Of a stretch of DNA of 64,000 nt, positions 1 to 64,000 are shown in pieces; positions within the stretch are counted from its first letter, which is position 1; each line of letters starts with the position of its first letter. This stretch comes from Vicinamibacterales bacterium (lineage in GTDB: Bacteria; Acidobacteriota; Vicinamibacteria; Vicinamibacterales; SCN-69-37). A program made the translations under genes and the position numbers. The notes below the pieces were generated by a model. The model saw nothing but the letters and a program-made list of their open reading frames with translations. It was not told the origin of the DNA and ran no database searches. The stretch spans positions 6,913-70,912 of the forward strand of contig JBBDWL010000129.1 of assembly GCA_040902895.1 (NCBI GenBank). The letters run 5' to 3'.

Positions 1-2306
1 TTCAGGAAGAAGCGCACGGCAAGTGCGTCTTGCTCGGCGAGGCGATCCATCGACTGCGCGTCCATCAGCCGCATGTCCGGATCGACCGAGAGCGCCGCGA
101 CCGTCAGCCGCTGAGACATCGGCGCCGCGGATCCGGCGGTACGCACCAGCAGATCCACCGATGGCTGCGTGTCGATCGCGCCCGGCCGGTACAACATCGC
201 ATCGTCGGTCTTCTTGCGCGGCATGATCGTCACGTCTTTCACGACGCCGACGATCTCGTGCCACGGGCCCGGCTTGTCGGTTTCCTCCGACGGTTCGCGC
301 ACCATGAGGCCGACGGCGTTTCGGCCGCCGAGGATCAGCCGGACGAACGTCTCGTCGACGACGGCGACAGGCCGGCTGTCCTGAATCTCGCTTTCGGTGA
401 AGAGCCGCCCCGCGACGAGCGGGATTCCTACCGTCTCGAAGTAATTCGGGCCGACGCGCGCGCTGCGCGTCCACAGCACATCGTCTTCGAGCACCGCACT
501 TGCCGCAGCGGCGGGCTCTGCAAACTCCAGCTCGAATTGTTCGAACCCTGCTCCCGGCGGCTGCGACGCGTACGAGACATTCACGACGCCTGGCTCTGAC
601 TTGAGCCTCCGCGCGATCTCGCGATACGCGCGCGGCTTGTCCGCCGACTCGGGCAGCACGAGACCGGCCGTCAGGATCTGTTCGCGCGGAAACGTCACGT
701 CGTAGTCGTGCAGTCCGCGATACGCGGTCCACCCAAGCGACGCCGCGAGCGCGAGGCAGATCACCGTGACGGCGGTCTGGACGATGATGATGCCGGTCCA
801 GAGGCGGCCGAAGGTCATCGTGGAGCCGCCGGCGCCCGCTTCGCGCAGCCGTCCCTGCAGTTGTTTGCCGGTGGCCTTGAGCGCGGGCGTAACGCCCACG
901 ATGAGCGCGGCAAAGACGGCGAGTCCGAGCGCGTAGAGGATCGTCTCGGCGCTCAGGCTGTCGTTCCACCAGAACGGCCGTGGCTCTCCCTCGGCCTGCT
1001 CGATCAACTGGGTGACCCATCCCGATGCGCGCTTCGCGATGGCAAGTCCCACGGCCGCCGCGATCACCGACAGCACGAGCGCTTCGGCAAATAGCTGCGC
1101 GCTGATGCGTCCGCGGCTCGCGCCGAGCGCGGTGCGCACGGTGATTTCGCTCTCGCGCGTCGCGGTCCGCGCGAACACGAGCGTCGCGACGTTGGCGCCG
1201 CACAGCGCCAGCAGCAGAAGGAACAGCAGGTTGGCTGCGTAGAGCACCATGCGCTGCGCGGCGTTGTCGGGATCTGTCATGAACAGCGAGTCGACGTACG
1301 GGCGGATGTCGGCCGAGACGGCTGTGGCCGCGGACGCCTGCGCAGACCCCGTGGGGTCAGCGGCTGCGAGAAGTGCGTTGAGCTCCGCCTCCACCTGGTC
1401 GCTCGAGGTTCCCTCCTTCAGCCGTCCGAACATGCGGATGACGGGGCCTTCTCCGCGTTTCAGGTTCGCGGCCGGCATGGTGAGCGGCGTCCACAGATTG
1501 GTGTCGGACGGAAACGCGAAGCCCGCGGGCATCACGCCGACGATCGTGTGCGCGACAGAGCCAATGTGGACGGTGCGGCCGACGATGTTCGGGTCGCTCT
1601 GAAACCGCGCCTGCCACAGATCCTGTCCGATCACCGCTACCGGCGCCGCGCCCGGCCGCTCATCGTCTTCGACGAGCGTGCGTCCGATGAGTGGCGGCGT
1701 TGCGACCAGGTGGAAGCCCGATGCCGTCATCCGCCTGCCGCGCGCGCGTTCGGTGCGTCCGTCGCCGGTGATCAGATGCGCCTCGAGCCATGCGGCCGCG
1801 CCGAAATGTTCGACCGTCGTGATCCTGCCGCGCCAGGTGGCGAAGTCCGCGAGCGCGCGACTCTCGGCCTCGCGCGCGACGGGTTTCCATATCTGGATGC
1901 CGACGACGCGATCGCCGCCGGGGATGGGCAGGTCAGGATGGAAAAGATCTTTGACGAACTCGACGTGCGCGGCGCCTCCGCCGATGGCCACGGCGAGCGC
2001 GATGACGGCGACGATCGTGAGGCCGGGCGTCTTGACAAGCATCCGCATGCCGAGCTTCAGATCCATCGGCCATCCCGCGAGCCAGCGGAACGATCGCTCA
2101 TCGCGCTGCAGCTCTTTCGCCTGCTCGACGCCGCCAAACGCCCGCTTCGCCGCATAGCGCGCGTCTTCCCTGCTCATCCCCTTCGCGACGAACTGGTCTT
2201 CGAGCAACTGCAGGTGCGCGGAGATCTCGCGCGAAAGCTCGGACTCTGCGCGCGAAGTGCGGAGCGACAGAAAGATGCGCGAAGCGAAGCGTCTCAGTCG
2301 TGACAT
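1..2306 (-). CDS. ADOP-family (MacB/FtsX-type duplicated orphan) ABC permease, 3'-partial, runs off the left edge
   Basis: Absent from the ORF track because it stays open to the window edge. My reverse-strand translation from the ATG at complement(2304..2306) reads MSRLRRFASRIFLSLRTSRAESELSREISAHLQLLEDQFVAKGMSREDARYAAKRAFGGVEQAKELQRDERSFRWLAGWPMDLKLGMRMLVKTPGLTIVAVIALAVAIGGGAAH. This is the stereotyped N-terminus of acidobacterial ADOP permeases. The same frame is still open at nt 3 (..AQSMDRLAEQDALAVRFFL). The + strand ORFs listed here are Arg/Ala-rich shadow ORFs. The gene lies 45 nt downstream of a PadR gene. Confidence 0.8.
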   Translation of the reverse strand, partial: MSRLRRFASRIFLSLRTSRAESELSREISAHLQLLEDQFVAKGMSREDARYAAKRAFGGVEQAKELQRDERSFRWLAGWPMDLKLGMRMLVKTPGLTIVAVIALAVAIGGGAAHVEFVKDLFHPDLPIPGGDRVVGIQIWKPVAREAESRALADFATWRGRITTVEHFGAAAWLEAHLITGDGRTERARGRRMTASGFHLVATPPLIGRTLVEDDERPGAAPVAVIGQDLWQARFQSDPNIVGRTVHIGSVAHTIVGVMPAGFAFPSDTNLWTPLTMPAANLKRGEGPVIRMFGRLKEGTSSDQVEAELNALLAAADPTGSAQASAATAVSADIRPYVDSLFMTDPDNAAQRMVLYAANLLFLLLLALCGANVATLVFARTATRESEITVRTALGASRGRISAQLFAEALVLSVIAAAVGLAIAKRASGWVTQLIEQAEGEPRPFWWNDSLSAETILYALGLAVFAALIVGVTPALKATGKQLQGRLREAGAGGSTMTFGRLWTGIIIVQTAVTVICLALAASLGWTAYRGLHDYDVTFPREQILTAGLVLPESADKPRAYREIARRLKSEPGVVNVSYASQPPGAGFEQFELEFAEPAAAASAVLEDDVLWTRSARVGPNYFETVGIPLVAGRLFTESEIQDSRPVAVVDETFVRLILGGRNAVGLMVREPSEETDKPGPWHEIVGVVKDVTIMPRKKTDDAMLYRPGAIDTQPSVDLLVRTAGSAAPMSQRLTVAALSVDPDMRLMDAQSMDRLAEQDALAVRFFL

Positions 2307-2351
2307 GCCTGTAGCCTGTGGTCTGGGGCCTGTAGCCTGAGGGCCTGTGGC

Positions 2352-2708
2352 CTACGTGTTCTTGGTGAGCAGCTTGTTGACCAATCCCGACAACCGCTGC
2401 CACTTCTCCGTCTGCCGCTTCAACTCAGCGTCACCCACCTTCGTTATCTGGTAAAACTTCGCCTCGCGGTTGCTCTCGGTCTTCCCCCACGCGCCCTTGA
2501 TGTGCCCCTTGTGTTCGAGCCTCACGAGTGCGGGATAAAGCGTGCCCTGATTGAGCGACAACGGATGGTCCGACACCTGCGCCAGCCGCTCGGCCAGCGA
2601 ATACGCATGCAGGGGCCCCATGGTGGACAGGGCCCGCAGGACGATCAGGTCCAGCGTGCCCTGCAGGAGCTCGATGTTTTCACTTGGCATTCCAGTGGAG
2701 CCTGACAT
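2352..2708 (-). CDS. PadR family transcriptional regulator
   Basis: 118 aa. It has the LLQGTLDLIVLRAL..GPLHAYSLAERL...LNQGTLYPALVRLEHKGHIKGAWG winged-helix signature of PadR. An alternative start at the second Met (2690) is possible. Confidence 0.9.
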   Translation of the reverse strand: MSGSTGMPSENIELLQGTLDLIVLRALSTMGPLHAYSLAERLAQVSDHPLSLNQGTLYPALVRLEHKGHIKGAWGKTESNREAKFYQITKVGDAELKRQTEKWQRLSGLVNKLLTKNT

Positions 2709-2713
2709 CGCTT

Positions 2714-2730
2714 CACTTGGACGTCAAGTG
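2714..2730. promoter_or_regulatory. Palindrome CACTTGGACGTCAAGTG just upstream of the PadR start; candidate autoregulatory operator
   Basis: Arms CACTT/AAGTG flank a GACGTC core, 6-22 nt upstream of the annotated ATG (2708). PadR regulators usually bind palindromes in their own promoter. Assignment is by position and symmetry only. Confidence 0.3.
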
Positions 2731-2881
2731 GATGGAGAAAGTTCCGGGATTAGCCGGGCCGCAGGTAGGCGTTCAGAATCGCCATCATGACCGCCACCTG
2801 CCCTATCCAGAAGACCATCGCGCCTCGCCGGGAGTCAAGCGTCGAGACCGGTGTCGCGCCCTCACGGCGCGGCCCGAACAT

Positions 2882-4006
2882 TCACCGGGCCAGCGCCGCT
2901 TTCACGCGCTCGATAGGAAGCGCTTCGACCGTCCGTCCATTTCCCGTCACCGTTGTGGCCTTCAGCAGCGAGTTGTAGATCGCCTCTTCGGTGGCGTCGA
3001 GCACGGCCGAGAACAGGCGCGAGACGCCGTCGGTTGGCAGCACCGTACGTGCCTGCGGATCGGCCGCGCCCATCGTCACGCGCAGCGAGGGATGTGTGGA
3101 GAAGGCGATGGCGAAGTCGCCGCTGCCGTTCGAGTAGCTCGAGCCGGTGCGCGCCATGGCGAAGATCGCGCGCGCAGCGAGGCGCGTCAGATCGCGCGCG
3201 TCGAGCGGGGCGTCGGTGGCCACGACGATCATGCAGGACCCGTCTTCCTTCACGGCGGGGACCCCTGCACCCCGCGCCGCTCCTCGGCCCGGGCCTGCGA
3301 TCGGGCGCCCATCGATCCGCAGCGCGCCGCCGTAGTTGGTCTGCACGACCACGCCCACCGTCCAGTCACCCTGCCCACCGCTGCGCGCTACTTTGCGTGA
3401 TGACGTGCCGATGCCGCCTTTCCATCCGAACGCGACAGTGCCGGTGCCCGCCCCAACAGATCCCTCGAGCACCGCGCCCGCCGAAGCCTTGGTAATAGCT
3501 TCCACGACATGCTGCGGCCGCACGTGCATGCCGCGGATGTCGTTGAGCGCGCCGTCGTTGGTTTCGCCGACGAGCGCGTTCACCGAGCGCACCTGCTCGT
3601 TCCCCGGCTGGGCGAGCGTCCAGCGGACGACGCCTTCGATGCCGGCCCCGACTGACAGCGTGTTGGTGAGAACAATCGGTGTTTCGATCGTGCCGAGCTC
3701 CTCGACCTGCGTGGATCCCGCCAGCTTCCCGAAGGCATTGCCTATGAAAACCGCGCCCGCAACCTTCTCGCGGAACACGTTGCCCCCGTGAGGGACGATT
3801 GCGGTCACGCCTGTGCGGATGGTCTCGCCCTGCACCAGCGTGACGTGTCCGACCCGGACGCCTTCGACGTCGGTGATGGCGTTGTGGGCCCCCGTCGGCA
3901 GGCTGCCCGGAGTAATGCCGAGGTCGCGCGCCCGCGGGCGTTCCGAAGGACCCTGCGGCACCAGAAGCGAGGCGGCCGCCAGCGCCGTCATCAGGACTCG
4001 AATCAT
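2882..4006 (-). CDS. P1/S58 (DmpA-like) family aminopeptidase, secreted
   Basis: The ORF is 2882..4069. I place the start at the internal Met (MIRVLMTALAAASLLVPQG), which gives a signal peptide. Motifs typical of DmpA/peptidase S58: NAITDVEGVRVGH, GVTAI, GAGTGTVAFGWKGGIGTSS, CMIVVATDAPL. Confidence 0.8.
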   Translation of the reverse strand: MIRVLMTALAAASLLVPQGPSERPRARDLGITPGSLPTGAHNAITDVEGVRVGHVTLVQGETIRTGVTAIVPHGGNVFREKVAGAVFIGNAFGKLAGSTQVEELGTIETPIVLTNTLSVGAGIEGVVRWTLAQPGNEQVRSVNALVGETNDGALNDIRGMHVRPQHVVEAITKASAGAVLEGSVGAGTGTVAFGWKGGIGTSSRKVARSGGQGDWTVGVVVQTNYGGALRIDGRPIAGPGRGAARGAGVPAVKEDGSCMIVVATDAPLDARDLTRLAARAIFAMARTGSSYSNGSGDFAIAFSTHPSLRVTMGAADPQARTVLPTDGVSRLFSAVLDATEEAIYNSLLKATTVTGNGRTVEALPIERVKAALAR

Positions 4007-4092
4007 CTGTATCCCCCTCAGCCCGTTTTGAGAATAATAGGCGCATCGCGGACCACACGCAGGCCTCAAGGCCTGCGCTACCGGAGGTTTTC

Positions 4093-7053
4093 ATGTACCG
4101 TCGCCGATCTTCGCGCGCCACCGCGTTACTCGTGGCCTTTGCGTTCTTTGTCTCTGTACCCGTGGCAGGCGTCGCCCAGCAGCGCGCCGTCGCGACGAAG
4201 AAGCCGCTCACCTACGACACCTACGACTATTGGCGCTCCATCGCCGGCACAGAGCTCTCGCGCGACGGCAACTGGCTGGCGTACGCGCTCACATCCGAAG
4301 CCGAAGACAGCGAGCTGATCGTCGTCAACCTTGGCACGAAGCAGCAGTTCAAGCAGGCCAGAGGCACCGACCCGTCGTTCACGCCGGATGGCAAGTTCGT
4401 GGTGTTCACACTGCAGGCGCCAAAGGCCGACGTCGAGAAAGCGCGCAAGGCGAACACACGTGACGAGGACATGCCGAAGAACGGCGCCGGTGTGATGTCG
4501 CTGTCCGACGGCAAGGTCACGCTCGTCGAAAAAGTCGGAACCGTCCGCATGCCGGCCGAGTCTTCGGCATGGGTTGCCTTCCATCGCCCGCGCGCGGCTG
4601 CGGCCGGGCGCGGCGGACGCCAGGGCGGCGGACGTCGGGGTGGCGGCGCGCCGGAACCGGCCCCACAGACAGCACCGCCGGGCCAGACACCGCCAGCTGC
4701 AGGCGAACCACAGACTGAAGCGGCGCGTCCCGGCGAGCCACGTGAGAAGCGCAAGGACGCCGGCGTCGATCTGATCGTCCGCAATCTCACCACGGGCGAA
4801 GAGTTCACCATTCCCCTGGTCAGCGAGTTCGCCTGGTCGCGTGACGGCGCGTATCTCGCCTACGCCGTGTCATCCGCGAAGGCCGAGGAGGATGGCGCGT
4901 TCGTGCGCACGATGAACGGCGGCGCCGTCACGAAGCTGCATGCCGGAAAAGGCAATTACAAGAGTTTCGCGTTCGACGAGGCCGGCAAGCAGCTCGCGTT
5001 CCTGAGCGATCAGGCCGAGTACGAGAAAGAAGTTGCGCCGTACCGTCTTTATTACTGGATGGCAGCGGATGCCGCCGCGACGGAGCTCGTGTCGGCCGCG
5101 ACGCCTGGCATGCCTGCCGGGATGGTTGTCAGCGATCAGGGCGCGCCGCGCTTCACGGAAGATGGACAGCGGCTGACGCTCGGTACGGCGCCGCCTCCGC
5201 CGGCGCCGCGCGCGCCGGATGCGACGGGGCCGATCGCGGTCGACCTGTGGCATTACAAGGATCCACTGCTGCAGCCGATGCAGCGGGTGCGCGCGACGCA
5301 GGAGCGCAATCGCAACTACCGCGCGGTCGTGCATCTGGCCGACAAGCGGTTCGTGCAGCTTGCCACGCCGGAGCTGCCGAACGTCACCGTCGATCAGTAC
5401 GATCCCGCACGCGCGCTCGGCACGTCCGACGTCCCGTACCGCCAGGAGATCTCCTGGGATCAGACCTACAACGACATCTATCTGGTTGATGTCAGGACCG
5501 GCCAGCGGCAGCAAGCACTCACTCGCGCGGGATCGAACGCGTCACGCTCGCCGGATGGCAAGTACCTGCTGTATCTCGATCGCGAAAAGGGACACTGGTT
5601 TACGCATCGCGTCGCCGATGGCGCGAGTGTCAATCTCACGGAGAAGCTGCCGGTCAAGTTCGTGCAGGAGGACCACGATACGCCGAATCTGCCAGGCGCG
5701 TACGGCACCGGAGGGTGGACGGCGAACGACGCTTCCGTGCTCGTGTACGACCAATTCGACATCTGGGAGGTCAAGCCTGACGGCACGGGCGCGCGGATGA
5801 TCACCAACGGCGAAGGACGGAAACGAGGTCTGGCGTTTCGATACCGTTCGCTCGATCCGGAGCAGCGTGCGGTGCCGACTGACAAGCCGATGCTGCTGTC
5901 GGCGATGGACGATCGCACCAAGGCGACCGGCTTCTATCGGGTGCCGTTCAACGGCTCCACGCCGCCCGCGAAGCTCGTGATGCTCGACAAGGCGTTCGGC
6001 GCGCCTATCAAGGCGCGCAACGCCGATCGCCTCGTGTTCACGCTGTCGCGCTTCGAGGAGTTTCCCGACCTGTGGGTGAGCGACACGAGCTTCTCGAAGA
6101 TGGAGCGGCTCTCGAACGCCAACCCGCAGCAGGAGGAGTACAACTGGGGCAAGGCGGAGCTGATCGACTACATCAATGCCGACGGCAAGAAGCTGCGCTC
6201 GATCCTGATCAAGCCGGATGACTTCGATCCGTCGAAGAAGTATCCGATGATGGTCTATATCTACGAGCAGCTCGCCGACGGCCTGCACTCGTACCGCCGG
6301 CCCGGCCCCGGCACGAGCGTGACGGTCACGCGGTACGTCAGCAACGGCTATGTCGTGCTGCTGCCCGACATCGTCTACGGTACCGGCTACCCCGGCGAAG
6401 CGGCGGAGAAGTGCGTCATTCCCGCGGTCAACACCGTGCTGGCCATGAACTTCGTCGATCCGACGCGCGTCGGCATTCAGGGCCACTCATGGGGCGGCTA
6501 TCAGATCACGCACCTGATCACGCGCACCAACATCTTCCGCGCGGTGCAGGCGGGCGCGTCGGTGACGAACATGATCAGCGCGTACGGCGGCATCCGCTGG
6601 GGCAGCGGCATGTCGCGCGCGTTCCAGTACGAGAGGACCCAGAGCCGCATCGGCGCGCCGCCGTGGGACGCCCCGCTGCAGTTCATCGAGAACTCGCCGA
6701 TCTTCTGGGTCGAGAAGGTGCAGACGCCGTACCTCACCATCCACAACGATGCCGACGATGCGGTGCCGTGGTATCAGGCGATCGAGTTCTTCTCGGCACT
6801 GCGCCGGCTGGGGAAGGAAGCGTACTTCTTCAACTACAACACGGAGCTGCACGGCCTGCGCAACCGCGACAACATGAAGCACTGGACCGTGCATCAGGAC
6901 GAGTTCTTCGATCACTTCCTGAAGGACGCGCCGAAGCCGGAGTGGATGGAGAAGGGCGTGCCGTATCTCGAGCGCGGCACCAGGGACGTGTCGCACCTGT
7001 TCAAGCGGAAGACGGCGGCCGAGACGACGCAGAATGGGAAGACGAAAGACTGA
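4093..7053 (+). CDS. S9 prolyl-oligopeptidase family serine peptidase with N-terminal beta-propeller region
   Basis: 986 aa with signal peptide MYRRRSSRATALLVAFAFFVSVPVAGVAQQ. The C-terminal alpha/beta hydrolase domain has the nucleophile motif GIQGHSWGGY, then HNDADDAVP and ELHG. The N-terminal half has TolB/DPP-IV-like repeats (SPDGKYL, TPDGKFV). Confidence 0.9.
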   Translation: MYRRRSSRATALLVAFAFFVSVPVAGVAQQRAVATKKPLTYDTYDYWRSIAGTELSRDGNWLAYALTSEAEDSELIVVNLGTKQQFKQARGTDPSFTPDGKFVVFTLQAPKADVEKARKANTRDEDMPKNGAGVMSLSDGKVTLVEKVGTVRMPAESSAWVAFHRPRAAAAGRGGRQGGGRRGGGAPEPAPQTAPPGQTPPAAGEPQTEAARPGEPREKRKDAGVDLIVRNLTTGEEFTIPLVSEFAWSRDGAYLAYAVSSAKAEEDGAFVRTMNGGAVTKLHAGKGNYKSFAFDEAGKQLAFLSDQAEYEKEVAPYRLYYWMAADAAATELVSAATPGMPAGMVVSDQGAPRFTEDGQRLTLGTAPPPPAPRAPDATGPIAVDLWHYKDPLLQPMQRVRATQERNRNYRAVVHLADKRFVQLATPELPNVTVDQYDPARALGTSDVPYRQEISWDQTYNDIYLVDVRTGQRQQALTRAGSNASRSPDGKYLLYLDREKGHWFTHRVADGASVNLTEKLPVKFVQEDHDTPNLPGAYGTGGWTANDASVLVYDQFDIWEVKPDGTGARMITNGEGRKRGLAFRYRSLDPEQRAVPTDKPMLLSAMDDRTKATGFYRVPFNGSTPPAKLVMLDKAFGAPIKARNADRLVFTLSRFEEFPDLWVSDTSFSKMERLSNANPQQEEYNWGKAELIDYINADGKKLRSILIKPDDFDPSKKYPMMVYIYEQLADGLHSYRRPGPGTSVTVTRYVSNGYVVLLPDIVYGTGYPGEAAEKCVIPAVNTVLAMNFVDPTRVGIQGHSWGGYQITHLITRTNIFRAVQAGASVTNMISAYGGIRWGSGMSRAFQYERTQSRIGAPPWDAPLQFIENSPIFWVEKVQTPYLTIHNDADDAVPWYQAIEFFSALRRLGKEAYFFNYNTELHGLRNRDNMKHWTVHQDEFFDHFLKDAPKPEWMEKGVPYLERGTRDVSHLFKRKTAAETTQNGKTKD

Positions 7054-7088
7054 AGACGAAAGAAATTGAGACGCGTCGCATTTTCTGA

Positions 7089-7116
7089 TTGACCGACTAA
7101 TTTGGTCGGATATAGG
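7089..7116 (+). promoter_or_regulatory. Candidate sigma70-type promoter (TTGACC-16 nt-TATAGG) upstream of the TonB-dependent receptor
   Basis: TTGACC at 7089-7094 and TATAGG at 7111-7116. The spacer contains the small hairpin CCGAC-N7-GTCGG. A GAGGGA Shine-Dalgarno sequence precedes the ATG at 7160. Pattern match only. Confidence 0.3.
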
Positions 7117-7159
7117 ATCCCTTGCTAGTTGAGACTTTTCTCAGTTAGCGAGGGATTCC

Positions 7160-9598
7160 ATGTTTCGTTCGAGTGTGTGGTGCGTGCTTCTTTTCACGTT
7201 TTTCGGTTTCAGCCAGGCTCAGGCGCAAACAGCCGGCCTTGCGGGACGCGTGGTTTCGCAGGCCGGGGCACCGGTGCCCGGCGCACAGGTCACCGTTCAG
7301 GCCATCCCGGGCGCACCTTCGATCGTCCTTGCAGACCCCAATGGCCGATTTGCCCTCACGGCGCTGGCACCCGGCGAGTATCGGATTAGCGCACGGGCCA
7401 TCGGCTTTTCACCCGTCACCGAACGAGTGACGGTCGGAGCCGCTCAGCCGTCCGATGTCACGCTGGTCCTGCCCGAAATCGTGCGCGAGCGCGTCGACGT
7501 CGTCGGGCACGCGAGCCTGCGGGCGCGGATTCCGGGTTCAGCCTGGGTGATCGACCGCCATGAGATGGAGAAGCTGACTGCCGCCACGGGCGACATCCAT
7601 CGGATGCTGCGGCAGGTGCCGGGGCTGAACATTCAGGAAGAAGAGGGGTACGGCCTGCGCCCGAATATCGGCATGCGCGGCTCCGGCACCGACCGCAGCA
7701 GCAAGATCACGATGATGGAAGACGGCGTGCTGATCGCACCGGCGCCGTACTCGGCGCCGGCGGCGTACTACTCGCCAACGGCCGGCCGGATGGAGTCACT
7801 CGAAGTGCGCAAGGGATCGAGCCAAATCAAGTACGGGCCGATCACCACCGGAGGCGTGCTGAATTACGTCTCGACGAGCATACCGTCGGGACTGCAGCTT
7901 CGCGGAACCGTGACGGGGGGCACGCACGGCACGGGGAAAATCACGGCGGGCGCCGGCGATTCCTATCGCACCTTCGGCTGGCTCGTCGAGACCTTCCAGT
8001 TGCGCACCGATGGCTTCAAGGAGCTCGACGGCGGCGGCAACACGGGCGTCGAACTGGCCGACTACCTGGCGAAGGTGCGGTTCAACACCACACCCAGCGA
8101 CACCTTCTACCAGGAGCTTGAAATCAAGCTTGGCCGAACCGAGCAGACGGGCGATGAGACGTACCTCGGCCTGACGGATGCCGACTTTTCCGCGACGCCG
8201 CTCCGCCGGTACGCCGCCTCGCAGGAGGACGTCATCGAGACGACGCACGAGCAGTATCAGGCGCGTCACTTCCTCGCGCGGCCCAACTGGGACCTGACGA
8301 CCACCGCCTATCGCAACGACTTCTCGCGGGCGTGGTACAAGCTGCAGAGCGTGCTCGGCGCAGGATTGGCCGGCGTGCTCAGCGCGCCCGACCGCAACGC
8401 AGAACGCATGGCCGCGCTCACCGGCGGCGACAGTGCTGCGAATGCGCTGGTCATCCGAAATAACAATCGCGGTTACTACAGCGCGGGCGTTCAGTCGGTG
8501 CTGGGCTTCTCGCTGTCGGCCGGCGCGCTCCGGCATCAGGTTGAAGCCGGCGTTCGTTATCACAACGACGAGGAGGATCGCTTCCAGCAGGACGATGGGT
8601 ACCAGACGCTGGAGGGGCGAATGATCCTGACCCGGGCCGGCGCTCCGGGCAGCCAGGAGAATCGCGTTGTCGGCGCGAGCGCCGTCGCCGGATTTGTCTC
8701 GGACACAATCACGTGGGGCCGGTGGAGCGTCTCGCCCGGCCTTCGCTACGAGAACATCACGCTGGACCAGACGACGTACGCCTCCACTGATCCTGCGCGG
8801 AGCGGCTCCACAACGGATGTAAGAACCGAGGTCGATGCCGTCATCCCCGGCATCGGGTTCAGCTACGACCTTCGCCCCGGCGCGAGCCTCTTCTGCGGCG
8901 TGCACAAGGGATTCGCCCCGCCGGGACCGGGCGCGGCGGAAGGCACCGCGGTTGAACACAGCGTCAACTACGAGTTCGGCACGCGCGTCCGGCGCGCTGC
9001 TGTGAGCACCGAGGTCATCGGGTTCTTCAACAACTACGGCAATCTCCTGGGGCGTGACACGCTGGCGACCGGCGGCAGCGGCGACGGCGCGCTGTTCAAC
9101 GGTGGCAAGGCCCAGGTGTACGGCCTCGAGGCGGCGTTCCAGTGGAATCCGGCCCCGGCGCTGGGGCTCGCGTCCGCGCTGCCCATCCGCCTGGCGTACA
9201 CCTTCACCCACGCGGAGTTCCGGAACAGTTTTCAGAGCCGGTTCGGGCCCTGGGGCAACGTCGGCATTGGCGACGAGCTCCCGTACGTGCCGCGGCATCA
9301 GCTGTACGCGAGCATCGAAACGGATCATGAGAGATGGCAGACGAGGCTCGAAGGGGTGTACGTCGGCCGGATGCGCACGCTGGCGGGGCAGGGCGCGCAT
9401 GTGCCCGGCGATTCCACGGACGCGCACCTTGTCCTGAACGTGTCGGGGGAATACGAGCTCACCAACGGCGCGTCGCTGTTTGCGAGCGTGCAGAATCTCG
9501 CCGACAGCTCCTACATCGTTGCCAGGCATCCCGCAGGCGTTCGACCGGGGCTGCCTCGTTCGTTCCAGGCAGGTCTCAGGATCGGCCTGACCCGATGA
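7160..9598 (+). CDS. TonB-dependent receptor with N-terminal carboxypeptidase-regulatory-like domain
   Basis: 812 aa. It has a signal peptide and a CarboxypepD_reg-like segment (LAGRVVSQAGAPVPGAQVTV...GRFALTALAPGEYRISA). The plug domain reads RMLRQVPGLNIQEEEGYGLRPNIGMRGSG...MEDGVLIAPAPYS, followed by a long beta-barrel. Confidence 0.9.
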   Translation: MFRSSVWCVLLFTFFGFSQAQAQTAGLAGRVVSQAGAPVPGAQVTVQAIPGAPSIVLADPNGRFALTALAPGEYRISARAIGFSPVTERVTVGAAQPSDVTLVLPEIVRERVDVVGHASLRARIPGSAWVIDRHEMEKLTAATGDIHRMLRQVPGLNIQEEEGYGLRPNIGMRGSGTDRSSKITMMEDGVLIAPAPYSAPAAYYSPTAGRMESLEVRKGSSQIKYGPITTGGVLNYVSTSIPSGLQLRGTVTGGTHGTGKITAGAGDSYRTFGWLVETFQLRTDGFKELDGGGNTGVELADYLAKVRFNTTPSDTFYQELEIKLGRTEQTGDETYLGLTDADFSATPLRRYAASQEDVIETTHEQYQARHFLARPNWDLTTTAYRNDFSRAWYKLQSVLGAGLAGVLSAPDRNAERMAALTGGDSAANALVIRNNNRGYYSAGVQSVLGFSLSAGALRHQVEAGVRYHNDEEDRFQQDDGYQTLEGRMILTRAGAPGSQENRVVGASAVAGFVSDTITWGRWSVSPGLRYENITLDQTTYASTDPARSGSTTDVRTEVDAVIPGIGFSYDLRPGASLFCGVHKGFAPPGPGAAEGTAVEHSVNYEFGTRVRRAAVSTEVIGFFNNYGNLLGRDTLATGGSGDGALFNGGKAQVYGLEAAFQWNPAPALGLASALPIRLAYTFTHAEFRNSFQSRFGPWGNVGIGDELPYVPRHQLYASIETDHERWQTRLEGVYVGRMRTLAGQGAHVPGDSTDAHLVLNVSGEYELTNGASLFASVQNLADSSYIVARHPAGVRPGLPRSFQAGLRIGLTR

Positions 9599-9755
9599 AA
9601 CCGGCCACGCGGGCCACGGGTCGACCCGCCGCGAGCTTTTCTCGAAGCGGGCAGCAGCGAGTACCATCTCGTTCCATGTCTGAACGATCATCCGGCCTGG
9701 ATAGATGCGATGGTGTCGCTCGTCGAGCGCGAGGCACTCGGCTGGCTGGGCGCGC

Positions 9756-10181
9756 ATGACGGTCCGGATCACGCGCCGCGATCCGTCCCTGCCGCTTCCA
9801 GCGCGTGAGACCGGGGGCTCGGCCGGGTTCGATCTGTCTGCCGCCGCCGATGTGACGGTGGCGCCCGGACAGATCGTACTCGTGCCGACCGGGCTCATCA
9901 TCAAGGTGCCCGACGGCCACTTCATCGGCATCTTCGCGCGCAGCAGCACGCCGCTGAAGCGCGGGCTCATGATTCCCAACGGCGTCGGCGTCGTCGACAC
10001 CGACTATTGCGGACCCGAGGACGAGGTGAAGGTTCAGGTCTACAACTTCACGCCGGAGCCCGTACACGTCAGACGCGGCGATCGCATCGCGCAGGGGATT
10101 CTCATTCCGTACCTGGCTCCCGAGTGGGATGAAGGTCCGCCGTCGGACAAAACGCGCGGCGGCTTCGGGTCGACGGGTTAA
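9756..10181 (+). CDS. dut: dUTP diphosphatase
   Basis: The ORF is 9705..10181. I start at the internal Met (MTVRITRRD). dUTPase motifs are present: GSAGFDL, ARSS, GVGVVDTDYCGP, RIAQ and a C-terminal RGGFGSTG. Confidence 0.9.
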   Translation: MTVRITRRDPSLPLPARETGGSAGFDLSAAADVTVAPGQIVLVPTGLIIKVPDGHFIGIFARSSTPLKRGLMIPNGVGVVDTDYCGPEDEVKVQVYNFTPEPVHVRRGDRIAQGILIPYLAPEWDEGPPSDKTRGGFGSTG

Positions 10182-10185
10182 TTGC

Positions 10186-10400
10186 AGAATTGGCGATTGG
10201 AGATCGGGTGATGGTTGCCGATTGTTGAATATCGATTGATGGATTAGCCGTTAATATGGGCGTTCGCAGCGGCATCCAGGAGGCGAACGAGCTGGTCGCC
10301 ATCCTCGTAGCGTCTCGACGTACGGCCTCCGGCGGCCGGTAATCGGCGATCTTCGAATCGGCAATCGGCAACAATCAGCCAATCTCCAATCCTCGATCGA
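10186..10400. repeat. Composite imperfect palindrome built from ATTG/CAATC short repeats, in a convergent intergenic region
   Basis: Left arm: AATTGGC GATTGGA GATCGGG TGATGGT TGCCGATTGTTG (about 10189-10227). Right arm: CGGCAATCGGCAACAATCAG CCAATCTCCAATCC (about 10359-10392). The right arm is the reverse complement of the left-arm blocks in mirrored order. A CGTTCGC..GCGAACG hairpin lies at 10261-10289. The element fills the gap between the dut stop (10181) and the C39-barrel gene stop (10405). Confidence 0.55.
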
Positions 10401-10404
10401 GAAT

Positions 10405-12441
10405 TCAGAAGATCCAGTGTTCGAGTCCGACCACTGTACCGGCAGTCAAGGCCCAGCGGCGATCGAGCAATCCGCGCGCGAGATCGATTCGGAACGAGGG
10501 GCCGCCGCCGAGCAGACGTATGCGAACTCCTGCTCCCGCGTCGATCTGTCCATCCGATGCGCGTCCATCGATCAACCGCCATGCGCGCGCGGCATCCGTA
10601 AAGAGCGCGGCGTCGATTGATGCGAGGGGCATTCGCAGCACCGGACGCGACCATTCGACGGTGCCATGGATCAGGCGCTGGCCGATGATGCGGCCGTCAC
10701 CGGCGCCGATCGCGCCGTCCCGAATCAATGGATGCGCCCGAAGCAGCGGCCGGCGCGTGTGGCCGTCACCCGCACCGGGCAGTAGAAACAGCGGCGCGGC
10801 GTCACCGACTCTTTCGGCGCCCGCGGCAATCGTCAGGCGGCCGCCGATAGCCTGAAATCCGGCGCGCGCGCGCCCGCTGAATCGCGAAAGGCCTGCGCGC
10901 CGTGTCCACCGTTCTGCTGTCAGATGTCCATAGACGGTGTTGCTGACGGCAAAGAGGATGCGCGCGGCGCCATAGACTTTGTCGTCACGCGCGCCCCCCG
11001 CGGCGAACGGCCATCGATCGAATGCCGCGCCGGCCGCCCAGCCGAGAGATGGCGTGATCCAGTCAACCGCCTGAAACCCGCCGCGGCGCCAGCGAGGAAT
11101 GGTCAGCGCGTCTCCAACCTCGTAGGTTTCACGCGCATCGAATCCACTCAACTTCCAGACGGCGCCGAACGGCAGCGGCGCAGGCGTTTCGACGGCCGCC
11201 GTGATCCGCTCGAACCCTTCACGGAAGCGCCACGAGCCGGTCACCCGTTCGCCGCCGCCAACCGGGTTCGTGAAAGCCACATCCACTTCACGCGTGAACG
11301 GCGCCTCTGCCGCCGTCATCACGAGATCGACTGCACCAGGCCTGCGCGAGCGCTCTACAATCGCTGCGTCAAGCTGCACACGCCCATCGGCAAGCGGCGT
11401 GTAGCTCACGCGGCTGGCCGAGGAAGACGGCAACAGCGCGAGCCGCCGCCGCGCGCGCCCAAGCCTTGCGGCCGACAGACGATCGCCGGGCCGAAGATCG
11501 ATCAGCCGCTCCGCCGCGCGGTATCGCGTCCGCTCGAGTCCCGCAATCTGGACTGTGTCGACATCCGGCTTGCCCGCGCGATTCCACGCCTCGAGCGCCT
11601 CGACGTCGCGATCCATGACGAACAGGGTCGTGCCAAGGGCGTCCCAGGCGACGGCGTTCGCCGGGTCAGCGGTCGTGGCGTCGGTCGCCAGTCGAAGCGC
11701 CTCTGCACGGTCGCCGGAGTGGAGCAGGGTTGCAACGCGAGTCGCCAGAACAGGTTCCATGGGTTCCACAGGTTCCTTTGGTTCCCCGGGTTCGGTTCTG
11801 GTTCCTGGTTCAACAGGTTCCACAGGTTCGCTCGCCGGGAGCAGCAGCAGCATCCAGAAATTCGCAGTTGCCCATCGTCGATCGAATTCCGTGCGCGGCA
11901 TCGCCTGCGACGGCGCGGCTGCGGGGTCATGGAAGTGCACGCGGTCGCGATCGAGCGCCGTGATAACGACGTAGTGATAGCGCGATGGACGGTCTTCGAT
12001 CAGCGCCACGATCGGGCGGCCGCGCGACAGGTGTTGCGCAACCGGCGCTGCGTCGCCGGCACGGCCGCGAAGCGGGAAGGCCTGCCATTTCCGCCGGCGC
12101 AGATCCGCGACAAGCGCCGTCGTGACGATGCCGCCCTGAGCTTGATCGATCAGCGGCGCGAAATCCTCCGCGCGCGCGAGCGGATCGCCCCAGTACCGCA
12201 TGACCATCGCAGCCGCCGCCCCCCCGCACAGCGCTTCCGTCTGCGGCAGGTAGGGCACGGCCCGCGGCAGCGCAATGCTCTGCGCCGAAGCGACCGACAC
12301 CAGCGCGGCGAAAATAAGGGTTGGCACGGAAACGGCGCGCTCGTTCGGCCGCGACGGCCGGATCGAGCGCGCCAGAGTATGACGCCGCGCTATGCGACGA
12401 TGACGAGGATGATGATCAGCAACGCGATGATGATCAGCCAC
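10405..12441 (-). CDS. Outer-membrane protein fusing C39-like (PA2778-like) cysteine peptidase, TPR, POTRA and an Omp85/ShlB-type beta-barrel
   Basis: 678-aa ORF. C39-like region: LPQTEALCGGAAAAMVMRYWG (Cys) and SRYHYVVITALDRDRVHFHDP (His). The linker is (EPx)n, followed by a TPR-like helix pair. The POTRA-like segment reads VDTVQIAGLERTRYRAAERLIDLRPGDRLSAARLGRARRRLALLPSSSASRVSYTPLADGRVQLDAAIVE. About 330 aa of alternating beta pattern end in the OMP signature ..GLEHWIF. The start is uncertain: the ATG at 12441 overlaps the upstream gene by 52 nt, and the signal-like segment VPTLIFAALVSVASAQS begins near 12330. Confidence 0.75.
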   Translation of the reverse strand: MADHHRVADHHPRHRRIARRHTLARSIRPSRPNERAVSVPTLIFAALVSVASAQSIALPRAVPYLPQTEALCGGAAAAMVMRYWGDPLARAEDFAPLIDQAQGGIVTTALVADLRRRKWQAFPLRGRAGDAAPVAQHLSRGRPIVALIEDRPSRYHYVVITALDRDRVHFHDPAAAPSQAMPRTEFDRRWATANFWMLLLLPASEPVEPVEPGTRTEPGEPKEPVEPMEPVLATRVATLLHSGDRAEALRLATDATTADPANAVAWDALGTTLFVMDRDVEALEAWNRAGKPDVDTVQIAGLERTRYRAAERLIDLRPGDRLSAARLGRARRRLALLPSSSASRVSYTPLADGRVQLDAAIVERSRRPGAVDLVMTAAEAPFTREVDVAFTNPVGGGERVTGSWRFREGFERITAAVETPAPLPFGAVWKLSGFDARETYEVGDALTIPRWRRGGFQAVDWITPSLGWAAGAAFDRWPFAAGGARDDKVYGAARILFAVSNTVYGHLTAERWTRRAGLSRFSGRARAGFQAIGGRLTIAAGAERVGDAAPLFLLPGAGDGHTRRPLLRAHPLIRDGAIGAGDGRIIGQRLIHGTVEWSRPVLRMPLASIDAALFTDAARAWRLIDGRASDGQIDAGAGVRIRLLGGGPSFRIDLARGLLDRRWALTAGTVVGLEHWIF
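11753..11830 (-). repeat. 9-bp tandem repeat (GGTTCCNNN on the + strand) encoding an (E-P-x)n linker
   Basis: GGTTCCATG GGTTCCACA GGTTCCTTT GGTTCCCCG GGTTCGGTTCT GGTTCCT GGTTCAACA GGTTCCACA GGTTCG. On the - strand this translates as EPVEPVEPGTRTEPGEPKEPVEPMEPV, between the peptidase and TPR parts. Confidence 0.8.
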
Positions 12442-12776
12442 ACCGACAGCGTGATGGTTTGGCCGCCCGCAAGCGCGTCAGTCACCTGCTGCGCCTGAGC
12501 CGCAACCTGCGCGAGCTCCGCGCCGTCGAGTGTGCCAACGGCCGCGGCCGCTCTGTCGATCGGGAGGCCGGCCTCTTTGGCGACCTTCCGCACGTCATCC
12601 CGCTGAAGCACATTCAGAATGGCCTGTCGATCGGCCTGCTTCTTTGCAGCATGCTCTGCCGCGATTGCCGTGAGGCTCTGCGAGCCCGCGGTCTGTCCCG
12701 ATTGTGCAGATGTCAGCGAGGGCGCCAGCATCACCGCGAGAAGAATCATCACTACCGTTCCACGAACTTTGCGCAT
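12390..12776 (-). CDS. Small secreted/anchored protein, PA2779-family-like (signal peptide, helical region, GG motif, C-terminal hydrophobic helix)
   Basis: The start is set at MRKVRGTVVMILLAVMLAPSLTSAQS and is preceded by GGAGG 7 nt upstream. The upstream part of ORF 12390..12959 overlaps the zwf 3' end. The protein ends ..QVTDALAGGQTITLSVWLIIIALLIIILVIVA. The family name comes from my memory of the PA2778/PA2779 gene pair and has not been searched. Confidence 0.7.
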   Translation of the reverse strand: MRKVRGTVVMILLAVMLAPSLTSAQSGQTAGSQSLTAIAAEHAAKKQADRQAILNVLQRDDVRKVAKEAGLPIDRAAAAVGTLDGAELAQVAAQAQQVTDALAGGQTITLSVWLIIIALLIIILVIVA

Positions 12777-12871
12777 CTGCAGCCTCCAGAAAGTGCGCGG
12801 CCAGGGAGGCCGCTCCACCCCGGACGGGCTGCACAACTCATGCCCGGACGCGAGATTAGTCGTGGATGAGG

Positions 12872-14257
12872 TTACGGCTCCGCGTCCGGACCCCAGCTCC
12901 CCGGCCGGTAAGGCACGGGCGCTGGAGGTGCCTCGAGCAGCGGCGCATACAGGTACCACGAGCGCTCCACCCAGTCTGAGCGAACGAACAACGTGTGATC
13001 GCCCTGCATGACGTCGGCAAGCAGTGTTTCGTACGCGTCGGCGAGCGGGCCAAACGCTTCGCGATACTTGAAGCCAAGCTGCTGCTCGCGTACGCGAATA
13101 TGCTCCCCTGGTTCCTTCACGGAGAACGTCAGCGAGAAGCCTTCGTCAGGCTGGATGAAGATCGTCAGCTTGTCGGGCCCGACATCGCATCCGGGCAGAC
13201 CCGTGAAGAGCCGCACAGGCGCCGGACGAAAGCTGACCACGATGCGCGTGGAGCGCCGGCGCAGCCGCTTGCCGGTGCGCAGGACGAATGGCACGCCGTG
13301 CCAGCGCCAGTTGTCGATGTGCACGTCGATGGCCGCGAAGGTCTCGGTCGTCGACCCCGGCTTCACGCCCGGTTCGTCGAGATAGCCCGGCACGGCGGTG
13401 TCGTCGACGCTGCCCCCGGCGTACTGCGCGAGCAGCGCATCTCGCGGCGTGACCCGGCGCATCGATCGCAGCACCTTGAGTTTCTCGTCGCGGATGGCTT
13501 CGGCGTCGAACGTGGCCGGCGGCTCCATCGCGACATGGCAGAGCAACTGTGTGAGATGGTTCTGCACCATGTCGCGCACCGCGCCCGCCCGGTCGTAGTA
13601 GGCCGCGCGCGTGCCGACGCCGTCTGCCTCCGCGACCGAGATCTCGACATGCGCGATCCGGTCGCGATTCCACTGCGTCTCGAACACCGGATTCGCGAAC
13701 CGGAAGACCATCAGGTTCCGCACGGTTTCCTTCCCGAGATAGTGATCGATGCGGAAGATCTGCGACTCGTCGAAGTACTGGTGCAGCCGGCGATTGAGCG
13801 CCTGCGAGGATTCGAGATCGTGCCCGAACGGTTTTTCCACCACGATGCGCGTGAACCCGGCGCTTTGATGAAGCCCCGCGGCCGCCAGTCCCTCGACGGT
13901 TTCGACGAATCCCTGGGGCGGCAGCGCGAGATAGAACACACGGTTGCCGCTCAGTCCGTGTTCGCGCTCGAGTGCCGCGATGTCGTCGGCAATCCGCGTG
14001 AAATCAGCCGGCGACCCCGCCCCGATCGACTGATAGTGCACGGCGGCATCGCCCAGCTGCGACAGTGACGCGCGCGCGATATCTCTGAACGCCGCATCGT
14101 CGGGATGCGGATCGCGCGCAACGCCGAGTATGACGAACGGGGAAGGCAGCTCCCCGCGGGCGTGCAGCGCGCCGAGCGCCGGCAGCAGCTTGCGGCGCGT
14201 GAGATCGCCCGTGGCGCCGAAAATCACCAGCAGCAGGGGTGGAATCGGCGCGGTCAT
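12872..14257 (-). CDS. zwf: Glucose-6-phosphate dehydrogenase
   Basis: 461 aa with FGATGDLTRRKLLPAL, the active-site RIDHYLGKE and EKPFGHDL. Confidence 0.95.
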   Translation of the reverse strand: MTAPIPPLLLVIFGATGDLTRRKLLPALGALHARGELPSPFVILGVARDPHPDDAAFRDIARASLSQLGDAAVHYQSIGAGSPADFTRIADDIAALEREHGLSGNRVFYLALPPQGFVETVEGLAAAGLHQSAGFTRIVVEKPFGHDLESSQALNRRLHQYFDESQIFRIDHYLGKETVRNLMVFRFANPVFETQWNRDRIAHVEISVAEADGVGTRAAYYDRAGAVRDMVQNHLTQLLCHVAMEPPATFDAEAIRDEKLKVLRSMRRVTPRDALLAQYAGGSVDDTAVPGYLDEPGVKPGSTTETFAAIDVHIDNWRWHGVPFVLRTGKRLRRRSTRIVVSFRPAPVRLFTGLPGCDVGPDKLTIFIQPDEGFSLTFSVKEPGEHIRVREQQLGFKYREAFGPLADAYETLLADVMQGDHTLFVRSDWVERSWYLYAPLLEAPPAPVPYRPGSWGPDAEP

Positions 14258-15162
14258 TGATCCTTCCTGATCGCGTGGCCTCCGAACTGTCCGCGCAGCG
14301 CCGCCAGCATGCGGTAGCCGAAGCCTTCCCGATCGCGTGACTCGAGCCGCGCGATGAGCGCATGGGTGATCACCGGCGCCGGCGTGTTGAGATCGATTGC
14401 CTCCTGCACGGTCCAGCGGCCTTCACCCGAATCGTCGACCCAGGGCGCCACCGCGTCGAGCGTTGCGTCCTCGGACAGGGCGCGCGCGGCCAGATCCAGC
14501 AGCCACGAGCGCACGACGCTGCCGTGCTGCCAGATGCCGGCGACCTGCGCGAGATCGATGGCGAAGGGCTCTTTCGCCTTCATGATCGCGAAGCCCTCGG
14601 CGAAGGCCTGCATCAGCCCGTACTCGATGCCGTTGTGCACCATCTTCACGAAGTGCCCGGCGCCCGAAGGGCCGACGTGACCCCATCCCCGGTTGGCCGC
14701 CGGTGCAAGCGCTTCCGCGATCGGCTTGAGGCGCGCGATCGGCGCATTCGCGCCGCCCACCATCAGCGAATAGCCTTCGGCGCGTCCCCAGATGCCGCCG
14801 CTCACGCCGGCGTCGACGAATTCAATTTTTTGCGCACGCAGCGACTCGGCCCGCCTCACGCTGTCGCGGTACCACGAATTGCCGCCGTCGACGATGATGT
14901 CGCCGGCCGCGAGCAGCGGCACGAGGCTGTCGATGGTCTGATCGACCGGAGCGCCGGCCGGCACCATCATCCAGACGGCGCGCGGCGCCGCCAGCGCGGC
15001 GACGAGATCCTCGAGTGAGGCGACCGGCTCGATGCCATCGCGCTCTGCGCGGTCGAGCGCATCACGGCTGCGATCGTGCCCGACGACGCGGTGTCCGCGC
15101 TCGACGAGGCGCGCGCTCATGTTGGCGCCCATGCGGCCGAGTCCCACCATTCCCAGTTCCAT
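14254..15162 (-). CDS. gnd: 6-phosphogluconate dehydrogenase (decarboxylating), short ~300-aa type
   Basis: 302 aa with the Rossmann motif MVGLGRMGANMSARL, then GGNSWY and GHFVKMVHNGIEYGLMQ. It has a 4-nt overlap with zwf. Confidence 0.9.
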   Translation of the reverse strand: MELGMVGLGRMGANMSARLVERGHRVVGHDRSRDALDRAERDGIEPVASLEDLVAALAAPRAVWMMVPAGAPVDQTIDSLVPLLAAGDIIVDGGNSWYRDSVRRAESLRAQKIEFVDAGVSGGIWGRAEGYSLMVGGANAPIARLKPIAEALAPAANRGWGHVGPSGAGHFVKMVHNGIEYGLMQAFAEGFAIMKAKEPFAIDLAQVAGIWQHGSVVRSWLLDLAARALSEDATLDAVAPWVDDSGEGRWTVQEAIDLNTPAPVITHALIARLESRDREGFGYRMLAALRGQFGGHAIRKDQ

Positions 15163-15189
15163 CAGTGCCTCCAGGGCTGCGTTTCCTGC

Positions 15190-15218
15190 TTGTCACGTGC
15201 GGCATGCATCTCTATACT
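15190..15218 (+). promoter_or_regulatory. Candidate sigma70-type promoter TTGTCA-17 nt-TATACT
   Basis: TTGTCA at 15190-15195, a 17-nt spacer, and TATACT at 15213-15218. It lies about 40 nt upstream of the small ORF at 15258, in the divergent gap after the gnd start. Confidence 0.35.
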
Positions 15219-15257
15219 GGCGTCCAGTCTGTCGTCGACGGTGGTAGGTCTCCCCAG

Positions 15258-15446
15258 ATGCCACACAAAAACGATGCTCGCCTGCGCGAGCTAATCAGCA
15301 AGCTCGAGCGCGCGCAAACCGAATCAGGTGATCTCGCCCACAAAGCCAGGCGCGAGCTCGAAGACGTCATCCGCGGCGGGGCCTTGAAACCCGTCGGCAC
15401 CTCCGGCACCACCCGCCGGAAAAAAGCAGGCAGGAAGAAGCGCTGA
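15258..15446 (+). CDS. Small hypothetical protein (62 aa, helical with a Lys/Arg-rich tail)
   Basis: MPHKNDARLRELISKLERAQTESGDLAHKARRELEDVIRGGALKPVGTSGTTRRKKAGRKKR. Third-position GC is high. It is the downstream part of ORF 15015..15446, whose upstream part overlaps gnd. I recognise no family. Confidence 0.45.
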   Translation: MPHKNDARLRELISKLERAQTESGDLAHKARRELEDVIRGGALKPVGTSGTTRRKKAGRKKR

Positions 15447-15491
15447 TCCGATAGTAGCTTGCGTGGCCCCGCCTTTGCTGCCTGATCGGGC

Positions 15492-16067
15492 ATGACAAAG
15501 ATCGCAATCGTCCTGGGGAGCACGAGGCCGGGGCGCAACGGCGAGGCGGTGGCGAAATGGGTGTTCGACATCGCGAGCCTGCGCCGCGACGCCGAGTTCG
15601 AGCTGGTCGACATCGCCGACTACAACCTGCCGCTGCTGGATGAGCCTGTCCCTGCTTCGCAGGGCAAGTACAGCAAAGACCACACGAAGCGCTGGGCCGC
15701 AAAAATCGCGGAGTTCGATGGCTACGTGTTCGTGACGGCCGAGTACAACCACGCGATTCCGGGCGCGCTCAAGAACGCCATCGATTTCCTGTACGCCGAG
15801 TGGAACAACAAGGCCGCGGGATTTGTGAGTTACGGCAGTGCGGGAGGCACGCGAGCCGTCGAGCAGCTCAGACTCGTGATGGCCGAGGTGCAGATCGCCG
15901 ACGTCCGCGCGCAGGCAACGTTCTCACTGCACGACGACTTCGAGAATTTCTCGGTCTTCAAGCCTGGCCAACGCAAGGAAAAATCGGTGACGGGGATGCT
16001 CGATCAGGTGGTGGCGTGGTCCGAGGCGATGCGCACCGTGCGGATGCGCGGGCGGAAGGCGGCGTAG
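15492..16067 (+). CDS. NADPH-dependent FMN reductase family protein
   Basis: 191 aa. MTKIAIVLGSTRPGRNGEAVAKWV..., YVFVTAEYNHAIPGALKNAIDFL and GFVSYGSAGG are typical of the FMN_red / NAD(P)H-dependent oxidoreductase family. Confidence 0.85.
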   Translation: MTKIAIVLGSTRPGRNGEAVAKWVFDIASLRRDAEFELVDIADYNLPLLDEPVPASQGKYSKDHTKRWAAKIAEFDGYVFVTAEYNHAIPGALKNAIDFLYAEWNNKAAGFVSYGSAGGTRAVEQLRLVMAEVQIADVRAQATFSLHDDFENFSVFKPGQRKEKSVTGMLDQVVAWSEAMRTVRMRGRKAA

Positions 16068-16080
16068 GGAAATCGGCGGG

Positions 16081-16293
16081 CTAGCGGAACATCCCTCCCG
16101 CCAGATCGATGGCCAGCTTGATGAGAAATGCGATCGGCGCGCCGATGATTAGAATGCCCAACGGCAGCGCGAGCACGACGAGTACCAGCGACGCTGCGTC
16201 GGCGATGTGACCGAAGATGGAAGGTCTGGGCACGCGCCGGACGTGGGTTCCGGCAGTGCCACGAAGGCTCTCACCGCTCGCGAGAAGAGCCAT
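16081..16293 (-). CDS. Small hypothetical membrane protein (70 aa)
   Basis: This is the tail of ORF 16081..16899, starting at MALLASGESL... It has one or two hydrophobic helices (ASLVLVVLALPLGILIIGAPIAFLIKLAI). Only the part downstream of the tRNA and repeat can be coding. Weak call. Confidence 0.35.
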   Translation of the reverse strand: MALLASGESLRGTAGTHVRRVPRPSIFGHIADAASLVLVVLALPLGILIIGAPIAFLIKLAIDLAGGMFR

Positions 16294-16301
16294 TCGCGCG
16301 A

Positions 16302-16508
16302 TTAGTCGCGGTCGCGATCCGAGAACCGGCGCGGGTCGATCTCGCCGTGATACGGAACCTTCTCGGTGCGATGCAGCAGCTGCGCGATGCTGCCCGTGCC
16401 CTGCGCGTTGCGCCAGGTCATGAAAAGAAACGTGAGCGTGCCGATGGCCAGGGTGGCGACGGCGGCCATCGTTGTCAGGGAAAGTTCGTTCAGCATGAGG
16501 ACCTCCAC
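16302..16508 (-). CDS. Small hypothetical membrane protein (68 aa)
   Basis: MEVLMLNELSLTTMAAVATLAIGTLTFLFMTWRNAQ... has one TM helix and strong GC3 codon bias. I recognise no family. Confidence 0.5.
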   Translation of the reverse strand: MEVLMLNELSLTTMAAVATLAIGTLTFLFMTWRNAQGTGSIAQLLHRTEKVPYHGEIDPRRFSDRDRD

Positions 16509-16566
16509 AGTTGATGAGGCGGCCTCGCGATGCCGGTGGCTCAGAAACGTTGATGTGAGTGTAGCA

Positions 16567-16626
16567 CGTGGCTTGCCAACCGTAGCTCGCGAAGCGCGTG
16601 GCTTGCCAACCGTAGCTCGCGAAGCG
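16567..16626. repeat. Perfect 30-bp tandem duplication (2 units) immediately 3' of tRNA-Leu
   Basis: CGTGGCTTGCCAACCGTAGCTCGCGAAGCG occurs twice back to back (16567-16596 and 16597-16626), followed by AGCGAAGG and then the tRNA 3' end. It reads as FASYGWQATR FASYGWQAT in the spurious ORF 16081..16899. Confidence 0.85.
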
Positions 16627-16635
16627 AGCGAAGGT

Positions 16636-16722
16636 TGGTGCGGAAGAGAGGACTCGAACCTCCACCCGGTTGCCCGGACTAGCTCCTGAGGCTAGCGCGT
16701 CTGCCAATTCCGCCACTTCCGC
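16636..16722 (-). tRNA. tRNA-Leu (anticodon CAG), class II with long variable arm, CCA encoded
   Basis: Reverse complement: GCGGAAGTGGCGGAATTGGCAGACGCGCTAGCCTCAGGAGCTAGTCCGGGCAACCGGGTGGAGGTTCGAGTCCTCTCTTCCGCACCA. The acceptor stem GCGGAAG/CTTCCGC pairs. The anticodon stem is CTAGC/GCTAG with loop CTCAGGA. The T-arm is GGTTCGAGTCC. Confidence 0.9.
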
Positions 16723-16788
16723 ATGAAGGGACGATCGCTGGCGGCAGAAGCTCTCAGTATACAACAGCTCCGGTATTACACTTGAGGC

Positions 16789-18540
16789 GTGGCACTTCGT
16801 AAAGGCGTCGGACTCGTTCTCGGATTGATCCTCGTGGCCCTGCTCATCTCGGCCGCGGGCATGGCCCTCATCTTCATGGCCGCGCGCGGCGGTCCGCAAA
16901 TCAGGGACAACGCGACGCTGTACCTGTCAATCGACCCTAATCTCGCCGAGATCGAGGCCGGCGGCGTGGTCAGCCAGTTCATCGGCGCGGAAGCCACGCT
17001 GCGCTCGCTGATCGACGCGCTGCGCAAGGCCGCCGTCGACAAGCGGATCAAGAGCGTCGTCATCCTGCCGAGGGGCGGCGGGGCGCTCTGGGGCAAGGTC
17101 CAGGAGATCCGCGACGCCATCATCGACTTCCGCAAGTCGGGCAAGCCGATCATTGCGTATCTGGAGTACGGCGCCGAGCAGGAGTACTACCTCGCCTCCG
17201 CGTGCGACAAGGTGTATCTGATGCCGGCCTCGTCGCTCGATCTGCGCGGCCTGGCCACGTACGAGCTGTTCCTCCGCGGCACGCTCGACAAGATCGGCGC
17301 GTACCCCGATCTGATGCACATCGGCGATTACAAGACGGCCGCGAACACTTTCACCGAAAAAGGCTTCACACCGGCGCATCGCGAGATGGCCGAGTCGCTC
17401 AATCACGATCTCTATGCGCAGCTGCTGCGCGGCATCGGCGACGGGCGGCGAAAGTCGGACGCCGACGTGCGCGCGCTGCTCGATCACGGCCCGTATCTCG
17501 CGCGCGACGCGGTCGCCGCCGGCCTGATCGACGATGTGGCGTACGAAGACGAGCTCGACGACAAATCCGATCTCGGCGGCGCGAAACAGCGCGTAGACGG
17601 CGACAAGTACCGCGAAGTGAGCACCACGTCGCTCGGCCTCGACAAAGGCCCGAAGATTGCCGTGCTCTATCTGGTGGGCGTCATTGCCAGCGGCAAGAGC
17701 TCGTACGATTCGCCCAATGGCGCCGTGACAGGCTCTGACACGGTGCTCGAATGGCTGCGCAAAGTGCGGGCCGACAACTCGGTACGCGCGATCGTGCTGC
17801 GCATCGACAGCCCCGGCGGATCGGCCGTGGCCTCCGACATCATCTGGCGCGAAGTGATGCTCACGCGCAACATCAAGCCGGTCGTCGCGTCGATGGGCGA
17901 CGTGGCCGCGTCAGGCGGCTACTACGTCGCCATGCCCGCAAACGCCATCGTGGCCCAGCCGGGCACGCTGACGGGATCGATCGGCGTCGTGGTGGGGAAG
18001 TTTGCGCTCGGCGGCACGATGGAGAAGCTGGGCGTGGGAGTGGAAGGCGTCGAGTCGGGCAAGTATGCCGGAATGCTGTCGCCGGTGCGTCCCTTCTCGG
18101 CTGAAGAGCGCGCGCGCGTCATGGAACAGATGCAGGCGACCTACGACACCTTCGTCGAAAAAGTTGCGGACGCCCGCGCGAGCACGCCTGAAAAAATCGA
18201 CGCGATCGCGCAGGGGCGCGTGTGGACCGGACGCCAGGCGCGCGATCTCGGACTCGTCGACGATCTTGGAGGTCTGTGGAAGGCGATCGCGATTGCCAAG
18301 CAGCGCGCGAAGATCGACCCGGCCCGTCACGTCGAGCTCGACATCTATCCGCCGCGCCGCAGCTTCTATGAGCTGGTGGCCGATCCGTTCGGCAGCGTCT
18401 CGATGATCCGCGCCGCCGGTCCGCTCGGCGCGCTCTTCGGCGATCCGAGGGCAAAGGCCATCGAAAGCCTCGCCACTCGCCTCAACCTGTTCAGATCGGG
18501 CGAGCCGCTCACGCTGATGCCCAACGTGTTTGTGCGCTGA
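16789..18540 (+). CDS. sppA: Signal peptide peptidase SppA, 67K (two-domain) type
   Basis: 583 aa with an N-terminal TM helix. It has two ClpP/crotonase-like halves. The second carries IDSPGGSAVASD and ASMGDVAASGGYYVAM (Ser nucleophile) and GSIGV. Confidence 0.9.
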   Translation: MALRKGVGLVLGLILVALLISAAGMALIFMAARGGPQIRDNATLYLSIDPNLAEIEAGGVVSQFIGAEATLRSLIDALRKAAVDKRIKSVVILPRGGGALWGKVQEIRDAIIDFRKSGKPIIAYLEYGAEQEYYLASACDKVYLMPASSLDLRGLATYELFLRGTLDKIGAYPDLMHIGDYKTAANTFTEKGFTPAHREMAESLNHDLYAQLLRGIGDGRRKSDADVRALLDHGPYLARDAVAAGLIDDVAYEDELDDKSDLGGAKQRVDGDKYREVSTTSLGLDKGPKIAVLYLVGVIASGKSSYDSPNGAVTGSDTVLEWLRKVRADNSVRAIVLRIDSPGGSAVASDIIWREVMLTRNIKPVVASMGDVAASGGYYVAMPANAIVAQPGTLTGSIGVVVGKFALGGTMEKLGVGVEGVESGKYAGMLSPVRPFSAEERARVMEQMQATYDTFVEKVADARASTPEKIDAIAQGRVWTGRQARDLGLVDDLGGLWKAIAIAKQRAKIDPARHVELDIYPPRRSFYELVADPFGSVSMIRAAGPLGALFGDPRAKAIESLATRLNLFRSGEPLTLMPNVFVR

Positions 18541-18562
18541 AGGTTGCGGGTTAATCAAACTA

Positions 18563-18588
18563 GCCGCGCGAGCGTTGTCTCGCGCGGC
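18563..18588. terminator. 10-bp perfect GC hairpin between convergent sppA and ppiD
   Basis: GCCGCGCGAG CGTTGT CTCGCGCGGC. On the - strand it is followed by UAGUUUGAUU, which is U-rich. There is no U-run on the + strand. Confidence 0.45.
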
Positions 18589-18593
18589 GCATG

Positions 18594-18621
18594 CCAGCAA
18601 CCAGCAACCAACTACCAGCTA
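18594..18621. repeat. Four in-phase heptamers CCAGCAA CCAGCAA CCAACTA CCAGCTA
   Basis: The period is exactly 7 nt. The array overlaps the ppiD stop codon (18619-18621) and abuts the hairpin at 18563-18588. Confidence 0.7.
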
Positions 18622-20538
18622 CCGCCCCGCGAACATGGCCTGCAACGTTTCTTCGTTGAGGTCGATCGTCATCTTCTGCTTGGCCTTGGTCATGTAGGAG
18701 GCGAAGAACTGTCCCTTCCGCTCCTGCAGCATCTGGCCGCGCAGCTGTTCGCGCTCGGCGGCGAATTTCACCGGATCGATCGCCTGCTTCTCGGTGACGC
18801 GAAGGACGACCGTGCCGCGGTCGGTGACAATCGGGTCGCTGACGCCGCCCGCGCCAAGCGCGAACGCCGCGGCTTCGACTGGCGCGCTGACCCCGACCTG
18901 GGGGAACGCGGCGCCGCGCGCGATCGGCTCGCTCGTTTCGACGGTGAGGCCGGCCGATTTCGCCGCGCCGGCGAAATCAGACTTGAACGCGCCGGCGAGC
19001 GCCGACGCGCGCTCCAGGGCGATGGCCGACGCCCGCTCCGCGATGTATTCGTCGCGCACGCGATCGCGTATGTCCGCGAGCTGCGCGTCGCGCGGCGGCT
19101 GCACATCGATGACGGTGATGAAGGCCGCGCCCTGCGGTGTGCGCAGCGCGTCGCTCACATTGCCTGATTCCAGTTCGAAGGCGGCCGCCGAGACTTCCGG
19201 CGAGAACCCAAGCCCGGGGACCGGCTCCTCCCTTGCGAAGAGCGGCGAGTCGGCCGCCGTCAGCCCCCGTGCCTGCGCCACGCGATCGATGTCGGCAGGG
19301 TCGTCGATGTCCTTATCGAGCTCCTGCGCAACGCGCTGCACTTCCTGCTGCGCCCGCTCCCATTTGAGCTGCTCCTGGATCTGCGCCGACACCAGCTCGA
19401 ACGGCTGCGTCGTGGCGGCGCGCTTCCCCGTCGCGCGAATGATGTGAAATCCGTACGGCGTCTTGACAATGCCGCTGGTCTGTCCGGGTTCGAGCGCAAA
19501 GGCCGCGTCTTCGAACTCCTTCACCATGGCGTTGCGGCCGAAGAAGTCGAGATCGCCGCCTTTGGCGTTCGACACCTCGTCCTCGGAGTACTGCTTGGCC
19601 AGCGCGGCGAAGTCTGCGCCGGCATTGAGCTTCGCCAGCACGTCTTCGGCCTGCTTGCGCACCGCCGCCTCGTCCTTCCCTTCGGTCTTGAGCAGAATGT
19701 GGCTCGCGCGCATCTGTTCGGGCTGCTGATACTGCGCGATCGATTCGGTGTAGCGCTGCCGCGCGTCGGCCTCGGTGACGGTCACGCGATCGCGCAGCGT
19801 GGCGGCATCGATGTGCAGATAGCGCACGCGCCGTTTTTCGGGCACGCGGTACGTCGCCTTGTTGCGCTCGAAGTACGCCGCGATGTCGGCCTCCGCCGGC
19901 GTGATGCCGCTCTTGTACGCGTCGGCGTTGAACAGCACGAGATCGACTTTCACCTTCTCGTTGCGGCGGCGGTATTCGGCGTCGATCTCCGCGTCGGTCA
20001 GGGTGATCCATGCGGTCAGCGCGTCGCGCATCTTGTCGGACTGCAGCTGGCGCCGCAGCTCGCGCTCGAACTGGTCCACCTGAATCGGCGGCGCCTGCGC
20101 GGCCAGCAGCTGGCGGTATCGCGCGTCGCCGATGAACACGCCGTTCTCCTGGAACGCGGGCAGCCGCAGGATGCGCTCGCGCAGTTCGGCGTCGGTCACG
20201 TTCACGCCGAGCCGATCGGCCTCCGCCAGCACGGCTTCCTCGTCAATCATCTGGCTCAGGATGCGCTGCTCGATGCCGAGCTGCCGCAGCATCTGATCGT
20301 TCAGATTGCCGCCGTACGCCTGACGGTAGGCCTGTACCTGCTGGTTGTACGCGCGCTGAAACTCGGCGACCTCGATATCACGGCCTTCGACGCTGGCGAC
20401 GACGGCGTTGGGCGCGGCGCTGGCGCCCTGCGAGCTCATGAAATCAGGGATGTAGACCAGTACGAACGCGACCACGACCAGGCCGAGGCTCCACTTGAGC
20501 CAGCCTTTGTGCCGCCGCATCCGATCGAGCATTGTCAT
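18619..20538 (-). CDS. ppiD: PpiD-like periplasmic chaperone / peptidyl-prolyl isomerase (membrane anchored, SurA-N plus parvulin domain)
   Basis: 639 aa with N-terminal anchor MTMLDRMRRHKGWLKWSLGLVVVAFVLVYIP. The parvulin block reads MRASHILLKTEG...AKQYSEDEVSNAKGGDLDFFGRNAMVKEFEDAAF...GIVKTPYGFHII. Confidence 0.85.
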   Translation of the reverse strand: MTMLDRMRRHKGWLKWSLGLVVVAFVLVYIPDFMSSQGASAAPNAVVASVEGRDIEVAEFQRAYNQQVQAYRQAYGGNLNDQMLRQLGIEQRILSQMIDEEAVLAEADRLGVNVTDAELRERILRLPAFQENGVFIGDARYRQLLAAQAPPIQVDQFERELRRQLQSDKMRDALTAWITLTDAEIDAEYRRRNEKVKVDLVLFNADAYKSGITPAEADIAAYFERNKATYRVPEKRRVRYLHIDAATLRDRVTVTEADARQRYTESIAQYQQPEQMRASHILLKTEGKDEAAVRKQAEDVLAKLNAGADFAALAKQYSEDEVSNAKGGDLDFFGRNAMVKEFEDAAFALEPGQTSGIVKTPYGFHIIRATGKRAATTQPFELVSAQIQEQLKWERAQQEVQRVAQELDKDIDDPADIDRVAQARGLTAADSPLFAREEPVPGLGFSPEVSAAAFELESGNVSDALRTPQGAAFITVIDVQPPRDAQLADIRDRVRDEYIAERASAIALERASALAGAFKSDFAGAAKSAGLTVETSEPIARGAAFPQVGVSAPVEAAAFALGAGGVSDPIVTDRGTVVLRVTEKQAIDPVKFAAEREQLRGQMLQERKGQFFASYMTKAKQKMTIDLNEETLQAMFAGR

Positions 20539-20772
20539 GTCTTCGAAACCCTCAGGGAAAAGCCGATTATACTTGCCCGGCCTGACTTCATGCCGACCTC
20601 ACGGAAGGGCCGCGCCCCAGCGCGCCGGCCGGGCGCGCGCAAGACAACACGGCCGGCTCGCCGGACCCCGACGCGCGAGGCCGGAACCAGAGTTCTGGTC
20701 CGCCGGGCGGATGCATCGCCCAACCGCCTTACGGCCGCGCTTAGGCCGCTCGCGCGATGGCGCGTCCGGATC

Positions 20773-22073
20773 ATGCCGGCCGACGCGCCGATCGAGCGTC
20801 GCGCAACCGCCGACGGCGTGCTGTGGGAGCTCGGGTCGGGCCGCCCGCCCGACGCCCGGCGCGTGACCCGGCTTGCCGGGGTCATGCCCGTGGTCAGTTT
20901 TACGCTCGACCGCTCGGCGCCGCCCGCGCTCGCCGCGCTGTCTCGCTCGCTCGGGTTTTCCGCGCATCTGGTAGCCCCCCTCGATCGCGCCGCGGTCGCG
21001 GCGGCCCTCGGCCTGCCGCCGTCGCCCGATCTCAAGGAGCGGCTTGCGCGAGTGGGAAAGCGCCTCGAGGGCGCCGATCTGACCGAGGGCTTCATGCAGG
21101 TCGTAGCGGCGGTCAATGCGCGCCGGGATCCGGGCGGCGTGGCCGCAGTCTTGCTCTCTCGCGCTCGGGCCTGGCTGCCGCTGCCCGAATGGGCGGTGCT
21201 GGCCACCGACCCGACCGGCGAGACGCGCTGGCTGGCGGCAGAGGGGGGAAGCGAGCTGACGCGGGATGCGATCGAAGCGGTGGCGGCGCACGTGGCCCAT
21301 ACGGGCGCGCCGCTGGTGTCGCCGCGTCTGGCCGGCGAGCCGGTGATTCAGGCCCGCCTGGAAGCGGCGGCCCTCGCGGTGCCGCTCTCGTGCGACAACC
21401 GGGTCGTGGCCGTGCTGGCCGGGATCGACGGAGGCCGCTCGGCCGGCGTGCCGGCGGCGGCGCCGTTCGGGCCGTCGCGCGCGAAGCTGCGGCGGATGCT
21501 CGAGCCGATCGCCTGCGCGCTCGACAGCGCGCTGCGTCTCGAACGGGCCGAGGCGCTGTCGGTCACCGACGACCTGACGCAGCTGTATAACTCGCGCTTC
21601 ATGCACGCGGTGCTGCGGCGCGAGACGAAGCGGTCGTCGCGGTCGGGGCAGAAGCTGTCGCTGCTGTTCATCGATCTCGACGGCTTCAAGTCGGTGAACG
21701 ATTCGCACGGCCATCTGGCGGGCAGCCGCGCGCTCGTGGAGGTCGGCGCGGTGATTCGATCGTGCGCGCGTGAAACCGACGCGGTGGCGCGCTTCGGCGG
21801 CGACGAATTCGCGGTGGTCCTGCCCGACACCGACGAGGCCGGCGCGCGCGCCGTCGCGGCGCGCGTCCGCGATCGGATCGCGGGGCATGCGTTTCTGACG
21901 TCGGTGGGCCTGTCGGTGCGCCTCACCGCGTCAATCGGCATCGCGACGCACGTGGATCCGACGGCGTCGGCCGATGAACTGCTCGCGGCGGCCGATGCCG
22001 CAATGTATTGGGTCAAGGGCCATGGCAAGAATGGCATTCATCAGGTGAACTTTCTCAGTCCAAAGGTGCAGCG

Positions 22074-22077
<4 letters not shown>
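20773..22077 (+). CDS. Diguanylate cyclase (GAF-like sensor region plus GGDEF domain with RxxD I-site)
   Basis: This is the C-terminal part of the 877-aa ORF 19444..22077, whose first ~440 codons are antisense to ppiD. GGDEF domain: [25 protein letters not shown], and [21 protein letters not shown], which carries the RETD I-site 5 residues before an intact GGDEF. The start is uncertain: ATG 20773 is chosen, and the in-frame ATG at 20590 would add an Arg-rich low-complexity leader. Confidence 0.85.
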
Positions 22078-23099
<1,022 letters not shown>

Positions 23100-23102
23100 A
23101 GC

Positions 23103-23176
23103 GAGGGAGCGGAGCGGGGCGACGGGCCCCCGCGAGCGACCGAGCCAGGCGGCATGCAGGGGTCCCCGCCGGAGAG
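23103..23176 (+). repeat. GC-rich ~70-nt dispersed element, copy A (mreB-mreC spacer)
   Basis: GAGGGAGCGGAGCGGGGCGACGGGCCCCCGCGAGCGACCGAGCCAGGCGGCATGCAGGGGTCCCCGCCGGAGAG. It aligns with the copies at 28178, 52898 and 55275. Confidence 0.85.
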
Positions 23177-23185
23177 CTTAGACTG

Positions 23186-24034
23186 ATGTTGGAGATCCGT
23201 CGCAGAACCGGCTACCTGTTCCTCGCGGTCATGATGGGGCACGTGATTCTCATCTCGGCGCAGGTGCAGGATCAGGGCGGCGCGCGTCTGGCGTCGGCCG
23301 TTACCTTCCAGCTCGTCTCGCACATCCAGCTCGCGACGGCCCGGGCCGTCGACGGCATCCGCGGCTTTTTTCAAAATTATGTGTGGCTTCGCGGCGCCCG
23401 CGCCGAGAACGAGGCGCTGAAGCGGCAGGTCGTCGAGCTGGGGGGGCAGATCGAGGAACTGCGCGCGCGGACAACACAAGTCTCGAGCCTCGAGGAGCTG
23501 CTCAACCTCCGGACATCCCTGCCCATCGAAACCATCACCGCGCGCGTGATTGCCGGCGATCCGACGCCCGGCTTCCCGGCGGTCACCATCGACATGGGAT
23601 CGGGCGACGGCCTGCGTGCGAACATGGCGGTCATTGCGCCGCGCGGCGTCGTCGGGCGCATCTACGGCCGCCTCGAAGAGCACGCCGCGCAGGTGCAGCT
23701 GATTGTCGGACGCCGCGCCGGCGCCGCCGCCTATCTCGAACGAACCGGCGCGGGCGGCGTCATCGTGGGATCGAACGCCGATCCGCCGCTCGAGATGGAG
23801 GACGTCTCGAATCTCGTCGACGTGCAGACCGGCGACGTCGTCCTCACTTCCGGCCTTGACGGTATTTTCCCGCGCGGATTCATGATCGGACGCGTCGAAG
23901 CGGCCGAGCGCGGCAGCGGCACGTATCGCCTCATCGCGGTGCGGCCCACGGTCGACTTCTCGAATCTTCAATACGTGCTGGTTGTCACCGTTCCGCCGTC
24001 CGCGCGCTGGGCGCAGGAGGCCGAGAAGCAATGA
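23186..24034 (+). CDS. mreC: Rod shape-determining protein MreC
   Basis: 282 aa with an N-terminal TM helix and a coiled coil (ENEALKRQVVELGGQIEELRA). The beta-barrel domains contain VIAPRGVVGRI and GIFPRGFMIGRV. The position after mreB supports the call. Confidence 0.9.
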   Translation: MLEIRRRTGYLFLAVMMGHVILISAQVQDQGGARLASAVTFQLVSHIQLATARAVDGIRGFFQNYVWLRGARAENEALKRQVVELGGQIEELRARTTQVSSLEELLNLRTSLPIETITARVIAGDPTPGFPAVTIDMGSGDGLRANMAVIAPRGVVGRIYGRLEEHAAQVQLIVGRRAGAAAYLERTGAGGVIVGSNADPPLEMEDVSNLVDVQTGDVVLTSGLDGIFPRGFMIGRVEAAERGSGTYRLIAVRPTVDFSNLQYVLVVTVPPSARWAQEAEKQ

Positions 24035-24552
24035 GAGTGCTCGGCATCCTGCTGATCGTCGCGGCAGGGCTGGTGCTGCAGACCTCGCTGACCCGCTTCA
24101 CCATCGGCGGCGGCTGGGCGCTGGACGTGGTGCTCGTCGCCGTCTTTTTCTGTGCGCTCAGCTGGGGTCCTGCGGCCGGGCTGCTGGCCGGCACCGCCGG
24201 CGGTCTCGCGCAGGACGCGCTGTCGGGTGGCGTGCTCGGCGTAGGCGGGCTTTCGAAGACCCTGGTCGGGTTTCTGGCAGGCGCAATCGGCACCCAGTTC
24301 ATCGTCGCCCAGTTCTTCCCGCGCCTCGTCGTGTTCGTGATCGGGACGCTGGTGCATCAGTTCTGCTTCTGGGGCATCTATGCGCTGATCGATCAGAGGG
24401 CGCCGACTGTGCCGATGGGGAGCGTGATGATGCAGGCCTTCATCAACGCGGCCATCGGTTTGCTCGTATTCCAGATCATCGAGCTCGCGCCGGGCTTCGC
24501 GTCCCGCCGCCGAGCTCGCCGCTCCCGCCTCAGCAGCGGCGGACGGTGGTGA
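24031..24552 (+). CDS. mreD: Rod shape-determining protein MreD
   Basis: 173 aa polytopic membrane protein with an ATGA overlap with mreC. The call rests on position in the mreBCD order. Confidence 0.8.
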   Translation: MRVLGILLIVAAGLVLQTSLTRFTIGGGWALDVVLVAVFFCALSWGPAAGLLAGTAGGLAQDALSGGVLGVGGLSKTLVGFLAGAIGTQFIVAQFFPRLVVFVIGTLVHQFCFWGIYALIDQRAPTVPMGSVMMQAFINAAIGLLVFQIIELAPGFASRRRARRSRLSSGGRW

Positions 24553-24581
24553 ACATTGCTAAGATCGGTTCTTAGGGCTTT

Positions 24582-26561
24582 ATGACTTCGCCCGTACAGC
24601 ACGAAGAACGGCACAGTTTCTCGGTCCGCCTCACGGTGATGAAGGCGGCCGTCATCCTCGTCTTCTCCACACTTGCGGTGGCGTTCTGGTGGCTGCAGGT
24701 CGCCCGCCACGAAGAGTTTGCCGCCAAAGCCGACGCCAACCACATACGCACGATTACGCTGCGTGCGCCGCGCGGCGTGCTGTTCGATCGCGATGGCCAG
24801 ATCATGGTCGTCAACCAGGAGATTCAGAACATCTCCATCCTGCGCGAGCAGACCGAGAACATCGACGAGACGCTGGCGCGGCTTGCCGAAATCACGGGGG
24901 CCGATCTGGCGACGATGAAGGCCGCCATCGCCGAGCGCGAGAAAGAGCCGATCTTTCGTCCGATTCCGGTGATCGAAAACGCGACCCGCACGCAGGTCGC
25001 GCGCGTCAAGGCTCGGCTGATCGAAATTCCCGCGGTGATCGTGCAGGATGTGCCGACGCGCAAATATCCGGACGATCGCCTTGCCGCACATCTGTTCGGG
25101 TACGTCGGCGAAGTCAACGAGCAGCAGCTGGCGCGGCCTGAGTTCGCCACGCTCTCACCCGGTGACATCGTCGGGCATTCGGGCATCGAGCTCGCGCTCA
25201 ACTCGCTGCTGATGGGCATGGACGGGGCGCGGTACGTGGTCGTCGACAGCAAGGGACGTGAGATCGAGCATCTCGAAGATGAAGAGCAGGCCCCGGTCGA
25301 CGGGCAGCGCGTCAAACTGACAATCGATCTCGACATGCAGAAGGCGCTCGAAGACGCCTTCCGGCATTACAAGTACTGGGGAGCGGCGGCGTTCATCGAT
25401 CCGAACACCGGCGACGTGCTGGCGATGACCAGCCTGCCGGCCTACGATCCCAACGCATTCGCGGTCGGCATCGATCAGGCGACATGGACCTCGCTCAACA
25501 AGGATCCCCTGCTTCCGCTCACCAACCGTCTCATTCAGGGCACGTTCCCGCCCGGATCGACGTTCAAGATTCTGATGGCCGTCATCGGACTGCAGGAAAA
25601 ACTCATCACGCCGCAGACGCGCGTGCACTGTTCCGGCGGCGGCGTCTTCTGGGGTCGTCCCTTCCAGTGTCATCGCGTTCATGGCACCGTCGATCTGCGC
25701 CACGCCATCGAACAGTCGTGCAATGTGTACTTCTACACGATTGGCCAGAAGCTCGGCGACAAGATCGACATCGTGCACAAGTGGGGCGAGCGCCTCGGGC
25801 TCGTAGGCAAGACGGGCATCGACCTGCCGAACGAAGTCCCCGGATTCATCGCGTCGAGCGAGTGGGCCAAGAAGACACGCAAAGATGGCAAGTGGTACCC
25901 CGGCGAGACCATCTCGGTGGCAATCGGACAGGGCGCGGTGGCGGTCACGCCGATGAACCTCGCGATGTTCGCGGCGACCATTGCCAACGGCGGCACGTTG
26001 TTCAAGCCGAATCTTTTGAAGGAAGTCTTTGACGGCAAGGAATGGAAGAGCATTCCGCGTCCGGAGCCAAAAGCGAAAACGAAGATGGATCCGGAGCATG
26101 TGAAGGCGATTCGCGAAGGCATGTGGATGGTCGTCAATGGCGCCGGCACTGGCGGCCGCGCGCGCATGCCCGGCTACGACGTGGCCGGTAAGACCGGTAC
26201 GGCGCAGGCCAACATCTCGCTCGAGAACCGCGCGCGGCTGCGCGGCGAGGCGGCCCGCAGATTTCGCGATCACGGCTGGTGGATCTTCTTTGCGCCACAG
26301 GCCAAACCGGAAGTCGCCGGCGTGGTCTTCACGGAGAACTCGGAGCACGGATACCTCAGCGCGCCGATCGCGAAGCACGTGCTCGAGACCTATTTCGCCA
26401 AAAAAGAAAAGCGTCCGCTGCCGAAGCTCGTGCCGGAAGGGACGCCGACGGCGCCTGTGGCGCCGGCTGCGGCTACCGGCACTGCCACTCGTCCAGCACC
26501 GGGAACGGGCGGCCATTCGACTCCCTCCGGTCGCTCAGGGCAAGGCACGGGCGGACGATGA
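24582..26561 (+). CDS. mrdA: Penicillin-binding protein 2 (elongasome transpeptidase)
   Basis: 659 aa with an N-terminal TM helix. Motifs: RAPRGVLFDRDG, PPGSTFK (SxxK), SCN (SxN) and AGKTGTAQ (KTG). The tail is Pro/Gly-rich. Confidence 0.95.
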   Translation: MTSPVQHEERHSFSVRLTVMKAAVILVFSTLAVAFWWLQVARHEEFAAKADANHIRTITLRAPRGVLFDRDGQIMVVNQEIQNISILREQTENIDETLARLAEITGADLATMKAAIAEREKEPIFRPIPVIENATRTQVARVKARLIEIPAVIVQDVPTRKYPDDRLAAHLFGYVGEVNEQQLARPEFATLSPGDIVGHSGIELALNSLLMGMDGARYVVVDSKGREIEHLEDEEQAPVDGQRVKLTIDLDMQKALEDAFRHYKYWGAAAFIDPNTGDVLAMTSLPAYDPNAFAVGIDQATWTSLNKDPLLPLTNRLIQGTFPPGSTFKILMAVIGLQEKLITPQTRVHCSGGGVFWGRPFQCHRVHGTVDLRHAIEQSCNVYFYTIGQKLGDKIDIVHKWGERLGLVGKTGIDLPNEVPGFIASSEWAKKTRKDGKWYPGETISVAIGQGAVAVTPMNLAMFAATIANGGTLFKPNLLKEVFDGKEWKSIPRPEPKAKTKMDPEHVKAIREGMWMVVNGAGTGGRARMPGYDVAGKTGTAQANISLENRARLRGEAARRFRDHGWWIFFAPQAKPEVAGVVFTENSEHGYLSAPIAKHVLETYFAKKEKRPLPKLVPEGTPTAPVAPAAATGTATRPAPGTGGHSTPSGRSGQGTGGR

Positions 26562-27661
26562 TTTTCGAGCGGCGTCTGACGTTTCATCTCGACTGGGCCC
26601 TCATGGGCGCGATTCTCGCGCTGTCGGGCATGGGCCTGCTCATGATCTATTCCACGACCTACGATCTCGGCGCGAACCGCGCCGGCACCGAGTTCTGGAG
26701 ACAGCTGCAGGCGCTGGTGCTCGGTGTGGCGCTGATGGCGCTGTGCATGTCGATCGACTATCGATCGCTGACGCAGCGATCGCTTTTCATCTATGGCGGC
26801 GTGATCCTGCTCCTGGTCGCCGTGTTTTTCTTCGGCGCCCAGCGCGGCGGCGCCCGGCGCTGGCTTCCGCTCGGGGTCTTCAATCTTCAGCCGTCCGAAT
26901 TTGCGCGCGTCGCCATTGCTCTCGTCCTGGCAATGTACTTCGGCGAGAACCGCCGCGGCGCGCGCACGCCGTCAGACCTCCTGGTCGGCGCCGCCTTCAC
27001 ACTCGTCCCCTTTCTGCTCATCGCCCGCCAGCCCGATCTCGGCACCGCGGTCACGCTGCTGCCGGTCTATCTGGGCATCGTCTATCTTGCCGGCCTCCGC
27101 ATGCGGCTGCTTGCCGTCGCGGCGGTCATCGCGGTCTTGTTGTCTCCGCTCGCCTGGAACTACGCGCTGAAGCCGTACCAGAGAGAGCGCATCCAGACGT
27201 TCCTCGATCCCGAGCGCGAGCCTCGCGGCGCCGGGTATCAGCAGATTCAGGCGCGGGTCACGGTTGGGTCTGGAGGCCTGACCGGCAAGGGGTTCGGCGA
27301 GGGGACCCAGGGCGGCTACGGCTTCCTGCCCGTCGCCCACAACGATTTCGTATTTTCGGTGCTGGCAGAGGAGCACGGCTTCCTCGGCGTGCTCGTGGCG
27401 CTCGGCCTGTACCTTTTCGTGATCCTTCGAAGCCTCGATGCGGCACGTCTGGCCAAAGACAAGGTAGGGACCTACCTGGTCGTGGGCATTGTGTCGGGGT
27501 TTGCGTTCCAGGTGATGTACAACATCACCATGTCGGCGGGGCTGGCGCCCGTAAAAGGGCTGACGCTGCCGCTCATGAGTTACGGCGGGTCGTCGCTGAT
27601 TGCGACGTTCGCCGCGTTCGGTCTCATCCTGAATGTGCGGATGAGACGGTTTACCAACTAG
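26558..27661 (+). CDS. rodA: Rod shape-determining protein RodA (SEDS glycosyltransferase)
   Basis: Started at MIFERRLTFHLDWALMGAILALSGMGLLMIYS, with an ATGA overlap with mrdA. SEDS motifs are present: QPSEFAR, PDLGTA, and HNDFVFSVLAEEHGFLG. The upstream part of ORF 26279..27661 overlaps mrdA. Confidence 0.95.
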   Translation: MIFERRLTFHLDWALMGAILALSGMGLLMIYSTTYDLGANRAGTEFWRQLQALVLGVALMALCMSIDYRSLTQRSLFIYGGVILLLVAVFFFGAQRGGARRWLPLGVFNLQPSEFARVAIALVLAMYFGENRRGARTPSDLLVGAAFTLVPFLLIARQPDLGTAVTLLPVYLGIVYLAGLRMRLLAVAAVIAVLLSPLAWNYALKPYQRERIQTFLDPEREPRGAGYQQIQARVTVGSGGLTGKGFGEGTQGGYGFLPVAHNDFVFSVLAEEHGFLGVLVALGLYLFVILRSLDAARLAKDKVGTYLVVGIVSGFAFQVMYNITMSAGLAPVKGLTLPLMSYGGSSLIATFAAFGLILNVRMRRFTN

Positions 27662-27778
27662 TTGCGGAGTCGATGACGCTCGTCCTGACCCTCGCGCTGC
27701 TGGCCGCGCTCTTCGCCCTTGCGGGTGTGGTGCGCCCGGCGCGGGCCACGGCCGCGCCGCTCCGCCGGAGCTTTCCGC

Positions 27779-29458
27779 ATGAACAAGGAGATGATCGTCT
27801 CCTCGAACCCGCACGAGACGCGTGTGGCGATTCTCGAGGACGACCTGGTTGCCGAGATCTTCGTCGAGCGCGAGCATCAGCGCGGCGTGGTTGGCAACAT
27901 CTACAAGGGCCGGGTCTCGAAAGTGCTGCCCGGCATGCAGTCGGCGTTCGTTGACATCGGTCTCGAGCGCGACGCCTTCCTCTATGTCACCGACGTCATC
28001 AGCCCGGCCGACGCCGTCGAGCGCTTCGAAACCGACGAAGAACTCGAGCCGGTGATTGCGCCGACGCCCGCCGAGATGGAGGCGGCCGATGAAGCGCAGG
28101 ACGCGGCCGAGGAGTCGGAGCCGCCGGAGGTCGCACAGCCGGCACAGCCGGCGCCGCGCGCGCGCAGCGCGCGCCGCGAGGGAGCTGAGCGGGGTGCTGG
28201 GGCCCCGCGAGCGACCGAGCCGGGGTTCGGGGCGGAGCCCCGTAGAAAGATCGAGGAGCTGCTCAAGGAAGGGCAGGAGATCCTCGTCCAGATCGTCAAG
28301 GAGCCGCTCGGCACCAAGGGCGCGCGCATCACCTCGCATCTCAGCCTGCCGGGCCGCTTCCTCGTCTTCATGCCGACCGTCGATCACGTCGGCGTCTCGC
28401 GCAAGATCGAGTCGCGCGAGGAGCGCGCGCGGCTGCGCGGCCTCGTGAAGACCTTCCGGCAGGAGCACGACTTCGGCGGCGGCGTGATCATCCGCACCGC
28501 GGCGGCGAGCCGTCCCGAGGCCGACATCAACTCGGACCTCGGCTACTTCCACGAGATCTGGAAAGAGATTCGCGTGAAGATGGAGAGCTCGCGCGCGCCC
28601 GCGGTGATCTTCCGCGAGCAGAGCCTGGTCGCCAAGCTGCTGCGCGATCTGCTCACCGAACAATACTCCGCGATTCGCATCGACAACGAGGCCGAATACC
28701 GCCGCGTCGTGGCGCTCATCGAGCGCTTCATGCCGAACATGCTGCCGCGCATCAAACACTACACGCGCGACTTTCCGATCTTCGAGGAGTACGGCGTGCA
28801 GGGCGAGATCGACAAGGCCCTGCGCAGCAAGGTGTGGCTCAAGTCGGGCGGCTACATCGTGATCAACCAGACGGAGGCCCTCGTCGCGATCGACGTCAAC
28901 ACGGGGCGCTACGTCGGCAAGAAGACCGGTCGGCTCGAAGACACCATCCTCAAAACCAATCTCGAAGCGGTGAAGGAGATCGTGCGCCAGATCCGACTGC
29001 GCGATCTGGGCGGCATCATCGTGCTCGATCTGATCGACATGGAGGAGAAGAAGAATCGCCTCAAGGTGTTTCAGGCGGTCGAGCAGGAGCTGCGCAAGGA
29101 CCGCGCGCCGTCGAAGGCCATCCAGGTCTCCGACTTCGGCCTCGTCATCGTCACGCGCAAGCGCGTCAAGCAGAGCCTCGAGCGGCAGCTCACCGAGCCG
29201 TGCCCGTACTGCGCCGGCTCGGGCACGATCAAGGCGACGTCGATGATCTGCTACGAGATTCTGACCGAGGTGCGGAAGATGAGCCCCGATCTCGACGGCC
29301 AGGGCCTCGTGCTGCGCGTGAACCCCGACATCGCGCGCGCGCTGCGCGAGGAAGAGCGCCTGCTGTTCCGCGAGCTGCAGGACTCAGTCGGCAAGGCCGT
29401 CACGCTCAAGTCAGACGGGCAGCTCCATCACGAACAGTTTGATCTGATGGCACTCTGA
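27779..29458 (+). CDS. rng: Ribonuclease G (Rne/Rng family) with a long insertion after the S1 domain
   Basis: Started at MNKEMIVSSNPHETRVAILEDD. The S1 domain reads GNIYKGRVSKVLPGMQSAFVDIG. The catalytic core includes GQEILVQIVKEPLGTKGARITSHLSLPGRFLVFMP, ALVAIDVNTG and CPYCAGSG. The position after mreBCD-mrdA-rodA supports the call. Confidence 0.9.
   Translation: MNKEMIVSSNPHETRVAILEDDLVAEIFVEREHQRGVVGNIYKGRVSKVLPGMQSAFVDIGLERDAFLYVTDVISPADAVERFETDEELEPVIAPTPAEMEAADEAQDAAEESEPPEVAQPAQPAPRARSARREGAERGAGAPRATEPGFGAEPRRKIEELLKEGQEILVQIVKEPLGTKGARITSHLSLPGRFLVFMPTVDHVGVSRKIESREERARLRGLVKTFRQEHDFGGGVIIRTAAASRPEADINSDLGYFHEIWKEIRVKMESSRAPAVIFREQSLVAKLLRDLLTEQYSAIRIDNEAEYRRVVALIERFMPNMLPRIKHYTRDFPIFEEYGVQGEIDKALRSKVWLKSGGYIVINQTEALVAIDVNTGRYVGKKTGRLEDTILKTNLEAVKEIVRQIRLRDLGGIIVLDLIDMEEKKNRLKVFQAVEQELRKDRAPSKAIQVSDFGLVIVTRKRVKQSLERQLTEPCPYCAGSGTIKATSMICYEILTEVRKMSPDLDGQGLVLRVNPDIARALREEERLLFRELQDSVGKAVTLKSDGQLHHEQFDLMAL
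28178..28245 (+). repeat. GC-rich dispersed element, copy B (inside the rng coding sequence, in frame)
   Basis: GAGGGAGCTGAGCGGGGTGCTGGGGCCCCGCGAGCGACCGAGCCGGGGTTCGGGGCGGAGCCCCGTAG. The 5' two-thirds are near-identical to copies A, C and D, while the 3' hairpin is a variant (GGGGC GGA GCCCC). It is translated as EGAERGAGAPRATEPGFGAEPR. Confidence 0.75.
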
Positions 29459-29468
29459 TCAGCCCAAT

Positions 29469-29595
29469 GTAAATTGTAAATGGTAAATAGCATTGTCTAT
29501 TGGGCTATTGCTGCCGCTTCAGTGAAGCACAACAGCGCCACAGCGTAACGTCGCAATTGCAAAATTTACAATGCTATTTACCATTTACAATTTAC
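29469..29595. repeat. Perfect 28-bp AT-rich inverted repeat with a 71-nt spacer, in the rng 3' region
   Basis: Arm 1 (29469-29496) is GTAAATTGTAAATGGTAAATAGCATTGT. Arm 2 (29568-29595) is ACAATGCTATTTACCATTTACAATTTAC, its exact reverse complement. Each arm is itself three GTAAATN heptamers. A nested alternative stem is AGCCCAAT (29461-68) with ATTGGGCT (29499-506). This is the most AT-rich stretch I noticed in the window. Confidence 0.9.
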
Positions 29596-29619
29596 CTTTC
29601 TGATTGTTGGTTTAAGAAC

Positions 29620-29647
29620 AAAAGGCCGGCAGGAAGCCGGCCTTTTG
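29620..29647. terminator. Bidirectional rho-independent terminator
   Basis: ACAAAA GGCCGGC AGGAA GCCGGCC TTTTG: a 7-bp GC stem and 5-nt loop, with an A-tract upstream and a T-tract downstream. It lies between convergent rng (+) and the 29676..30188 gene (-). Confidence 0.8.
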
Positions 29648-29675
29648 ATTGTCTATTGAACGTTCTAGCCCCCCG

Positions 29676-30188
29676 CTAGTTCCCCTTGCCCTGATTCCGT
29701 GGCACGAGATGCACCAGGTAGTGGTTGCCGCCGCGGTTGATCCAGACGCGCACGAACTCGTTGTTGCGGAGCATCTCGACCTTGCTCCGGTTCAGGCCGG
29801 GCCGCGGGTCGTTGGCTACGCCCGCGATCTCGGGGGCGGGCACGATGCTGACGACTTCCTTGCCCTTCACGGCTCCGCCCTGGGAGAACTCGACCCAGCG
29901 CTCGTAATGTTCGGTGATGCCCGCGGCCGGCGGCTGTCCCTCGGCCGGCGTCAGTTTCACCGAGTACGTGCCGGCCGGCAGCGCCTCGCCGTTCGCCATG
30001 GTGTTGTGGCGGATGCGCACGGTGCCGAGTGCGAGCTCGCCCATCGGCACCGGCGGCGGCGTGGCCGCTCCCGTGCCGCCCACCTCGCCGGTGCGCGCCG
30101 GATTGCCGCCCGTCGTCTGTTGCTGTGCGAGAGCCGTCGTGGCTCCCAGAGTCGCAACCAGTGCTGCGACGATAAATCGGGTTCTCAT
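29676..30188 (-). CDS. Secreted hypothetical protein (170 aa)
   Basis: Signal peptide MRTRFIVAALVATLGATTALAQQ followed by a Gly/Pro-rich linker. I recognise no family. It lies 14 nt downstream of the beta-barrel gene. Confidence 0.65.
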   Translation of the reverse strand: MRTRFIVAALVATLGATTALAQQQTTGGNPARTGEVGGTGAATPPPVPMGELALGTVRIRHNTMANGEALPAGTYSVKLTPAEGQPPAAGITEHYERWVEFSQGGAVKGKEVVSIVPAPEIAGVANDPRPGLNRSKVEMLRNNEFVRVWINRGGNHYLVHLVPRNQGKGN

Positions 30189-30201
30189 GTCGTCTGCCTC
30201 C

Positions 30202-30747
30202 TCAGAAGAACTTCTTCACACCGGCGGTCAGTGAGATCCCCGAGGGATCCGGCCGGCCGTCGTCCACTGCCACCCAGTCGTAGCGTCCCTCGAACTTCAG
30301 TGCGGCAGTTCGAGTGACGAAGTAGTCGATCCCGGCCCCGAACGTGAGGCCCGATTTGTTCTCGCTTTCGCCGAAATTCTCGCCGTTTTCCTTCGGCTGC
30401 AGGAACCAGACGCCCGCGCCGCCGCTGACGAAGGGGTGCACCTTGCCGTACTCCCAGTTGTAAAGCAGATCGAGCGCGAGCTTGATCTGACGCTGTGAGT
30501 CTTCTTCGTTGCGCTCGAACGCGGGATTGGCCCAGCCCAGCGTCGTGCGAACGCCGACGCGGGGTGTCAGATAGTACTCCCACAGTCCATTGACGATCGG
30601 CCCGGGCTCGAGTTGATCCCCGGGGAACAGTATCCCGGCGTCGACCCCGACCGCCATCATCTGTGAGTCAGGAACCCGCGCCTGTGCGAACACCGGGGCG
30701 GCATTGATGAGAACCGCCGCCAATGTCAATCCTGCAAGCTTCTGCAT
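30202..30747 (-). CDS. Small outer-membrane beta-barrel protein (OmpW/OMP_b-brl-like)
   Basis: Started at MQKLAGLTLAAVLINAAPVFAQA, an internal Met of ORF 30202..30873. It shows an alternating beta pattern with aromatic girdle residues and the C-terminal signature ..SLTAGVKKFF. Confidence 0.75.
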   Translation of the reverse strand: MQKLAGLTLAAVLINAAPVFAQARVPDSQMMAVGVDAGILFPGDQLEPGPIVNGLWEYYLTPRVGVRTTLGWANPAFERNEEDSQRQIKLALDLLYNWEYGKVHPFVSGGAGVWFLQPKENGENFGESENKSGLTFGAGIDYFVTRTAALKFEGRYDWVAVDDGRPDPSGISLTAGVKKFF

Positions 30748-30854
30748 CCTCTGATTGGCCTCCGTGCGTGGGGAGTCAGATTTGGACACCCGTAGCAATG
30801 ACGGGTCGTGTAGCAAACATCGCGCCGCACCAGCTGGCCGCTGCCGGCGGGAGG

Positions 30855-30961
30855 ACTGAAGACAAAGACACAAAGATCAAAGCAAAAAAGGGGTCCGGCG
30901 GCTGAGCTTAGCCGTCGGGCCCCTTCTTTGTTCAGTCTTCGATCTTTAGTCTTTGGTCCTA
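30855..30961. repeat. Heptad-repeat arms flanking the terminator hairpin
   Basis: Left arm: GAAGA CAAAGACA CAAAGAT CAAAGCA AAAAAG (about 30858-30889). Right arm: AGTCTTC GATCTTT AGTCTTT GGTCCTA (30934-30961), which has an exact 7-nt phase and overlaps the stop codon at 30959-61. The two arms are roughly reverse-complementary. Confidence 0.65.
30884..30930. terminator. Rho-independent terminator (bidirectional) downstream of the DUF4097 gene
   Basis: AAAAAA GGGGTCCGGCGGC TGAGCTTA GCCGTCGGGCCCC TTCTTTG. The 13-bp stem is perfect with G-U pairs on the + strand and pairs 11/13 on the - strand. The - strand reads ..GGACCCC UUUUUUG. Confidence 0.75.
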
Positions 30962-32017
30962 ACGGCCGTTAATTACCACGTCTCCGGAAAAACTGGTGGC
31001 CTCGATGCGGGCGCGACCGTCGCCGTACGTGCCGCGAATGGTGCGGTTGCGGCGCCCGGTCCTGCTGTCGACGCGCAGCTGCTGAAGGCCCGACCGCACT
31101 TCACCAGAGAAGCTCGACGCCTCGATCTCGAAGCCCACGCCCGTGCCGACGGTCAGCCGCACATTGCCTGAATGGCTGCGGAAATCGTACCGGCCGGCCG
31201 GCGTGAGCGATCCGGTGTACTCGACGTTGCCGCTCATCGTATGCAGGTCGGCCTGGTCGCACTGCAGATCGCGCGCGATGATAGATCCGCTGATCGATCC
31301 GAGATCGATGCGCCGCACTTTGATTCCGCGCGCGTGCACGTTGCCGCTGGTGCTCGAGAGCTCGACGACGGCATCATCCTGCGCCGACACCAGCTCCACG
31401 TTGCCCGAGATGGTCTGGCCATTGATGACGCGGCCGGCATCCTGAATGCGAATGTCGCCGCTGATGGTGCCCAGCGCAAGCTCGCCGCGGATGCCCGAGA
31501 CCGTGACACGTCCGGAGATGCTGTCGGTCTTGATGCGCGTGCCGGCAGGCGCCGTCACGCGATAGGCGGTCGACACGTTGATGTTGCGCCGCGTGGTGCG
31601 GCGTCGATCGTCTGGATAGCGCGCCCACACCTCGACGCGGCCCGCGCGCTCGATGACGTCCACCGGAACGAGCGCGAGCTGCGCGCGTGCATCGGCGTCG
31701 CTGGTGCCGCGGGCAGTCTTCAAGATGTCAATCGTCGCCGTGTCGCCGCCGCCGGCCGCCACGGTGATGTCGCCGGCCATGTTATGGAGCTCCAGTGAGC
31801 CGCCGGCGCCAATTTTCACGGTGCGTGTCTGCCGCTCGGTTTGCTCGAAACGGTTCTCGCCGCGGTCGCGCTGATAGCGCATGACACGCGACGTCGGCAC
31901 GGCCGCCCGGGCAGCGGACTCCTGCGTGCCGGCAAAGGCCAGAGCCGGCGCCGCGGGTAGCATGGCGCCCGCGAGCATGATGAGCGCCGCGGCGTGTCGT
32001 GTCTGGATCATGGTCAA
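30959..32017 (-). CDS. DUF4097-family beta-strand repeat protein (putative adhesin-like), secreted
   Basis: 352 aa with a signal peptide. Repeated motifs are SGxV/SGNV/SGDI..V (ISGRVTVSG, ISGDIRIQD, ISGNVELVS, TSGNVHARG, ISGSIIARD, MSGNVEYTG, HSGNVRLTV, FSGEVRS, FSGDVVING). It lies 15 nt downstream of the anti-sigma gene. Confidence 0.8.
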   Translation of the reverse strand: MTMIQTRHAAALIMLAGAMLPAAPALAFAGTQESAARAAVPTSRVMRYQRDRGENRFEQTERQTRTVKIGAGGSLELHNMAGDITVAAGGGDTATIDILKTARGTSDADARAQLALVPVDVIERAGRVEVWARYPDDRRRTTRRNINVSTAYRVTAPAGTRIKTDSISGRVTVSGIRGELALGTISGDIRIQDAGRVINGQTISGNVELVSAQDDAVVELSSTSGNVHARGIKVRRIDLGSISGSIIARDLQCDQADLHTMSGNVEYTGSLTPAGRYDFRSHSGNVRLTVGTGVGFEIEASSFSGEVRSGLQQLRVDSRTGRRNRTIRGTYGDGRARIEATSFSGDVVINGR

Positions 32018-32031
32018 CCTGTCCCTCGGTG

Positions 32032-32793
32032 CTAGCCGCCGGCCAGGCGCGATGCGCCGGCCTGGTTTCCGCGGCCGATCTCGCTCACGAGCGAGATCGT
32101 GTTCTGCAACAGGGCCGCTTTCCTGCGCAGGGCTTCAAAAAGGCTTTCACGCGCGACCGCGCTGTTCGGCTGCGACTGCATCGCAGCGCGGCTTTCCCCA
32201 ATCGCCTCATCGATCACTTCGAGATTGCGATCCAGCATCGCGGCCACCTGCGGCTCGAGCAGATCCTTCTGGCTCGCGGCCGCTTTTTCGAGTCCTTCGA
32301 TCGCACGCATGTACAGCTGCTCGGCCGCCTGAATGTCTCTCTGTGCGGTTTCGACGAGCGGTTCTGCGCTCGCGTTGCCCGCGCGTTCGGCGGCGGAGGC
32401 GCGTGGGAGCAGGACGCCGGTGCCGCCATCGACGGCGCTCGTCGCGCGCCAGGCGATCCACCCGCCGCCGGCAGCCACGGCAAACACGGCCGCCGCGACG
32501 AGGAGATGCCAGCGAGGGCGTCGCGCACGCGGCGCGGTCCCGGCAGCCTGATACCGAGCGATCAGATCAGTGTTGTCGTGGCGCCACCGGCCCGCCACCT
32601 GCAGCCATACATGCGCCGGGGGCTCGATGGGTTTCACCGCGGCGGCCGCGTCGACGATCGCCGCGAGATCCGCCGCCAGGCCGCGGCACGATGCGCAATC
32701 CGCGAGATGGCGATCCATCTCACGCGCGATCACCGGATCGAGCGCGCCGTCCATCTGCTCCTGCAGCCGCTCGTGTGTCACTTCGCAAGTCAT
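32032..32793 (-). CDS. Anti-sigma factor (zf-HC2, single-pass membrane)
   Basis: 253 aa. The N-terminal HLADCASCRGL matches the H-x3-C-x2-C zinc motif. A TM helix reads WHLLVAAAVFAVAAGGGWIAW. It lies 4 nt downstream of the ECF sigma gene. Confidence 0.8.
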   Translation of the reverse strand: MTCEVTHERLQEQMDGALDPVIAREMDRHLADCASCRGLAADLAAIVDAAAAVKPIEPPAHVWLQVAGRWRHDNTDLIARYQAAGTAPRARRPRWHLLVAAAVFAVAAGGGWIAWRATSAVDGGTGVLLPRASAAERAGNASAEPLVETAQRDIQAAEQLYMRAIEGLEKAAASQKDLLEPQVAAMLDRNLEVIDEAIGESRAAMQSQPNSAVARESLFEALRRKAALLQNTISLVSEIGRGNQAGASRLAGG

Positions 32794-32796
32794 GGT

Positions 32797-33384
32797 TTAT
32801 ACGGTTTGCGGCCCCAACAATTTTCGCAGCTTCAGCCGCGCTTTGTGCACCTGCGATTTCGAGGTGCCTTCCGAAATCCCCAGCATCGATCCCACCTCGC
32901 CATGCTCGAAGCCTTCGACATCGTGCAGCAGAAACGCCGCGCGGCAGCCGTCAGGCAGCCGCGCGATGGCGCGCTCGAGATCGATCTGATGCACGGCGCC
33001 GACCGCCGGTCCAGACGAGGGCGAGACCGGCTCGATCGCGTTGTCGTCTTCGAGCGATGTCGTGGCCTGCGTCATGCGCGACGATTTGCTGCGCAGATGA
33101 TCGAGGCACAGATTGGTCGCGAGCCGGAACAACCACGTGCTCAGCCGCGCATCCCCCCGATAACTCTTCAGCTTGCGATGGGCCGTCAGGAAAATATCCT
33201 GCAGCATGTCTTCGGCCTCGGTTCGATTGCCCAGCATCCGGACGCTCAGGCCGAACAGCCGCGACGAATGCTCACGATAAAGCGCCTCGAACGCCTCGAA
33301 ATCGCCCGCCTGGCAGCGCTCCGCCAATGCGAGGTCATCCTGATAGACCGTTCCGATCACGCTCGAATCCTTAGACGGGATCAT
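32797..33384 (-). CDS. ECF-type RNA polymerase sigma factor (sigma-70 family)
   Basis: The ORF is 32797..33414; I start at the internal Met (MIPSKDSS). Region 2 reads FEALYREHSSRLFGLSVRMLGNRTEAEDMLQDIFLTAHRKL. Region 4 reads CRAAFLLHDVEGFEHGEVGSMLGISEGTSKSQVHKARLKLRKLL. Confidence 0.9.
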   Translation of the reverse strand: MIPSKDSSVIGTVYQDDLALAERCQAGDFEAFEALYREHSSRLFGLSVRMLGNRTEAEDMLQDIFLTAHRKLKSYRGDARLSTWLFRLATNLCLDHLRSKSSRMTQATTSLEDDNAIEPVSPSSGPAVGAVHQIDLERAIARLPDGCRAAFLLHDVEGFEHGEVGSMLGISEGTSKSQVHKARLKLRKLLGPQTV

Positions 33385-33401
33385 GGGGGTGCCGCGTTGC
33401 C

Positions 33402-33704
33402 TCAACGCGTCCACCGCGCCTGGCCGAAGCCGCGGACCCTCCCGTTGATGACGATGAGGCCCTCGGCCCGCAGGCGTTGGGCCTTCAGGTGGGGATCATG
33501 GCCGAATCCGCCGAGCCGGCCACCCGCCGCGATCACGCGATGCGCGGGCACTGACGGATCGTCGAGCAGGCGCATGATCGTGCCCACGGCGCGGTGCGCG
33601 CGCGGCCGTCCGGCCATGGCTGCCACGTCACCGTAGGTCGCCACCCGCCCGCGCGGAATCTTCCGCACGACCGTGTGCACCCGGGACCTGAATTCTGAAT
33701 TCAC
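33402..33704 (-). CDS. MGMT-family DNA-binding protein lacking the acceptor cysteine (alkyltransferase-like, ATL)
   Basis: 100 aa: VRKIPRGRVATYGDVAAMAGRPRAHRAVGTIM....VPAHRVIAAGGRLGGFG. The fold motifs of the O6-alkylguanine alkyltransferase C-domain are present, but the PCHR site reads PAHR. Confidence 0.8.
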   Translation of the reverse strand: MNSEFRSRVHTVVRKIPRGRVATYGDVAAMAGRPRAHRAVGTIMRLLDDPSVPAHRVIAAGGRLGGFGHDPHLKAQRLRAEGLIVINGRVRGFGQARWTR

Positions 33705-33710
33705 TGATGG

Positions 33711-33804
33711 GAAATTCTACCCGGCTTATTTTCCCGTCCTTCGAGTCATCTCGCGCGGTTGTGTCATGACTCTTTGGACACAAAAATAAGCCGGGTAGAA
33801 TTTC
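33711..33804. repeat. Perfect 22-bp inverted repeat with a nested 7-bp hairpin, between the beta-barrel gene stop and the ATL gene start
   Basis: The arms are GAAATTCTACCCGGCTTATTTT and AAAATAAGCCGGGTAGAATTTC, separated by about 50 nt. The spacer holds GAGTCAT..ATGACTC. The distal arm overlaps the stop codon at 33803-05. The proximal arm ends about 7 nt from the ATL GTG start. My nucleotide count here disagreed with the ORF track by 1, so I calibrated to the track; coordinates are +/-1-2 nt. Confidence 0.8.
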
Positions 33805-34564
33805 AGAAAATTATGCGAAGTCCCAGCCCGGCCTGCACGCCGCCGACGGTGACGTTCACGTCGCGGTCGCCCGGTGTGAAGGGCAGCGTCGCCTGGGTGT
33901 ACCGCACGATCGCGCCTGCGCCCAGCGATCGCGAGAAGCGCCACGACACATCCAGGCTCGCGTTGAAGCCGAGGCCCGACGCCGACTCGTTGTCGATATC
34001 GACGCCGCGGAACGTCGCCTCGTCGAACGGATACGCGTGATCGTACAGAACGTCGTTCACGAAACTCTGCTCGACCTGAAAGAACGTGGCACCGGCCCCA
34101 ATCACCGCCTGGATGGTGCGCCGCACCGGCACGAAGTAAAGGAGGTTGCCGTGGATCGTCGTTTCTTTGCGCCTCAGCCCAGCGTCGCCCGTGACTTCCC
34201 GATGCTTGTTGAAATCCAGCGGGTGCGGAATCCGCGCGGTGACGCGGCCGCCGTTGCGCAACGGCGCGGCGTACGTCGAAATGCCGGCGCCGATGCCGAT
34301 GTTGCGCCACAGGCGGACGCCGCCCGAGCCGTCGAGCGCCAGCGCCGGCGTGGCGTCGAACATCGTCTCGATCGCGCCCGTTTCGACGAACTCCTCGAAC
34401 TCGACCCGTTCGGTGAAGGAGCTCGTCGTGGCCTGAAAAACGCCGTTCACGGACAGGAACCCGCGCGTGGCCGCCGGCGCCTGAAAGCGGCCTTGTGCAG
34501 CGGCGTCCGTGCACGCGAGGCCGGTCAGGCCCGCCGCCAGGCACGCGGCAATGGTGATTCTCAC
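33803..34564 (-). CDS. Outer-membrane beta-barrel protein (hypothetical)
   Basis: 253 aa with signal peptide MRITIAACLAAGLTGLACTDAAAQG. It shows alternating beta strands and the C-terminal signature GLGLRIIF. GTG start, with a 4-nt overlap with the M4 peptidase gene. Confidence 0.7.
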   Translation of the reverse strand: MRITIAACLAAGLTGLACTDAAAQGRFQAPAATRGFLSVNGVFQATTSSFTERVEFEEFVETGAIETMFDATPALALDGSGGVRLWRNIGIGAGISTYAAPLRNGGRVTARIPHPLDFNKHREVTGDAGLRRKETTIHGNLLYFVPVRRTIQAVIGAGATFFQVEQSFVNDVLYDHAYPFDEATFRGVDIDNESASGLGFNASLDVSWRFSRSLGAGAIVRYTQATLPFTPGDRDVNVTVGGVQAGLGLRIIF

Positions 34565-36186
34565 TGGACGCCGACCGCCGTCCAGGCCTGCGCGACCGCC
34601 GTTTCGGCCGGGCTGTTGGCGCCGTACAGATCGCGCGCCGCCTGCAGGGTGATGGCCCGCGCCTGCGAGAAGTTCGTGTTCGACGGCATGAGCTCGGTGA
34701 ACGCGCGATAGAAGACCTTTTCGATTTGCTCGCGATTCGCGAAGCCGACGCCCTGCACCGCGGCTCCGGTGCGCGGATGCGGCCCGCCCTCGATCGCCAG
34801 GTAGAAGGCGAGATTCGAGATCCCGGAGTTGCTGTGTACGCCGCCATTGTCGGCTGGGCCCGTAAACCGGATGGAGTAATGATCCGGGTCGCCGTACGAC
34901 GCGGGATTCGCAAGGTTGCGCAAGCCGCCCGGCCTGATGACGTCTTCGGCGATCAGCCAGTCGGCCTGCAGACTGCCGGTGCCGCGATTCTGAAAGAAGA
35001 ACTCCGCCGCCGCGCCCATCATGTCTGAGAACGACTCGTTCAGCGCGCCGGATTCCCCTTCGTAGATCAGATCCGACGAGTATTCGGTGACGCCATGCGT
35101 CAGCTCGTGCGCGACGACGTCGAGGGCGCCTGCCAGAAAATCCCAGCTCTGACCGCCCGCGCGGAGGCCCGGAGGAAGACCTTCGCCATAGATCATGAGG
35201 CCGCCTCCGAAATATGCCGCGTTCAGATAGAAGAGCTCGATCACTTCCGCCGGATGCGAGAACAGGTCCTCGCGGTGCACCGGATGCACCAGCGAGACGA
35301 GACGCAGGTCGTTGTTGTTGAGGCCGTGCCGGCCGAACCGCTTGAAAAAATAGTCGTACGTGAACCCGCTATACGCGTGAGCGTCGACGGCAGCCGGATC
35401 CGTCCACACATTGTCGGCGTCGGCCGCGAGATCGTTGTTGCCGAGCGACACGCGCCCGTTCAGGAACGCCTCGACGCGGGTGAGGTTGCCTTTCATGTCG
35501 AACGTGAGGATGTCGGGCGGCCGCAGCTCGTCGCGCGCGAGGAACCCGCTGCCCTCGGGCCGCACGCTCATCTTCTTGTCGTCGCCGAGCACGCCTGTGC
35601 CGCGGCCGACGGCGCTTTGCGTTTTGATCTCGTTGCGCGCCTTGACGAGCGCGCCCGTACCGGCGTCGATGAAGTACGACATCAGCGTGCCGGCGGCCAG
35701 CGAAAACACGCGCTCGTGCCAGACGAGCGCGAACGCGCCGCTCTCGAGCGGCAGCACGATCAATTCCGGCTGTCGCGTCTCGCCAAGCGTGGCGCCGCCC
35801 AGCTCTTCGATCCGCCGCTTGGCGTCGGCCTGCGCGAGGGCCGGTGCCGTGTCGACCGCGATGCCGTCGTAGATGGTGCCGAAGATGGATATCGTCTGGC
35901 CGGTGCTGTCGCGCTGGCGCGCGACGTCGGCGCCGTACACGCGCACGCCGGCAAAGTACTGATCGAATCGTTCATGCGTCCGGCCCGGGATCAGCATGTC
36001 GTCGCGGACGCTCCGCAGCCGCAGATCGCCCGTACGGATGTCCGCCGCCACGCGGCGATCCCAATCGCGAAGCGCGTTCAGGCCGCGGGGCGTGACTCGC
36101 GGCTCCTGCGCTGTGGCAGCGCTCGCCGCAGAGAACAAGCCGAGCAAAAGGGCGACGAGGCGGAATGTCTTGAGCCGCACGAACAC
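34561..36186 (-). CDS. M4 (thermolysin-like) zinc metallopeptidase, secreted
   Basis: 541 aa with a signal peptide. It has VVAHELTHGVTEYSSDLIYEGESGALNESFSDMMG (HExxH plus the downstream Glu) and GGVHSNSGI. Confidence 0.9.
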   Translation of the reverse strand: MFVRLKTFRLVALLLGLFSAASAATAQEPRVTPRGLNALRDWDRRVAADIRTGDLRLRSVRDDMLIPGRTHERFDQYFAGVRVYGADVARQRDSTGQTISIFGTIYDGIAVDTAPALAQADAKRRIEELGGATLGETRQPELIVLPLESGAFALVWHERVFSLAAGTLMSYFIDAGTGALVKARNEIKTQSAVGRGTGVLGDDKKMSVRPEGSGFLARDELRPPDILTFDMKGNLTRVEAFLNGRVSLGNNDLAADADNVWTDPAAVDAHAYSGFTYDYFFKRFGRHGLNNNDLRLVSLVHPVHREDLFSHPAEVIELFYLNAAYFGGGLMIYGEGLPPGLRAGGQSWDFLAGALDVVAHELTHGVTEYSSDLIYEGESGALNESFSDMMGAAAEFFFQNRGTGSLQADWLIAEDVIRPGGLRNLANPASYGDPDHYSIRFTGPADNGGVHSNSGISNLAFYLAIEGGPHPRTGAAVQGVGFANREQIEKVFYRAFTELMPSNTNFSQARAITLQAARDLYGANSPAETAVAQAWTAVGVQ

Positions 36187-36197
36187 CTCCCGCGCTG

Positions 36198-37826
36198 CTA
36201 TTTCACGGCCGCGTCGAGACTGCGGCCGTGCGGGCGATCGAGCGCGACACCGGTCAGCCGCGACCAGGTCGCGGGGATGTCGAGCGGCGAGACCGGCACG
36301 GCGTACGTCCCGGCCTTGAACGGACTGCCAAACAGCATAACCGGGACGCGACGGTCGTAGTCGTAATACGTGCCGTGCGAGGCTGCGTCGGTCGAGGCCG
36401 TGTGATGTTCGCGCAACAGGAGCATGAGATCGCCGGAACGGCCGGGGTAGTAGCTCAACAGGACGGCGCGCATCATCGGGTCGTCCGACCCGCGCTCCCG
36501 CGCCATGTCCGCGCCGCTCATCACCCGCAGCACCGATGGCAGCGCTTCAATGCCCGTCTTGAGTTTCGCGAGCGTCGCAGGCTCCTTCATCAGCCGCGTG
36601 AGCGACGCGGCGGTCAGATAGACCTCCGTATAAAGCTCGTGGTCGACGTACGTTCCGTCGCCCCACGTCTTGTCGAGCGTATCTTCGATGATTGTGGTGA
36701 CCGCGCCGCGAGGCAGGCGTCCGCCCGGTACGCCCGGCGTTTCGGGAACTTCGCCGACGCCATGATCCGAGGTCAGCGCGAGCACATAGTTGGCGCGGCC
36801 GACCGTGGCGTCGAGATGATCGAGCAGCCGTCCGATGGTTTCGTCCGCCCTGATCAGCACGTCCTGCACCTCGTGGCTGCGGGGGCCGAATTTGTGGCCG
36901 ACAAGATCGAGCGCGGAAAAACTGACGGCAAGATAGTCGGTGCCGTCACTCCGGCCGAGTCCGAGGGCGTCGATGGCGGCGATGGCCATCTGCCCCAGAT
37001 AGGCATCGCTCAGCGGACTGCGCTGCCAGCGATCGTAGAACGTCCCATCCGCGACGGCCCCGTTCGAAAGTGCGTGAGGGAAGCGCGGAGTCCAGCCGGA
37101 TGGCGGGCGCTCGCCGATTCCTGCGTCAGTGCCCTGATACGCCGGCGCCGGGCGGGCGCGCGTCCAGCTCTCCGCCACCGCGCGCTCAATCGGGTTGGCC
37201 TTCAGGTACTCGGCAAGCCATGCGGGATGTCCATATGCGGAGGACGTCGCAAATGTGCCCGACGGATCCATCCACACGACGGCATCACCGGTGTGTCCGG
37301 CAAGGGCGATTGCGGAGCGGGCCTTCAGCGACAGCGACACGACGCGGCCCGCGCCCGCGGGCTGCGAGGCGCGCAGCCGTTCGGCGAACGTCTGCGCCAT
37401 CTGCCAGCGCGCGCTATATCCACTGGTGACCGGTTTCGTGAAGCCCATTCCCGTCACATCCGGATCCGACGTGCATGGCGTGCGGCGGCGCGTCTGCCGG
37501 TCCCACCACTCGTTGAGTGCCATGCCATGCACGGCCGGCACCGTTCCGGTGCCGATGCTCGCGTGTCCCGGGCATGTCGCGGTGCCGGCGAACGGGTAGC
37601 GCGCGTTCGTAAAATGCGCGCCCTCGGTCATCAGCCGGCGCAACCCGGCGGTCCATTGCGCGCCGTACCGGGCGGGATAATCGGCCCGCAGCTGATCGAG
37701 CACGAGCTGCACGATCAATTTCGGCGGCGCAGCCCTGGGCCCGTCGAAGGGCGCCACCTTCGCGCCGCCCGCGGGCGAGAGCAGAACGAGCGATGCGGCA
37801 CAGACGAACAGAAGTTTCTGGATCAT
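36198..37826 (-). CDS. Alkaline-phosphatase superfamily protein (type I phosphodiesterase/nucleotide pyrophosphatase-like), secreted
   Basis: 542 aa with a signal peptide. Motifs: LIVQLVLDQLRADY, GTATCPGHASIGTGTVPAVHGM, LTSDHG and ASHGTYYDYD. Confidence 0.85.
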   Translation of the reverse strand: MIQKLLFVCAASLVLLSPAGGAKVAPFDGPRAAPPKLIVQLVLDQLRADYPARYGAQWTAGLRRLMTEGAHFTNARYPFAGTATCPGHASIGTGTVPAVHGMALNEWWDRQTRRRTPCTSDPDVTGMGFTKPVTSGYSARWQMAQTFAERLRASQPAGAGRVVSLSLKARSAIALAGHTGDAVVWMDPSGTFATSSAYGHPAWLAEYLKANPIERAVAESWTRARPAPAYQGTDAGIGERPPSGWTPRFPHALSNGAVADGTFYDRWQRSPLSDAYLGQMAIAAIDALGLGRSDGTDYLAVSFSALDLVGHKFGPRSHEVQDVLIRADETIGRLLDHLDATVGRANYVLALTSDHGVGEVPETPGVPGGRLPRGAVTTIIEDTLDKTWGDGTYVDHELYTEVYLTAASLTRLMKEPATLAKLKTGIEALPSVLRVMSGADMARERGSDDPMMRAVLLSYYPGRSGDLMLLLREHHTASTDAASHGTYYDYDRRVPVMLFGSPFKAGTYAVPVSPLDIPATWSRLTGVALDRPHGRSLDAAVK

Positions 37827-38275
37827 CGGCGGACCACCGGCGCGAAACAGATTGCGGCGAAGAGGAGATCGAATGACGCGCCGCCGACGGCAAGCCAGCG
37901 CGGGGCAAGGACGGGCAGCAGCCCGGGGCGGTGGGCGATGTCGACCAGCGCGTGCGCCGCGAACGCCAGCGCGAGCATCATCAGCGCGCGGCGCGGCTCG
38001 CTGAGCTGCGCCAGCAGCGACACGCCCGCAAACGCGCCGGCCAGCGCCACGTCGGGCGCGGCGCCCGGTGTCGCCTCCGACGCGGCCGCCAGCCCGGCAT
38101 ACACGGCCGCATTGAGCGCGAGCAGCGTGGCCGCGGCCTGGCTCAAACGCAGCTCGCCGACGACGCGCCGGGGATCATCATGCGCAAAGCGCGTGAGCCG
38201 CCACGAGAACAGGGCAAGCGGCGCCCCGAACATCACGGCCATCACGAGAAAGAAGACAGCGACCTCGCTGGGCAC
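37823..38275 (-). CDS. Hypothetical polytopic membrane protein (150 aa, ~4 TM)
   Basis: Hydrophobic helices run throughout. The gene is tightly packed, starting 12 nt after the HD-GYP gene ends and overlapping the next gene by 4 nt. I recognise no family. Confidence 0.6.
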   Translation of the reverse strand: MPSEVAVFFLVMAVMFGAPLALFSWRLTRFAHDDPRRVVGELRLSQAAATLLALNAAVYAGLAAASEATPGAAPDVALAGAFAGVSLLAQLSEPRRALMMLALAFAAHALVDIAHRPGLLPVLAPRWLAVGGASFDLLFAAICFAPVVRR

Positions 38276-38287
38276 CCGGCAGCGAGT

Positions 38288-39643
38288 CTATCCGAGCATG
38301 CGCGCCGGATCGAGCCCGACGGTCGCCGGATCGACAACGGAGGCCACGGTCAGATGCTCGCCGGCTTCCTGCCAGAGATCGATCTCCTCGCCGCCGATGA
38401 CCGGTGCCGCCGCCGCATCGAAGAGCACCCGGACGGTCGGCCGATCCGGGCTTGGCGCGTGAATGCCCGTGACGACCGCCATCCGGCCGTCCGACAGCGC
38501 GACCAGCGTGCCGGGCGGGTAGATGCCCATCAATTGCACGAAGCGGCGCACGAGATGCTGATCGAACTGCATGCCGTCGTTCCGCTTCAGCACGGCAAGG
38601 ATGCGATCGGTCGGAAACGCTTCCTGGTATTCCCGCTGCGATCGCATGGCATCGTACACGTCGGCCACGCTGCACAGCATCGTGGCGAGATTGAGCGTGT
38701 CGCGCGTCACGCCCTCGGGGTATCCCTGGCCGTCGAGCCGCAGATGGTGCTCGAACGCCACGACCGGTGAGAGCGCCGGCATCTCGGGCGTCTGCCGCAG
38801 CAGCGCGGCGCCGTCGATGGTGTGCCGCTTCATGATGGCGAACTCGCGATCGTCGAGCTTCGACGGCTTGTTGAGGATGTCTTTCGGCGTTTTCACCTTG
38901 CCGATGTCGTGCATCAGCGCGGCCAGCCCGAACTCGCGCAAGAGCCGTCCTTCGATGCCGAGCGCGCGCGCCTGGGCCATCGTGAGAATCGACACGTTCA
39001 CCATGTGCGTGAAGGTGTAGTTGTCGTACTTCTTCATCGCCGCAAGCGCGATGAGCGCCGTGCGATTCTCGGTGACGGCGTCCGCGAGGTTTTCGATGGA
39101 GGCGGCCGCCGCTTTGACATCAGGGCGTCCTTCCATCAGCGCCGACTCCCACACGGTCTCGGCCTGTCCCACCGCGTCGCCGTACAGCCGCTGGAGCGTC
39201 CCCCGATCCCCGCCTCCCGGCGCCGGCGCATCATCGTCGCTCGCCAGCCGGCCGATGCGGATGTTGGCGGAGTTCAGGGTCAAGGCGGTGTCGGTGCCGG
39301 CAATCGATTTCGCGAGCGCGGCCATGAAGGTTTCGAGCTCCCGCGGCGCGGCGCCGCGGCTGATCGCGATGCGCTCGATGCCCGCGCGTTTGAGCCGATC
39401 GATCAGCTCGATCATCTGTCCGGCCAGGCGGGGCAGCGGCAGGTCGCCCACCACGACCTGACCGGCGACGAGACCAATCACGACCGTCGGGTTTTGCTGA
39501 TGCAGCGTCTCGAGCGCGGCGAGAAGTCCGGCCGTCTGCCGCGCGACGATCGGATGCGACGGCGCGTAGAGCTGCGCGGCGCGCAGGCCGCCTGACAGCC
39601 GGCGCACCAGTTCCTCGGACGCGGCGACGATCTGATCGCTCAT
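38288..39643 (-). CDS. HD-GYP domain phosphodiesterase (copy 2) with the cluster-specific N-terminal module
   Basis: 451 aa. Motifs: KKYDNYTFTHMVNVS, LAALMHDIGKVKTP and AFEHHLRLDGQGYPEG, followed by a C-terminal GIYPPGTLVAL beta domain. The N-terminus carries AAQLYAPSHPIV..VVIGLV. Confidence 0.9.
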   Translation of the reverse strand: MSDQIVAASEELVRRLSGGLRAAQLYAPSHPIVARQTAGLLAALETLHQQNPTVVIGLVAGQVVVGDLPLPRLAGQMIELIDRLKRAGIERIAISRGAAPRELETFMAALAKSIAGTDTALTLNSANIRIGRLASDDDAPAPGGGDRGTLQRLYGDAVGQAETVWESALMEGRPDVKAAAASIENLADAVTENRTALIALAAMKKYDNYTFTHMVNVSILTMAQARALGIEGRLLREFGLAALMHDIGKVKTPKDILNKPSKLDDREFAIMKRHTIDGAALLRQTPEMPALSPVVAFEHHLRLDGQGYPEGVTRDTLNLATMLCSVADVYDAMRSQREYQEAFPTDRILAVLKRNDGMQFDQHLVRRFVQLMGIYPPGTLVALSDGRMAVVTGIHAPSPDRPTVRVLFDAAAAPVIGGEEIDLWQEAGEHLTVASVVDPATVGLDPARMLG

Positions 39644-41820
39644 GTCTGCCTCCGTGCGAGTGCGAGGCGGGCGGCGCCGGCGCCCTTACCGCCTCTGGCG
39701 GCCGCGGCTTCGAGGGCGGCTCTGGCCTCGGGCGTGCCGATCGCCGCCAGGGCATCGGCGGCGTGCACACGCACCGCGCGCGCGCGCCGCGGCGACCACC
39801 ACTGCGCGACCTCGAGAAGTGTCGACAGGCTGTCGACGGCCTCACGCGTCACCGCCGGACCGAGCATGCCGAGCAGGCTCATCGCGCGGATGGCAGCGTC
39901 CGACATGCGGCGCTCGCGCCAGCGCAGCGCGAGCAGTGCGAGCAGGGGACTGACACGCACATCTCTGAGGAGTCCGAGCTCGTCGAGCAGCGCCCGCTGT
40001 GTCTCGCCGGGCACCGTTTCCAGCGTGCGCAGAATGCGTTCGTGCGCCTGCGGATCTTCGACGATGGCAAGCGCCCGCAGCGCCTCGCGGCGGACGCGGA
40101 GATCGCTGTCGCCCAGCAGGCGCTCGAGCACATCGACACTCGCGGCGCCGCCGAAATCGCGCAGCAGCAGCGCCGCGTTGCGCCGCGTTTCCGGCACATC
40201 AGAGGCGAGCAGCGCCCGCACGGCCTGTTCGCCCGCATCGCCGAAGCCGGCGAGCACCGACCGCAGCCGCTCGCGCGCCGCCGGATCGGACTCGTGCGCG
40301 AGCGCGCGGGCCAGCGCCGGCGCGATGGCGGGACCGAGCCGCGCGAGCAGCGCGACGATCCGATCGACCTCCTCGGGCGCCGCGCGGCGCACGAGCGGCA
40401 TCAGATCGCGCACAAGCGCGCCGCTGCGGAGCCCCGCGAGGGCGGCTTCGGCCGCTTCTGCCCGCGCGCCGCCCGCCTCGCGCGCCGATTCCAGCGCGGC
40501 TTCGAGCGCGAGCGCGGGCTCGACGAAGCCGACGCGCACGAGCTCCTCGATGCGCGCGGCCGCCTGCCGCGCGATCACCGAGAACTGCGACGCCTCCTGA
40601 TCGATCGACAGCAGATCGATCAGCACCTGCAGATCGAGGCCGCGCAGCGCGCTGTCGCTGACACTCGAGATCCAGTGCTCGACCCGTTCGGGCGGATCCG
40701 GCTTCGCGGTTTCGAGATCCTCGGCGCGGCCGCGCGCGCCGGTGAGCTCGCGCGCGTATGACGTGCCGACGAACCGGCTGTCGTCGTACGAGACGACGAG
40801 ATGATCGAGCTCCTGCCGCAGCCGGGGAACCTCGTCGGGCGGCGCGCCCGCCGACGGCAGCATGTCGTCGGCGAGCGACGCGATCCGGCGGCGATCGTCG
40901 GCCGGCACGAGCGCCTCGAACGCTTCGCGCAGGCGCGCGGTCGCCGACCCTTCCGTGGCCAGCGCGGTCGCCACGAACCGCGCCTTCGCCGAGGCGTCGA
41001 GGTGATCGAGCACGGCGGCCGCGCCGGCCGCGTCCCGGTGGTCCGAGCCGTCGCCGGCGGCGGTGCGCGCGGCCACGAGGCCGCACATGCCTTCGGCCGA
41101 CAGTCCTGCCGTCAGCTGGGCGAGCCGTTGAAGCGCGGCTTCGACCCGCGCCGGATCGCCGCTGCCGCGATCGAGCACGAGCGCGCCGAGTCTGGCAATT
41201 GCGCGTCCCGTCGTGTCATCCCCTTCGGCGTCGCCGGCCTGTGCCGAGCGGCGGTCTGCGACGGCCGCGATGATGGCCTCGAGATCTTCGAGCGAGATCG
41301 CCGCCAGGGCGCCGTCGTTGGCGGCCTTGAGCAGCCGCGCGAGACTGCCGCCGTGTCCCTCGCGCAGCAGGGCGGCATAGTCGATGGCATGCAGCTCGAT
41401 GCTCGGGCCGCCGGCCGTCTTCCAGAGCGATGCGAGCCCGCCGTCGCGCCGGTTGTCGTCGGCCGGCCGGCTCATGAACGACATCAGCGTGTGCCACGAC
41501 TCGCTGTCGGCGTTGCCGTGCAGCGTGATTCCGCCGATGTGGTGGCCGTGCAGCATGGCGGCGAGCTCGCGGACCGCGGGGTCTTCGCGATCCGGTCCGA
41601 GGCCGCGCACCCGCAGCTCGCCCGGCATGATGTCGATGGCGAGACCGCTGTCGCCGCTCGCGCGCCGCGCGGCTTCCGTAACGCGCGCGATGGAATCGAC
41701 CACGGCGCGATGGCCGGCGGGATAGAGAGACACCGCGCGCGCGGCCGCGCGGCACGCGCGCGCGAAATCGATCAGCTTCTGCGACAGATCGGGCGGAAGA
41801 TGCCGGCTGATCTCGCTCAT
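39640..41820 (-). CDS. Large HEAT-repeat protein (copy 2) whose N-terminal module is shared with the HD-GYP proteins
   Basis: 726 aa. N-terminus: AVSLYPAGHRAVVDSI...LAIDIMPGELRV...GGITLHG...SIELHAIDYAALL. The C-terminal third has HEAT/PBS-lyase-like repeats (SDVPETRRNAALLLRDFG, DSDLRVRREALRALAIV). It has an ATGA overlap with the downstream HD-GYP gene. Confidence 0.8.
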   Translation of the reverse strand: MSEISRHLPPDLSQKLIDFARACRAAARAVSLYPAGHRAVVDSIARVTEAARRASGDSGLAIDIMPGELRVRGLGPDREDPAVRELAAMLHGHHIGGITLHGNADSESWHTLMSFMSRPADDNRRDGGLASLWKTAGGPSIELHAIDYAALLREGHGGSLARLLKAANDGALAAISLEDLEAIIAAVADRRSAQAGDAEGDDTTGRAIARLGALVLDRGSGDPARVEAALQRLAQLTAGLSAEGMCGLVAARTAAGDGSDHRDAAGAAAVLDHLDASAKARFVATALATEGSATARLREAFEALVPADDRRRIASLADDMLPSAGAPPDEVPRLRQELDHLVVSYDDSRFVGTSYARELTGARGRAEDLETAKPDPPERVEHWISSVSDSALRGLDLQVLIDLLSIDQEASQFSVIARQAAARIEELVRVGFVEPALALEAALESAREAGGARAEAAEAALAGLRSGALVRDLMPLVRRAAPEEVDRIVALLARLGPAIAPALARALAHESDPAARERLRSVLAGFGDAGEQAVRALLASDVPETRRNAALLLRDFGGAASVDVLERLLGDSDLRVRREALRALAIVEDPQAHERILRTLETVPGETQRALLDELGLLRDVRVSPLLALLALRWRERRMSDAAIRAMSLLGMLGPAVTREAVDSLSTLLEVAQWWSPRRARAVRVHAADALAAIGTPEARAALEAAAARGGKGAGAARLALARRQT

Positions 41821-41824
41821 CGCG

Positions 41825-43165
41825 TCACAGATAGGTCAGCGGATCGATCGGCACCGTATCCGGATCGACCGCTTCCACGACGGCCAGCGCATCACGCTCC
41901 CAGGTGTTCACGAGCGTCTGCTGTTCGACGGCGTTCCCCAGTTTGTCGAGCAGCACCTTGACCTGCGGCCGGAAGGGATCGGCGGGATGTTCCTTCGTCA
42001 CGACCCCGACTGCCTGGCTGTCGAGCCGAACCAGCGTGCCGACGGGGTAGAGCCCGACCAGATTCACGAATCGGCGCAGCAGCGTGCGATCGTACGCGGG
42101 GCTCTCCTGCTGCAGCATGATCGACCGGATGCGCTCGCTCGGCAGGCCCTCGCGATACACACGGTTGCTGCGCAGCGCGTCGAAGACGTCGGCAATGGTC
42201 ACCACCATCGTGCAGACGTTCAGACTGCGCGAGCCGACGTTCTCCGGATAGCCGCTGAAGTCCTTCTTCAGGTGATGCTCGAACGCGACGATGGGTGCGA
42301 GCGCCGGCATGCCGGGCGTGCGGCGAAGGATGTGCGCGCCGTCGACCACGTGGCGCTGCATGATCGTGAATTCTTCCTTCGTCAGCCGATCCGGCTTGTT
42401 GAGCACCTCGAGCGGCGTGTGGACCTTCCCGATGTCGTGCATCAGCGCCGCAAGTCCGAACTCGCGCAGCATCGCCCCTTCGATGTTCAGCGAGCGCGCC
42501 TGCGCCATCGAGAGCACCGAGACGTTCACCATGTGCGTGAACGTGTAGTTGTCGTACCGTTTGAGGGCCGTCAGCGCCATCAGCGACGTGCGGTCCTGTT
42601 GAATCAGCTTCGCGAGGCTGTCGATGATCTTCCGCGCGGCATCCGGATTGGGCTGGTCGCCGGCCTGGGCCGTTTCCCAGATGGCCTGGGCGGTCTGCAC
42701 GGCATCGGTGTACACGCGCCGCGCCGCGGCGACGCCGGTCGAGACCGGCTCGTCTTCCTCGACGTTCAATTTGCCGACGACAATCCGCGCGACGCCGCGG
42801 GCCGCCAGGCGCTCGACAAAGGTGTCCGCATCGCCTCGCGTGCCGAGCTCCGCTGAGAGTGACGCAAGCTCGCTGCGCGTGACGCCGCGATTGATGGTGA
42901 GTTTCTCGAGGCCGCGTTCCTTGAGCAGCCGCGCGAGTCCGACGTTCGACGCGCTGCCCGCGAGCGGCGTGCCGTCGGCCACGAAGTCGTCGCCGACCAG
43001 CCCGATCACAACCGACGGCTGCGCCGCGAGCATCGCCGTGGCGAGCTCGGCAAGCGCATCAAGACTGCGGCCCACCAGCGCGTGCTTCGGCGAGTAGAGC
43101 GCCTGCGCGCGAATCGTCGACGCCAGGCGCCGCAGCAGCTCTTCGACCTGGCGCTTCTCAGCCAC
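41825..43165 (-). CDS. HD-GYP domain phosphodiesterase (copy 1) with the cluster-specific N-terminal module
   Basis: 446 aa. Motifs: KRYDNYTFTHMVNVS, LAALMHDIGKVHTP and AFEHHLKKDFSGYPEN. The N-terminus carries AQALYSPKHALV..VVIGLV. Confidence 0.9.
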   Translation of the reverse strand: MAEKRQVEELLRRLASTIRAQALYSPKHALVGRSLDALAELATAMLAAQPSVVIGLVGDDFVADGTPLAGSASNVGLARLLKERGLEKLTINRGVTRSELASLSAELGTRGDADTFVERLAARGVARIVVGKLNVEEDEPVSTGVAAARRVYTDAVQTAQAIWETAQAGDQPNPDAARKIIDSLAKLIQQDRTSLMALTALKRYDNYTFTHMVNVSVLSMAQARSLNIEGAMLREFGLAALMHDIGKVHTPLEVLNKPDRLTKEEFTIMQRHVVDGAHILRRTPGMPALAPIVAFEHHLKKDFSGYPENVGSRSLNVCTMVVTIADVFDALRSNRVYREGLPSERIRSIMLQQESPAYDRTLLRRFVNLVGLYPVGTLVRLDSQAVGVVTKEHPADPFRPQVKVLLDKLGNAVEQQTLVNTWERDALAVVEAVDPDTVPIDPLTYL

Positions 43166-45341
43166 GCGCCGCTCCGGCCGCGGCCTCGCGTGCCGCCTTC
43201 TTCAAGGCGCGGTCGCCTGTGGCGGCCGCGCCCTCGAGCGCCGTGCGGGCCTCTTCGGCATCCATGCCCAGAAGCGTCTGGACGCCGGCGACTTTGATCT
43301 GCCGCAGCTTTCGGCGCCCGCGCCATCCCTTCTTGCGGATCGTGCGGTCGATGGCAGGCACCGCTTTCGGATCATTAAGGATGCCGATGGCCTTCAGCGT
43401 GTCGATCACGACGTCGAAGTCTTCGCCCGCCGGATCGCTCGCGTCGAGCACGCTCGTCAGCACCGGCACCACCCGCGGATCGCGCTCGGCGACCAGCGCC
43501 GCCACGATCGCATCGCGGACGGGCCCCTGCGCCGCGCGCAGCACCGTCTGCACGGCGCGCGCGGCCGACGGATCGTTGATCGACGACAGCGCCCGCACCG
43601 CTTCGCGCGCGACATCCGGATCGCGCCCGCGCAGCAGCGGCTGCAGCAGCGGCACGCCGTCGGGCGATCCGATTCTGCCGAGCATGCGCGCGGCGATGCG
43701 CCGCACAGCCGGATCGTCTGACGTCACCAGCGGCGCCAACCGCGACACGGCGCCGGCGCCAATCGTCACGATGATGCCCGCGACGGCGTCTTTGGCCTTG
43801 TCCGAATTCGCGGCCAGCGCCCGTGACAGCCCGTCGACGCTCGCCGGTCCGATCGCCACGGCAATGGCCGTCAGCTGCGCGAGCGCACGCTCGTCGAGAT
43901 CTCCGACCAGCACCGCCGCGTCGGCCAGCGCCGCCGATCCGCCGACTGCGTCGAGGGCCGTGCGGCAGGCCTCGCCGCCGCGCCCCCGCAGCGCATCGAC
44001 CACCGTGGCGGCGTTGCTGAAGTCGCCCGACATCAGCAGATCTTCCGCAAGCGCGCCAAGGTCAGACGCCAGCGCCCCCATCTTGTCGGGATCGGTCTCG
44101 ATCTTCAGCAGATCGACGAGCAGCAGGGCCGAGAGCGTCCGCACGGATTCTTCGCCGAGGCTGTCCATCCACTCGTGCCACTCTTCGGGCGCCTCCGACG
44201 TGGCCATCCGCGCGGCGCGCTCGCCGGCCGTGTCGAGTGAGGCCCGATAGGCCGTCGAGACGAAGGCATTGTCGTTATACGCGAGCAGCAGCTCTTCGAC
44301 CGAAATCCACAGCGAGTCGAACTCAGGACGCTTGCCGAAATCCGTGTCGTTGAGCAGCGACCGCGTCATCGTGAGGATGCGGCGTTTACGCGGCTCGTCT
44401 GGCGCGATCGTGTCGAACACCTCCGCCAGCCGCGGCGACGTGCCGCCGCCCAGGGCCAGCGCGGTCGCCAGCAGTTGCGCGACCTGGATTTCGTCGAAGG
44501 CCAGGGCGCCATCGTCGCCAATTTTCTGGTCCGCGATGTTCTGCCGCAGCATCTCGACGACCACGTGCGACGGCAGCGTCGAGGTCGCGGTCGAGATGTT
44601 GCGCATCACTTCGGCGCGCCGCTCGGGCGCGAGCACGGCAATGAGTCCGTTCAGATGGCGCCAGGCCGCGAGGACGGCCGCCGCCTGGCTCGTCACCATC
44701 GGCGCGCCTTCCGGCGTCGTCTTCATTGCCGTGATGTCTGACGCGAACTCTTCCATGGCGTCAGGATCGCTCGCGATCTCGAGCAACCGCTGTTCGGCCG
44801 CTTCGTCCAGCGTGGCCTGGCGCACGGTCGCGAGCCGCACGAGCGTGCGCCACAGGTCGTCTTTGCGCTCGACGACTTTCTCGGGCTCGCTGAGCATCGC
44901 CTTGTAGTCGATCGCTTCGATCTCGACGCCGCCGCGGCCGAGCGCGACCCACGCCTGCGCGACGCCGCCGCGGGCCCGCACCGCGTCGACGTCTTCGGCC
45001 AGCAGCCGCAGCAGCGCGTACAGCGTGTCGTCGTCAACGACGCCGGTGAACGAGATGCGCAGCAGATCGCGCGCGTGAAGGTATGCGGCCGCCTCGGCGA
45101 CGATGCCGTCGGTCGCGACGGGCATGCCGTCGACGAGCAGGGCATCGGGCGCGACGCCGAGCGTGACGACATCGCCGCTGGCGGCGTCGGCGATGGCGGC
45201 CGAGAGGCGGCTGATGGCCGATCGCGCGGCCGGATGGTCGGGCGAATACAACGCCGCACTGCGCGCGGCGCCCACGAGCGTGCGCGCCACCGCAGCGGCA
45301 CGCTGCGCCGTTTCCGGCAACAGGCTTCGGGGGGCGGCCAT
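43158..45341 (-). CDS. Large HEAT-repeat protein (copy 1) whose N-terminal module is shared with the HD-GYP proteins
   Basis: The start is set at MAAPRSLLPETAQ (727 aa, matching the 726-aa paralogue). The ORF-track extension to 45461 runs through an intergenic repeat and overlaps the deoA start. N-terminus: SAALYSPDHPAA...VVTLGV...LLRISFTG...GVEIEAIDYKAML. C-terminal HEAT repeats include SDDPAVRRIAARMLGRIG, GRDPDVAREAVRALSSI and ERDPRVVPVL. Confidence 0.8.
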   Translation of the reverse strand: MAAPRSLLPETAQRAAAVARTLVGAARSAALYSPDHPAARSAISRLSAAIADAASGDVVTLGVAPDALLVDGMPVATDGIVAEAAAYLHARDLLRISFTGVVDDDTLYALLRLLAEDVDAVRARGGVAQAWVALGRGGVEIEAIDYKAMLSEPEKVVERKDDLWRTLVRLATVRQATLDEAAEQRLLEIASDPDAMEEFASDITAMKTTPEGAPMVTSQAAAVLAAWRHLNGLIAVLAPERRAEVMRNISTATSTLPSHVVVEMLRQNIADQKIGDDGALAFDEIQVAQLLATALALGGGTSPRLAEVFDTIAPDEPRKRRILTMTRSLLNDTDFGKRPEFDSLWISVEELLLAYNDNAFVSTAYRASLDTAGERAARMATSEAPEEWHEWMDSLGEESVRTLSALLLVDLLKIETDPDKMGALASDLGALAEDLLMSGDFSNAATVVDALRGRGGEACRTALDAVGGSAALADAAVLVGDLDERALAQLTAIAVAIGPASVDGLSRALAANSDKAKDAVAGIIVTIGAGAVSRLAPLVTSDDPAVRRIAARMLGRIGSPDGVPLLQPLLRGRDPDVAREAVRALSSINDPSAARAVQTVLRAAQGPVRDAIVAALVAERDPRVVPVLTSVLDASDPAGEDFDVVIDTLKAIGILNDPKAVPAIDRTIRKKGWRGRRKLRQIKVAGVQTLLGMDAEEARTALEGAAATGDRALKKAAREAAAGAARG

Positions 45342-45367
45342 TGGGATCGAAAGTATAGTAGGGACAG

Positions 45368-45432
45368 GCTTCCGCCTTCGCGCGAAGCGCTTCGGCGGAC
45401 GGCCGTAGCCTTGGCGAAGGCCGTTAGGCCTG
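45368..45432. repeat. GC-rich hairpin cluster in the divergent HEAT-gene/deoA spacer, possibly related to the 16567 repeat
   Basis: CCGCC TTCGCGCGAA GCGC TTCGGCGG contains the perfect palindrome TTCGCGCGAA. It is followed by ACGGCC GTAGCCTTGGCGAA GGCCGT. It shares CCGTAGC..GCGAAG strings with the 30-bp unit at 16567. The family assignment is tentative. Confidence 0.45.
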
Positions 45433-45441
45433 CCCGCCCAT

Positions 45442-46755
45442 ATGCCCGCCGTCGACATCATCCGTAAAAAACGCGACAGCCAGGCTCTCGCCGAGGGCGA
45501 GATCAGAGATTTCGTCTCGGGCGTAACCGACGGATCGTGGTCCGACTATCAGACCAGCGCGCTGCTGATGGCGATCTGCATCCGCGGAATGGACGGACGC
45601 GAGACGGCAACCCTCACCGACGCGATGGTGCACTCGGGGGTGCGCCTGGACTGGTCGGAGTTCGGCGGCGTGCCAGTCGACAAGCACAGCACCGGGGGCG
45701 TCGGCGACAAGACCTCGATGGTGATTGCGCCGGCCGCCGCGGCGTGCGGCGCAATCGTACCGATGATGTCAGGCCGCGGGCTTGGTCATACCGGCGGCAC
45801 GCTCGACAAGCTGGAAGCCATTCCAGGATTTCGCACGCAGCTCACGGTGCCGGAAATGCGGACGGTCCTGCGGAAGACGGGGTGCGCGCTGATCGGCCAG
45901 ACGGCCGAGATCGCGCCGGCCGATCGCAAGTTATATGCGCTGCGCGACGTGACGGGAACCGTGGAAAGTCTGCCGCTCATCTGCAGCTCGATCATGTCGA
46001 AGAAGATTGCAGAGGGGGTGGGCGCCCTGGTCCTGGACGTCAAGACGGGCCGCGGAGCGTTTCTGCGCGATGCCGGAGAGGCGCGCGCGCTGGCGGAGGC
46101 CATGGTCGAGACCGGCACGCGTGCCGGGGTGAAGACCGAGGCGCTGCTCACCTCGATGGACGTGCCGCTCGGACGCGCCGTCGGCAACGCGCTCGAGATT
46201 GCGGAATGCCTCGAGGTGTTGAAGGGCGGCGGCCCGCCGGATCTGATCGACCTGTGCGAGCTGCTGGCCGCGCGGATGCTGGTGCTGGCGGATGTCGAGC
46301 GTGACGAAGCCGGGGCGCGGCTGCGCGTGCGCCGGTCGCTGCAGGACGGCAGCGCCCTCGAGCGCTTCCGGATGATCATCGAAGCGCAAGGCGGCGACCC
46401 GCGCGTGATCGATGACGTCGGGTTGTTGCCGGCGGCTGCCGAACGGTACGTCATCACGGCAGCGCGCGCGGGCTTTGTGTGCGCGATTCACGCCGATCTC
46501 GTCGGCCGCGCATCCGTCGTGCTTGGCGCAGGCCGCGCCCGTCTCGATTCGATCGTGGATCCGGCCGTCGGATTCATCCTCGTGCGCCGTCCTGGCGATG
46601 AAGTGCAGGCGGGCGACGCCGTGCTCGAAGTTCACTACAATGACCGCGCCCGGCTGGCCCCCGCAGAAGCGTTGGCCCGCGAGGCGATCGAGATCGGCGC
46701 GGCGCCGCCCCCGGACGCGCCGCTGATCCTCGATCGCATCGCATCCGCGGCCTGA
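45442..46755 (+). CDS. deoA: Thymidine/pyrimidine-nucleoside phosphorylase
   Basis: 437 aa with DIIRKKRD, ALLMAICIRGM, VDKHSTGGVGDKTS, SGRGLGHTGGTLDKLE and the full-length family pattern. Confidence 0.9.
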   Translation: MPAVDIIRKKRDSQALAEGEIRDFVSGVTDGSWSDYQTSALLMAICIRGMDGRETATLTDAMVHSGVRLDWSEFGGVPVDKHSTGGVGDKTSMVIAPAAAACGAIVPMMSGRGLGHTGGTLDKLEAIPGFRTQLTVPEMRTVLRKTGCALIGQTAEIAPADRKLYALRDVTGTVESLPLICSSIMSKKIAEGVGALVLDVKTGRGAFLRDAGEARALAEAMVETGTRAGVKTEALLTSMDVPLGRAVGNALEIAECLEVLKGGGPPDLIDLCELLAARMLVLADVERDEAGARLRVRRSLQDGSALERFRMIIEAQGGDPRVIDDVGLLPAAAERYVITAARAGFVCAIHADLVGRASVVLGAGRARLDSIVDPAVGFILVRRPGDEVQAGDAVLEVHYNDRARLAPAEALAREAIEIGAAPPPDAPLILDRIASAA

Positions 46756-46768
46756 GGATTCTTCTTCC

Positions 46769-48145
46769 ATGGATCAGACTGCTGTACCCGGCCCGGCGCC
46801 GGGGCCGGGCCCGATTGCGCCGCGCACCGACGGCATGCTGCGTCTCGGCGCGGCGGCGCTTGCGGTTGCCATTGCCGTCGCTGTCTACGTCTTTCAGAAT
46901 TATCTGAGCCCGAACGTCCGCGGCGGCATGGGCATCATCGCGTTCATCGCGATCGTGGCGGCCTTTTCCGCCAATCTCAAGGCCGTCAGCTGGCGCACGG
47001 TCGGCTTCGGCATGGCCATTCAATTCGCGCTCGCGCTGCTGATTCTCGAGCTCGAATTCGACGGATGGAAGCCGGGCTATGCCTTTTTCGCGATGGTCGG
47101 CGGGGGCGTGAAGCAGTTCCTGGAATTCACCAATGCCGGATCGACCTTCGTCTTCGGCGGGCTCGCCGATCCGGCCCGGATGGCGGCCGTGTTTCCCGGC
47201 GGGTTCGTCTTCGCCTTCGTCGCGCTCCCAACCGTCATCTTCGTTTCGTCTTTCTTCACCGTCCTCTACTACTTCGGCATCCTGCAGTTCGTCGTCAAGG
47301 TCTTCGCGAAGGCGATGATGTACCTGATGCGCACGAGCGGCGCCGAGACGCTCTCGGCCGCCGCGAATGTGTTCATGGGTCAGACCGAGGCGCCGATCAT
47401 CGTCAAGCCCTACGTGCCGCGCATGACGCAGTCTGAGCTGCTCGCGATGATGGTGGGCGGCATGGCGACGATCTCGGGCGGCGTGATGGCTGTCTACATC
47501 GCGCTCGGCGCGGATGCGGTTGCCATCCTGACCACGAGCGTGATGGCGGCGCCGTGCGGGTTGTACCTGGCGAAGATTCTGCTGCCCGAGACGGAAGAGC
47601 CCGAGACGCGGGGCGATGTCAAGACGGTCGTCGAGCGCCAGCACGTGAACGTCGTCGATGCGGCCGCCGCCGGCGCGTCCGACGGGCTCGTGCTCGCGTT
47701 CAACATCGCGGCGATGCTGATCGCCTTTCTCGCATTCATTGCGATGTTCGATTACATCCTCGGCCTGATCCGGCCGGGCCTGTCGCTGCCGCTGATTTTT
47801 TCATGGGTCTTCGCGCCGCTGGCGCTGATGATGGGCGTGCCCATGCAGGACGCCGGCGCCGTCGGCGATCTACTTGGGACCAAGCTCGTGGCGAACGAGT
47901 TCGTCGCCTACGTCAAGCTGACGACGGAGTATCGCGGCGTCATCAGCGACCGTGCCTACACGCTGTCGACCTTTGCGCTGACTGGCTTCGCGAACTTCGC
48001 GTCGATCGGCATTCTGCTCGGCGGCATCGGCGCGATGGCCCCCAGCCGCCGCGGAGACCTGGCGAGACTCGGGATGAAGGCGCTGCTCGGCGGCTTTCTG
48101 GCGACGATGATCAACGCGTCGATCGCGGCGATGCTGATCGGATGA
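46769..48145 (+). CDS. nupC: NupC/NupG-family concentrative nucleoside transporter
   Basis: 458 aa polytopic protein. Motifs: FSANLKAVSWRTVGFGMAIQFALALLIL, AGSTFVFGGL, ANVFMGQTEAPI and GFANFASIGI. A downstream alternative Met start (46835) is possible. Confidence 0.9.
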   Translation: MDQTAVPGPAPGPGPIAPRTDGMLRLGAAALAVAIAVAVYVFQNYLSPNVRGGMGIIAFIAIVAAFSANLKAVSWRTVGFGMAIQFALALLILELEFDGWKPGYAFFAMVGGGVKQFLEFTNAGSTFVFGGLADPARMAAVFPGGFVFAFVALPTVIFVSSFFTVLYYFGILQFVVKVFAKAMMYLMRTSGAETLSAAANVFMGQTEAPIIVKPYVPRMTQSELLAMMVGGMATISGGVMAVYIALGADAVAILTTSVMAAPCGLYLAKILLPETEEPETRGDVKTVVERQHVNVVDAAAAGASDGLVLAFNIAAMLIAFLAFIAMFDYILGLIRPGLSLPLIFSWVFAPLALMMGVPMQDAGAVGDLLGTKLVANEFVAYVKLTTEYRGVISDRAYTLSTFALTGFANFASIGILLGGIGAMAPSRRGDLARLGMKALLGGFLATMINASIAAMLIG

Positions 48146-48981
48146 CGACGCCATCCGGAAGACCCGGGTTCAATGAGATCGACGCGGCTGCTTCCTGGAT
48201 TCGCGGGAGAGCCGGCGGGCGCGCGCCCGAAATTGCCATCGTGCTCGGCTCGGGACTCGGCGGATTCTTTGATCGCCTGACCGATGCGTTCGCGATCGAA
48301 TATGCCGATGTGCCAGGCTGGCCTGCGACGGCTGTTGCGGGACATGCCGGGCGTCTCGGTATCGGGACGCTCGCGGGAAAGACGGTCGCGGTCCTCAGCG
48401 GACGCGTCCACATGTACGAAGGGCACGAGATGGACCGCGTCGTGTTCGCCACGCGCGTGATCGCGCGTCTGGGCGTGAAGACGCTCATTCTTACGAATGC
48501 AGCCGGCGGCATCAATAAGGCGTTCGGCAAGGGCGCCCTGATGGTGCTTGACGATCACATCAACTTTCTCGGCCGCAATCCGCTGACGGGCCCGAACGAC
48601 GATCGTTTCGGCCTGCGGTTCCCCGACATGACCGAGGTGTACTCGGCGCGCCTGCGGGGCATCGCCGACGAGGCCTCGCGCGAGCGCGGCGTGCCGGTGT
48701 ATCACGGCGTCTATATCGCCGTGCCCGGCCCGAGTTACGAAACGCCGGCAGAGATCCGCGCGTTCCGCACGCTTGGTGCCGACGCCGTCGGCATGTCCAC
48801 GGTGCCCGAAGCGATCGCCGCGCGGCACATGGGCCTCGACGTGCTGGGCATCTCATGCATCACGAACATGGCGGCCGGCATGCTGCCCGAGACACTCAGT
48901 CACGACGAAGTCTTCGAGATCGCCAACCGCGTGAAGGACGCCTTCACCGCGCTACTGGAGGGCATCATTGAGCGCGCCTGA
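48142..48981 (+). CDS. punA: Purine nucleoside phosphorylase (trimeric PNP/PunA type)
   Basis: Started at MTTPSGRPGF, with an ATGA overlap with nupC. Motifs: VLGSGLG, GHAGRL, GRVHMYEG, ILTNAAGG, GPSYETPAEIR and GADAVGMSTVPE. The upstream part of ORF 47554..48981 overlaps nupC out of frame. Confidence 0.9.
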   Translation: MTTPSGRPGFNEIDAAASWIRGRAGGRAPEIAIVLGSGLGGFFDRLTDAFAIEYADVPGWPATAVAGHAGRLGIGTLAGKTVAVLSGRVHMYEGHEMDRVVFATRVIARLGVKTLILTNAAGGINKAFGKGALMVLDDHINFLGRNPLTGPNDDRFGLRFPDMTEVYSARLRGIADEASRERGVPVYHGVYIAVPGPSYETPAEIRAFRTLGADAVGMSTVPEAIAARHMGLDVLGISCITNMAAGMLPETLSHDEVFEIANRVKDAFTALLEGIIERA

Positions 48982-49378
48982 TCCACACATCGAAGAGCGG
49001 CTGGTGAGCGCGGCGAGGGATGCACGGACTCGCGCGATCGCGCCATATTCGCACTTTCAAGTTGGCGCGGCGCTCTTGCTTGCCGACGGCGGCATCGTAA
49101 GCGGCTGCAACATCGAGAACGCGACATACGGACTGACCATCTGCGCCGAACGTGTGGCTCTTGTAAAGGCGTTGTCGGAAGGGAAGCGCGACTTCGTGGC
49201 CCTGGTGGTGTCGGCTGACGCCGCACGGCCGACGCCGCCGTGCGGCGCGTGCCGTCAGCTCCTATGGGAATACTGCGGCGACATCCCGGTTATCATGGCC
49301 AACGCGCGCGAGGTGACGATGCGCACGTCGCTCGGCGTGCTGCTGCCGGAACCGTTCGGGCCTGAAAATCTGAAATAG
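48968..49378 (+). CDS. cdd: Cytidine deaminase
   Basis: 136 aa with APYSHFQVGAAL, the zinc ligands CAERVAL and PCGACRQ. The start is TTG 48968 (14-nt overlap with punA) or GTG 49004. Confidence 0.9.
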   Translation: MSAPDPHIEERLVSAARDARTRAIAPYSHFQVGAALLLADGGIVSGCNIENATYGLTICAERVALVKALSEGKRDFVALVVSADAARPTPPCGACRQLLWEYCGDIPVIMANAREVTMRTSLGVLLPEPFGPENLK

Positions 49379-49403
49379 CGCAGTCACGACGCCGGAGGGC
49401 CTC

Positions 49404-51842
49404 ATGTTACTCGGCCACGACCTTCGTCACTCCGTGCGGGCGCTCCGCAGATCGCCTTGGTACGCCGCAACCGTCGTCGCCGTCATCTCGCTCAGCATCG
49501 CCATGATGACAGCCGTTTTTGCGGTTGTTGACGGCGTGCTGTTCCGGCCGCTGCCGTATCCGGATTCGGAGGACGTGTTCGCGGTAGGTGGCGTGTTCGA
49601 AGGCGACCAGGAGCCGCTCGAGCGGCTCGTCGGCATGATCTCGCCGCGTGAGCTGAATGCGTGGCGGTCATCCGTTCCCGATGTGCCCATCACGCTGCTT
49701 GGCTATTCGAGCGTGACGCTGGAGGACGGAAGCTTCGCGCTCGCCGCAACCGTGGACCGGCAGTTTTTCGATGTGTTCGGGGTGCGTCTGCTGGTCGGCG
49801 GCTTCGCGGAGGCAGACGTCGCCGGACCAGTGCCGGTGCGGCCGATTCTCATCAGCCACGCGCTCTGGCAGAGCCATTTCAACGGCGACCCGGATATCGT
49901 CGGACGAATCTTCACGCCGCACGGCTTCAGGAGTGTTCCGCATCGGATCGCGGGCGTGCTCGATCGCGACGGCTTCGTGCCGCCGCTGCCAGGCCGCCCG
50001 GGTTCGTGGGTCCGGCAGCGTTCGCGGATCGACGCGCTGTTTCCGAACACGCTCGCGCCAGGCTTCGGTGAGCGCATCGGTGTGGCGTTCGCGCGCGTGC
50101 CTGCCGCGCGCGCCGCGGCCGTTGAATCGGTGCTCGACGCGGCTGTCATCGCCTATCGATCCACGGTGCCGCCGCCCCGCCGGCCGTTCACCTCGGTCGC
50201 ACAGCGTCGAGGGATGGGCGCGTACGACGGTGCGTCCTTCGTCCCGATCGCCGAGTTTGCCACCGCGCGTCAGCGGCCGATTCTCGCAATCGTCTTCGCC
50301 ACCGCCGTTGGACTCGCGCTGCTCGTCATGTTGAACGCCGGCGCGCTCGCGACGGCCCGCGCGCAACAGCGGCTGCGGGAGATGGCGCTGCGCCGCTCGC
50401 TCGGCGCACGCACGCGCGATCTGCTGCGCACCGCTCTGGTCGAGCAGAGCCTGTTGACAGCGGCGGGCGCGGCTCTCGGGCTCCTGCTTGCGCCGTCGCT
50501 GCTGCGTCTGATCGCGCGGGAGCTGCCGGCGGGACTGGAACTGATCAAGGAGGTACGTGTCGACTGGCGCGCGGCGTCGGTCGTCGCGATGGTCGCGGCG
50601 GCAATGGCGGCTGGCGTCGCAGTCTTGAGCGCGCGGTTCGCCGTGCGACACGCGGCGCTGAATCCGCTGCTGGCCATGGGGCCCGGCGGCGGCCGCGCAG
50701 GCGCACGGGTCGCGCGCGTTCTCGTGGCGGGGCAGATCGCCCTGGCATTCGGCCTTGTGCTGGGCGGAGCGCTCTTTCTGAGGAGCCTGGGCCTCGTCTG
50801 GAGCGAAGACACGGGGCTGCGAACTCGCGATGCCGCGCTGCTCCGTGTCTCGTTCGCGGAACGGGCCGACCCTTCGCGGCAGCTCCAGCTGCTCGAGACG
50901 GTACGCGGCGTCCCGGGCGTCGCGGCCGCTGGAGCCGTCGACAGATCGATCCTGGAGAACTTCGACGGCAGTTCATCTGTGTTCCGGGGGCCTGACGGTG
51001 GCCCGCCGCCGGCTCCGGTACCGTTGGTGGCGAGGGTGACTTCCGGTTTCTTCGACGCCGCCGGCATCAGGCTGATCGCGGGGCGGCTGCCGACCGACGC
51101 CGAGCTCGACGCCGGAGCGCCGGTGATCGCCGTCAGCGAAACATTGGCGGACCGCTATTGGCCGGATGAAGATCCGATCGGCCGATCGCTCCGATCCGGA
51201 CGGCTCGAAAGCAGAGTCGTCGGTGTCGTGCGCGACGCGCGGCTCGTCGCCGTGGACGCCGCCCCGACCGGGACCATCTTCGCCGGTCTGGATCGCGACG
51301 CTGCCTTCATGAGGTTGTTCGTTGCGTTCCGCGGGCAGGCGGATCTGGTGCTCACGCGGCTCGTTGCGCAGGTTCCGGAAGCCGACCCGCTCGCCCGCGT
51401 CATCGAGGCGAAGATGATCGATGAGATTGCCGCGGAGTCCGTGCGTCCCCGCACGCTCAGCGCCATTGCGGCGTCCGGCTTCGCTCTGGGCGCGCTGGTC
51501 CTGACTGCGATCGGCCTGTTCGGCCTGGCTGCACAAACGACCGGCAGGCGCACTCGAGAGATGGGCATCCGGCTCGCGCTCGGTGATACCCCGGCGGGCC
51601 TCATTCGCCTGGTCGCCCGAGGGCAGGCCGCGACGCTGCTTGGAGGCCTGGCGGCGGGCGCGCTACTGGCAGCGGCCCTTGTGCGGCTCATCTCGTCGTA
51701 CCTCTATGGCGTGACCGCGTACGACGCCACGACATGGATGCTGGCGGCTTCCGTGGTCTCCGTGGCTGCCGCCGTGGGTACGCTCGTGCCGGCTCTGCGC
51801 GCAAGTGGCGTCAGCCCGGTCGAAGCGCTGCGGGCGGAGTAG
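49404..51842 (+). CDS. ADOP-family (MacB/FtsX-type) ABC permease with no adjacent ATPase
   Basis: 812 aa. It has HDLRHSVRALRRSPWYAATVVAVISLSIAMMTAVFAVVDGVLFRPLPYPDSE and two FtsX 4-TM halves. The C-terminal end reads PALRASGVSPVEALRAE. Confidence 0.85.
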   Translation: MLLGHDLRHSVRALRRSPWYAATVVAVISLSIAMMTAVFAVVDGVLFRPLPYPDSEDVFAVGGVFEGDQEPLERLVGMISPRELNAWRSSVPDVPITLLGYSSVTLEDGSFALAATVDRQFFDVFGVRLLVGGFAEADVAGPVPVRPILISHALWQSHFNGDPDIVGRIFTPHGFRSVPHRIAGVLDRDGFVPPLPGRPGSWVRQRSRIDALFPNTLAPGFGERIGVAFARVPAARAAAVESVLDAAVIAYRSTVPPPRRPFTSVAQRRGMGAYDGASFVPIAEFATARQRPILAIVFATAVGLALLVMLNAGALATARAQQRLREMALRRSLGARTRDLLRTALVEQSLLTAAGAALGLLLAPSLLRLIARELPAGLELIKEVRVDWRAASVVAMVAAAMAAGVAVLSARFAVRHAALNPLLAMGPGGGRAGARVARVLVAGQIALAFGLVLGGALFLRSLGLVWSEDTGLRTRDAALLRVSFAERADPSRQLQLLETVRGVPGVAAAGAVDRSILENFDGSSSVFRGPDGGPPPAPVPLVARVTSGFFDAAGIRLIAGRLPTDAELDAGAPVIAVSETLADRYWPDEDPIGRSLRSGRLESRVVGVVRDARLVAVDAAPTGTIFAGLDRDAAFMRLFVAFRGQADLVLTRLVAQVPEADPLARVIEAKMIDEIAAESVRPRTLSAIAASGFALGALVLTAIGLFGLAAQTTGRRTREMGIRLALGDTPAGLIRLVARGQAATLLGGLAAGALLAAALVRLISSYLYGVTAYDATTWMLAASVVSVAAAVGTLVPALRASGVSPVEALRAE

Positions 51843-51865
51843 AACTCCGAACTATCATTTAGTTA

Positions 51866-52981
51866 ATGCTCCCGACCATCGCCTGGGAAGAGGACGCGAT
51901 CGTGATGATCGATCAGCGGAAGCTGCCCGGCCAGGAAGTCTACGTGCGCTGCACGACCGCCGCGGAAGTCGCGAAAGCCATCCGCACGATGGTGATCCGC
52001 GGCGCTCCGGCGATTGGCGTCGCCGCCGCAATGGGCCTCGCGATCGGGATGCGGCGCAGCAAATCGACCGGCACGCGCAACTTCACCGCGGAGTTCACGA
52101 GGCTGTGCCAGCTGATGGGCGAGACGCGGCCGACCGCCGTGAATCTCTTCTGGGCCATCGAGCGCATGAAGCACTCGTTGTCCCAAGGGCTGCTCGCCGG
52201 CGAATCCACCGAACAGTTGACGGCGCGGCTCGAGCGCGAGGCGCGCGCGATTCATGATGAAGACATTGCGTGCTGCCGGGCGATGGGCCGGCACGGCGCG
52301 GAGCTCATTGGTCAGACCTCCCGCATCCTCACGCATTGCAACGCCGGGGCACTCGCAACCGCGGGCTATGGATCGGCCCTCGGCGTCGTCCGGGCCGCGG
52401 TGGAGCAGGGCAAGCATGTCGCGGTGTTTGCCGACGAGACACGGCCGTTTCTACAGGGCGCGCGGCTCACCGCATGGGAGCTGATGCGTGACGGCATCGA
52501 TACGACTGTCATAACGGAAGGCATGGCCGGACCATTGATGCGCAGCGGCGGCATCGATCTCGTCGTCGTCGGCGCCGACCGCATCGCCGCTAATGGCGAC
52601 GTCGCCAACAAAATCGGGACGTATACCGTTGCCGTGATGGCGCACGAACACGGTATTCCTTTCTACGTGGCTGCGCCGTCCTCGACGATCGATCTCGGCA
52701 CGCCCGATGGCGACGGCATCCCGATCGAGCAGCGAAATCCAAAAGAAATCTCGCACCTGGGTCCCACGCGGCTGACGCCGGAGGGCGCGAAGATCTGGAA
52801 TCCGGCGTTCGACGTGACGCCGCACCGTTACATCGCCGGCATCATCACGGAAAAGGGCATTCTGCGCCCGCCGTACGCAGAGAGCCTGAAGGCCGCGCAG
52901 GGAGCGGAGCGGAGCATCGGGGCCCCGCGAGCGACCGAGCCAGGCGGGGTGCAGGGGACCCCGCCGGAAATTAATCGATGA
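51866..52981 (+). CDS. mtnA: S-methyl-5-thioribose-1-phosphate isomerase, with a repeat-encoded C-terminal tail
   Basis: 371 aa. Motifs: IDQRKLP, VIRGAPAIGVAAA, THCNAGALAT, DETRPFLQGARLTAWEL, VGADRIAANGDVANKIGTY and NPAFDVTP. The last ~25 aa ([26 protein letters not shown]) come from repeat copy C. Confidence 0.9.
   Translation: MLPTIAWEEDAIVMIDQRKLPGQEVYVRCTTAAEVAKAIRTMVIRGAPAIGVAAAMGLAIGMRRSKSTGTRNFTAEFTRLCQLMGETRPTAVNLFWAIERMKHSLSQGLLAGESTEQLTARLEREARAIHDEDIACCRAMGRHGAELIGQTSRILTHCNAGALATAGYGSALGVVRAAVEQGKHVAVFADETRPFLQGARLTAWELMRDGIDTTVITEGMAGPLMRSGGIDLVVVGADRIAANGDVANKIGTYTVAVMAHEHGIPFYVAAPSSTIDLGTPDGDGIPIEQRNPKEISHLGPTRLTPEGAKIWNPAFDVTPHRYIAGIITEKGILRPPYAESLKAAQGAERSIGAPRATEPGGVQGTPPEINR
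52898..52970 (+). repeat. GC-rich ~70-nt dispersed element, copy C (3' end of mtnA)
   Basis: CAGGGAGCGGAGCGGAGCATCGGGGCCCCGCGAGCGACCGAGCCAGGCGGGGTGCAGGGGACCCCGCCGGAAA. It contains the hairpin GGCGGGGT GCAGGGG ACCCCGCC. Confidence 0.85.
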
Positions 52982-54030
52982 ATGTCCTCGGCATCGAGAC
53001 ATCGTGCGATGAGACGGCCGCGGCGGTTGTTGCGTCGACAGGCGATCTGCGCAAGCCGTGGCAGATGCTCTCGAACGTCATCGCGTCACAGGTCGATATC
53101 CATCGCGAGTGGGGCGGCGTCGTGCCCGAGCTTGCCTCGCGGCAGCATCTGCGCGACATCTGCGGCGTGGTCGAACGCGCGCTTGGCGACGCGCGGCTTT
53201 CGCTCGATGACGTGAATGCGATTGCGGTGACGCGCGGCCCAGGGCTGGTGGGATCGCTGCTGGTCGGCATCTCGTTCGCGAAAGCGGTGGCCGCCGCCCG
53301 CGGTCTGCCCATCGTCGGTGTGCATCATCTGGCCGGGCATATCGAATCGATATTTCTCGAGCACGGCGCCATCGAGCTTCCCGCGGTGGTGCTCGTCGTA
53401 TCGGGCGGCCATACCAGCCTGTACGTCGTGCCATCACCGGGCACCTACGAACTGGTGGGACGCACGCGTGACGATGCGGCGGGCGAGGCGTATGACAAAG
53501 TGGCGCGCGTCATGGGGCTGGGGTATCCCGGAGGCCCCGCGCTCGACCGCGCGGCGGGCACCGGCGACGACACGGCCGTGAAGTTCACGATGCCGCGCAT
53601 GACGCATCCCGATCGCAACGATCCGCGCGCCGCGCTCGCCGTGGAGTTCAGCTTCAGCGGACTCAAGACAGCTGTCGTGCGGCACATCGAGAAACGCGGC
53701 GGCGCGCCGCTCTCGGATTCGGAGCTGGCCGATCTTGCCGCGAGCTTTCAGCGCGTGGTCGTCGATACGGTGCTGACGCGTACGCTCGAGATGGCTGAAC
53801 GGCTTGGAGCGAAGAGCATCGGCATTGCCGGCGGTGTGTCGGCCAACAGCCGCCTGCGCCGCGATGCGGAGACACGCGCCGCGGCCGCCGGCATCCCGGT
53901 CTTCATCCCGCGGCTGTCGCTCTCGACGGATAACGCGGCGATGATCGCGGCCGCAGGCCTGCGCAAACTCGAGCTCGGCCAACCCGGCCCGGCCGACTTC
54001 ACAGTCGCCGCAAGCCTTGCGATCGAGTAA
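52978..54030 (+). CDS. tsaD: tRNA N6-adenosine threonylcarbamoyltransferase
   Basis: 350 aa with MNVLGIETSCDETAAAVV, GVHHLAGH, SGGHT, GEAYDKVAR.MGLGYPGGP and GGVSAN. Confidence 0.95.
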   Translation: MNVLGIETSCDETAAAVVASTGDLRKPWQMLSNVIASQVDIHREWGGVVPELASRQHLRDICGVVERALGDARLSLDDVNAIAVTRGPGLVGSLLVGISFAKAVAAARGLPIVGVHHLAGHIESIFLEHGAIELPAVVLVVSGGHTSLYVVPSPGTYELVGRTRDDAAGEAYDKVARVMGLGYPGGPALDRAAGTGDDTAVKFTMPRMTHPDRNDPRAALAVEFSFSGLKTAVVRHIEKRGGAPLSDSELADLAASFQRVVVDTVLTRTLEMAERLGAKSIGIAGGVSANSRLRRDAETRAAAAGIPVFIPRLSLSTDNAAMIAAAGLRKLELGQPGPADFTVAASLAIE

Positions 54031-54447
54031 ATGCTCGTCCACACCGACTATCTCTTCTTCACCACCAAGCAGCGGCAGGAATTCATCCGCATCACCGATG
54101 ACATCCAGCGCATCGTCGACGCCAGCGGCGTCGCCGAGGGCACGGTGCTCGTCTCGGCGATGCACATCACGGCCGGCGTCTATGTGAATGACTGGGAGAG
54201 CGGGCTGATCCACGACTTCCAGGTGTGGCTCGAGACGCTCGCGCCGTCGGGGCTCGACTATCGCCATCATCAGACAGGTGAAGACAACGCCGACGCGCAT
54301 CTCAAGCGCACGATCATGGGACACCAGGTCACGCTGCCCATCACGAAGGGCCGGCTCGATCTCGGTCCCTGGGAGCAGATCTTCTATGCCGAGTTCGATG
54401 GCCAGCGCCGCAAGCGTGTCGTGGTGAAGGTCATGGGCATCGCGTGA
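54031..54447 (+). CDS. YjbQ/UPF0047 family protein (secondary thiamine-phosphate synthase-like)
   Basis: 138 aa with [24 protein letters not shown] and [22 protein letters not shown]. Confidence 0.85.
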
Positions 54448-55355
54448 CGCACGCGCCGACCGATCCCTTCGACATCGTTCGCCGCCTGTATCGCGCCGTC
54501 AACGAATCGGATCTGGAGACGATCGCGGGTCTGCATGCGGCCGATGCGGTGGCCGAGCAGGTGTTCGACGGCACGTTCGTTGTCGAAGGCCGGGAGGCCA
54601 TTGCTGCCGCCTACGCCGCCGGGCCGCCGCATCGAACAATAGAGGTACGCACCATCGGCGGCATCGAGACCGGCTGGGGCTGGGTGCAGGCCGACTGGCT
54701 CGAAAAGGGGGACGGGTCTCATTTTCGCGCCGGCCACAGTCATTTCCTGATCGAGAACGCGCGCATCCGGCGCCATCGGCGCGTCGTCACAGCCGAAGGG
54801 GATTCGCGCGAGCGCGTCGAGCTGCCGCCGCCGGGATCGCGGCGCTATCCGGCACGACCCATCGCCGGCGTCGGTGCCGTGATATTGATCGACGGCGGGC
54901 GGCCCACGCCTGGCGTCGTGCTGATCAAGCGGCTGCACGAACCCCTGGCGGGACACTGGAGCCTGCCAGGCGGCACGCTCGACCTTGGTGAAACACTCGA
55001 ATCAGCTGTCGCGCGTGAAGCGCTGGAAGAGACCGGCCTCATCGTCGACGTGGGACCCATCGTTGACGTCTTCGATCGCATCCTGCTCGACGAGGCGGGG
55101 AAGGTCCGCTACCATTTCGTGCTCATCGACTATCTATGCCGCCCAATCGGCGGCGAGCTGCGCGCCGGGTCGGACGCCGCGGACGTCGCGATCGCCGAAC
55201 CTGATGAACTCGAGAACTATCGCCTCACCGGAAAGGCCTTCGACGTGATTCAGAAGGCGTTGATGATGAGTCGCGAACGAACGGAGCGGGGCGATGGGGC
55301 CCCGCGAGTGAGTGAGCCAGGCGGGGTGCAGGGGACCCCGCCGAGAGAAAAATGA
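54444..55355 (+). CDS. Fusion of an NTF2/SnoaL-like domain with a NUDIX hydrolase, with a repeat-encoded tail
   Basis: 303 aa. The N-terminal ~120 aa look SnoaL/NTF2-like ([26 protein letters not shown]). The NUDIX box is [24 protein letters not shown]. The tail [25 protein letters not shown] comes from repeat copy D. Confidence 0.8.
55275..55347 (+). repeat. GC-rich ~70-nt dispersed element, copy D (3' end of the NUDIX gene)
   Basis: GAACGAACGGAGCGGGGCGATGGGGCCCCGCGAGTGAGTGAGCCAGGCGGGGTGCAGGGGACCCCGCCGAGAG. Confidence 0.85.
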
Positions 55356-55915
55356 ATAGAGCCGACGCCCTTGCGCTGATGACCGAGTACACCCAGAGCG
55401 AGAGCCTGCGGAAGCACATGCTTGCCGTCGAGGCGGCGGTGCGCGGCTATGCTCGTGAGTTCGGTGAGAACGAAGAAGAGTGGGGCGTCGTCGCGCTGCT
55501 GCATGATTTCGACTACGAGAAGTGGCCCAGCCGTGAGGATCATCCGTTTCGCGGCGTCGAGATTCTGAAGGCGAAGGGGTATCCCGAGTGGGTGACGCGC
55601 GCGATCCTCTCGCATGCCGACTATTCCGGCGTGCCGCGCGAGACGCGGCTCGAGAAGACACTGTTTGCGTGTGACGAAATGGCCGGATTCGTGACGGCGG
55701 CGGCGCTCGTGCGGCCGAGCAAGAGCGTGCTCGATCTCGAACCGGCGTCGGTCATCAAGCGGATGAAGGACAAAGCGTTCGCCCGCGGCGTGAGCCGCGA
55801 CGATCTGCGCAAAGGGGCCGAAGCGCTGGGGCTTCCGCTCGAGGAGCACACCGGCAATGTCATTCGTTTTCTGCGAGCCGAGGCCGACGCGCTCGGTCTC
55901 AGGGGAACGCTGTAG
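55352..55915 (+). CDS. HD/HDIG domain metal-dependent phosphohydrolase
   Basis: 187 aa with LRKHMLAVEAAVR, ALLHDFDYEKWP, HPFRG and SHADYSG. It has an ATGA overlap with the upstream gene. Confidence 0.8.
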   Translation: MNRADALALMTEYTQSESLRKHMLAVEAAVRGYAREFGENEEEWGVVALLHDFDYEKWPSREDHPFRGVEILKAKGYPEWVTRAILSHADYSGVPRETRLEKTLFACDEMAGFVTAAALVRPSKSVLDLEPASVIKRMKDKAFARGVSRDDLRKGAEALGLPLEEHTGNVIRFLRAEADALGLRGTL

Positions 55916-55930
55916 CGAAACTGTCCGTAT

Positions 55931-56931
<1,001 letters not shown>

Positions 56932-56935
<4 letters not shown>

Positions 56936-57777
56936 GCCCGATCCACGATCAAACGTACCGGCGGTACGCGGGGCACCGCGAGCCGCCGGGCAAGACCTGG
57001 GCGGTGATCGCGTGGGCCGGCATCCGGAACATGCTCACCAAACGCGCGTTCCTCGGCCTGCTGATCTTTGCCTGGGTGCCGTTTCTGGTCAGAGCCGTGC
57101 AGTTCTATGTCGCGGCGAACTATCCGCAGGTGTCGCAGATCATCGCGCCGAACGCCGCGACCTTCCGCGACTTCGTCTCGCAGCAGGGCACCTTCGCGTT
57201 CTTCATCACGATCTACGTCGGCGCCGGCCTGATCGCGAGCGACCGCCGCGCGAATGCGCTGCAGATTTATCTGTCGAAGCCGATTCGACGCGTCGAGTAC
57301 ATCGGCGGCAAGCTCGCCACGCTGCTCTTCTTCCTTTTGGGCGTCACGCTGCTGCCGGCGCTGCTGCTGCTGCTGATCCAGATCAGTTTCGCCGCGAACA
57401 TCGGCATCCTCCGCGCGCATCCATTCCTGCCGGCCTCTATCGTGCTGGCCACGCTGATTCAGACACTCGTGATGTCGTGCACGATGCTCGCGCTGTCGTC
57501 GCTGTCGAACAGCCCGCGCTACGTCGCGATTCTCTATACCGGTGCCATCTTCTTCACCACCGCGATCTTCGGGGCGCTGGCCGCCATTACCGGCGGCACG
57601 CGCGTGGCCTGGATCTCGATCACCTCGAACGTGTCGCAGGTCACCGACGCCGTCTTCCGCCAGGCGCCGGGCTATCAGTCGCCGTGGCAGGTGTCGCTGC
57701 TGGTGATTCTCGGGCTGATTGCCATATCGGTATCGGTGCTCGAACGCCGCGTGAAGGGCGTGGAGGTGGTGTCGTGA
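56932..57777 (+). CDS. ABC-2 type transporter permease, first of two
   Basis: 281 aa with about 6 TM helices and an ATGA overlap with the ATPase gene. I recognise no specific family. Confidence 0.7.
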
Positions 57778-58697
57778 GCGCCGTGGTGACCTCGGAACAT
57801 CTCTCGAAGTGGTACGGGCAGGTCATCGGCCTCAATGACGTGACGGTGTCGGTGCCGTCAGGCATCACGGGCCTGCTCGGGCCGAACGGCGCCGGCAAGT
57901 CGACGTTCATGAAGCTGATCACCGGCCAGCTCAAACCGAGCAAAGGGGACGTGAAGGTGCTCGGCGAGCCGATCTGGGGCAATCCGAAGCTCTTCTTCCG
58001 CATCGGCTTCTGCCCAGAGCAGGACCGCTTCTACGAGCGCATGACGGGCCTCGAGTGGGTCACGACGCTCGTGCGCCTCAACGGCTACGACGAGGCTGCG
58101 GCGAAATCGGCCGCGGAACGGGCGTTGACGCTGGTCGACCTGATGGAAGCGGCCAACAAGAAGATCGGCGCCTACAGCAAAGGCATGCGCCAGCGCGTGA
58201 AGCTCGCACAGGCCATCGTGCACGATCCCGAACTGATCATCCTCGACGAGCCGCTCGGCGGCATGGATCCCATCGGCCGCCGCAAGACCATCCGCATGAT
58301 TCGCGAATGGGCGAAGCAGGGCAAGAGCATCCTCGTCTCGAGCCACATCCTGCACGAGATCGAGTCGATGACGGCTAACATCCTCCTCATTAATAACGGC
58401 CGCATTCTCGCGGAAGGCAACGTCCACCAGATTCGCGAGCTCATCGACGAGCATCCGCACAGCGTGCACGTCCGCGCCGCTGACCCGCGCCGTCTCGCCC
58501 GCGAGTTCCTGACCAGGGACGATGTGTTGAGCATGAGATTCGAGCCGGGCGCGGTGGTGGTCGAGACCGCGAAGCCGGATCTGTTTTATTCGAGACTGAC
58601 CGACATCGCGGCGGCGGGCGAGCACGGTACGATCGACGAGGTCACGTCACCCGACGACAATCTGCAGGCCGTCTTTCAGTACCTGGTGAAGCAGTGA
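57774..58697 (+). CDS. ABC transporter ATP-binding protein (ABC-2 exporter type), second of two
   Basis: The GTG start at 57774 overlaps the permease stop. Motifs: GPNGAGKST, YSKGMRQR, LIILDEPLGGMD and SSHILHE. The upstream part of ORF 57012..58697 overlaps the permease out of frame. Confidence 0.9.
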   Translation: MSAVVTSEHLSKWYGQVIGLNDVTVSVPSGITGLLGPNGAGKSTFMKLITGQLKPSKGDVKVLGEPIWGNPKLFFRIGFCPEQDRFYERMTGLEWVTTLVRLNGYDEAAAKSAAERALTLVDLMEAANKKIGAYSKGMRQRVKLAQAIVHDPELIILDEPLGGMDPIGRRKTIRMIREWAKQGKSILVSSHILHEIESMTANILLINNGRILAEGNVHQIRELIDEHPHSVHVRAADPRRLAREFLTRDDVLSMRFEPGAVVVETAKPDLFYSRLTDIAAAGEHGTIDEVTSPDDNLQAVFQYLVKQ

Positions 58698-59560
58698 TGC
58701 AGGACTCGATACGATCTACAATTTCCAATACGCCCCAGCACACCGCTCCCGGTTTTCTCTATAGCGCTTTCCGCGTCTTCGACTTCTCTCTGAGTCAGAT
58801 GCTCTGGTCGCGGCGCACGATTTTCATGCTGCTCGTCGTCGGCGTGCCGGTCGTGCTCGCCACCGTGGTCCGGCTGATCGATCAGCTCTCGACGAGCGCG
58901 ATGCAGGTCAACGGCGTCGCGATGGACGGCCCGGCGATCTTCGGCATGATGATCTGGATGTTCTTTGTCCGGTTCAGCGTGCCGGTGCTGAGCATCTTCT
59001 ATGGCACGGCGCTCATCGCCGACGAGGTCGACGACAAGACGATCACGTTCCTCTTCACGCGTCCCATCCCGCGCGGCGCGGTGCTCGTAGGCAAGTACCT
59101 CGCGTTTCTCGCCAGCACGCTGCTGGTCGTGCTGCCCTCGGTGATGCTCGTATGGCTGCTGGTCGTGCCGATCCGCGGCACGCTCGGCGGATCGTTCATC
59201 CCGCTCGTCAAGGACCTGGCGATCCTGGCGGCCGGGTTCGCCGTCTACGGCGCGTTCTTCGCCTTCATCGGGGCGAAGTTCAAGCGTCCGCTGATGATCG
59301 CGCTCTTCTTCGTGTTCGCCTGGGAGAACGCCGCGCTGCTGTTCCCGGGCTACATGCGCCGCTTCACGATCGCCCATTACCTGCAGGGCCTCGTGCCGCA
59401 CACGATGCCCTCTGACAGCGCGGTCACCCTGATCCAGTCCGTGTTCCAGGAGACGCCGACGCTCGGGACCAGCCTCTTCTGGCTGGCCGTGATCTGGGCC
59501 GTCTTCCTATGGCTGGCCGCCCGGGTCGTCGAGCGGCGGGAGTACGTGCTGGAGCAGTAG
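58694..59560 (+). CDS. ABC-2 type transporter permease, second of two
   Basis: 288 aa with about 6 TM helices. It contains LIADEVDDKTITFLFTRPIPRGAVLVGKYLA, an ABC-2/NosY-GldF-like motif. It overlaps the ATPase gene by 4 nt. Confidence 0.75.
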   Translation: MMQDSIRSTISNTPQHTAPGFLYSAFRVFDFSLSQMLWSRRTIFMLLVVGVPVVLATVVRLIDQLSTSAMQVNGVAMDGPAIFGMMIWMFFVRFSVPVLSIFYGTALIADEVDDKTITFLFTRPIPRGAVLVGKYLAFLASTLLVVLPSVMLVWLLVVPIRGTLGGSFIPLVKDLAILAAGFAVYGAFFAFIGAKFKRPLMIALFFVFAWENAALLFPGYMRRFTIAHYLQGLVPHTMPSDSAVTLIQSVFQETPTLGTSLFWLAVIWAVFLWLAARVVERREYVLEQ

Positions 59561-59615
59561 GCCTTGGGCCTAGTGCCTAGTGGCTAGGGCGGGAACGGCC
59601 CTCAGCCCGACCCCG

Positions 59616-59633
59616 TATAATCCCTCTAGAGGG
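59616..59633 (+). promoter_or_regulatory. TATAAT hexamer directly followed by the 12-bp perfect palindrome CCCTCTAGAGGG, 8 nt before the ATG at 59641
   Basis: TATAAT lies at 59616-59621 and CCCTCTAGAGGG at 59622-59633. Upstream are the direct repeats GCCTAGTG CCTAGTGG CTAGGG. No Shine-Dalgarno sequence is visible. Pattern only. Confidence 0.3.
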
Positions 59634-59640
59634 TCTGCCC

Positions 59641-60687
59641 ATGACAAAGAGTACGCGCTACCTCGCCTTTGGCTCTGCCGCAATCGTCGTTTTCGGGCTG
59701 TGCACGGGCCTTGTGGCCTATTACGGGGGCATCCCCTCACTGACCGCCTCACGTGTGGGCCCGCCAGAGCTGGCCCTGGTGCCGGCCGATGCCAGCATCG
59801 TGGCCTTTGCCGACGTCAGAGATGTCATGGACTCCGAGCTCAGGCAGAAGCTGCGCGAGGCGCTGCCGGGCGACCAGAAAAAGCGTGAAGAGCTGCAGCG
59901 GCTCACCGGCATCGACATCGAGCGTGACATCGACCGGGTCGTGGCCGCCGTTGGCGCCGACGCCGAGCATTCCGTGGTGGCCTTCCTCAGCGGCCGGTTC
60001 AACCCCACCCAGATCGAATCACTCGCCCGCCAGCATGGCGGTGAAGTGGTCGACTACGGCGGAAAGCGACTGATCCGGGGGATGCGGCCGAAGCACCCAG
60101 ACAATCACAGCGTCGCGACCGCGCGCGTTCACGGCACTGCGCACGCCGCGAAAGCCGATGTTCACCCGCATTCCGGCGACGACAGTCCGGCGCTGGCCTT
60201 CATCGAGCCTAACGTGCTCGCGATTGGCGCCGAGACCGCCGTGAAAAGGGCGATCGACACACAGAAGTCGGGTCAGAACATCACCACGAACGGCGATGTG
60301 ATGAAGATCATCTCGAGCGTGGCGACGGGCAACAACGTGTGGGCCGTCGGCCGCATGGATCACTTCGTCAGCCGCCTTCCGCAGGAAGTGGCGATGCGCA
60401 TGCCGCCGATTCAGTGGTTCGCGGCGACGGGACGCGTCAATGGAGGCATCCACGCGAGCCTGCGCGCCGAGGCCGTCGACGATCAGGCGGCCGAGAATCT
60501 GCGCGACGTCGTGAGAGGCGGCCTGGCGCTCGTGAAGATGCAGAGCGCGGATCCGAAGATGGCTTCGCTCGCGCAGAGCATCCGCCTCGAAGGCAGCGGC
60601 AAGACGGTGTCGGTGAGCTTCACGGTGCCCGCCGAGTTGATCGACCTGTTGCTTGCGAAAGGCCCGCGGGGGCTCGTTCAGAATTAA
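59641..60687 (+). CDS. Hypothetical N-terminally anchored periplasmic protein (348 aa) following the twin ABC cluster
   Basis: MTKSTRYLAFGSAAIVVFGLCTGLVAYYGG is a TM anchor, followed by a soluble alpha/beta region with a His-rich loop (HPDNHSVATARVHGTAHAAKADVHPHSGDD). I recognise no family. Confidence 0.7.
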   Translation: MTKSTRYLAFGSAAIVVFGLCTGLVAYYGGIPSLTASRVGPPELALVPADASIVAFADVRDVMDSELRQKLREALPGDQKKREELQRLTGIDIERDIDRVVAAVGADAEHSVVAFLSGRFNPTQIESLARQHGGEVVDYGGKRLIRGMRPKHPDNHSVATARVHGTAHAAKADVHPHSGDDSPALAFIEPNVLAIGAETAVKRAIDTQKSGQNITTNGDVMKIISSVATGNNVWAVGRMDHFVSRLPQEVAMRMPPIQWFAATGRVNGGIHASLRAEAVDDQAAENLRDVVRGGLALVKMQSADPKMASLAQSIRLEGSGKTVSVSFTVPAELIDLLLAKGPRGLVQN

Positions 60688-60721
60688 AAGTTGGTAAGTT
60701 GAAAATTCAAAATTGAGAAGG
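60687..60721. repeat. Five heptamers AAAGTTG GTAAGTT GAAAATT CAAAATT GAGAAGG between the stop codon and the terminator hairpin
   Basis: The array has 7-nt phase, is AT-rich, starts at the last base of the TAA stop (60685-60687), and ends 2 nt before the hairpin at 60724. Confidence 0.6.
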
Positions 60722-60723
60722 CC

Positions 60724-60758
60724 GGGCGGCTGGGGACTCTCAGCCGCCCTTCGTATTT
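60724..60758 (+). terminator. Rho-independent terminator
   Basis: GGGCGGCTG GGGACTCT CAGCCGCCC TTCGTATTT: a 9-bp perfect GC stem with a T-rich tail. Confidence 0.65.
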
Positions 60759-60778
60759 AAGCTACACTTCGCCGCGCG

Positions 60779-61180
60779 GTGTCTGAACTCATCTTCTTTT
60801 ACGGCACGCTGATGGCGGGGTTCGATCGGCGGCGGCGCGCCGGGATCGATGACAAGCTGGCGTATGTCGGCCGCGCGCACATCCGCGGACATCTGTTCGA
60901 TCTCGGTATCTATCCGGCCGCGGTGCCCGCGCCCGACGGGCAGGTGTGGGGCGAAGTCTATCGCACCGACGCGCCGCGCGAGGTGCTCACGGCGCTCGAC
61001 GACATCGAAGGCTATCGCGCCGACGATCCCGACAAGAGCCTCTATGCGCGGCAGCGCGCGCGCGTCATTCTGCCGGATGGCCTTGCCGATGAGGCCTGGG
61101 TCTACTTCTACAACGCCCCGCTCGGGCAGGCTCCGCGGATTGAGTCGGGCGATTACCTCGCGCACGTCACGCGACGGTAG
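60779..61180 (+). CDS. Gamma-glutamylcyclotransferase (GGCT/AIG2-like) family protein
   Basis: 133 aa with a GTG start. Motifs: IFFYGTLM, the GHLFDLGIYPA..G.VWGEVY pattern, and DDIEGY. Confidence 0.85.
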   Translation: MSELIFFYGTLMAGFDRRRRAGIDDKLAYVGRAHIRGHLFDLGIYPAAVPAPDGQVWGEVYRTDAPREVLTALDDIEGYRADDPDKSLYARQRARVILPDGLADEAWVYFYNAPLGQAPRIESGDYLAHVTRR

Positions 61181-61190
61181 CACAGGGCGA

Positions 61191-61532
61191 TCAGACTCGC
61201 GCTTCCTTCGCTTTTTTGATGTAGCGCTGGATCGCCTTCCGTGCGTGATCCGCCGGCTCGATGAACTCGATGCCGGTGCGATACAGCACCTGATTGGTAT
61301 CGACGTCGCTGATCCGGCAATGGACTACGCGTCCTTTGACGACGACGGGCTTGTCGTCGAGCGGGAGCCGGAAATCGAGCAGCGCATCGAGCTGCAGAGG
61401 CGTGCGCGTTTCGATCTGCATCCCGCCGACGCCGAGCTCGGTCACGGTCATCGGCTGAAACACCATCACGCCGCCCACCAGCTCGCCCAGGATAGGAATC
61501 CGGTCGCCGTCCCGCCGCTCGTCTCGCCCCAC
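61191..61532 (-). CDS. Single-domain PilZ protein (c-di-GMP receptor candidate)
   Basis: 113 aa. It has an N-terminal RRDGDR (RxxxR) and VTELGVGGMQIET, which matches the D/N-x-S-x-x-G-like element, followed by a beta-barrel pattern. Confidence 0.7.
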   Translation of the reverse strand: MGRDERRDGDRIPILGELVGGVMVFQPMTVTELGVGGMQIETRTPLQLDALLDFRLPLDDKPVVVKGRVVHCRISDVDTNQVLYRTGIEFIEPADHARKAIQRYIKKAKEARV

Positions 61533-61576
61533 TCGCGGGACTATAACACCGACCCCGCTTACTGTTTAATGAGTCC

Positions 61577-63088
61577 ATGCCTTCATCGAGTACGACCGTC
61601 ACGACCTACATGAACTACATCGGCGGCGAGTGGGTGCCGTCAGAATCGGGCAAGACCTTCGAGAACCGGAATCCGGCGAACACCGACGATGTGATCGGCC
61701 TCTTCCAGAAGTCGACCGCAGCCGACGCGACACGGGCGGTCGATGCCGCGGCGCGGGCCTACGAGGACTGGCGCCTCGTGCCGGCCCCGAAGCGCGGCGA
61801 AATGCTCTTCCGCGCCGCGCAGATCATTGCCGATCGCAAGGAAGCCTTTGCGCGCGACATGACGCGCGAGATGGGCAAGGTGCTGGCCGAGACGCGCGGC
61901 GACGTGCAGGAAGCGGTCGACATGAGCTTCTTTCTGGCCGGTGAAGGCCGGCGGCTGCACGGCCAGACCACGCCCTCGGAGCTCCGCAACAAGTTCGCGA
62001 TGTCTACCCGGGTGCCGCTCGGCGTCTGCGGCATCGTGACGCCGTGGAATTTCCCGATGGCGATTCCCTCGTGGAAGATCATTCCGGCACTGGTCGCGGG
62101 CAATACGGTGGTGCTCAAGCCGGCCACGCTCACGCCGCTGTCGGCGCTCAACTTCGTCACCGCGCTGATCGATGCGGGCATTCCCAAGGGCGTCGTGAAC
62201 CTGGTGACCGGCGGCGGCGGCGACGTCGGCAACGCCATCGTCGAGGATCCGCGCGTGCGCGTGGTGTCGTTCACCGGTTCGACGGAAGTAGGCCGCGAAG
62301 TGTCGATGCGGGCGGCGCCGTCGTTCAAGAAGGTGCACCTCGAGATGGGCGGCAAGAACATCATCATGATCATGGACGATGCCGACCTCGAGCTCGCCAT
62401 TGAGGGCTGCGTGTGGGGCGGGTTCGGCACGACAGGGCAGCGCTGCACGGCCGCCAGCCGGGTGGTGGTGCACGAGAAGGTGCACGACGCCTTCGTCGAC
62501 GGGTTCGTGAAACAGGTCAAGGCGCTGCGCGTGGGCGATGGACTCGACGAGCGCATCCAGATGGGCCCTTCCGTGAACGAAGGGCAGCTCGGCACGGTGA
62601 CGGAGTACGTCGCGATCGGCCAGGCCGAGGGCGCCACGCTGGCGTGCGGCGGCACGCGGCTGTCGGATGGCGCGTACGCGAAAGGCTTTTTCCACGAGCC
62701 GACGATTTTCACTGACGTGACGCCCTCGATGCGAATCGCGCAGGAAGAGATCTTCGGCCCCGTCGTTTCCGTGATGACGTGCGGATCGCTCGAGGAGGCG
62801 ATCGCCATCGGCAACGGCGTCATCTACGGCCTGTCGGCGTCGATCTACACGCGCGACATCAACCGCGCGTTCACCGCAATGCGCGACCTCGACACCGGCA
62901 TCTTCTACGTGAACGCGCCCACCATCGGCGCCGAGGTGCACCTGCCGTTTGGCGGCACCAAGGCCACGGGCAACGGCCACCGCGAAGCGGGCATCGCCGC
63001 ACTCGAGGTGTTCTCGGAATGGAAGTCGATTTACGTCGACTTCAGCGCCAGGCTGCAGCGGGCGCAGATCGACACCGAGCAGATCTAA
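61577..63088 (+). CDS. Aldehyde dehydrogenase family protein
   Basis: 503 aa with [28 protein letters not shown] (catalytic Glu), GQRCTAASR (catalytic Cys) and EEIFGPV. An alternative start is the Met at 61610. Confidence 0.9.
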
Positions 63089-63091
63089 CGC

Positions 63092-64000
63092 ATGGTCATT
63101 CAGGCGGCCGCCGTTTATATCGCGGTGTACCTGCTTGCCGCCTGGCTGGCGGATGGCACGCGGGCGGTCTTTTGGATTCGCGCCGCCGGACCGCTGCTGC
63201 CGGCGCTGGCGGCGATCGCCGTCATCGCGGGGCGCAGAACCGACTGGCAGGGCGCCCAGTCGGTATTCTGGACGGTCATTGGCGCAGGCCTGGCCATCTG
63301 GAGCGTCGGACACATCGGGTTCGTCGAGGCCAACCTGTTCACCGGAACCCTGCCGCACTGGCTCGACTGGCACACGACCTTCAGCCTCGTGGGCGGCGGC
63401 GCGGCGCCACTGCTCGCGCTGCTGGCACGTCCCCATCGGGGACGTCGCCCCTTTGCCGTGCCCGCCATCATGCTCGACATCGCGTCGATGGCGGTGCTCT
63501 TTCTGTTCATCTACACCTATTTCGTGCTCGCGCCGAATCTGGGCGCGGCGTCGGGCACCGCGGAGCGATCGCTTCAGGTGGTGATCATCATCCAGCGCCT
63601 GCTCATCCTCGGCTGCTTCGCGGCGGCGGTCTGGGCGGCGCGCGGCACGGCGTACGCGCGCGTCTTCGCGGGACTTCTTGCCGCGCTCGTGACAGGCTTC
63701 GTGTTTCGCATAGTGCTGAGCGTGCAGGTGCTCGACGATGGGCTGCCGCCCGGGGCGCTGCCGCAGGCGGTGCTCGATCTGGCCTGGATCGTTCCGTACT
63801 TCGGATGGACATGGGGCGCATACGCCGCGCCGTCATCCGCCGCCGGCGCGGAGCCCGCGGTGGCCGATGACGTGCCGTGGTGGCCGAGCGCGCTCGCCGT
63901 GGCGGTGATTCCGGTCGCCGGCTATGGCGTGCGGCTGGCGGCGCCGCTCGGCGCGCCCGTTGACGAATTGCGCGACCTGCTGACCGCCTTTGCCACGGTC
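63092..64000 (+). CDS. Polytopic membrane protein, probably the N-terminal sensor region of a signalling protein, 3'-partial (runs off the right edge)
   Basis: Absent from the ORF track because it is open-ended. My translation from ATG 63092 reads MVIQAAAVYIAVYLLAAWLADGTRAVFWIRAAGPLLPALAAIAVIAGRR...WSVGHIGFVEANLF...AIMLDIASMAVLFLFIYTYFVLAP...VVIIIQRLLILGCFAAAVWAA... It has at least 7 hydrophobic helices and no stop codon through 64000. The function is a guess. Confidence 0.5.
   Translation, partial: MVIQAAAVYIAVYLLAAWLADGTRAVFWIRAAGPLLPALAAIAVIAGRRTDWQGAQSVFWTVIGAGLAIWSVGHIGFVEANLFTGTLPHWLDWHTTFSLVGGGAAPLLALLARPHRGRRPFAVPAIMLDIASMAVLFLFIYTYFVLAPNLGAASGTAERSLQVVIIIQRLLILGCFAAAVWAARGTAYARVFAGLLAALVTGFVFRIVLSVQVLDDGLPPGALPQAVLDLAWIVPYFGWTWGAYAAPSSAAGAEPAVADDVPWWPSALAVAVIPVAGYGVRLAAPLGAPVDELRDLLTAFATV

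Follow-up and report, generated by a model that had tools for sequence, protein, structure and literature searches.

Five of the six intergenic loci at which tandem 7-nt repeats had been predicted in a 64,000-nucleotide stretch of a Vicinamibacterales genome (the window) probably belong to one genome-wide population of arrays, namely the arms of cassettes carrying a PF05635 gene and the derivatives of such cassettes, with locus 5 set apart as a REPIN. The arms and the gene travel together, cassette families expand within a genome, one relative may have a filled site where others have a collapsed or an empty one, and arrays are near background in most related genomes without the gene. Array units, mostly of 7 nt and sometimes of 8 or 9 nt, would form the inverted arms of small palindromic cassettes, which at full length (450-660 bp) would hold one PF05635 gene in the loop and occupy a spacer site beside a stop codon. 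Internal deletion of the gene would leave gene-less hairpins (loci 1 and 3), solo arms (locus 6) would be a further stage, and arrays may also extend the stems of terminators (loci 2 and 4).

Heptamer periodicity in the window and the genome

Lag-7 matches exceed dinucleotide shuffles across the 1543 spacers of this Vicinamibacterales (Acidobacteriota) genome with z=18.7, so the genome-wide comparison proposed with the original prediction came out positive. When spacers were stratified, as was also proposed, the excess held in convergent (z=13.6, with z=9.9 at both lag 14 and lag 21) and tandem spacers (z=12.1) but was absent from divergent ones (z=2.0); 80 related loci showed a stronger lag-7 excess (z=38). 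By a strict definition (three units, at most two mismatches), there are 206 arrays in the 0.37 Mb of non-coding DNA and 93 in the 4.2 Mb of coding DNA, as delimited by our own crude gene caller, a density about 25 times higher outside genes. Their density per kb is 1.70, 1.04 and 0.30 in convergent, tandem and divergent spacers, respectively, and their median distance from a stop codon is 15 nt. As in heptanucleotide simple sequence repeats of the STRR type, tandem intergenic units of 7 nt exceed those of other periods: period 7 is the commonest found by TRF in non-coding DNA, with 265 arrays and a further 51 of period 14. Arrays are short (median three units, 75th percentile four), and their highly diverse units are richer in AT than the genome. 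An inverted partner lies within 1 kb of about 47% of arrays, and about half are solo.

Each locus was then judged by its best lag-7 window of 14 comparisons against 1000 dinucleotide shuffles of the spacer. Three of the six predicted arrays are significant, namely locus 2 (12/14), locus 3 (12/14) and locus 6 (11/14), none of which was equalled by any shuffle. Support is weaker for the right array of locus 4 (10/14, 14 shuffles) and marginal for locus 1 (10/14, 46-48 shuffles); the "CAAAGA" array proposed for the left side of locus 4 was matched by 262 shuffles and is not significant, and locus 5 (7/14, 618 shuffles) is not periodic. All sequences lay where they had been placed, except at locus 1, where positions were shifted by one base. 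The window contains at least three arrays beyond those predicted, detected by TRF and folding (Table 1).

Very long hairpins were predicted by folding at loci 1 (-99.7 kcal/mol, z -4.9), 3 (z -8.7), 4 (-67.4 kcal/mol, z -8.3) and 5 (z -8.1 for the 94-nt doublet), whereas the fold is modest at locus 2 (z -3.3) and locus 6 shows an ordinary terminator-like hairpin beside an unpaired array (z -2.6). The constant order of stop codon, array and GC-rich hairpin that had been proposed did not hold up: the GC-rich hairpin is not always present, and hairpin and array do not always come in the same order. In the scanned stretch of 18.4-34.0 kb, the three highest-ranking terminator-like sites are the GC-rich hairpins of loci 2, 3 and 4, locus 4 being the best; their cores, putative terminators, match the pattern of GC-rich stem and T run, of which the arrays are not part.

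Table 1. Positions of arrays, hairpins and gene remnants in the window (strand as + or -; a point marks features without strand)
Feature	Position	Strand	Basis or remark
Solo array, GCCTGTR x6.6	2307..2353	.	TRF; fills a 45-nt spacer; no hairpin, fold z +0.4
Solo array, GAAGACN x3.9	7037..7063	+	TRF, fold; overlaps stop of gene 4093-7053
Locus 1, hairpin of 207 nt	10189..10395	.	Fills convergent spacer between dUTPase and C39-peptidase-like genes (names from Pfam)
Locus 1 loop, remnant of PF05635 gene 3' end with stop codon	10274..10343	+	Reads IQEANELVAILVASRRTASGGR, then stop
Hairpin adjoining locus 2 array, GC-rich, terminator-like	18563..18588	.	Terminator scan; 10 pairs, 9 of them G-C
Locus 2, array CCAGCAA x4.3	18594..18623	+	Overlaps stop of ppiD-like gene (18619-20538, minus)
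Locus 3, gene-less (internally deleted) member of family A	29459..29605	-	Directly after TGA stop of rng
Locus 3, last six codons and stop of PF05635 gene	29505..29525	-	Translation (SLKRQQ, then stop)
Predicted intrinsic terminator of rng, ordinary	29619..29647	+	Terminator scan
Locus 4, hairpin of 111 nt	30852..30962	.	Core is a bidirectional terminator-like stem, 30888-30925
Locus 5, REPIN (REP doublet) of family C (GAAATTCTACCCGG...)	33711..33804	.	Not a heptamer array
TAGGCCN-type array	59561..59590	+	TRF, fold; directly after stop of gene 58694-59560
Locus 6, solo (unpaired) arm of AAGTTGG family	60684..60715	+	Begins inside TAA of gene 59641-60687
Hairpin after locus 6 array, GC-rich, terminator-like, ordinary	60724..60749	+	Fold

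Cassettes with a PF05635 gene and their probable derivatives

All twelve PF05635 genes of the genome (23S-rRNA-IVS protein, Avd-like) lie between inverted periodic arrays, with a span of 457-657 nt, whereas none of 194 random small genes used as controls is flanked by periodic inverted arms. Each of the twelve has its own unit family; the units are of 7 nt in about eight cases, 8 nt in two, 9 nt in one and irregular in one. The arms are 25-66 nt long, and long-stem terminal inverted repeats are present, with fold z of -4.9 to -8.7 at loci 1, 3 and 4. No recombinase or transposase was found inside any heptamer-armed cassette, the parents encoding only the PF05635 protein; the IS630-like and IS3 genes that lie between arms at C29 and C90 appear to have inserted secondarily. 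Ordinary genes are also bracketed by inverted arrays (C7, C36), and such arrays, together with the solo ones, could have arisen without a cassette. The gene of the full-length form lay beyond what a reading of the sequence alone could see.

Locus 3 is the clearest collapsed copy. Its arms (29466-29511 and 29553-29598) consist of three GTAAATN units followed by GCATTGT, CTATTGG and GCTATTG, and form an inverted repeat (I1) of 46 nt with 87% complementarity. Locus 3 aligns to both ends of the filled cassette at C89:53839-54340, with 94% identity over 47 nt of the cassette's 5' end and 92% over 53 nt of its 3' end; the intact PF05635 gene of that cassette ends in AALKRQQ and a stop, the same end as is kept in locus 3. 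Family A comprises 40 elements with 68 arms in the genome. Members at unrelated sites share arms of about 50 nt that are 90-97% identical, together with asymmetric inner ends and codons of the gene. Two copies (C49 and C89) are filled and encode proteins 75% identical to each other; the gene-less ones align to both ends of the filled copies, keep the last codons and the stop, and in many cases contain CTGCCGCTTCAGTGC. Target-site duplications were absent from 27 family A copies at all offsets with k=3-8, where at most three copies agree, as expected by chance. After rng, the relatives L001 and L002 have a filled spacer, L064 has an empty one and the window has the collapsed form. The predicted terminator of rng is not part of the element and is also conserved where a relative has no element, standing alone in L064 and following the filled element in L001 and L002.

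Locus 1 keeps a gene remnant of 20 codons and appears to be a gene-less cassette hairpin. The remnant is 75% identical over 20 aa to the C-terminus of the PF05635 protein at C66:78701 (tblastn with the 64-kb window, E 4e-4). The arms of the C66 cassette are built of GATTGnn units, and those of locus 1 (about 10189-10245 and 10340-10395) likewise of GATYGG-type units of about 7 nt, with an inverted repeat (I4) of 30 nt at 90% complementarity; no second copy of the locus 1 arms was found in this genome. Locus 6 has no PF05635 remnant, but its 30-nt arm recurs unchanged at C47:134764-134820, where it is part of a perfect hairpin. Its AAGTTGG family occupies about 25 sites in the genome, of which nine are hairpins, and the filled cassette at C81:48285-48765 has related arms.

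Loci 2 and 4 are arrays around terminator-like hairpins and have no gene remnant, so their place in the class is given by architecture alone. The locus 2 array (TRF period 7, 86% matches) pairs only partially, with GGTTGCGGGTT at 18542-18552; blastn found a 94% identical copy of hairpin and array at C141:50488-50536, and related CCAGCAA/ACCAACA arrays occur at eight other sites. At locus 4 the stem is extended by AAGACNN/NGTCTTN arrays (30856-30890 and 30934-30961), with almost no relatives in the genome, and the orthologous junction carries other hairpins in L001, L002 and L031. More generally, the arrays are not conserved in orthologous spacers of relatives, as would be expected if insertions turn over quickly. 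The lack of conservation is no argument against the pattern being real, because other units with a period of 7 nt occupy the same junctions (L006, L031).

Similar arrays extend through the order. Among 29 other genomes, the arms of the best locus score at least 16 in 21 and at least 14 in 25, and lag 7 is the best period at 22 of these loci. In samples of 40-165 kb per genome, the median array density is 2.0 per 100 kb in twelve genomes without PF05635, the same as the coding background, and 9.0 in twelve genomes bearing the gene; the association between array density and gene presence (Mann-Whitney P=1.2e-4, Spearman 0.73) is overstated in significance because the genomes, all from one order, share ancestry. 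The contrast is also seen in the family to which the window belongs, with 1.8 arrays per 100 kb in G005 and 6-15 in G024, G040 and G053. An intact PF05635 gene is missing from two genomes that nonetheless have arrays, G051 and G055, the latter with only a weak partial match.

Locus 5 had been wrongly grouped with the heptamer loci: it is a REPIN, a separate element of an already known kind, and has a RAYT of its own. The genome contains 49 family C cores, copies at C90 and C56 are 88-90% identical to locus 5 over about 90 nt, and a Y1/RAYT-like gene (C161:4363-5034) is flanked by inverted family C copies. The locus thus shows both marks of REP/REPIN elements, a cognate Y1 HUH transposase gene with inverted repeat copies and multi-copy hairpin doublets, and no heptamer arrays were found within 2.5 kb of either Y1 gene. 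It was inserted between genes that nearly adjoin in close relatives, the orthologous spacers of L001, L002 and L064 being 1-11 nt long. Like that of locus 4, the locus 5 junction carries differing hairpins from one lineage to another.

Origin and possible role of the arrays

Among the three readings offered with the original prediction, small palindromic mobile elements are the best supported: locus 3 belongs to a dispersed family of 40 elements, the family of locus 6 occupies some 25 sites, and orthologous spacers in relatives are filled, empty or provided with a different hairpin. Transcribed stems of at least 20 bp might be cleaved by RNase III, whose gene is present in the genome, or might stabilise 3' ends, by analogy with 23S rRNA intervening sequences; on the same analogy, elements may build up after stop codons because insertion is tolerated there.

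Compatible with the cassette reading is a functional partnership, tentative and on balance unlikely, in which the arrays are putative binding sites of pentameric PF05635 proteins, each paralogue having its own unit, and the protein controls the processing, stability or copying of RNAs or DNAs that bear arrays. Heptamer arrays would then have PF05635 proteins as their trans-acting partners, much as REPINs have RAYTs, with each paralogue recognising one 7-nt unit and driving the copying, maintenance or RNA processing of an entire family of gene-less hairpins, a suggestion we put forward with equal reserve. The unit family proper to each of the twelve genes points this way, as do the co-occurrence of arrays and gene across genomes and the placing of the gene like that of a RAYT between its REPs. 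Unit distance also falls with protein identity (Spearman -0.34, permutation P<0.0005), identical CGGGATT units persisting at 49% protein identity; this correlation is explained by co-inheritance alone. The closest solved chain is 2RLD, and the family is homopentameric in Xanthomonas, as cited in PMC4990558; array lengths, with a median of three units and a 75th percentile of four, do not suggest five sites. Arrays moreover persist in G051 and G055 without an intact gene, and the PF05635 protein is apparently not made in Coxiella (PMC4990558).

Local origin is improbable. Units would multiply by slippage beside terminators, reach the opposite arm of the hairpin through template switching (quasi-palindrome correction) and be retained by the host, longer stems being better for termination or mRNA stability. 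Such an origin would suit the arrays of loci 2 and 4 around terminator-like stems, the differing unit numbers among copies and among Coxiella strains, the solo half of the arrays and their enrichment at gene ends. It leaves unexplained the 40 family A elements whose near-identical arms, inner ends and gene codons recur at unrelated sites, a difficulty shared by the slippage reading of the original prediction, although slippage may change unit number. Orthologous spacers are unconserved, with unrelated units at the same junction in different lineages; most relatives without PF05635 have background levels of arrays, though they need terminators too; and many hairpins lack a U tract. An artefact of chance or composition, with periodicity read into AT-richer spacers, agrees with the shuffle results for locus 5, the left array of locus 4 and, marginally, locus 1, and is refuted for the class as a whole by the lag-7 excess here and in relatives, its harmonics at lags 14 and 21, the predominance of period 7 in TRF and the roughly 25-fold density outside genes, so that it holds for locus 5 only and is otherwise extremely improbable.

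The over-representation of heptamer repeats in bacteria has, to our knowledge, been reported for decades without explanation, and we know of no function for the large PF05635 family and of no catalytic activity of its proteins. The cassette reading sets gene-bearing copies beside numerous collapsed ones in which the final codons of the gene survive, a relation of autonomous to non-autonomous elements, and across the order arrays occur mostly only where a PF05635 gene is present. If RNase III cuts these elements as it does rRNA intervening sequences, hundreds of genes would have their 3' ends and operon transcripts reshaped in a group that is dominant among soil bacteria. How elements spread with neither a transposase nor a target duplication would be a question new to the study of mobile DNA. 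Should the partnership of protein and array be true, dispersed heptamers in many phyla and a protein family without known function would receive a joint account.

Comparison with known systems

Avd of diversity-generating retroelements belongs to the same fold family, a pentameric four-helix bundle within a system that handles nucleic acids. No reverse transcriptase, template repeat or variable repeat was found beside any PF05635 copy; the only reverse transcriptase of the genome (C117), which resembles the group II intron type, has neither a PF05635 gene beside it nor heptamer arrays nearby, and a retroelement of this kind was rejected. As in MITEs, short internally deleted derivatives keep both ends of the parent and outnumber it. 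A MITE or DDE derivative was likewise rejected, as the 27 family A copies examined have no fixed target-site duplication and the parent has no transposase.

The elements resemble REP/REPIN and RAYT systems in being short, palindromic, multi-copy spacer elements after genes, without target duplication, and in having a single "master" gene bracketed by inverted repeat copies. The heptamer families differ in bracketing a PF05635 gene instead of a Y1 enzyme, in having arms made of tandem arrays and not one fixed palindrome of 20-35 nt, and in the many unit families per genome.

The original prediction knew of no described class with these properties. This does not hold for tandem heptamer arrays as such, which are in print as the cyanobacterial STRR, Xanthomonas GGGAATC and the GGACCGG and MTYCTGA families of Geobacter metallireducens: tandem 7-nt units, typically in three to five copies, mostly intergenic and, as here, often in convergent pairs able to form stem-loops. 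Examples are the 70-75 convergent pairs of GGGAATC in Xanthomonas (PMC4692102) and the paired five-unit sets in Geobacter (PMC2700814). In these papers the repeats are interpreted as simple sequence repeats, as G-quadruplexes or as sites for regulators, and no link is made to PF05635 genes or to cassettes resembling intervening sequences. We found no paper describing such cassettes as a class.

The closest counterparts are the 23S rRNA intervening sequences of Coxiella burnetii and Leptospira, of about 430-650 nt like the cassettes here, in which a gene of the same family (the "S23p" ORF, PF05635) lies in the loop of a long inverted repeat. The Coxiella element has the same build; its stem is cut by RNase III, its stem region contains tandem GACAGAT heptamers whose number varies between strains, and a selfish or mobile nature has been proposed for ORF-bearing intervening sequences (PMC4990558). 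A PF05635 ORF in the loop is found in the filled copies of this genome and in L001 and L002, loci 1 and 3 having C-terminal remnants only. The difference lies in location and number: the window loci and the twelve filled copies stand between protein-coding genes and not in rRNA helices, with no rRNA match in the window, and the genome holds twelve filled copies and hundreds of arrays, together with gene-less derivatives and solo arms.

Heptamer periodicity in intergenic DNA

The draft genome containing the window (at C129:6913-70912) comprises 4.58 Mb in 163 contigs (65.7% G+C, 91% complete) and was annotated with our own codon-usage caller, which gave 3921 genes and 92% coding DNA; start codons in these calls are crude. 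All six stretches of the original prediction were located at its positions and, according to these gene calls, all six abut or overlap a stop codon, as had been proposed. The spacers that loci 1-3 fill are convergent, and those of loci 4-6 are tandem. One 1.5-kb gap in the window was left uncalled, yet long open reading frames are present there on the minus (20599-21888) and plus (19444-22077) strands, and relatives carry a 458-amino acid gene at the matching place (see table).

The suspected 7-nt periodicity was confirmed for spacers of the whole genome. Over 1543 spacers, we tested the identity found at every lag against dinucleotide shuffles; lag 7 was in strong excess (z=18.7), with z scores of 13.6, 12.1 and 2.0 in convergent, tandem and divergent spacers, respectively, and with harmonics at lags 14 and 21 in convergent spacers (z=9.9 for both). 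Tandem Repeats Finder returned 7 as the commonest period in non-coding DNA (265 arrays, and 51 more of period 14). Under a strict definition (three units, at most two mismatches), the 0.37 Mb of non-coding DNA contain 206 arrays and the 4.2 Mb of coding DNA 93; convergent, tandem and divergent spacers have 1.70, 1.04 and 0.30 arrays per kb, respectively. Arrays lie a median of 15 nt from the stop codon, approximately 47% of them are paired with an inverted array no more than 1 kb away, and the units are AT-richer than the genome (mean G+C of 0.44 versus 0.66). An array length of five units, which would have hinted at pentamer binding, was not observed, the median being 3 units. Spacers of 80 related loci gave z=38 at lag 7, and 144 of these 648 spacers contain a strict array.

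At individual loci the picture is more varied than originally described. None of 1000 shuffles reached the observed lag-7 score at loci 2, 3 and 6, whereas 618 did so at locus 5, which is not periodic; the corresponding numbers are 14 for the right array of locus 4 and 46-48 for locus 1. Loci 1, 3, 4 and 5 fold into very long hairpins (z from -4.9 to -8.7); the hairpin of locus 2 is modest, and at locus 6 a plain terminator adjoins an unpaired array. The original list of arrays was also incomplete, as at least three further heptamer arrays lie in the window (see table). An Rfam search of the window matched none of the loci, its sole hit being one tRNA.

Coordinates of arrays, cassettes and associated features in the window, on other contigs (C) of the same genome and at a related locus (L006)
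Feature	Position	Unit or core	Observation
Locus 1	window 10189-10395
Locus 2	window 18594-18623
Locus 3	window 29459-29605	GTAAATT type	after rng
Locus 4	window 30852-30962
Locus 5	window 33711-33804
Locus 6	window 60684-60715
Extra array	window 2307-2353	GCCTGTR type	at or just after stop codon, unpaired
Extra array	window 7037-7063	GAAGACN type	at or just after stop codon, unpaired
Extra array	window 59561-59590	TAGGCCN type	at or just after stop codon, unpaired
Uncalled gap	window 20539-22073
In-gene repeats	window 11749-11829, minus strand	GGTTCCACR	C39-peptidase-like gene
GC-rich hairpin	C66:57820-57846		by CCAGCAA-type arrays
GC-rich hairpin	C141:64215-64245		by CCAGCAA-type arrays
GC-rich hairpin	C83:24797-24826		by CCAGCAA-type arrays
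GC-rich hairpin	window 18563-18588		by CCAGCAA-type arrays
Hairpin with locus 6 arm	C47:134764
PF05635 ORF	C32:9207-9842	GGTTCC type	C-terminal extension
Dehydrogenase-like gene	C7:6179-7044	CAAGCCC	between inverted arrays
Two genes	C36:33293-34199	AAACTNN	between inverted arrays
IS630-like gene	C29:14240-15340	family A arms
IS3 orfA-like fragment	C90:92972-93695	GATTGAnGAT
Family B	C62:3231-3956	GGGGACGGGTCT, 138 copies	flanks Y1 gene
Family C	C161:4298-5025	AATTCTACCCGG, 49 copies	inverted copies flank Y1 (HUH) transposase-like gene
Hairpin at locus 5 junction	L006:15570-15794	GGTTCTC/GAACCCG	225 nt

PF05635 cassettes and their decay to gene-less copies

In two related loci, L001 and L002, whose RNase G is 84-85% identical, the spacer after rng carries the same GTAAATT arms as locus 3, placed approximately 480 nt apart around a 138-amino acid ORF that belongs to PF05635, the “23S rRNA intervening-sequence protein” family. 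At a third related locus (L064, 91% RNase G identity), this spacer contains a terminator only and the element is absent. The genome under study has 12 PF05635 genes, and inverted arrays composed of short tandem units stand on both sides of every one; these cassettes span 457-657 nt and the unit differs from locus to locus. Among 194 random small genes used as a control, none had periodic inverted arms. Among the best PF05635 loci of 29 further genomes from the order, the arms score at least 16 in 21 and at least 14 in 25, and the best period is 7 nt in 22. Arms and gene form one unit, and they are co-inherited, because across 30 cassettes unit distance drops as protein identity climbs (Spearman -0.34, permutation P<0.0005).

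Filled cassettes, which bear the gene, give rise to gene-less copies by internal deletion. Family A, which includes locus 3, has 40 elements with 68 arms in this genome. Two copies are filled (on contigs C49 and C89), and their proteins share 75% identity with one another and 71-75% with the L001 ORF. Both ends of the filled C89 cassette are recovered in alignments with short copies, which keep its asymmetry; for locus 3 the match covers 47 nt at the 5' end and 53 nt at the 3' end, and its 3' part, read on the minus strand, retains the codons for SLKRQQ and the stop. Similarly, the locus 1 loop reads IQEANELVAILVASRRTASG, and the C-terminus of the PF05635 protein on contig C66, whose cassette arms are of the GATTGnn type matching locus 1, reads LQEARELVAILAASRLTAQG (75% identity, E=4e-4). 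Locus 6 represents a single arm from a family that occupies approximately 25 sites, nine of which are hairpins; an identical arm is part of a perfect hairpin on C47, and related arms are found on the filled cassette of C81. Decay of the cassettes leaves solo arms and hairpins without the gene. This genome adds direct evidence for internal deletion and a 40-element family with arms common to copies within one genome. No gene remnant was found at loci 2 and 4, where arrays extend terminator-like stems that are among the three best such sites of the 18.4-34.0 kb scanned; we assign these two loci to the class on architecture only.

Several other arrangements were observed alongside these cassettes. 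A GC-rich hairpin, GCCGGCAGGGACAAAGCCCTGCCGGC or TAGCCGCGCGAGCGTTGTCTCGCGCGGCT, recurs beside CCAGCAA-type arrays at several sites and may constitute a separate repeat family. The gene bracketed on C7 resembles short-chain dehydrogenases, and the first of the two genes bracketed on C36 is ribosomal protein S6-like; a 31-kb part of C36 carries four elements of the AAACTNN type, of which one is filled. The IS630-like transposase gene between arms on C29 and the IS3 orfA-like fragment between arms on C90 probably represent insertion sequences that entered cassette loops. The 9-nt GGTTCCACR repeats of the C39-peptidase-like gene encode (E/K)P(V/M)EP and are possibly an array that is translated in frame; a similar peptide is given by the C-terminal extension of the PF05635 ORF on C32, which apparently runs into the GGTTCC-type arm of its cassette.

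Turnover, the REP families and candidate enzymes

Relatives differ in presence and absence of the elements, and orthologous spacers range from 2 to 605 nt at locus 3 and from 1 to 225 nt at locus 5. The hairpin at the locus 5 junction in L006 has a minimum free energy of -128 kcal/mol; the locus 4 junction carries a GGTAGTT hairpin in another relative (L031) and REP family B in L001 and L002. Because the same junctions bear unrelated hairpins in other lineages, the period is retained while the unit changes, a behavior that the original prediction had put forward as a check.

Locus 5, initially grouped with the heptamer arrays, has to be removed from them. Its arms (GAAATTCTACCCGG...) lack periodicity and occur 49 times in the genome, and since inverted copies of its repeat flank the Y1 gene on C161, it belongs to a REP/REPIN family with a RAYT (family C). 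It is an insertion, because the genes on either side are only 1-11 nt apart in close relatives. Family B forms another REP/RAYT system, with its Y1 gene on C62; its core also occurs in the window at 54708-54719, within a called gene, which is chance level (at least one match in 29 of 100 shuffles).

Judged from sequence, families have multiplied within one genome. We found no enzyme inside the heptamer-armed cassettes, and no target-site duplication in family A copies at any of the offsets scanned. RAYT was ruled out as the enzyme of heptamer arrays, as the two Y1 genes serve only the non-periodic families B and C. A reverse-transcriptase link was also ruled out, the sole such gene being unlinked and of group II intron type by appearance. 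Local clustering of family A is weak (P of approximately 0.02-0.04 at 3-6 kb, not significant at 10-20 kb), and a hand count of solo AAGTTGG arms showed no clear bias relative to the upstream gene (approximately 10 co-oriented, 6-7 not). Elements may persist after stop codons because insertions would be tolerated there. By analogy with the Coxiella intervening sequence (IVS), transcribed stems of at least 20 bp could serve as RNase III substrates or 3' stabilisers; the genome has an RNase III gene.

Arrays and PF05635 across the order and in known systems

PF05635 genes are present in 39 of 61 genomes of the order, and arrays co-occur with them. In 24 genomes, each sampled over 40-165 kb at coordinates picked regardless of the gene, the median number of arrays per 100 kb is 2.0 without and 9.0 with a PF05635 gene (Mann-Whitney P=1.2e-4, Spearman 0.73), although P values overstate the evidence because the sampled genomes are kin. 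The lower median equals the coding background of the genome under study. The difference persists within the window's own family, where one genome (G005) has 1.8 arrays per 100 kb versus 6-15 in three others (G024, G040 and G053). Exceptions are G051 and G055, the latter having 10 arrays per 100 kb but no more than a weak, partial match to PF05635. The present genome adds this phyletic link between arrays and gene within one order.

Our literature search found no paper joining heptamer repeats, IVS and gene, or describing cassettes outside rRNA. Heptamer repeats are in print as over-represented simple repeats, with inverted pairs in Xanthomonas (PMC4692102), and as families of four or five tandem heptamers in Geobacter metallireducens (PMC2700814). 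Intervening sequences of 23S rRNA bear a gene of the PF05635 family (PMC4990558). The Coxiella IVS, which has the same gene family, forms a 28-bp stem in which RNase III cuts have been mapped, and the number of its GACAGAT heptamers differs between strains (PMC4990558). The gene family and the inverted-repeat stem are common to this IVS and the element described here.

Follow-up and report, generated by a model that had tools for sequence, protein, structure and literature searches.

A C39-type peptidase–TPR–POTRA–Omp85 fusion and its double-glycine partner protein: a candidate two-gene processing module in Vicinamibacteria

In this study, we describe two neighbouring genes on the minus strand of a 64-kb stretch of DNA from a soil acidobacterium (the window, to which all positions refer). 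The larger gene encodes a C39-type cysteine peptidase with intact catalytic residues, joined in one chain to TPR repeats, a POTRA-like domain and an Omp85-type β-barrel, and the smaller gene encodes a PA2779-like protein in which an invariant Gly-Gly precedes a single hydrophobic helix. The two genes are adjacent and on the same strand in all 80 related genome loci (mostly Vicinamibacterales), which makes the small protein a conserved neighbour, and with E-values of 1e-10 to 1e-14 the observation is real and far beyond chance. From these features we infer a periplasmic orientation, cleavage, and roles for the TPR repeats and the barrel. We consider it reasonably probable, though by no means assured, that the large protein is a protease anchored in the outer membrane, facing the periplasm and cutting its dedicated partner behind the Gly-Gly, a proposal drawn from sequence, structural models and analogy to described systems. 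A first-pass annotation of this DNA had read the pair as members of the PA2778/PA2779 families and the large protein as a protease that might also be a translocon. Every sequence-level prediction on which it had staked that reading held, whereas the large protein falls outside the PA2778 family by NCBI's criterion; because of this, because cleavage and a translocon role are matters of interpretation and because of a problem of reach described below, the earlier reading is only partly supported.

The two genes are as follows:

10405..12327, minus strand: large gene, an open reading frame for 640 aa plus stop, the C39-TPR-POTRA-Omp85 fusion
12390..12776, minus strand: small gene, an open reading frame for 128 aa plus stop, PA2779 family/DUF6627

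Both open reading frames were found where the first-pass annotation had placed them, with corrections to their lengths. The translation of the small gene is 128 aa rather than 129 aa, and the 678 aa given for the large protein hold for the maximal open reading frame (10405-12441), which begins at a GTG overlapping the small gene, but not for the NCBI-annotated product, which has 640 aa and begins MPTLIFAALVSVASAQS. A protein from a Vicinamibacterales MAG (P0001 in our set), named 'C39 family peptidase' by NCBI, is 640 aa long and 100% identical to it. Among the 80 loci the small gene lies intact upstream of the large gene in 75 and downstream in four, and the remaining locus (L019) has an upstream copy with a frameshift; fused peptidases, of 672 aa and 729 aa, likewise follow two small proteins that are more distant. 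No conservation of flanking genes was found among the related loci, and for this reason we take the pair to be the unit. As judged from sequence, it looks like an undescribed, self-contained two-gene processing module of Vicinamibacteria (Acidobacteriota); the literature searched for experimental studies of this family or of Pseudomonas PA2778/PA2779 gave incidental mentions only.

The large protein, for which an AF2 model was obtained with a pLDDT of 88.9 and a pTM of 0.82, has the following features:

12277..12327, minus strand: predicted signal peptide VPTLIFAALVSVASAQS, residues 1-17 (sequence reading; AF2 helix at 2-13)
11839..12258, minus strand: C39-type papain-fold cysteine peptidase domain, residues 24-163 (PF13529, PF03412)
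12241-12243, minus strand: invariant residue Q29
12226-12228, minus strand: invariant residue Cys34
11974-11976, minus strand: invariant residue His118
11926-11928, minus strand: invariant residue Asp134
11755..11838, minus strand: disordered Pro/Glu-rich linker, residues 164-191 (eight EPx triplets; pLDDT below 50 at 171-190)
11578..11754, minus strand: two TPR repeats (four AF2 helices), residues 192-250
11353..11565, minus strand: one POTRA-like domain (β-α-α-β-β in AF2), residues 255-325
10408..11289, minus strand: Omp85-type β-barrel ending W-I-F, residues 347-640 (AF2 strands, Foldseek)
10690..10806, minus strand: long loop between strands 11 and 12 (Omp85 L6 position, from the AF2 strand order), residues 508-546

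The motifs formerly quoted for this protein (LCGGAAAAMVMRYWG, YHYVVITALDRDRVHFHDP and the C-terminal GLEHWIF) are all present, and comparable N-terminal hydrophobic leaders are found in its homologues. The proposed C39-like N-terminal domain is borne out by matches above cut-off to both Peptidase_C39_2 (PF13529; 41 bits, cut-off 24) and Peptidase_C39 (PF03412; 23.2 bits, cut-off 22). In 60 homologues with 36-69% identity, Q29, C34, H118 and D134 never vary; their aligned counterparts in Streptococcus pneumoniae ComA are Q11, C17, H96 and D112, of which C17 and H96 have been shown by mutagenesis to be catalytic (PMC10630487). The linker that follows had been described as nine EPx triplets, but eight are counted; the repeat is specific to the protein's own clade, and in homologues the linker is not conserved in sequence and measures 13-42 aa (median 27), against 28 aa here and 13-14 aa in close relatives. 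The TPR-like segment is supported by the four AF2 helices (192-203, 207-220, 225-237 and 241-250) and by family-level searches, in which a profile of 60 homologues matches consensus TPR proteins with E down to 1e-72 and TPR Pfam models match 24-34 of the 60 members. Most homologues conserve a Cys pair in this region, which fits an oxidising compartment.

The HMM searches confirmed the C39 part of the large protein, but not the remainder: the Omp85 model PF01103 stays below its cut-off (16.3 bits against 24), although it matches 16 of 60 family members at E<=0.01, POTRA Pfam models have no match in the large protein or the family members searched, and ShlB and TPS-domain models have none in the large protein. 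The assignment of barrel and POTRA therefore rests on predicted structure. In the AF2 model the POTRA-like unit comprises strand 255-262, helices 269-276 and 286-296, and strands 302-311 and 317-325, and the barrel, at 347-632, has 15 clear strands and one broken strand. The best Foldseek matches are TamA and BamA (E 1.3e-14, 418-480 aligned columns, covering POTRA and barrel; TamA 8us3 at E 1.3e-14, barrel-only TamA 8us4 with a TMt of 0.63), and the family profile matches the TamA sequence with an E-value of 2.7e-4. Together, the model and these matches point to the Omp85-like fold that had been proposed. No segment of the large protein is better conserved than the loop at the L6 position (0.69), which carries a near-invariant LLRAHPL motif: R530, A531 and H532 do not vary, and conservation reaches at least 90% at L529, P533 and L534. 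The fusion to a barrel, which had been thought unusual, is the rule in this clade and is neither among the ten Omp85/TpsB subfamilies of a 2014 census (PMC4104836) nor in the literature searched; C39-TPR-POTRA-Omp85 looks like a domain architecture new to the Omp85 family.

The small protein has the following features:

12705..12776, minus strand: predicted Sec signal peptide, residues 1-24, read from the sequence as MRKVRGTVVMILLAVMLAPSLTSA and likely cut after TSA
12468..12704, minus strand: helical domain, predicted to be periplasmic, residues 25-103 (AF2 helices)
12462..12467, minus strand: Gly104-Gly105, putative cleavage site (invariance in homologues; cut expected after G105)
12393..12461, minus strand: C-terminal hydrophobic helix QTITLSVWLIIIALLIIILVIVA, residues 106-128 (AF2 helix 110-127)

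The basic n-region, hydrophobic core and small-x-small motif of the leader are all conserved in the homologue alignment, and the AF2 model places a helix at 3-17 within it. The remaining AF2 helices (33-57, 60-69, 73-80 and 85-103; pLDDT 64) end with a conserved amphipathic helix, residues 85-103, directly before the Gly-Gly. As had been noted earlier, the Gly-Gly stands immediately before one hydrophobic C-terminal helix, the protein ending ..DALAGG and then a 23-aa hydrophobic tail without a basic cluster; this tail is the best-conserved stretch of the small protein (majority-residue frequency 0.75) and is 22-27 aa long in nearly all homologues. The Gly-Gly itself, which lies in a non-helical break (104-109) of the AF2 model, is invariant in 40 of 40 aligned homologues and was found in 211 of the 214 unique C-termini, the three others being a GA variant, a truncated sequence and a false hit, so that its position is effectively kept throughout the family. 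Upstream of it, hydrophobic positions are conserved (L-18, V/A/L-15, A-11, V-8 and L-4), with leucine at -4 in 200 and alanine, a small residue, at -3 in 188 of the 211 C-termini. No other open reading frame in the 64-kb window has a Gly-Gly followed by a hydrophobic C-terminal tail. These patterns suggest that the Gly-Gly is a peptidase cleavage site. Classical double-glycine leaders carry their hydrophobic residues at -4, -7, -12 and -15. The register of the small protein (-4, -8, -11, -15 and -18) appears to depart from this pattern, which counts against the explanation that we favour.

With regard to the PA2778/PA2779 pair, the small protein clears both curated thresholds for membership (41.5 bits against 40 for NF033919, the PA2779 model, and 28.9 against 27 for PF20332, DUF6627), and NCBI gives the name 'PA2779 family protein' to an identical sequence (P0121). 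NF033920 ('PA2778 family cysteine peptidase') is likewise the best NCBIfam match of the large protein's peptidase domain; however, the score is 50.4 bits where this equivalog model requires 150, the alignment covers model positions 4-156 of 255, the peptidase domain only, and all relatives tested score 42-81 bits. The large protein has about 390 extra residues, POTRA and Omp85 barrel, outside the 255-position model. The order PA2779 then PA2778 in P. aeruginosa, deduced from numbering and orientation, resembles the usual order here, with the small gene upstream.

According to the reading that we favour, the large protein would leave the cytoplasm via Sec and integrate into the outer membrane by means of the 16-stranded Omp85-type barrel at its C-terminus, while POTRA, TPR repeats and peptidase would remain periplasmic on the model of PlpD. 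PlpD, the only experimentally studied enzyme-POTRA-Omp85 fusion, has a periplasmic enzyme domain that is packed near the POTRA and is not secreted (PMC11116518). A further precedent is FapD, a C39 peptidase that Sec exports to the periplasm and whose catalytic activity is required there (PMC5557850). PlpD and FplA (formerly 'type Vd secretion') likewise consist of one chain with signal peptide, hydrolytic enzyme, single POTRA and BamA/TamA-type 16-stranded barrel; the enzyme there is a patatin lipase and here a C39 cysteine peptidase, and here a disordered linker and TPR repeats separate enzyme and POTRA and the neighbouring gene codes for a dedicated protein partner. The small partner, also exported by Sec and freed of its signal peptide, would be held by its C-terminal hydrophobic helix, and its amphipathic helix ending L-A-G-G might dock on the peptidase as a double-glycine-like leader, for which the TPR repeats would probably form an exosite. 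Cys34 would then cut after Gly105, giving an 81-aa helical fragment (residues 25-105) and the 23-aa hydrophobic tail. We lean towards a barrel that positions the enzyme; yet a pure anchor role does not explain the conservation of the L6-like loop, which leaves room for product handling. A second difficulty is the problem of reach: on the models, the Gly-Gly would lie about five residues from the expected inner-membrane helix, and the protease would be tethered to the outer membrane by a linker that in close relatives measures only 13-14 aa.

It is possible, although rather unlikely, that cleavage is coupled to export, in which case the pair would correspond, at the outer membrane, to the peptidase-containing ABC exporters or form a minimal system of two-partner secretion. 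The membrane tail would be trimmed by the C39 domain, and POTRA and barrel would export the 81-aa fragment or insert the hydrophobic peptide; handing the small protein to TPR and POTRA would also remove the problem of reach. This idea draws on ComA, PCAT1 and CvaB. In these a membrane transport module bears an N-terminal C39 peptidase whose catalytic Cys and His occupy the same aligned positions, and their substrates, like the small protein, have a Gly-Gly after an amphipathic helix and a hydrophobic -4 residue. In those systems, however, the module is an inner-membrane ABC exporter and the enzyme is cytoplasmic, whereas here an outer-membrane Omp85 barrel carries an enzyme predicted to be Sec-exported, the small protein additionally bears a Sec signal peptide, and a 23-aa hydrophobic helix rather than a bacteriocin or pheromone follows the Gly-Gly; NCBIfam ABC models match the large protein over the peptidase domain only. 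A second parallel is FapD of the Pseudomonas functional amyloid system, a periplasmic C39 peptidase working with an outer-membrane barrel, as is proposed for the large protein: it is Sec-exported, its catalytic Cys is needed for secretion, and passage through the FapF barrel requires FapD cleavage (PMC5557850). FapD and FapF are separate proteins rather than one chain, FapF is a trimeric 12-stranded barrel and not an Omp85 protein, and a PA2779-like partner is absent. The Omp85 relatives FhaC/TpsB translocate partner proteins (PMC4104836), and TpsB/TpsA (FhaC/FHA) likewise have an Omp85/TpsB-superfamily barrel of 16 strands with POTRA, encoded beside the gene of a single dedicated partner. The conserved LLRAHPL loop and the retained Omp85-model region 538-618 would also agree with export. 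Against it, the barrel is of the BamA/TamA type and closest to TamA and BamA, there is one POTRA instead of two, ShlB and TPS-domain matches are absent, the partner is a helical protein of 128 aa without a TPS domain, and protease and TPR repeats are built into the large protein. Moreover, BamA/TamA barrels have no opening to the outside, nor is the enzyme domain of PlpD exported (PMC4104836, PMC11116518), and NF033920 spans peptidase and TPR only, which suggests that classical PA2778 proteins function without a barrel.

That the small protein is not a substrate but an inner-membrane binding partner, tether or regulator, for example a trans-envelope bridge via the TPR repeats, with the Gly-Gly as a structural hinge and other proteins as peptidase targets, seems improbable to us. 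Strict pairing and a conserved helical domain would be expected equally, the break before the membrane helix coincides with the Gly-Gly, and the problem of reach vanishes if binding alone suffices. However, the sole substitution seen, GA, is an accepted C39 cleavage site (PMC5557850), a mere hinge hardly explains an invariant Gly-Gly with a conserved L-4 and a small -3 residue beside a predicted-active GG-type peptidase, and with about 80 aa the ectodomain is short to cross a periplasm.

Cysteine peptidases act through an acyl-enzyme intermediate, and a sortase-like transfer is conceivable in which a Cys34-Gly105 thioester is resolved not by water but by an amine or hydroxyl of lipid, peptidoglycan or protein, shifting the helical domain from the inner-membrane anchor to the outer-membrane side, where the enzyme is sited in our models; we regard this as very unlikely. 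The layout is that of the GlyGly-CTERM/rhombosortase sorting signals, with signal peptide, domain, Gly-Gly, C-terminal transmembrane helix and dedicated enzyme (PMC3237569, PMC6219818), yet the GlyGly-CTERM model gave no match to the small protein at E<=1, and sorting signals typically have a basic cluster that is missing from the tail. Rhombosortase is an intramembrane rhomboid; the enzyme here is a cysteine peptidase with a soluble fold, joined to an outer-membrane barrel, and known sorting systems pair many substrates with one enzyme whereas the pairing here is one-to-one. We also know of no transpeptidating C39 peptidase, which counts against such a transfer.

Least probable of all is a type Vd-style autotransporter, with the C39 domain as a passenger that reaches the surface through the barrel or beside it, or is released, and the small protein as its periplasmic chaperone or inhibitor, since the defining layout, in which signal peptide, enzyme and linker precede one POTRA and a 16-strand barrel (PMC4104836), and the 28-aa Pro/Glu-rich linker are set against a model itself overturned for PlpD (PMC11116518), linkers down to 13 aa in relatives, a folded TPR domain between linker and POTRA, and an obvious GG substrate that would be periplasmic or inner-membrane anchored.

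In layout only, the large protein can also be compared with BamA-BamD, where BamD, a TPR lipoprotein, is docked on the POTRA of the Omp85 insertase BamA; TPR lies beside POTRA and Omp85 barrel there too, but here in one chain. A 'BamA-BamB fusion' idea has been put forward for WD40-Omp85 proteins (PMC4104836), to which the TPR-POTRA-barrel chain is analogous in layout.

Computation has shown for this gene pair an architecture in which an active-looking C39-type peptidase is, by its predicted fold, carried by an Omp85 scaffold, together with an obligate small partner whose invariant GG lies in an exposed break ahead of a membrane helix. Both ORFs are read from the minus strand of the window in tandem, with the small gene 5' of the large gene:

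12390-12776, minus strand: small gene, ORF of 128 aa
10405-12327, minus strand: large gene, 640 aa from the annotated start

For the small protein, the translation corrects the 129 aa of the first-pass annotation to 128 aa. The large ORF is open from 12441; its annotated start is a GTG at 12327, which yields the 640 aa protein and an intergenic gap of 62 nt. A protein of 640 aa that is 100% identical to the large protein (P0001, named 'C39 family peptidase' by NCBI) is known from a 75.7-kb contig of a Vicinamibacterales MAG. Between 12327 and 12441 (minus strand), 38 more open codons run 5' of the annotated GTG, back to an upstream GTG that overlaps the final 52 nt of the small gene, and this extension would give the protein a very basic His/Arg-rich N terminus. 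We prefer the annotated GTG as the probable start, because the leaders of the homologues are short and ordinary. The signal peptides of the pair were called by eye from the sequence.

The C39-like peptidase domain that had first been read from the sequence is confirmed by both Pfam C39 models, which lie over their cut-offs in the large protein (PF13529 Peptidase_C39_2, 41 bits against 24; PF03412 Peptidase_C39, 23.2 bits against 22) and each match 60 of 60 homologues. Furthermore, Q29, C34, H118 and D134 are invariant across the family and align with Q11, C17, H96 and D112 of Streptococcus pneumoniae ComA, in which C17 and H96 have been established as catalytic by mutagenesis (PMC10630487), and the family profile reaches the ComA peptidase domain at E 4e-5. 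Based on the model score and on the presence of the catalytic Cys and His, the oxyanion Gln and the Asp, the large protein belongs to the C39 family, and its peptidase looks active.

An AF2 model of the large protein, built from 60 homologues (pLDDT 88.9, pTM 0.82), is composed as follows:

residues 2-13: N-terminal helix
residues 24-163: alpha/beta peptidase domain
residues 171-190: disordered segment
residues 192-250: four TPR helices
residues 255-325: POTRA-like unit, beta-alpha-alpha-beta-beta
residues 332-345: short helix
residues 347-632: barrel strands
residues 508-546: long loop between strands 11 and 12

The barrel in this model has 15 clear strands and one broken strand, all with high pLDDT. 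In a Foldseek search against the PDB, TamA and BamA came out on top (E values of 1.3e-14 to 1e-9, in alignments of 418-490 columns spanning POTRA and barrel), a barrel-only TamA structure gave a TMt of 0.63, and the family sequence profile matched TamA at E 2.7e-4 and Bacteroides BamA at 1e-3. The Pfam model PF01103 (Omp85) stays under threshold for the large protein, with 16.3 bits against 24, and matches 16 of the 60 homologues at E<=0.01, the best at 4.2e-7; POTRA HMMs gave no match, and the TPR Pfam models are sub-threshold for the large protein. The POTRA and Omp85 barrel of the first-pass annotation are hence upheld by the predicted fold and its TamA and BamA matches, but not by the HMMs. 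As modelled, the large protein fits the Omp85 superfamily structurally, with a 16-stranded barrel and a POTRA, though the Pfam threshold is missed.

In Omp85 proteins, loop L6 between strands 11 and 12 carries a (V/I)RG(Y/F)-type motif. The long conserved loop at this position in the large protein carries a near-invariant LLRAHPL and not VRGY/F, and no other segment of the protein is conserved as strongly as this loop. In the window's clade the last residues of the chain are W-I-F, a typical C terminus of outer-membrane barrels. A TonB-like rigid (EP)n spacer was considered as a family feature and was rejected because the EPx repeat is confined to the window's clade and the other linkers are unrelated in sequence. 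Most homologues at 36-40% identity in the alignment of large-protein homologues (for example P0037-P0120) have a conserved Cys where the linker ends and another about 30 residues on, within the first TPR helices, and this pair is likely a periplasmic disulfide. The TPR region of this majority clade is longer, occupying 93 alignment columns versus 59 residues in the window protein. In the window's clade the catalytic Cys34 is the sole Cys, and window 11578-11838 holds no equivalent of the Cys pair.

PA2779 family proteins are some 125 aa long, begin with a signal peptide and are encoded beside a C39-type peptidase gene, and the small protein shares this layout: it is 128 aa long, shows leader and tail in the alignment of its homologues, and has the peptidase gene adjacent in 80 of 80 loci. 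It exceeds the cut-offs of NF033919 (PA2779_fam; 41.5 bits against 40) and PF20332 (DUF6627; 28.9 bits against 27), both by a narrow margin, and a protein identical to it bears the NCBI name 'PA2779 family protein'. Throughout the alignment (40 homologues, identity down to 33%), a signal-peptide-like N terminus and a helical middle are followed by G104-G105 and then by a C-terminal helix that is rich in Ile/Leu and strongly conserved. The GG to which cleavage had been assigned in the first-pass annotation is indeed conserved, being invariant in this alignment and present at the site in 211 of 214 unique C-termini; the rest are one GA, one truncated sequence and one false match. On the helix before the GG, a conserved face is formed by L-18, V/A/L-15, A-11, V-8 and L-4 (the last in 200/211), and position -3 is small (A in 188/211). 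The tail after the GG is 22-27 aa long, lacks a basic cluster and ends in VA, VAVD or IAD. An AF2 model of the small protein (pLDDT 64) places the GG in a break between helices 85-103 and 110-127; Foldseek with this model returned nothing below E = 2. The GA variant (L042:5478-5888, plus strand; ..SLAGAQDRIVISATT..) is the sole substitution among the 214 unique C-termini, and GA is an accepted C39 cleavage motif (PMC5557850).

The module is spread widely in Vicinamibacteria. The large protein has 982 significant homologues, and the barrel fusion recurs as had been asked of it: the best 120 of these are 617-711 aa long with about 90% query cover, save for a 384-aa fragment (P0036). A HMMER scan with the N-terminal 255 residues found 192 representatives of 50%-identity clusters at E<=1e-30, mostly full-length fused proteins, and the best 150 of these are mostly 640-740 aa long. 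Short matches of 250-320 aa were considered as unfused PA2778-like relatives; those inspected were truncated or frameshifted pieces of fused proteins. A relative is encoded in 376 stretches of species-representative genomes, and 75 of the best 80 loci carry the label Acidobacteriota, Vicinamibacterales or Vicinamibacteria. The remaining five (L011, L014, L042, L062 and L078) are labelled Bifidobacteriaceae (two), Rhodothermales, Betaproteobacteria or Gemmatimonadota, and these labels are probably binning errors; an Omp85 protein in a Gram-positive bin is the reason why we favour mis-binning over transfer.

The prediction that the small protein is a conserved neighbour also held, since a PA2779-like ORF is adjacent on the same strand in 80/80 loci (the best 80 of 376), intact upstream in 75, downstream in four, and upstream but frameshifted in one. 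Where more distant small proteins could be placed on contigs, the next gene encodes a fused peptidase (672 and 729 aa). A single reading frame at L019:5323-7959 (plus strand) was considered as a natural small-large fusion; it comes from a long-read MAG in which the small gene is frameshifted close to its end, and therefore provides no Rosetta-stone fusion. All-against-all clustering of ORFs from the 80 loci for a third conserved gene gave nothing that occurs in more than 26 loci, apart from the pair itself and ORFs that are antisense shadows of the large gene. The candidates rejected as such a gene, namely a MacB/FtsX permease, a T2SSE-type ATPase, LytS/LytTR and a response-regulator-SpoIIE phosphatase, each occur in 15-26 loci only. 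The permease lies near the pair in 26 loci and the ATPase upstream in 21, and some sub-clades have a convergent LytS-like histidine kinase with a LytTR response regulator, and the response-regulator-SpoIIE phosphatase, downstream. Example sites of these neighbours are L038:7937-11292 (and about 15-22 other loci), L027:3-1865, L032:4254-5447 and L082:1462-3897.

The best NCBIfam match of the large protein is C39_PA2778_fam (NF033920, an equivalog model), but the score is 50.4 bits where the cut-off is 150, and the alignment covers only positions 4-156 of the 255 in the model. Nine relatives score 42-81 bits. Compared through this family model, the large protein is homologous to the PA2778 family but falls under the equivalog cut-off and has about 390 extra residues. 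The label of a PA2778/PA2779-like pair thus holds for the small protein, which passes NF033919, but not for the large one. The searches did not extend to true Pseudomonas-type pairs: with the small-protein alignment as a profile, the matches listed were close relatives only, and a plasmid collection gave one weak, unrelated C39 match. A T6SS toxin/immunity hint for PA2778 (bioRxiv 10.1101/733030) was set aside, as the small gene in question lies downstream of PA2778 and is not PA2779.

The pair is not a TpsB, patatin-Omp85, PCAT or GlyGly-CTERM system. TpsB proteins combine two POTRAs with a barrel of the ShlB/FhaC type and have a TpsA partner that contains a TPS domain, whereas the large protein has one POTRA, its best structural matches are TamA and BamA, it has no Pfam match to ShlB, and its partner is a 128-aa helical protein. 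With PlpD (patatin-like Omp85, 'type Vd') it has a single POTRA and a 16-strand barrel in common, but C39 takes the place of the patatin-like lipase, and Pfam finds no patatin domain in it. PCATs carry ABC transmembrane and ATPase domains after the C39 domain, and the large protein has none; NCBIfam ABC-exporter models reach 10-12 bits over residues 62-191 of the 678-aa ORF only, that is, the peptidase domain. GlyGly-CTERM systems combine a model match and a basic C-terminal cluster with a rhombosortase encoded in the genome, whereas the small protein has neither the match (none in NCBIfam at E<=1) nor the basic cluster. That a barrel fusion is unusual for such a peptidase, as the first-pass annotation had suspected, agrees with the 2014 census of the Omp85 superfamily, whose ten subfamilies (BamA, TamA, BamA-like, Lipo, WD40, patatin, Metallo, noNterm, FhaC and Hmw1B) include no mention of a peptidase-C39 or TPR fusion (PMC4104836), and with the full-text literature on PA2778, PA2779, DUF6627 and Omp85 with C39, in which we found no study of such a protein. 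Public databases already contain proteins of this family, under generic names. The fusion would represent a new architecture among Omp85 proteins and a version of the PA2778/PA2779-type pair with a barrel attached, not something categorically new.

POTRA domains are periplasmic. The model that we favour, with slightly better than even confidence, is that the peptidase domain faces the periplasm and cuts the small protein after G105, with the TPR repeats as the likely docking site for the partner; the cut would part an 81-aa helical fragment from a 23-aa hydrophobic tail. C39 peptidases cleave past GG or GA after an amphipathic leader (PMC5557850, PMC10630487), the enzyme domain of PlpD, the sole enzyme-POTRA-Omp85 fusion studied, is periplasmic (PMC11116518), and FapD is a Sec-exported C39 peptidase that works in the periplasm (PMC5557850). 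However, two observations do not fit the simplest form of this model. The GG is expected at the inner membrane and the enzyme is tethered to the outer membrane, with linkers down to 13 aa, and the conservation of the L6-like loop exceeds the need of a passive anchor.

The main rival, which we regard as unlikely, is that site-specific proteolysis is physically coupled to the Omp85 machine: after the cut at the GG, the fragment would cross the outer membrane, or the hydrophobic peptide would be inserted into it, by way of POTRA and barrel. The strong conservation of the L6-like loop speaks for this reading. It seems improbable, given an active-looking peptidase and an invariant GG, that the small protein serves as a tether or regulator and not as a substrate, and a sortase-like transfer at that site is more improbable still. 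A surface-displayed C39 passenger is the least credible.

Omp85 proteins are core machines for building and crossing outer membranes. In 2024 PlpD was found not to be a secretion system (PMC11116518), which sharpened the question of what non-canonical Omp85 members do. The family described here is a tractable case, as its Omp85 barrel comes with a fused protease whose type of specificity is known, and the partner is single, small and obligate with an invariant candidate cleavage site, all within two genes. A cleavage result would be the first functional handle on PA2778/PA2779-type pairs, now known by NCBI annotation names. Coupled export, if true, would be the counterpart, at the outer membrane, of C39-ABC export, a minimal and previously unrecognised envelope pathway, and would add an eleventh, mechanistically distinct Omp85/TpsB branch with a dedicated substrate gene next door.

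The neighbours of the pair in the window are housekeeping genes. On its own strand the pair is preceded by zwf and a gnd-like gene; on the lower-coordinate side, past the 3' end of the large gene, the plus strand encodes a dUTPase, a TonB-dependent receptor and an S9 peptidase. Only the three closest relatives have zwf, gnd and dut beside the pair. G+C is about 65% across the whole window. Promoter and terminator scans around the pair gave nothing above shuffled controls, and PADLOC defence-system models gave no meaningful match. Three further features were noted:

4093-7053, plus strand: S9 prolyl-oligopeptidase-family protein, 986 aa, with PD40 repeats
7160-9598, plus strand: TonB-dependent receptor with an N-terminal carboxypeptidase-regulatory-like domain
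16636-16722, minus strand: tRNA-Leu (CAG)

The receptor adjoins the pair in 0/80 related loci. The S9 protein has a Gly/Arg/Pro/Ala-rich low-complexity insert near residues 165-215 (..RGGRQGGGRRGGGAPEPAPQTAPPGQTPPAAGEPQTEAARPGEPRE..). The tRNA-Leu, the sole Rfam gathering-threshold match in the 64-kb window, has an FMN reductase gene on one side and the gene of an SppA (S49) peptidase on the other.

Follow-up and report, generated by a model that had tools for sequence, protein, structure and literature searches.

A GC-rich sequence of about 70 nt recurs in a 64,000-nt stretch of a Vicinamibacterales genome (the window), and the question was what this sequence is and how it comes to lie beside and inside the genes of its host. 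An earlier note on the same DNA had listed four copies, A to D, all co-oriented with transcription, in one reading frame and at gene junctions, and had interpreted them as a REP/MITE-like intercistronic RNA element. We found the four quoted sequences in their places. The genes that they adjoin or interrupt are encoded on the + strand, with each copy in sense orientation: mreB/mreC for copy A, a gene for an Rne/Rng ribonuclease for copy B, mtnA/tsaD for copy C, and a SnoaL-NUDIX gene with its HD-domain successor for copy D. A 23-nt core searched against the window matched at these four sites and nowhere else, each time on the + strand; the number expected by chance was 0.01, and four matches were reached in 0 of 100 shuffles. 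The copies could be aligned over ~70 nt, and an nhmmer model matched each of them with E < 1e-15. They were only 81–90% alike and so gave no indication that the element had moved very recently. The count of four proved too low, as a fifth, hairpin-only fragment was present on the - strand, inside a peptidase S58 gene (2882–4006) with which it was co-oriented, and its reading frame (…GAARGAGVPAV…) differed from that of copies A–D.

The element consisted of a 5' hairpin, here called the arm, one of two alternative 3' hairpins and, in one subtype only, a purine-rich tail (Table 1). Subtype T1, the commoner, was represented by copy B and carried the 3' hairpin GGGGTnnGGGGC-GGA-GCCCCnn. Subtype T2, comprising copies A, C and D, carried the 3' hairpin GGCGGGGTGCAGGGGnCCCCGCC and a tail of ~13 nt that was A/G-rich even where the gene boundary was distant; T1 units had no such tail. 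Additional 5' hairpins were optional. The two ends of the element were unrelated, with GCGA(A/G)(C/G)GAGCGG on the 5' side and the hairpin and tail on the 3' side.

Table 1. Copies of the element in the window and their parts (positions are those of the window)
Feature	Positions	Strand	Remarks
Copy A	23101–23185	+	T2 subtype
Copy A, 5' arm	23101–23146	+	GCGAGGGAGCGG...GAGCC
Copy A, 3' hairpin	23148–23170	+	degraded
Copy A, tail	23171–23185	+	purine-rich, GGAGAGCTTAGACTG
Copy B	28156–28246	+	T1, the commoner and longer subtype
Copy B, additional 5' GC hairpin	28156–28174	+	
Copy B, arm	28176–28221	+	GCGAGGGAGCTG...GAGCC
Copy B, 3' hairpin	28222–28242	+	GGGGTTCGGGGCGGAGCCCCG
Copy C	52895–52977	+	T2
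Copy C, arm	52895–52944	+	
Copy C, 3' hairpin	52943–52965	+	GGCGGGGTGCAGGGGACCCCGCC
Copy C, tail	52966–52977	+	
Copy D	55273–55351	+	T2, between the two 5'-arm variants
Copy D, arm	55273–55318	+	GCGAACGAACGGAGCGGGGC...GAGTGAGTGAGCC
Copy D, hairpin	55320–55342	+	
Copy D, tail	55343–55351	+	GAGAGAAAA
Fifth, partial copy	3249–3282	-	short form GAGCGG-CGCGGGGTGCAGGGGTCCCCGCC, T2 hairpin alone

The placement at gene junctions held for copies A, C and D but not for copy B. Copy A starts two bases beyond the mreB stop codon (TAG, 23097–23099) and has the mreC ATG (23186) at its end; it is therefore intergenic and untranslated. Copy B lies ~130 codons into the RNase E/G-type gene (27779–29458), in a variable loop preceding KIEELLKEGQEILVQIVKEPLG, and is translated in frame (...REGAERGAGAPRATEPGFGAEPRR-KIEELL). 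By read-through, copy C makes up the final ~25 codons of mtnA (51866–52981), whose TGA (52979–52981) overlaps the tsaD ATG (52978–52980). Copy D is likewise read through at the 3' end of the SnoaL-NUDIX gene (54444–55355), where the TGA and the ATG of the following HD-domain gene (55352) overlap, so that both copies prolong their ORFs as had been noted. We also confirmed that A–D share one phase with respect to the ORF upstream, the GAG of GAGCC forming a codon in each, but for the untranslated copy A this 'frame' has no translational meaning. Copies A and C were open in three of three frames, and in copy D the sole stop-free frame was the one actually used.

The four copies are real members of a large mosaic family of small structured repeats in Vicinamibacterales (soil Acidobacteria). 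An nhmmer search gave ~126 matches to the element, which was found at more than 116 genome loci, almost all in Vicinamibacterales or Acidobacteria gp6 MAGs, and at more than 120 loci in metagenomes. Edges were sharp in 133 aligned copies. Most copies were intergenic and a minority lay inside coding sequence. The units exchanged modules and formed tandem head-to-tail arrays with a period of ~33–195 nt. Rfam 15 covariance models, run on the window and 16 element-bearing loci, returned only tRNAs and sub-threshold noise, and neither the viral contigs nor the literature searched held a match to the element; by these searches the family has apparently not been described before.

We found that the arm was a rod-like hairpin of ~48 nt, built of Watson-Crick steps two bases long with purine loops, GA/GA or G(N)A/G(N)A, between them. 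The CGGGGC-N6-GCCCCG hairpin of the earlier note was only the tip of this interrupted stem, and the second hairpin was degraded in copy A. Because the steps are set between invariant G·A loops, the rod can form solely on the purine-rich strand. In the aligned copies 94.7% of cells were paired, compared to 25–50% in slid controls. Structural covariation, which had been suggested as a check, was present across copies, with a score of 0.163 versus 0.072 in shuffles (reached by 0 of 500). The step pairs alternated among GC/AU, CG/UA and GC/AU/CG/UA, the GA/GA loops did not vary, G·U pairs outnumbered A·C (15 versus 4), and the T1 3' stem occurred in five Watson-Crick versions. Such features as tandem G·A pairs and C-GAA-G tips are no less characteristic of stable single-stranded DNA, and the conserved structure could serve equally well in that form.

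Comparison of orthologous sites revealed that the element is gained and lost. Relative to an empty site, mtnA carried 66 nt in place of 3 nt, a net in-frame gain of 63 nt, five codons ahead of the ATGA overlap; homologues without the tail were 345–352 aa long. The empty mtnA-tsaD site (L237) retains the ATGA overlap, which is thus ancestral, predates the insertion and was not supplied by the element. The added length is divisible by three and ATGA stays intact, in keeping with the preserved translational coupling of the earlier note. Further filled and empty pairs were L038/L223, L050/L206, L044/L120 and L165/L012, the last differing by an in-frame insertion of ~84 nt in L165. In relatives the RNase G loop held T1, T2a, T2b or no element, and the site orthologous to copy D in L199 was also occupied; trmD-rplS, NUDIX-HD and the RNase G loop held elements across species. 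Different subtypes at one orthologous site could reflect long residence with conversion, not repeated insertion. No target-site duplication was found in the filled/empty comparisons, and no fixed target motif was seen.

The two subtypes differed in orientation (Fisher test, p = 1e-4). Counted as site clusters, T2 was co-oriented with the downstream gene in 36 cases and opposite in 3 (p = 4e-8), and with the upstream gene in 40 and 12, respectively; its flanking genes were (+,+) at 29 sites and (-,-) at 1. T1 showed no bias (25:19). The shared orientation seen in the window held for T2 in this large independent sample but not for T1. T2 polarity tracked genes rather than replication, and the - strand fragment of the window lies in a - strand gene. 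Upstream stop codons clustered 0–16 nt ahead of the left end of the element, the next start codon was mostly 9–31 nt past the T2 hairpin, and T2 exactly abutted tRNA genes in both orientations.

Translated copies preferred the frame of the earlier note (12:4:1, or 10:4:1 without those of the window; p about 0.005–0.015), whereas untranslated copies were uniform in phase (8:9:11). Most copies started past the upstream stop; at six sites the copy was read through as far as a stop codon located at the following start codon or close to it. ATGA stood 9 nt past the hairpin at 9 of 101 sites, and a stop overlapping the next ATG by 4 nt was seen in copies C and D and in L149 and L199. The in-frame copies in mtnA and the RNase G loop bear out that the element is tolerated inside reading frames.

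We favour the reading, with a probability of roughly 0.6, that these are small, non-autonomous, structured and modular repeats of one large family native to Vicinamibacterales (Acidobacteriota), which survive by doing least harm. Units are gained and lost at orthologous sites, are arrayed head-to-tail and swap modules, and the copies that remain would be the least harmful ones. Two kinds of insertion may have been tolerated, namely those that fill short intergenic spacers and those of frame-keeping length in disordered protein loops or C-terminal ends, a length that lets existing stop/start overlaps be retained. Such a filter may also underlie T2 polarity, as the sense orientation alone would place an unstructured, purine-rich, RBS-like tail before the next start, while in the opposite one a hairpin and a pyrimidine tract would stand before it. 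Alternatively, the polarity may stem from an insertion target that is strand-specific. Mobility may have been provided by a single-strand (HUH-type) enzyme. A phmmer search with three Y1 transposases as queries, covering all ORFs of ~1.5 Mb of flanking DNA, found no Y1/RAYT transposase near element copies; its two matches were an IS200-type gene at L085, a chance locus unrelated to the family, and a weak one that was false. The frame preference of translated copies and the exact abutment of tRNA genes in both orientations are not obviously explained by a purely selfish element, and the strong conservation of the structure would suit a host function as well.

A second reading, which we regard as possible though doubtful, is that the element is a transcription-polar cis-acting RNA module that acts at operon junctions, where it would set processing, stability or translational coupling and be kept by the host for that reason. 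Its hairpins and purine tail would be recognized on mRNA, for example by an RNase, in ribosome standby or re-initiation, or by an RNA-binding protein. Strand-specific, covarying structure with invariant non-canonical loops is consistent with this, as are T2 co-orientation, the position of T2 between stop and next start, the single preferred frame and the junctions that keep elements across species. Yet T1, which has the same arm, is not oriented, T2 meets tRNA genes in both orientations, and in close relatives the element is absent from mtnA-tsaD and other sites, where nothing visibly takes its place. Copies inside the coding regions of unrelated proteins also argue against an RNA module, selfish repeats typically show tandem arrays and module swapping, and G·A pairs with C-GAA-G tips point at least equally to single-stranded DNA. 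A narrower version, that the T2 unit is a portable intercistronic RNA cassette whose rod and conserved-loop second hairpin are bound by a host factor, is unlikely. Its purine tail would then direct a ribosome, or an enzyme of RNA processing, to the gene or tRNA that follows, and if so the cassette would amount to a genome-wide, repeat-borne setting of expression at operon junctions and tRNA ends in Vicinamibacterales.

It is improbable that the element is a REP/REPIN in the strict sense, that is, single-stranded DNA hairpins copied by a single-copy RAYT (a Y1 HUH transposase) encoded elsewhere. GC-rich, imperfect, strand-specific hairpins with compensatory changes, a mainly extragenic position, high copy number and inheritance limited to one lineage would suit it, and RAYT-like genes are known from other Acidobacteria (PMC3733652). 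However, no conserved GTAG or CGTC tag adjoins the hairpins: the four bases ahead of the 5' GC hairpin were heterogeneous in 87 copies (CTTA, CCAG, GCTA, CCTA and others), and the tag was absent from T2 ends. Arrays were head-to-tail, with no inverted pairs (REPIN doublets) among multi-copy sites, the phmmer search found no RAYT beside any of ~250 copies, and T2 polarity follows genes, not replication.

A further reading is that no discrete element exists and that the copies resemble one another through GC-rich, low-complexity (GAGCG)n-like sequence or a coding motif in common. It has in its favour the GAGCG-like repeats of the arm and the open frames of copies A and C, but it is refuted by the match statistics, the sharp boundaries, the uniform phase of the mostly untranslated copies, presence/absence at orthologous sites and covarying paired positions. 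Three known classes were also rejected. The earlier label 'REP/MITE-like' was apt for a dispersed REP-like family, but a MITE was ruled out by unrelated ends, without terminal inverted repeats, and by filled/empty sites without target-site duplication. An intrinsic terminator was ruled out because the T2 hairpin is followed by an A/G-rich tail and the T1 hairpin by GTTAG/GTGAG; a terminator scan flagged 0 copies, and no promoter match to the element was found. By inspection, an integron attC site was excluded by the flanking housekeeping genes (mreB/C, mtnA/tsaD, trmD/rplS and the RNase G gene) and by a consensus without GTTRRRY/RYYYAAC ends.

Vicinamibacterales are abundant in soil and few are cultured, and publications on their repeat content are apparently nil. 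A high-copy element in predicted genes and at start codons will mislead gene callers into predicting spurious C-terminal tails, N-terminal extensions and 'low-complexity' protein segments. Short-read assemblies will also break at the element, and several loci terminate in it. As a clean, covarying motif, the G·A-loop rod lends itself to a search for its binding partner, which might be a transposase or an RNA-binding protein.

Among known repeats, the family most resembles MIRU, BIME and RPE. Small intergenic repeats that are co-transcribed with their neighbours and able to affect expression also include the modular BOX elements of Streptococcus pneumoniae and the hairpin-forming Correia elements of Neisseria. 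BOX modules are unrelated in sequence to the Vicinamibacterales element, whereas Correia elements are bounded by terminal inverted repeats with a TA duplication; neither is known to have the stop-to-start placement or a G·A-loop rod. BIME/REP sequences of enterobacteria and pseudomonads are likewise GC-rich imperfect palindromes, high in copy number, mostly extragenic, mosaic with other short motifs and marked by compensatory stem changes, but the units described here are longer (~75–130 nt) and one subtype is strongly transcription-polar. Rickettsia palindromic elements (RPE), which bear a CGTC tag, lie in frame within unrelated protein genes and add a peptide in tolerant regions (PMC3733652). 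Additions of this type occurred here in the RNase G loop, at the MtnA and NUDIX C-termini and in L165; unlike RPE, most copies were intergenic and had no CGTC tag, and sequence, structure and host differ.

As summarised in PMC12548453, mycobacterial interspersed repetitive units (MIRU; Supply et al. 1997) are 40–100-nt units in operon spacers, co-oriented with the flanking genes (here T2 only), frequently in head-to-tail arrays and positioned at start codons. In some MIRU copies the stop overlaps the next ATG by 4 nt, which the review presents as a way of inserting with least harm by means of translational coupling. The present family differs in its host phylum, Acidobacteriota; the likeness claimed is one of working alike rather than of membership, with no known relationship in sequence. 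ATGA stands at the tail in only about 9 of 101 sites and the mtnA-tsaD overlap is ancestral; there is a non-polar subtype, T1, and there are conspicuous covarying hairpins and tRNA-adjacent positions. The family provides a second, independent case of MIRU-like insertion at translationally coupled junctions, and could serve to gauge how much hairpin structure such junctions tolerate.

When the four sequences quoted in the earlier note (copies A–D) were read back from the window, their positions proved correct. A 23-nt core, allowing up to 3 mismatches, had exactly four matches in the window, all on the + strand, against a chance expectation of 0.01, and 0 of 100 shuffles yielded four. The repeat finder grouped copies A–D as one 70-nt family, and each copy had E < 1e-15 against a profile built from the four. 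The same repeat finder and a profile search returned a fifth, partial copy, which has the orientation of the gene containing it and lies in a different reading frame. Gene calls for the window came from a codon model with the window as its training set and were then checked against Pfam and homologues. The placement of all four copies at gene junctions, as first described, held for A, C and D but not for B, which lies inside a gene. Extension of the upstream ORF by copies C and D to a stop overlapping the next ATG was seen at both junctions. All four copies do share one phase relative to the upstream ORF, although this has no translational meaning for the untranslated copy A. Overall, the original observation was largely right, and its interpretation partly so.

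Copies of the element and other repeats in the window
Feature	Position	Strand	Context
Copy A	near 23101	+	intergenic; first base two bases after mreB stop, last at mreC start
Copy B	near 28156	+	within Rne/Rng ribonuclease gene, in variable loop immediately 5' of KIEELLKEGQEILVQIVKEPLG
Copy C	near 52895	+	final ~25 codons of mtnA; mtnA TGA overlaps tsaD ATG
Copy D	near 55273	+	end of SnoaL-NUDIX gene, its TGA overlapping HD-domain gene start as in copy C
Fifth, partial copy	3249-3282	-	within peptidase S58 gene (- strand)
AT-rich inverted repeat	29466-29598		directly 3' of RNase G gene
Strong terminator-like hairpin	29619-29647		3' of AT-rich inverted repeat
Two long inverted repeats	33711-33804; 10195-10391		intergenic
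Similar segments	38502-39069; 42030-42597	-	3528 nt apart
Similar pair	56105-56518; 57870-58280		ABC-transporter ATPase

Other repeats were also noted in the window. The AT-rich inverted repeat (AATGTAAATTGTAAATGGTAAATAGC...) has 46-nt arms that are 87% complementary and 41 nt apart, a composition very unusual against the 66% G+C of the window. The two long inverted repeats, one with 39-nt arms (85% complementary, 16 nt apart) and the other with 30-nt arms (90% complementary, 137 nt apart), appear unrelated to the studied element. Several segments of the - strand pair are 71-80% identical (206 nt at 80%), and the adjoining genes are probably paralogous.

The search beyond the window proposed in the earlier note revealed a large family. 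One scan of species-representative genomes with a 19-nt core gave >116 loci among the matches listed, nearly all of them in Vicinamibacterales or Acidobacteria gp6 MAGs, with a few chance 19-mer matches in other phyla. When metagenomes were scanned for the 3' hairpin of copies A, C and D, >120 further loci holding 134 copies were obtained, again among the matches listed. Alignment of the genome and metagenome copies showed that the family is a mosaic, often with other 5' modules, insertions nested in the element or copies in head-to-tail arrays. Its commonest form, T1, the subtype of copy B, has the consensus [t]TAG-GCGCGC-acg-GCGCGCC-tGCGAGGGAGCGGAGCGGGGCgnaGGGGtCCCCGCGAGCGACCGAGCC-GGGGT-[GTGGGGC-gGA-GCCCCAC]-gtTAG. 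The subtype of copies A, C and D, T2, is without the 5' GC hairpin and has the 3' end GGCGGGGTGCAGGGGnCCCCGCC, a hairpin paralogous to the element's central hairpin. Most T2 hairpins from metagenomes are attached to a variant, GCGAACGGAGCGGAGCGAGCnGCGAAGnGCGAGCGnAGCGnAGTGAGCC, of the arm (the 5' rod-like hairpin), and copy D is intermediate between the two arm types. Among 133 aligned copies, T2 conservation sets in sharply at GCGA and extends through GCCGAT. The ~13-nt tail 3' of the T2 hairpin has A at 50-75% at several positions, in DNA of 66% G+C. This profile is unchanged in copies away from any gene boundary and in those within coding sequence, which rules out that the A-rich tail is mere flanking ribosome-binding-site DNA. 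ATG or ATGA as part of the element was likewise ruled out, as ATG occurs in only about one-third of T2 tails and the ATGA at mtnA-tsaD is ancestral (see below).

Among the database loci compared, a second repeated module of ~48 nt, GCCTCCGCCAAGGCTACGGCGGCCCGCCGTAGCTTCAGCGAAGGCGGG, is inserted within the element in L084, L105 and L116, and lies 5' of it in L013, L094 and L113. A third 5' module is GCGAGCCGGGGCCCCCACGATGCGGTTTGTGCATCGTGGGGTGGGACGGAGCGG; both modules look like other repeat families from the same genomes. Two arrays are unusual: locus L115 (1166-1636) holds three identical 195-nt periods, each with one T1 copy and ~100 nt of coding-like sequence, and in L169 (653-750) the T2 hairpin alone is repeated at a 33-nt period.

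Two hairpins had been described in the element, the first of which turned out to be just the tip of a ~48-nt interrupted stem. This stem alternates two-base Watson-Crick steps with purine loops of invariant GA/GA or G(N)A/G(N)A form, and its tip is frequently C-GAA-G. The structure was examined in 31 distinct copies of 73 nt, aligned without gaps, in which the arm lay outside the search pattern. Paired cells made up 94.7%, compared to 25-50% when the partners were slid. The arm also covaried, as the note had asked to be checked: the score was 0.163 versus 0.072 in shuffles, of which 0/500 reached it, and step pairs switched between GC and AU (21:9), between CG and UA (22:7), and also among GC, AU, CG and UA. 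Five Watson-Crick versions of the 3' stem of T1 were observed (GT/AC, CC/GG, TC/GA, AT/AT and CT/AG); these and the covariation counts are of copies, not independent events, and read the same for RNA and single-stranded DNA. Since the purine loops are essentially invariant and G·U exceeds A·C (15:4), the structure belongs to the purine-rich strand only. Strand specificity together with tandem G·A pairs suggests that the hairpin is recognised in single-stranded form. Structural conservation of this kind would also fit the main rival to the explanation proposed below, in which T2 acts at operon junctions as a functional RNA module.

We found that orientation differs between the subtypes (p = 1e-4). 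Between co-directional genes T1 was sense in 25 cases and antisense in 19 (p = 0.45), whereas T2, at 101 scorable sites, was co-oriented with the downstream gene 45:3 and with the upstream gene 53:13. After clustering of orthologous sites the T2 ratios were 36:3 (p = 4e-8) and 40:12, respectively. T1 controls for a general gene-strand bias, because it comes largely from the same genome group. Co-orientation with genes, noted for the four window copies, thus extends to T2 but not to T1. The polarity of T2 fits a functional RNA; the non-polar T1 and those copies that are convergent with a tRNA gene argue against one. Most downstream start codons are 9-31 nt 3' of the T2 hairpin (mode 9-10 nt), and upstream stop codons are concentrated 0-16 nt 5' of the T2 left end. 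Furthermore, 13 T2 sites adjoin a tRNA gene, in either orientation, at 9-14 nt from the hairpin.

The single reading frame reported for the window held in part. Copies 3' of the upstream stop are uniform in phase (8:9:11), but translated copies favour the frame first described by 12:4:1, or 10:4:1 without the window's own (p = 0.015 against a uniform expectation). Stop codons are most often absent from the least-used frame (72/80 elements), so weighting by openness makes the preference stronger (p ~0.001-0.005). The sample is small and includes some orthologous sites, and a real frame preference among translated copies is likely but not settled. As a separate observation, a convergent gene downstream of T1 has its stop codon within ~0-9 nt of the 3' hairpin end (L005, L012, L013, L014, L031, L039, L046, L047, L051, L055, L077, L089, L091, L100, L101 and L103, among others). 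In many cases the stop coincides with the TTA/CTA in the GTTAG-type end of the element, which may supply or abut it.

Orthologous sites revealed gain or loss, and turnover. Among MtnA homologues, the closest (<=91% identity) measure 345-352 aa and are without the tail, and the empty site is present in the DNA of three of them. In the window 3 nt of mtnA are replaced by 66 nt, five codons before the stop (net +63 nt). The empty site in L237, where mtnA ends ...GCG ATG CCG GAA CCC GCG CCA TGA, has the same ATGA overlap with tsaD, and therefore the overlap is ancestral. It was kept because the insertion length is a multiple of three, so the claim that the element preserves coupling stands at this junction, with an ATGA that does not derive from the element. 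All-against-all flank comparison gave more filled/empty pairs (L038/L223, L050/L206, L044/L120 and L165/L012), the last within a coding region (~+84 nt). No target-site duplication or fixed target was found in six filled/empty comparisons; 'TTAG...TTAG' (T1) and 'TGA...ATGA' (T2) were considered but set aside, each being true of only a minority of copies. The trmD-rplS junction carries T1 in L052 and T2 in L152, L207 and L228, and the site orthologous to that of copy D is also filled in L199. In the RNase G loop, the window and its closest relatives carry T1, a protein sharing 87% identity with that of the window has a T2-like peptide ([12 protein letters not shown]), and the other arm variant is found in P0176, P0220 and L219; most of 120 homologues have no element there. 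Sites with differing subtypes may have been hit repeatedly, or their resident copies may have been replaced by others of the family. Against a functional RNA stand the empty sites in close relatives and the copies within coding regions; persistence at some junctions fits it. In the same hypervariable loop of RNase G homologues from other Vicinamibacterales (P0153, P0156, P0161, P0196 and P0197) a different recurrent peptide, (D/E)PS(T/A)GSGSPRA(A/T)SRG, probably derives from yet another repeat.

Collectively, anatomy and distribution are most likely those of a selfish or near-neutral, non-autonomous repeat family retained at the least harmful locations. These would be short spacers, disordered loops and C-terminal ends, where insertion lengths would keep the reading frame and hence existing translational coupling. 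We infer that T2 polarity comes from compatibility with translation initiation: a sense T2 would place an unstructured purine-rich tail ahead of the following start codon (GGAGAGAAAATG in D-like copies, for instance), and an inverted T2 a pyrimidine tract and hairpin. A strand-specific insertion target for T2 would give the same pattern. The tRNA abutment of T2 is not obviously explained by the proposed model.

The REP/MITE-like reading of the earlier note is upheld in that these are dispersed REP-like repeats, though not MITE-like ones, but strict REP/RAYT membership is unsupported, because ~1.5 Mb of flanking DNA held no credible Y1 transposase, the copies lack the GTAG tag and they are not arranged as inverted doublets. 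Rfam, at gathering and E-value thresholds, gave tRNAs only in the window and 16 element-bearing loci; terminator and sigma-70 promoter scans flagged no copy, and two patterns had no match in viral contigs. As candidates, CsrA-type GGA loops, K-turns and attC sites were set aside, since the element lacks their defining geometry or sequence. In the papers searched, no repeats of this sort were described for Vicinamibacteria or any other Acidobacteria.

The element is real and, as far as can be told, its family is undescribed; small dispersed repeats are a kind of element already known. By sequence or defining tags the family is not known to belong to MIRU, BIME or RPE. In behaviour T2 comes closest to MIRUs, described in a recent review as inserting at start codons, where an internal ORF is coupled at -4 nt to the gene (PMC12548453). 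The mosaic make-up of the whole family resembles that of BIMEs, and the in-frame coding insertions resemble those of the RPE of Rickettsia (PMC3733652). Unusual in the family are its G·A-loop rod, a polarity specific to one subtype, and the abutment of tRNA genes.
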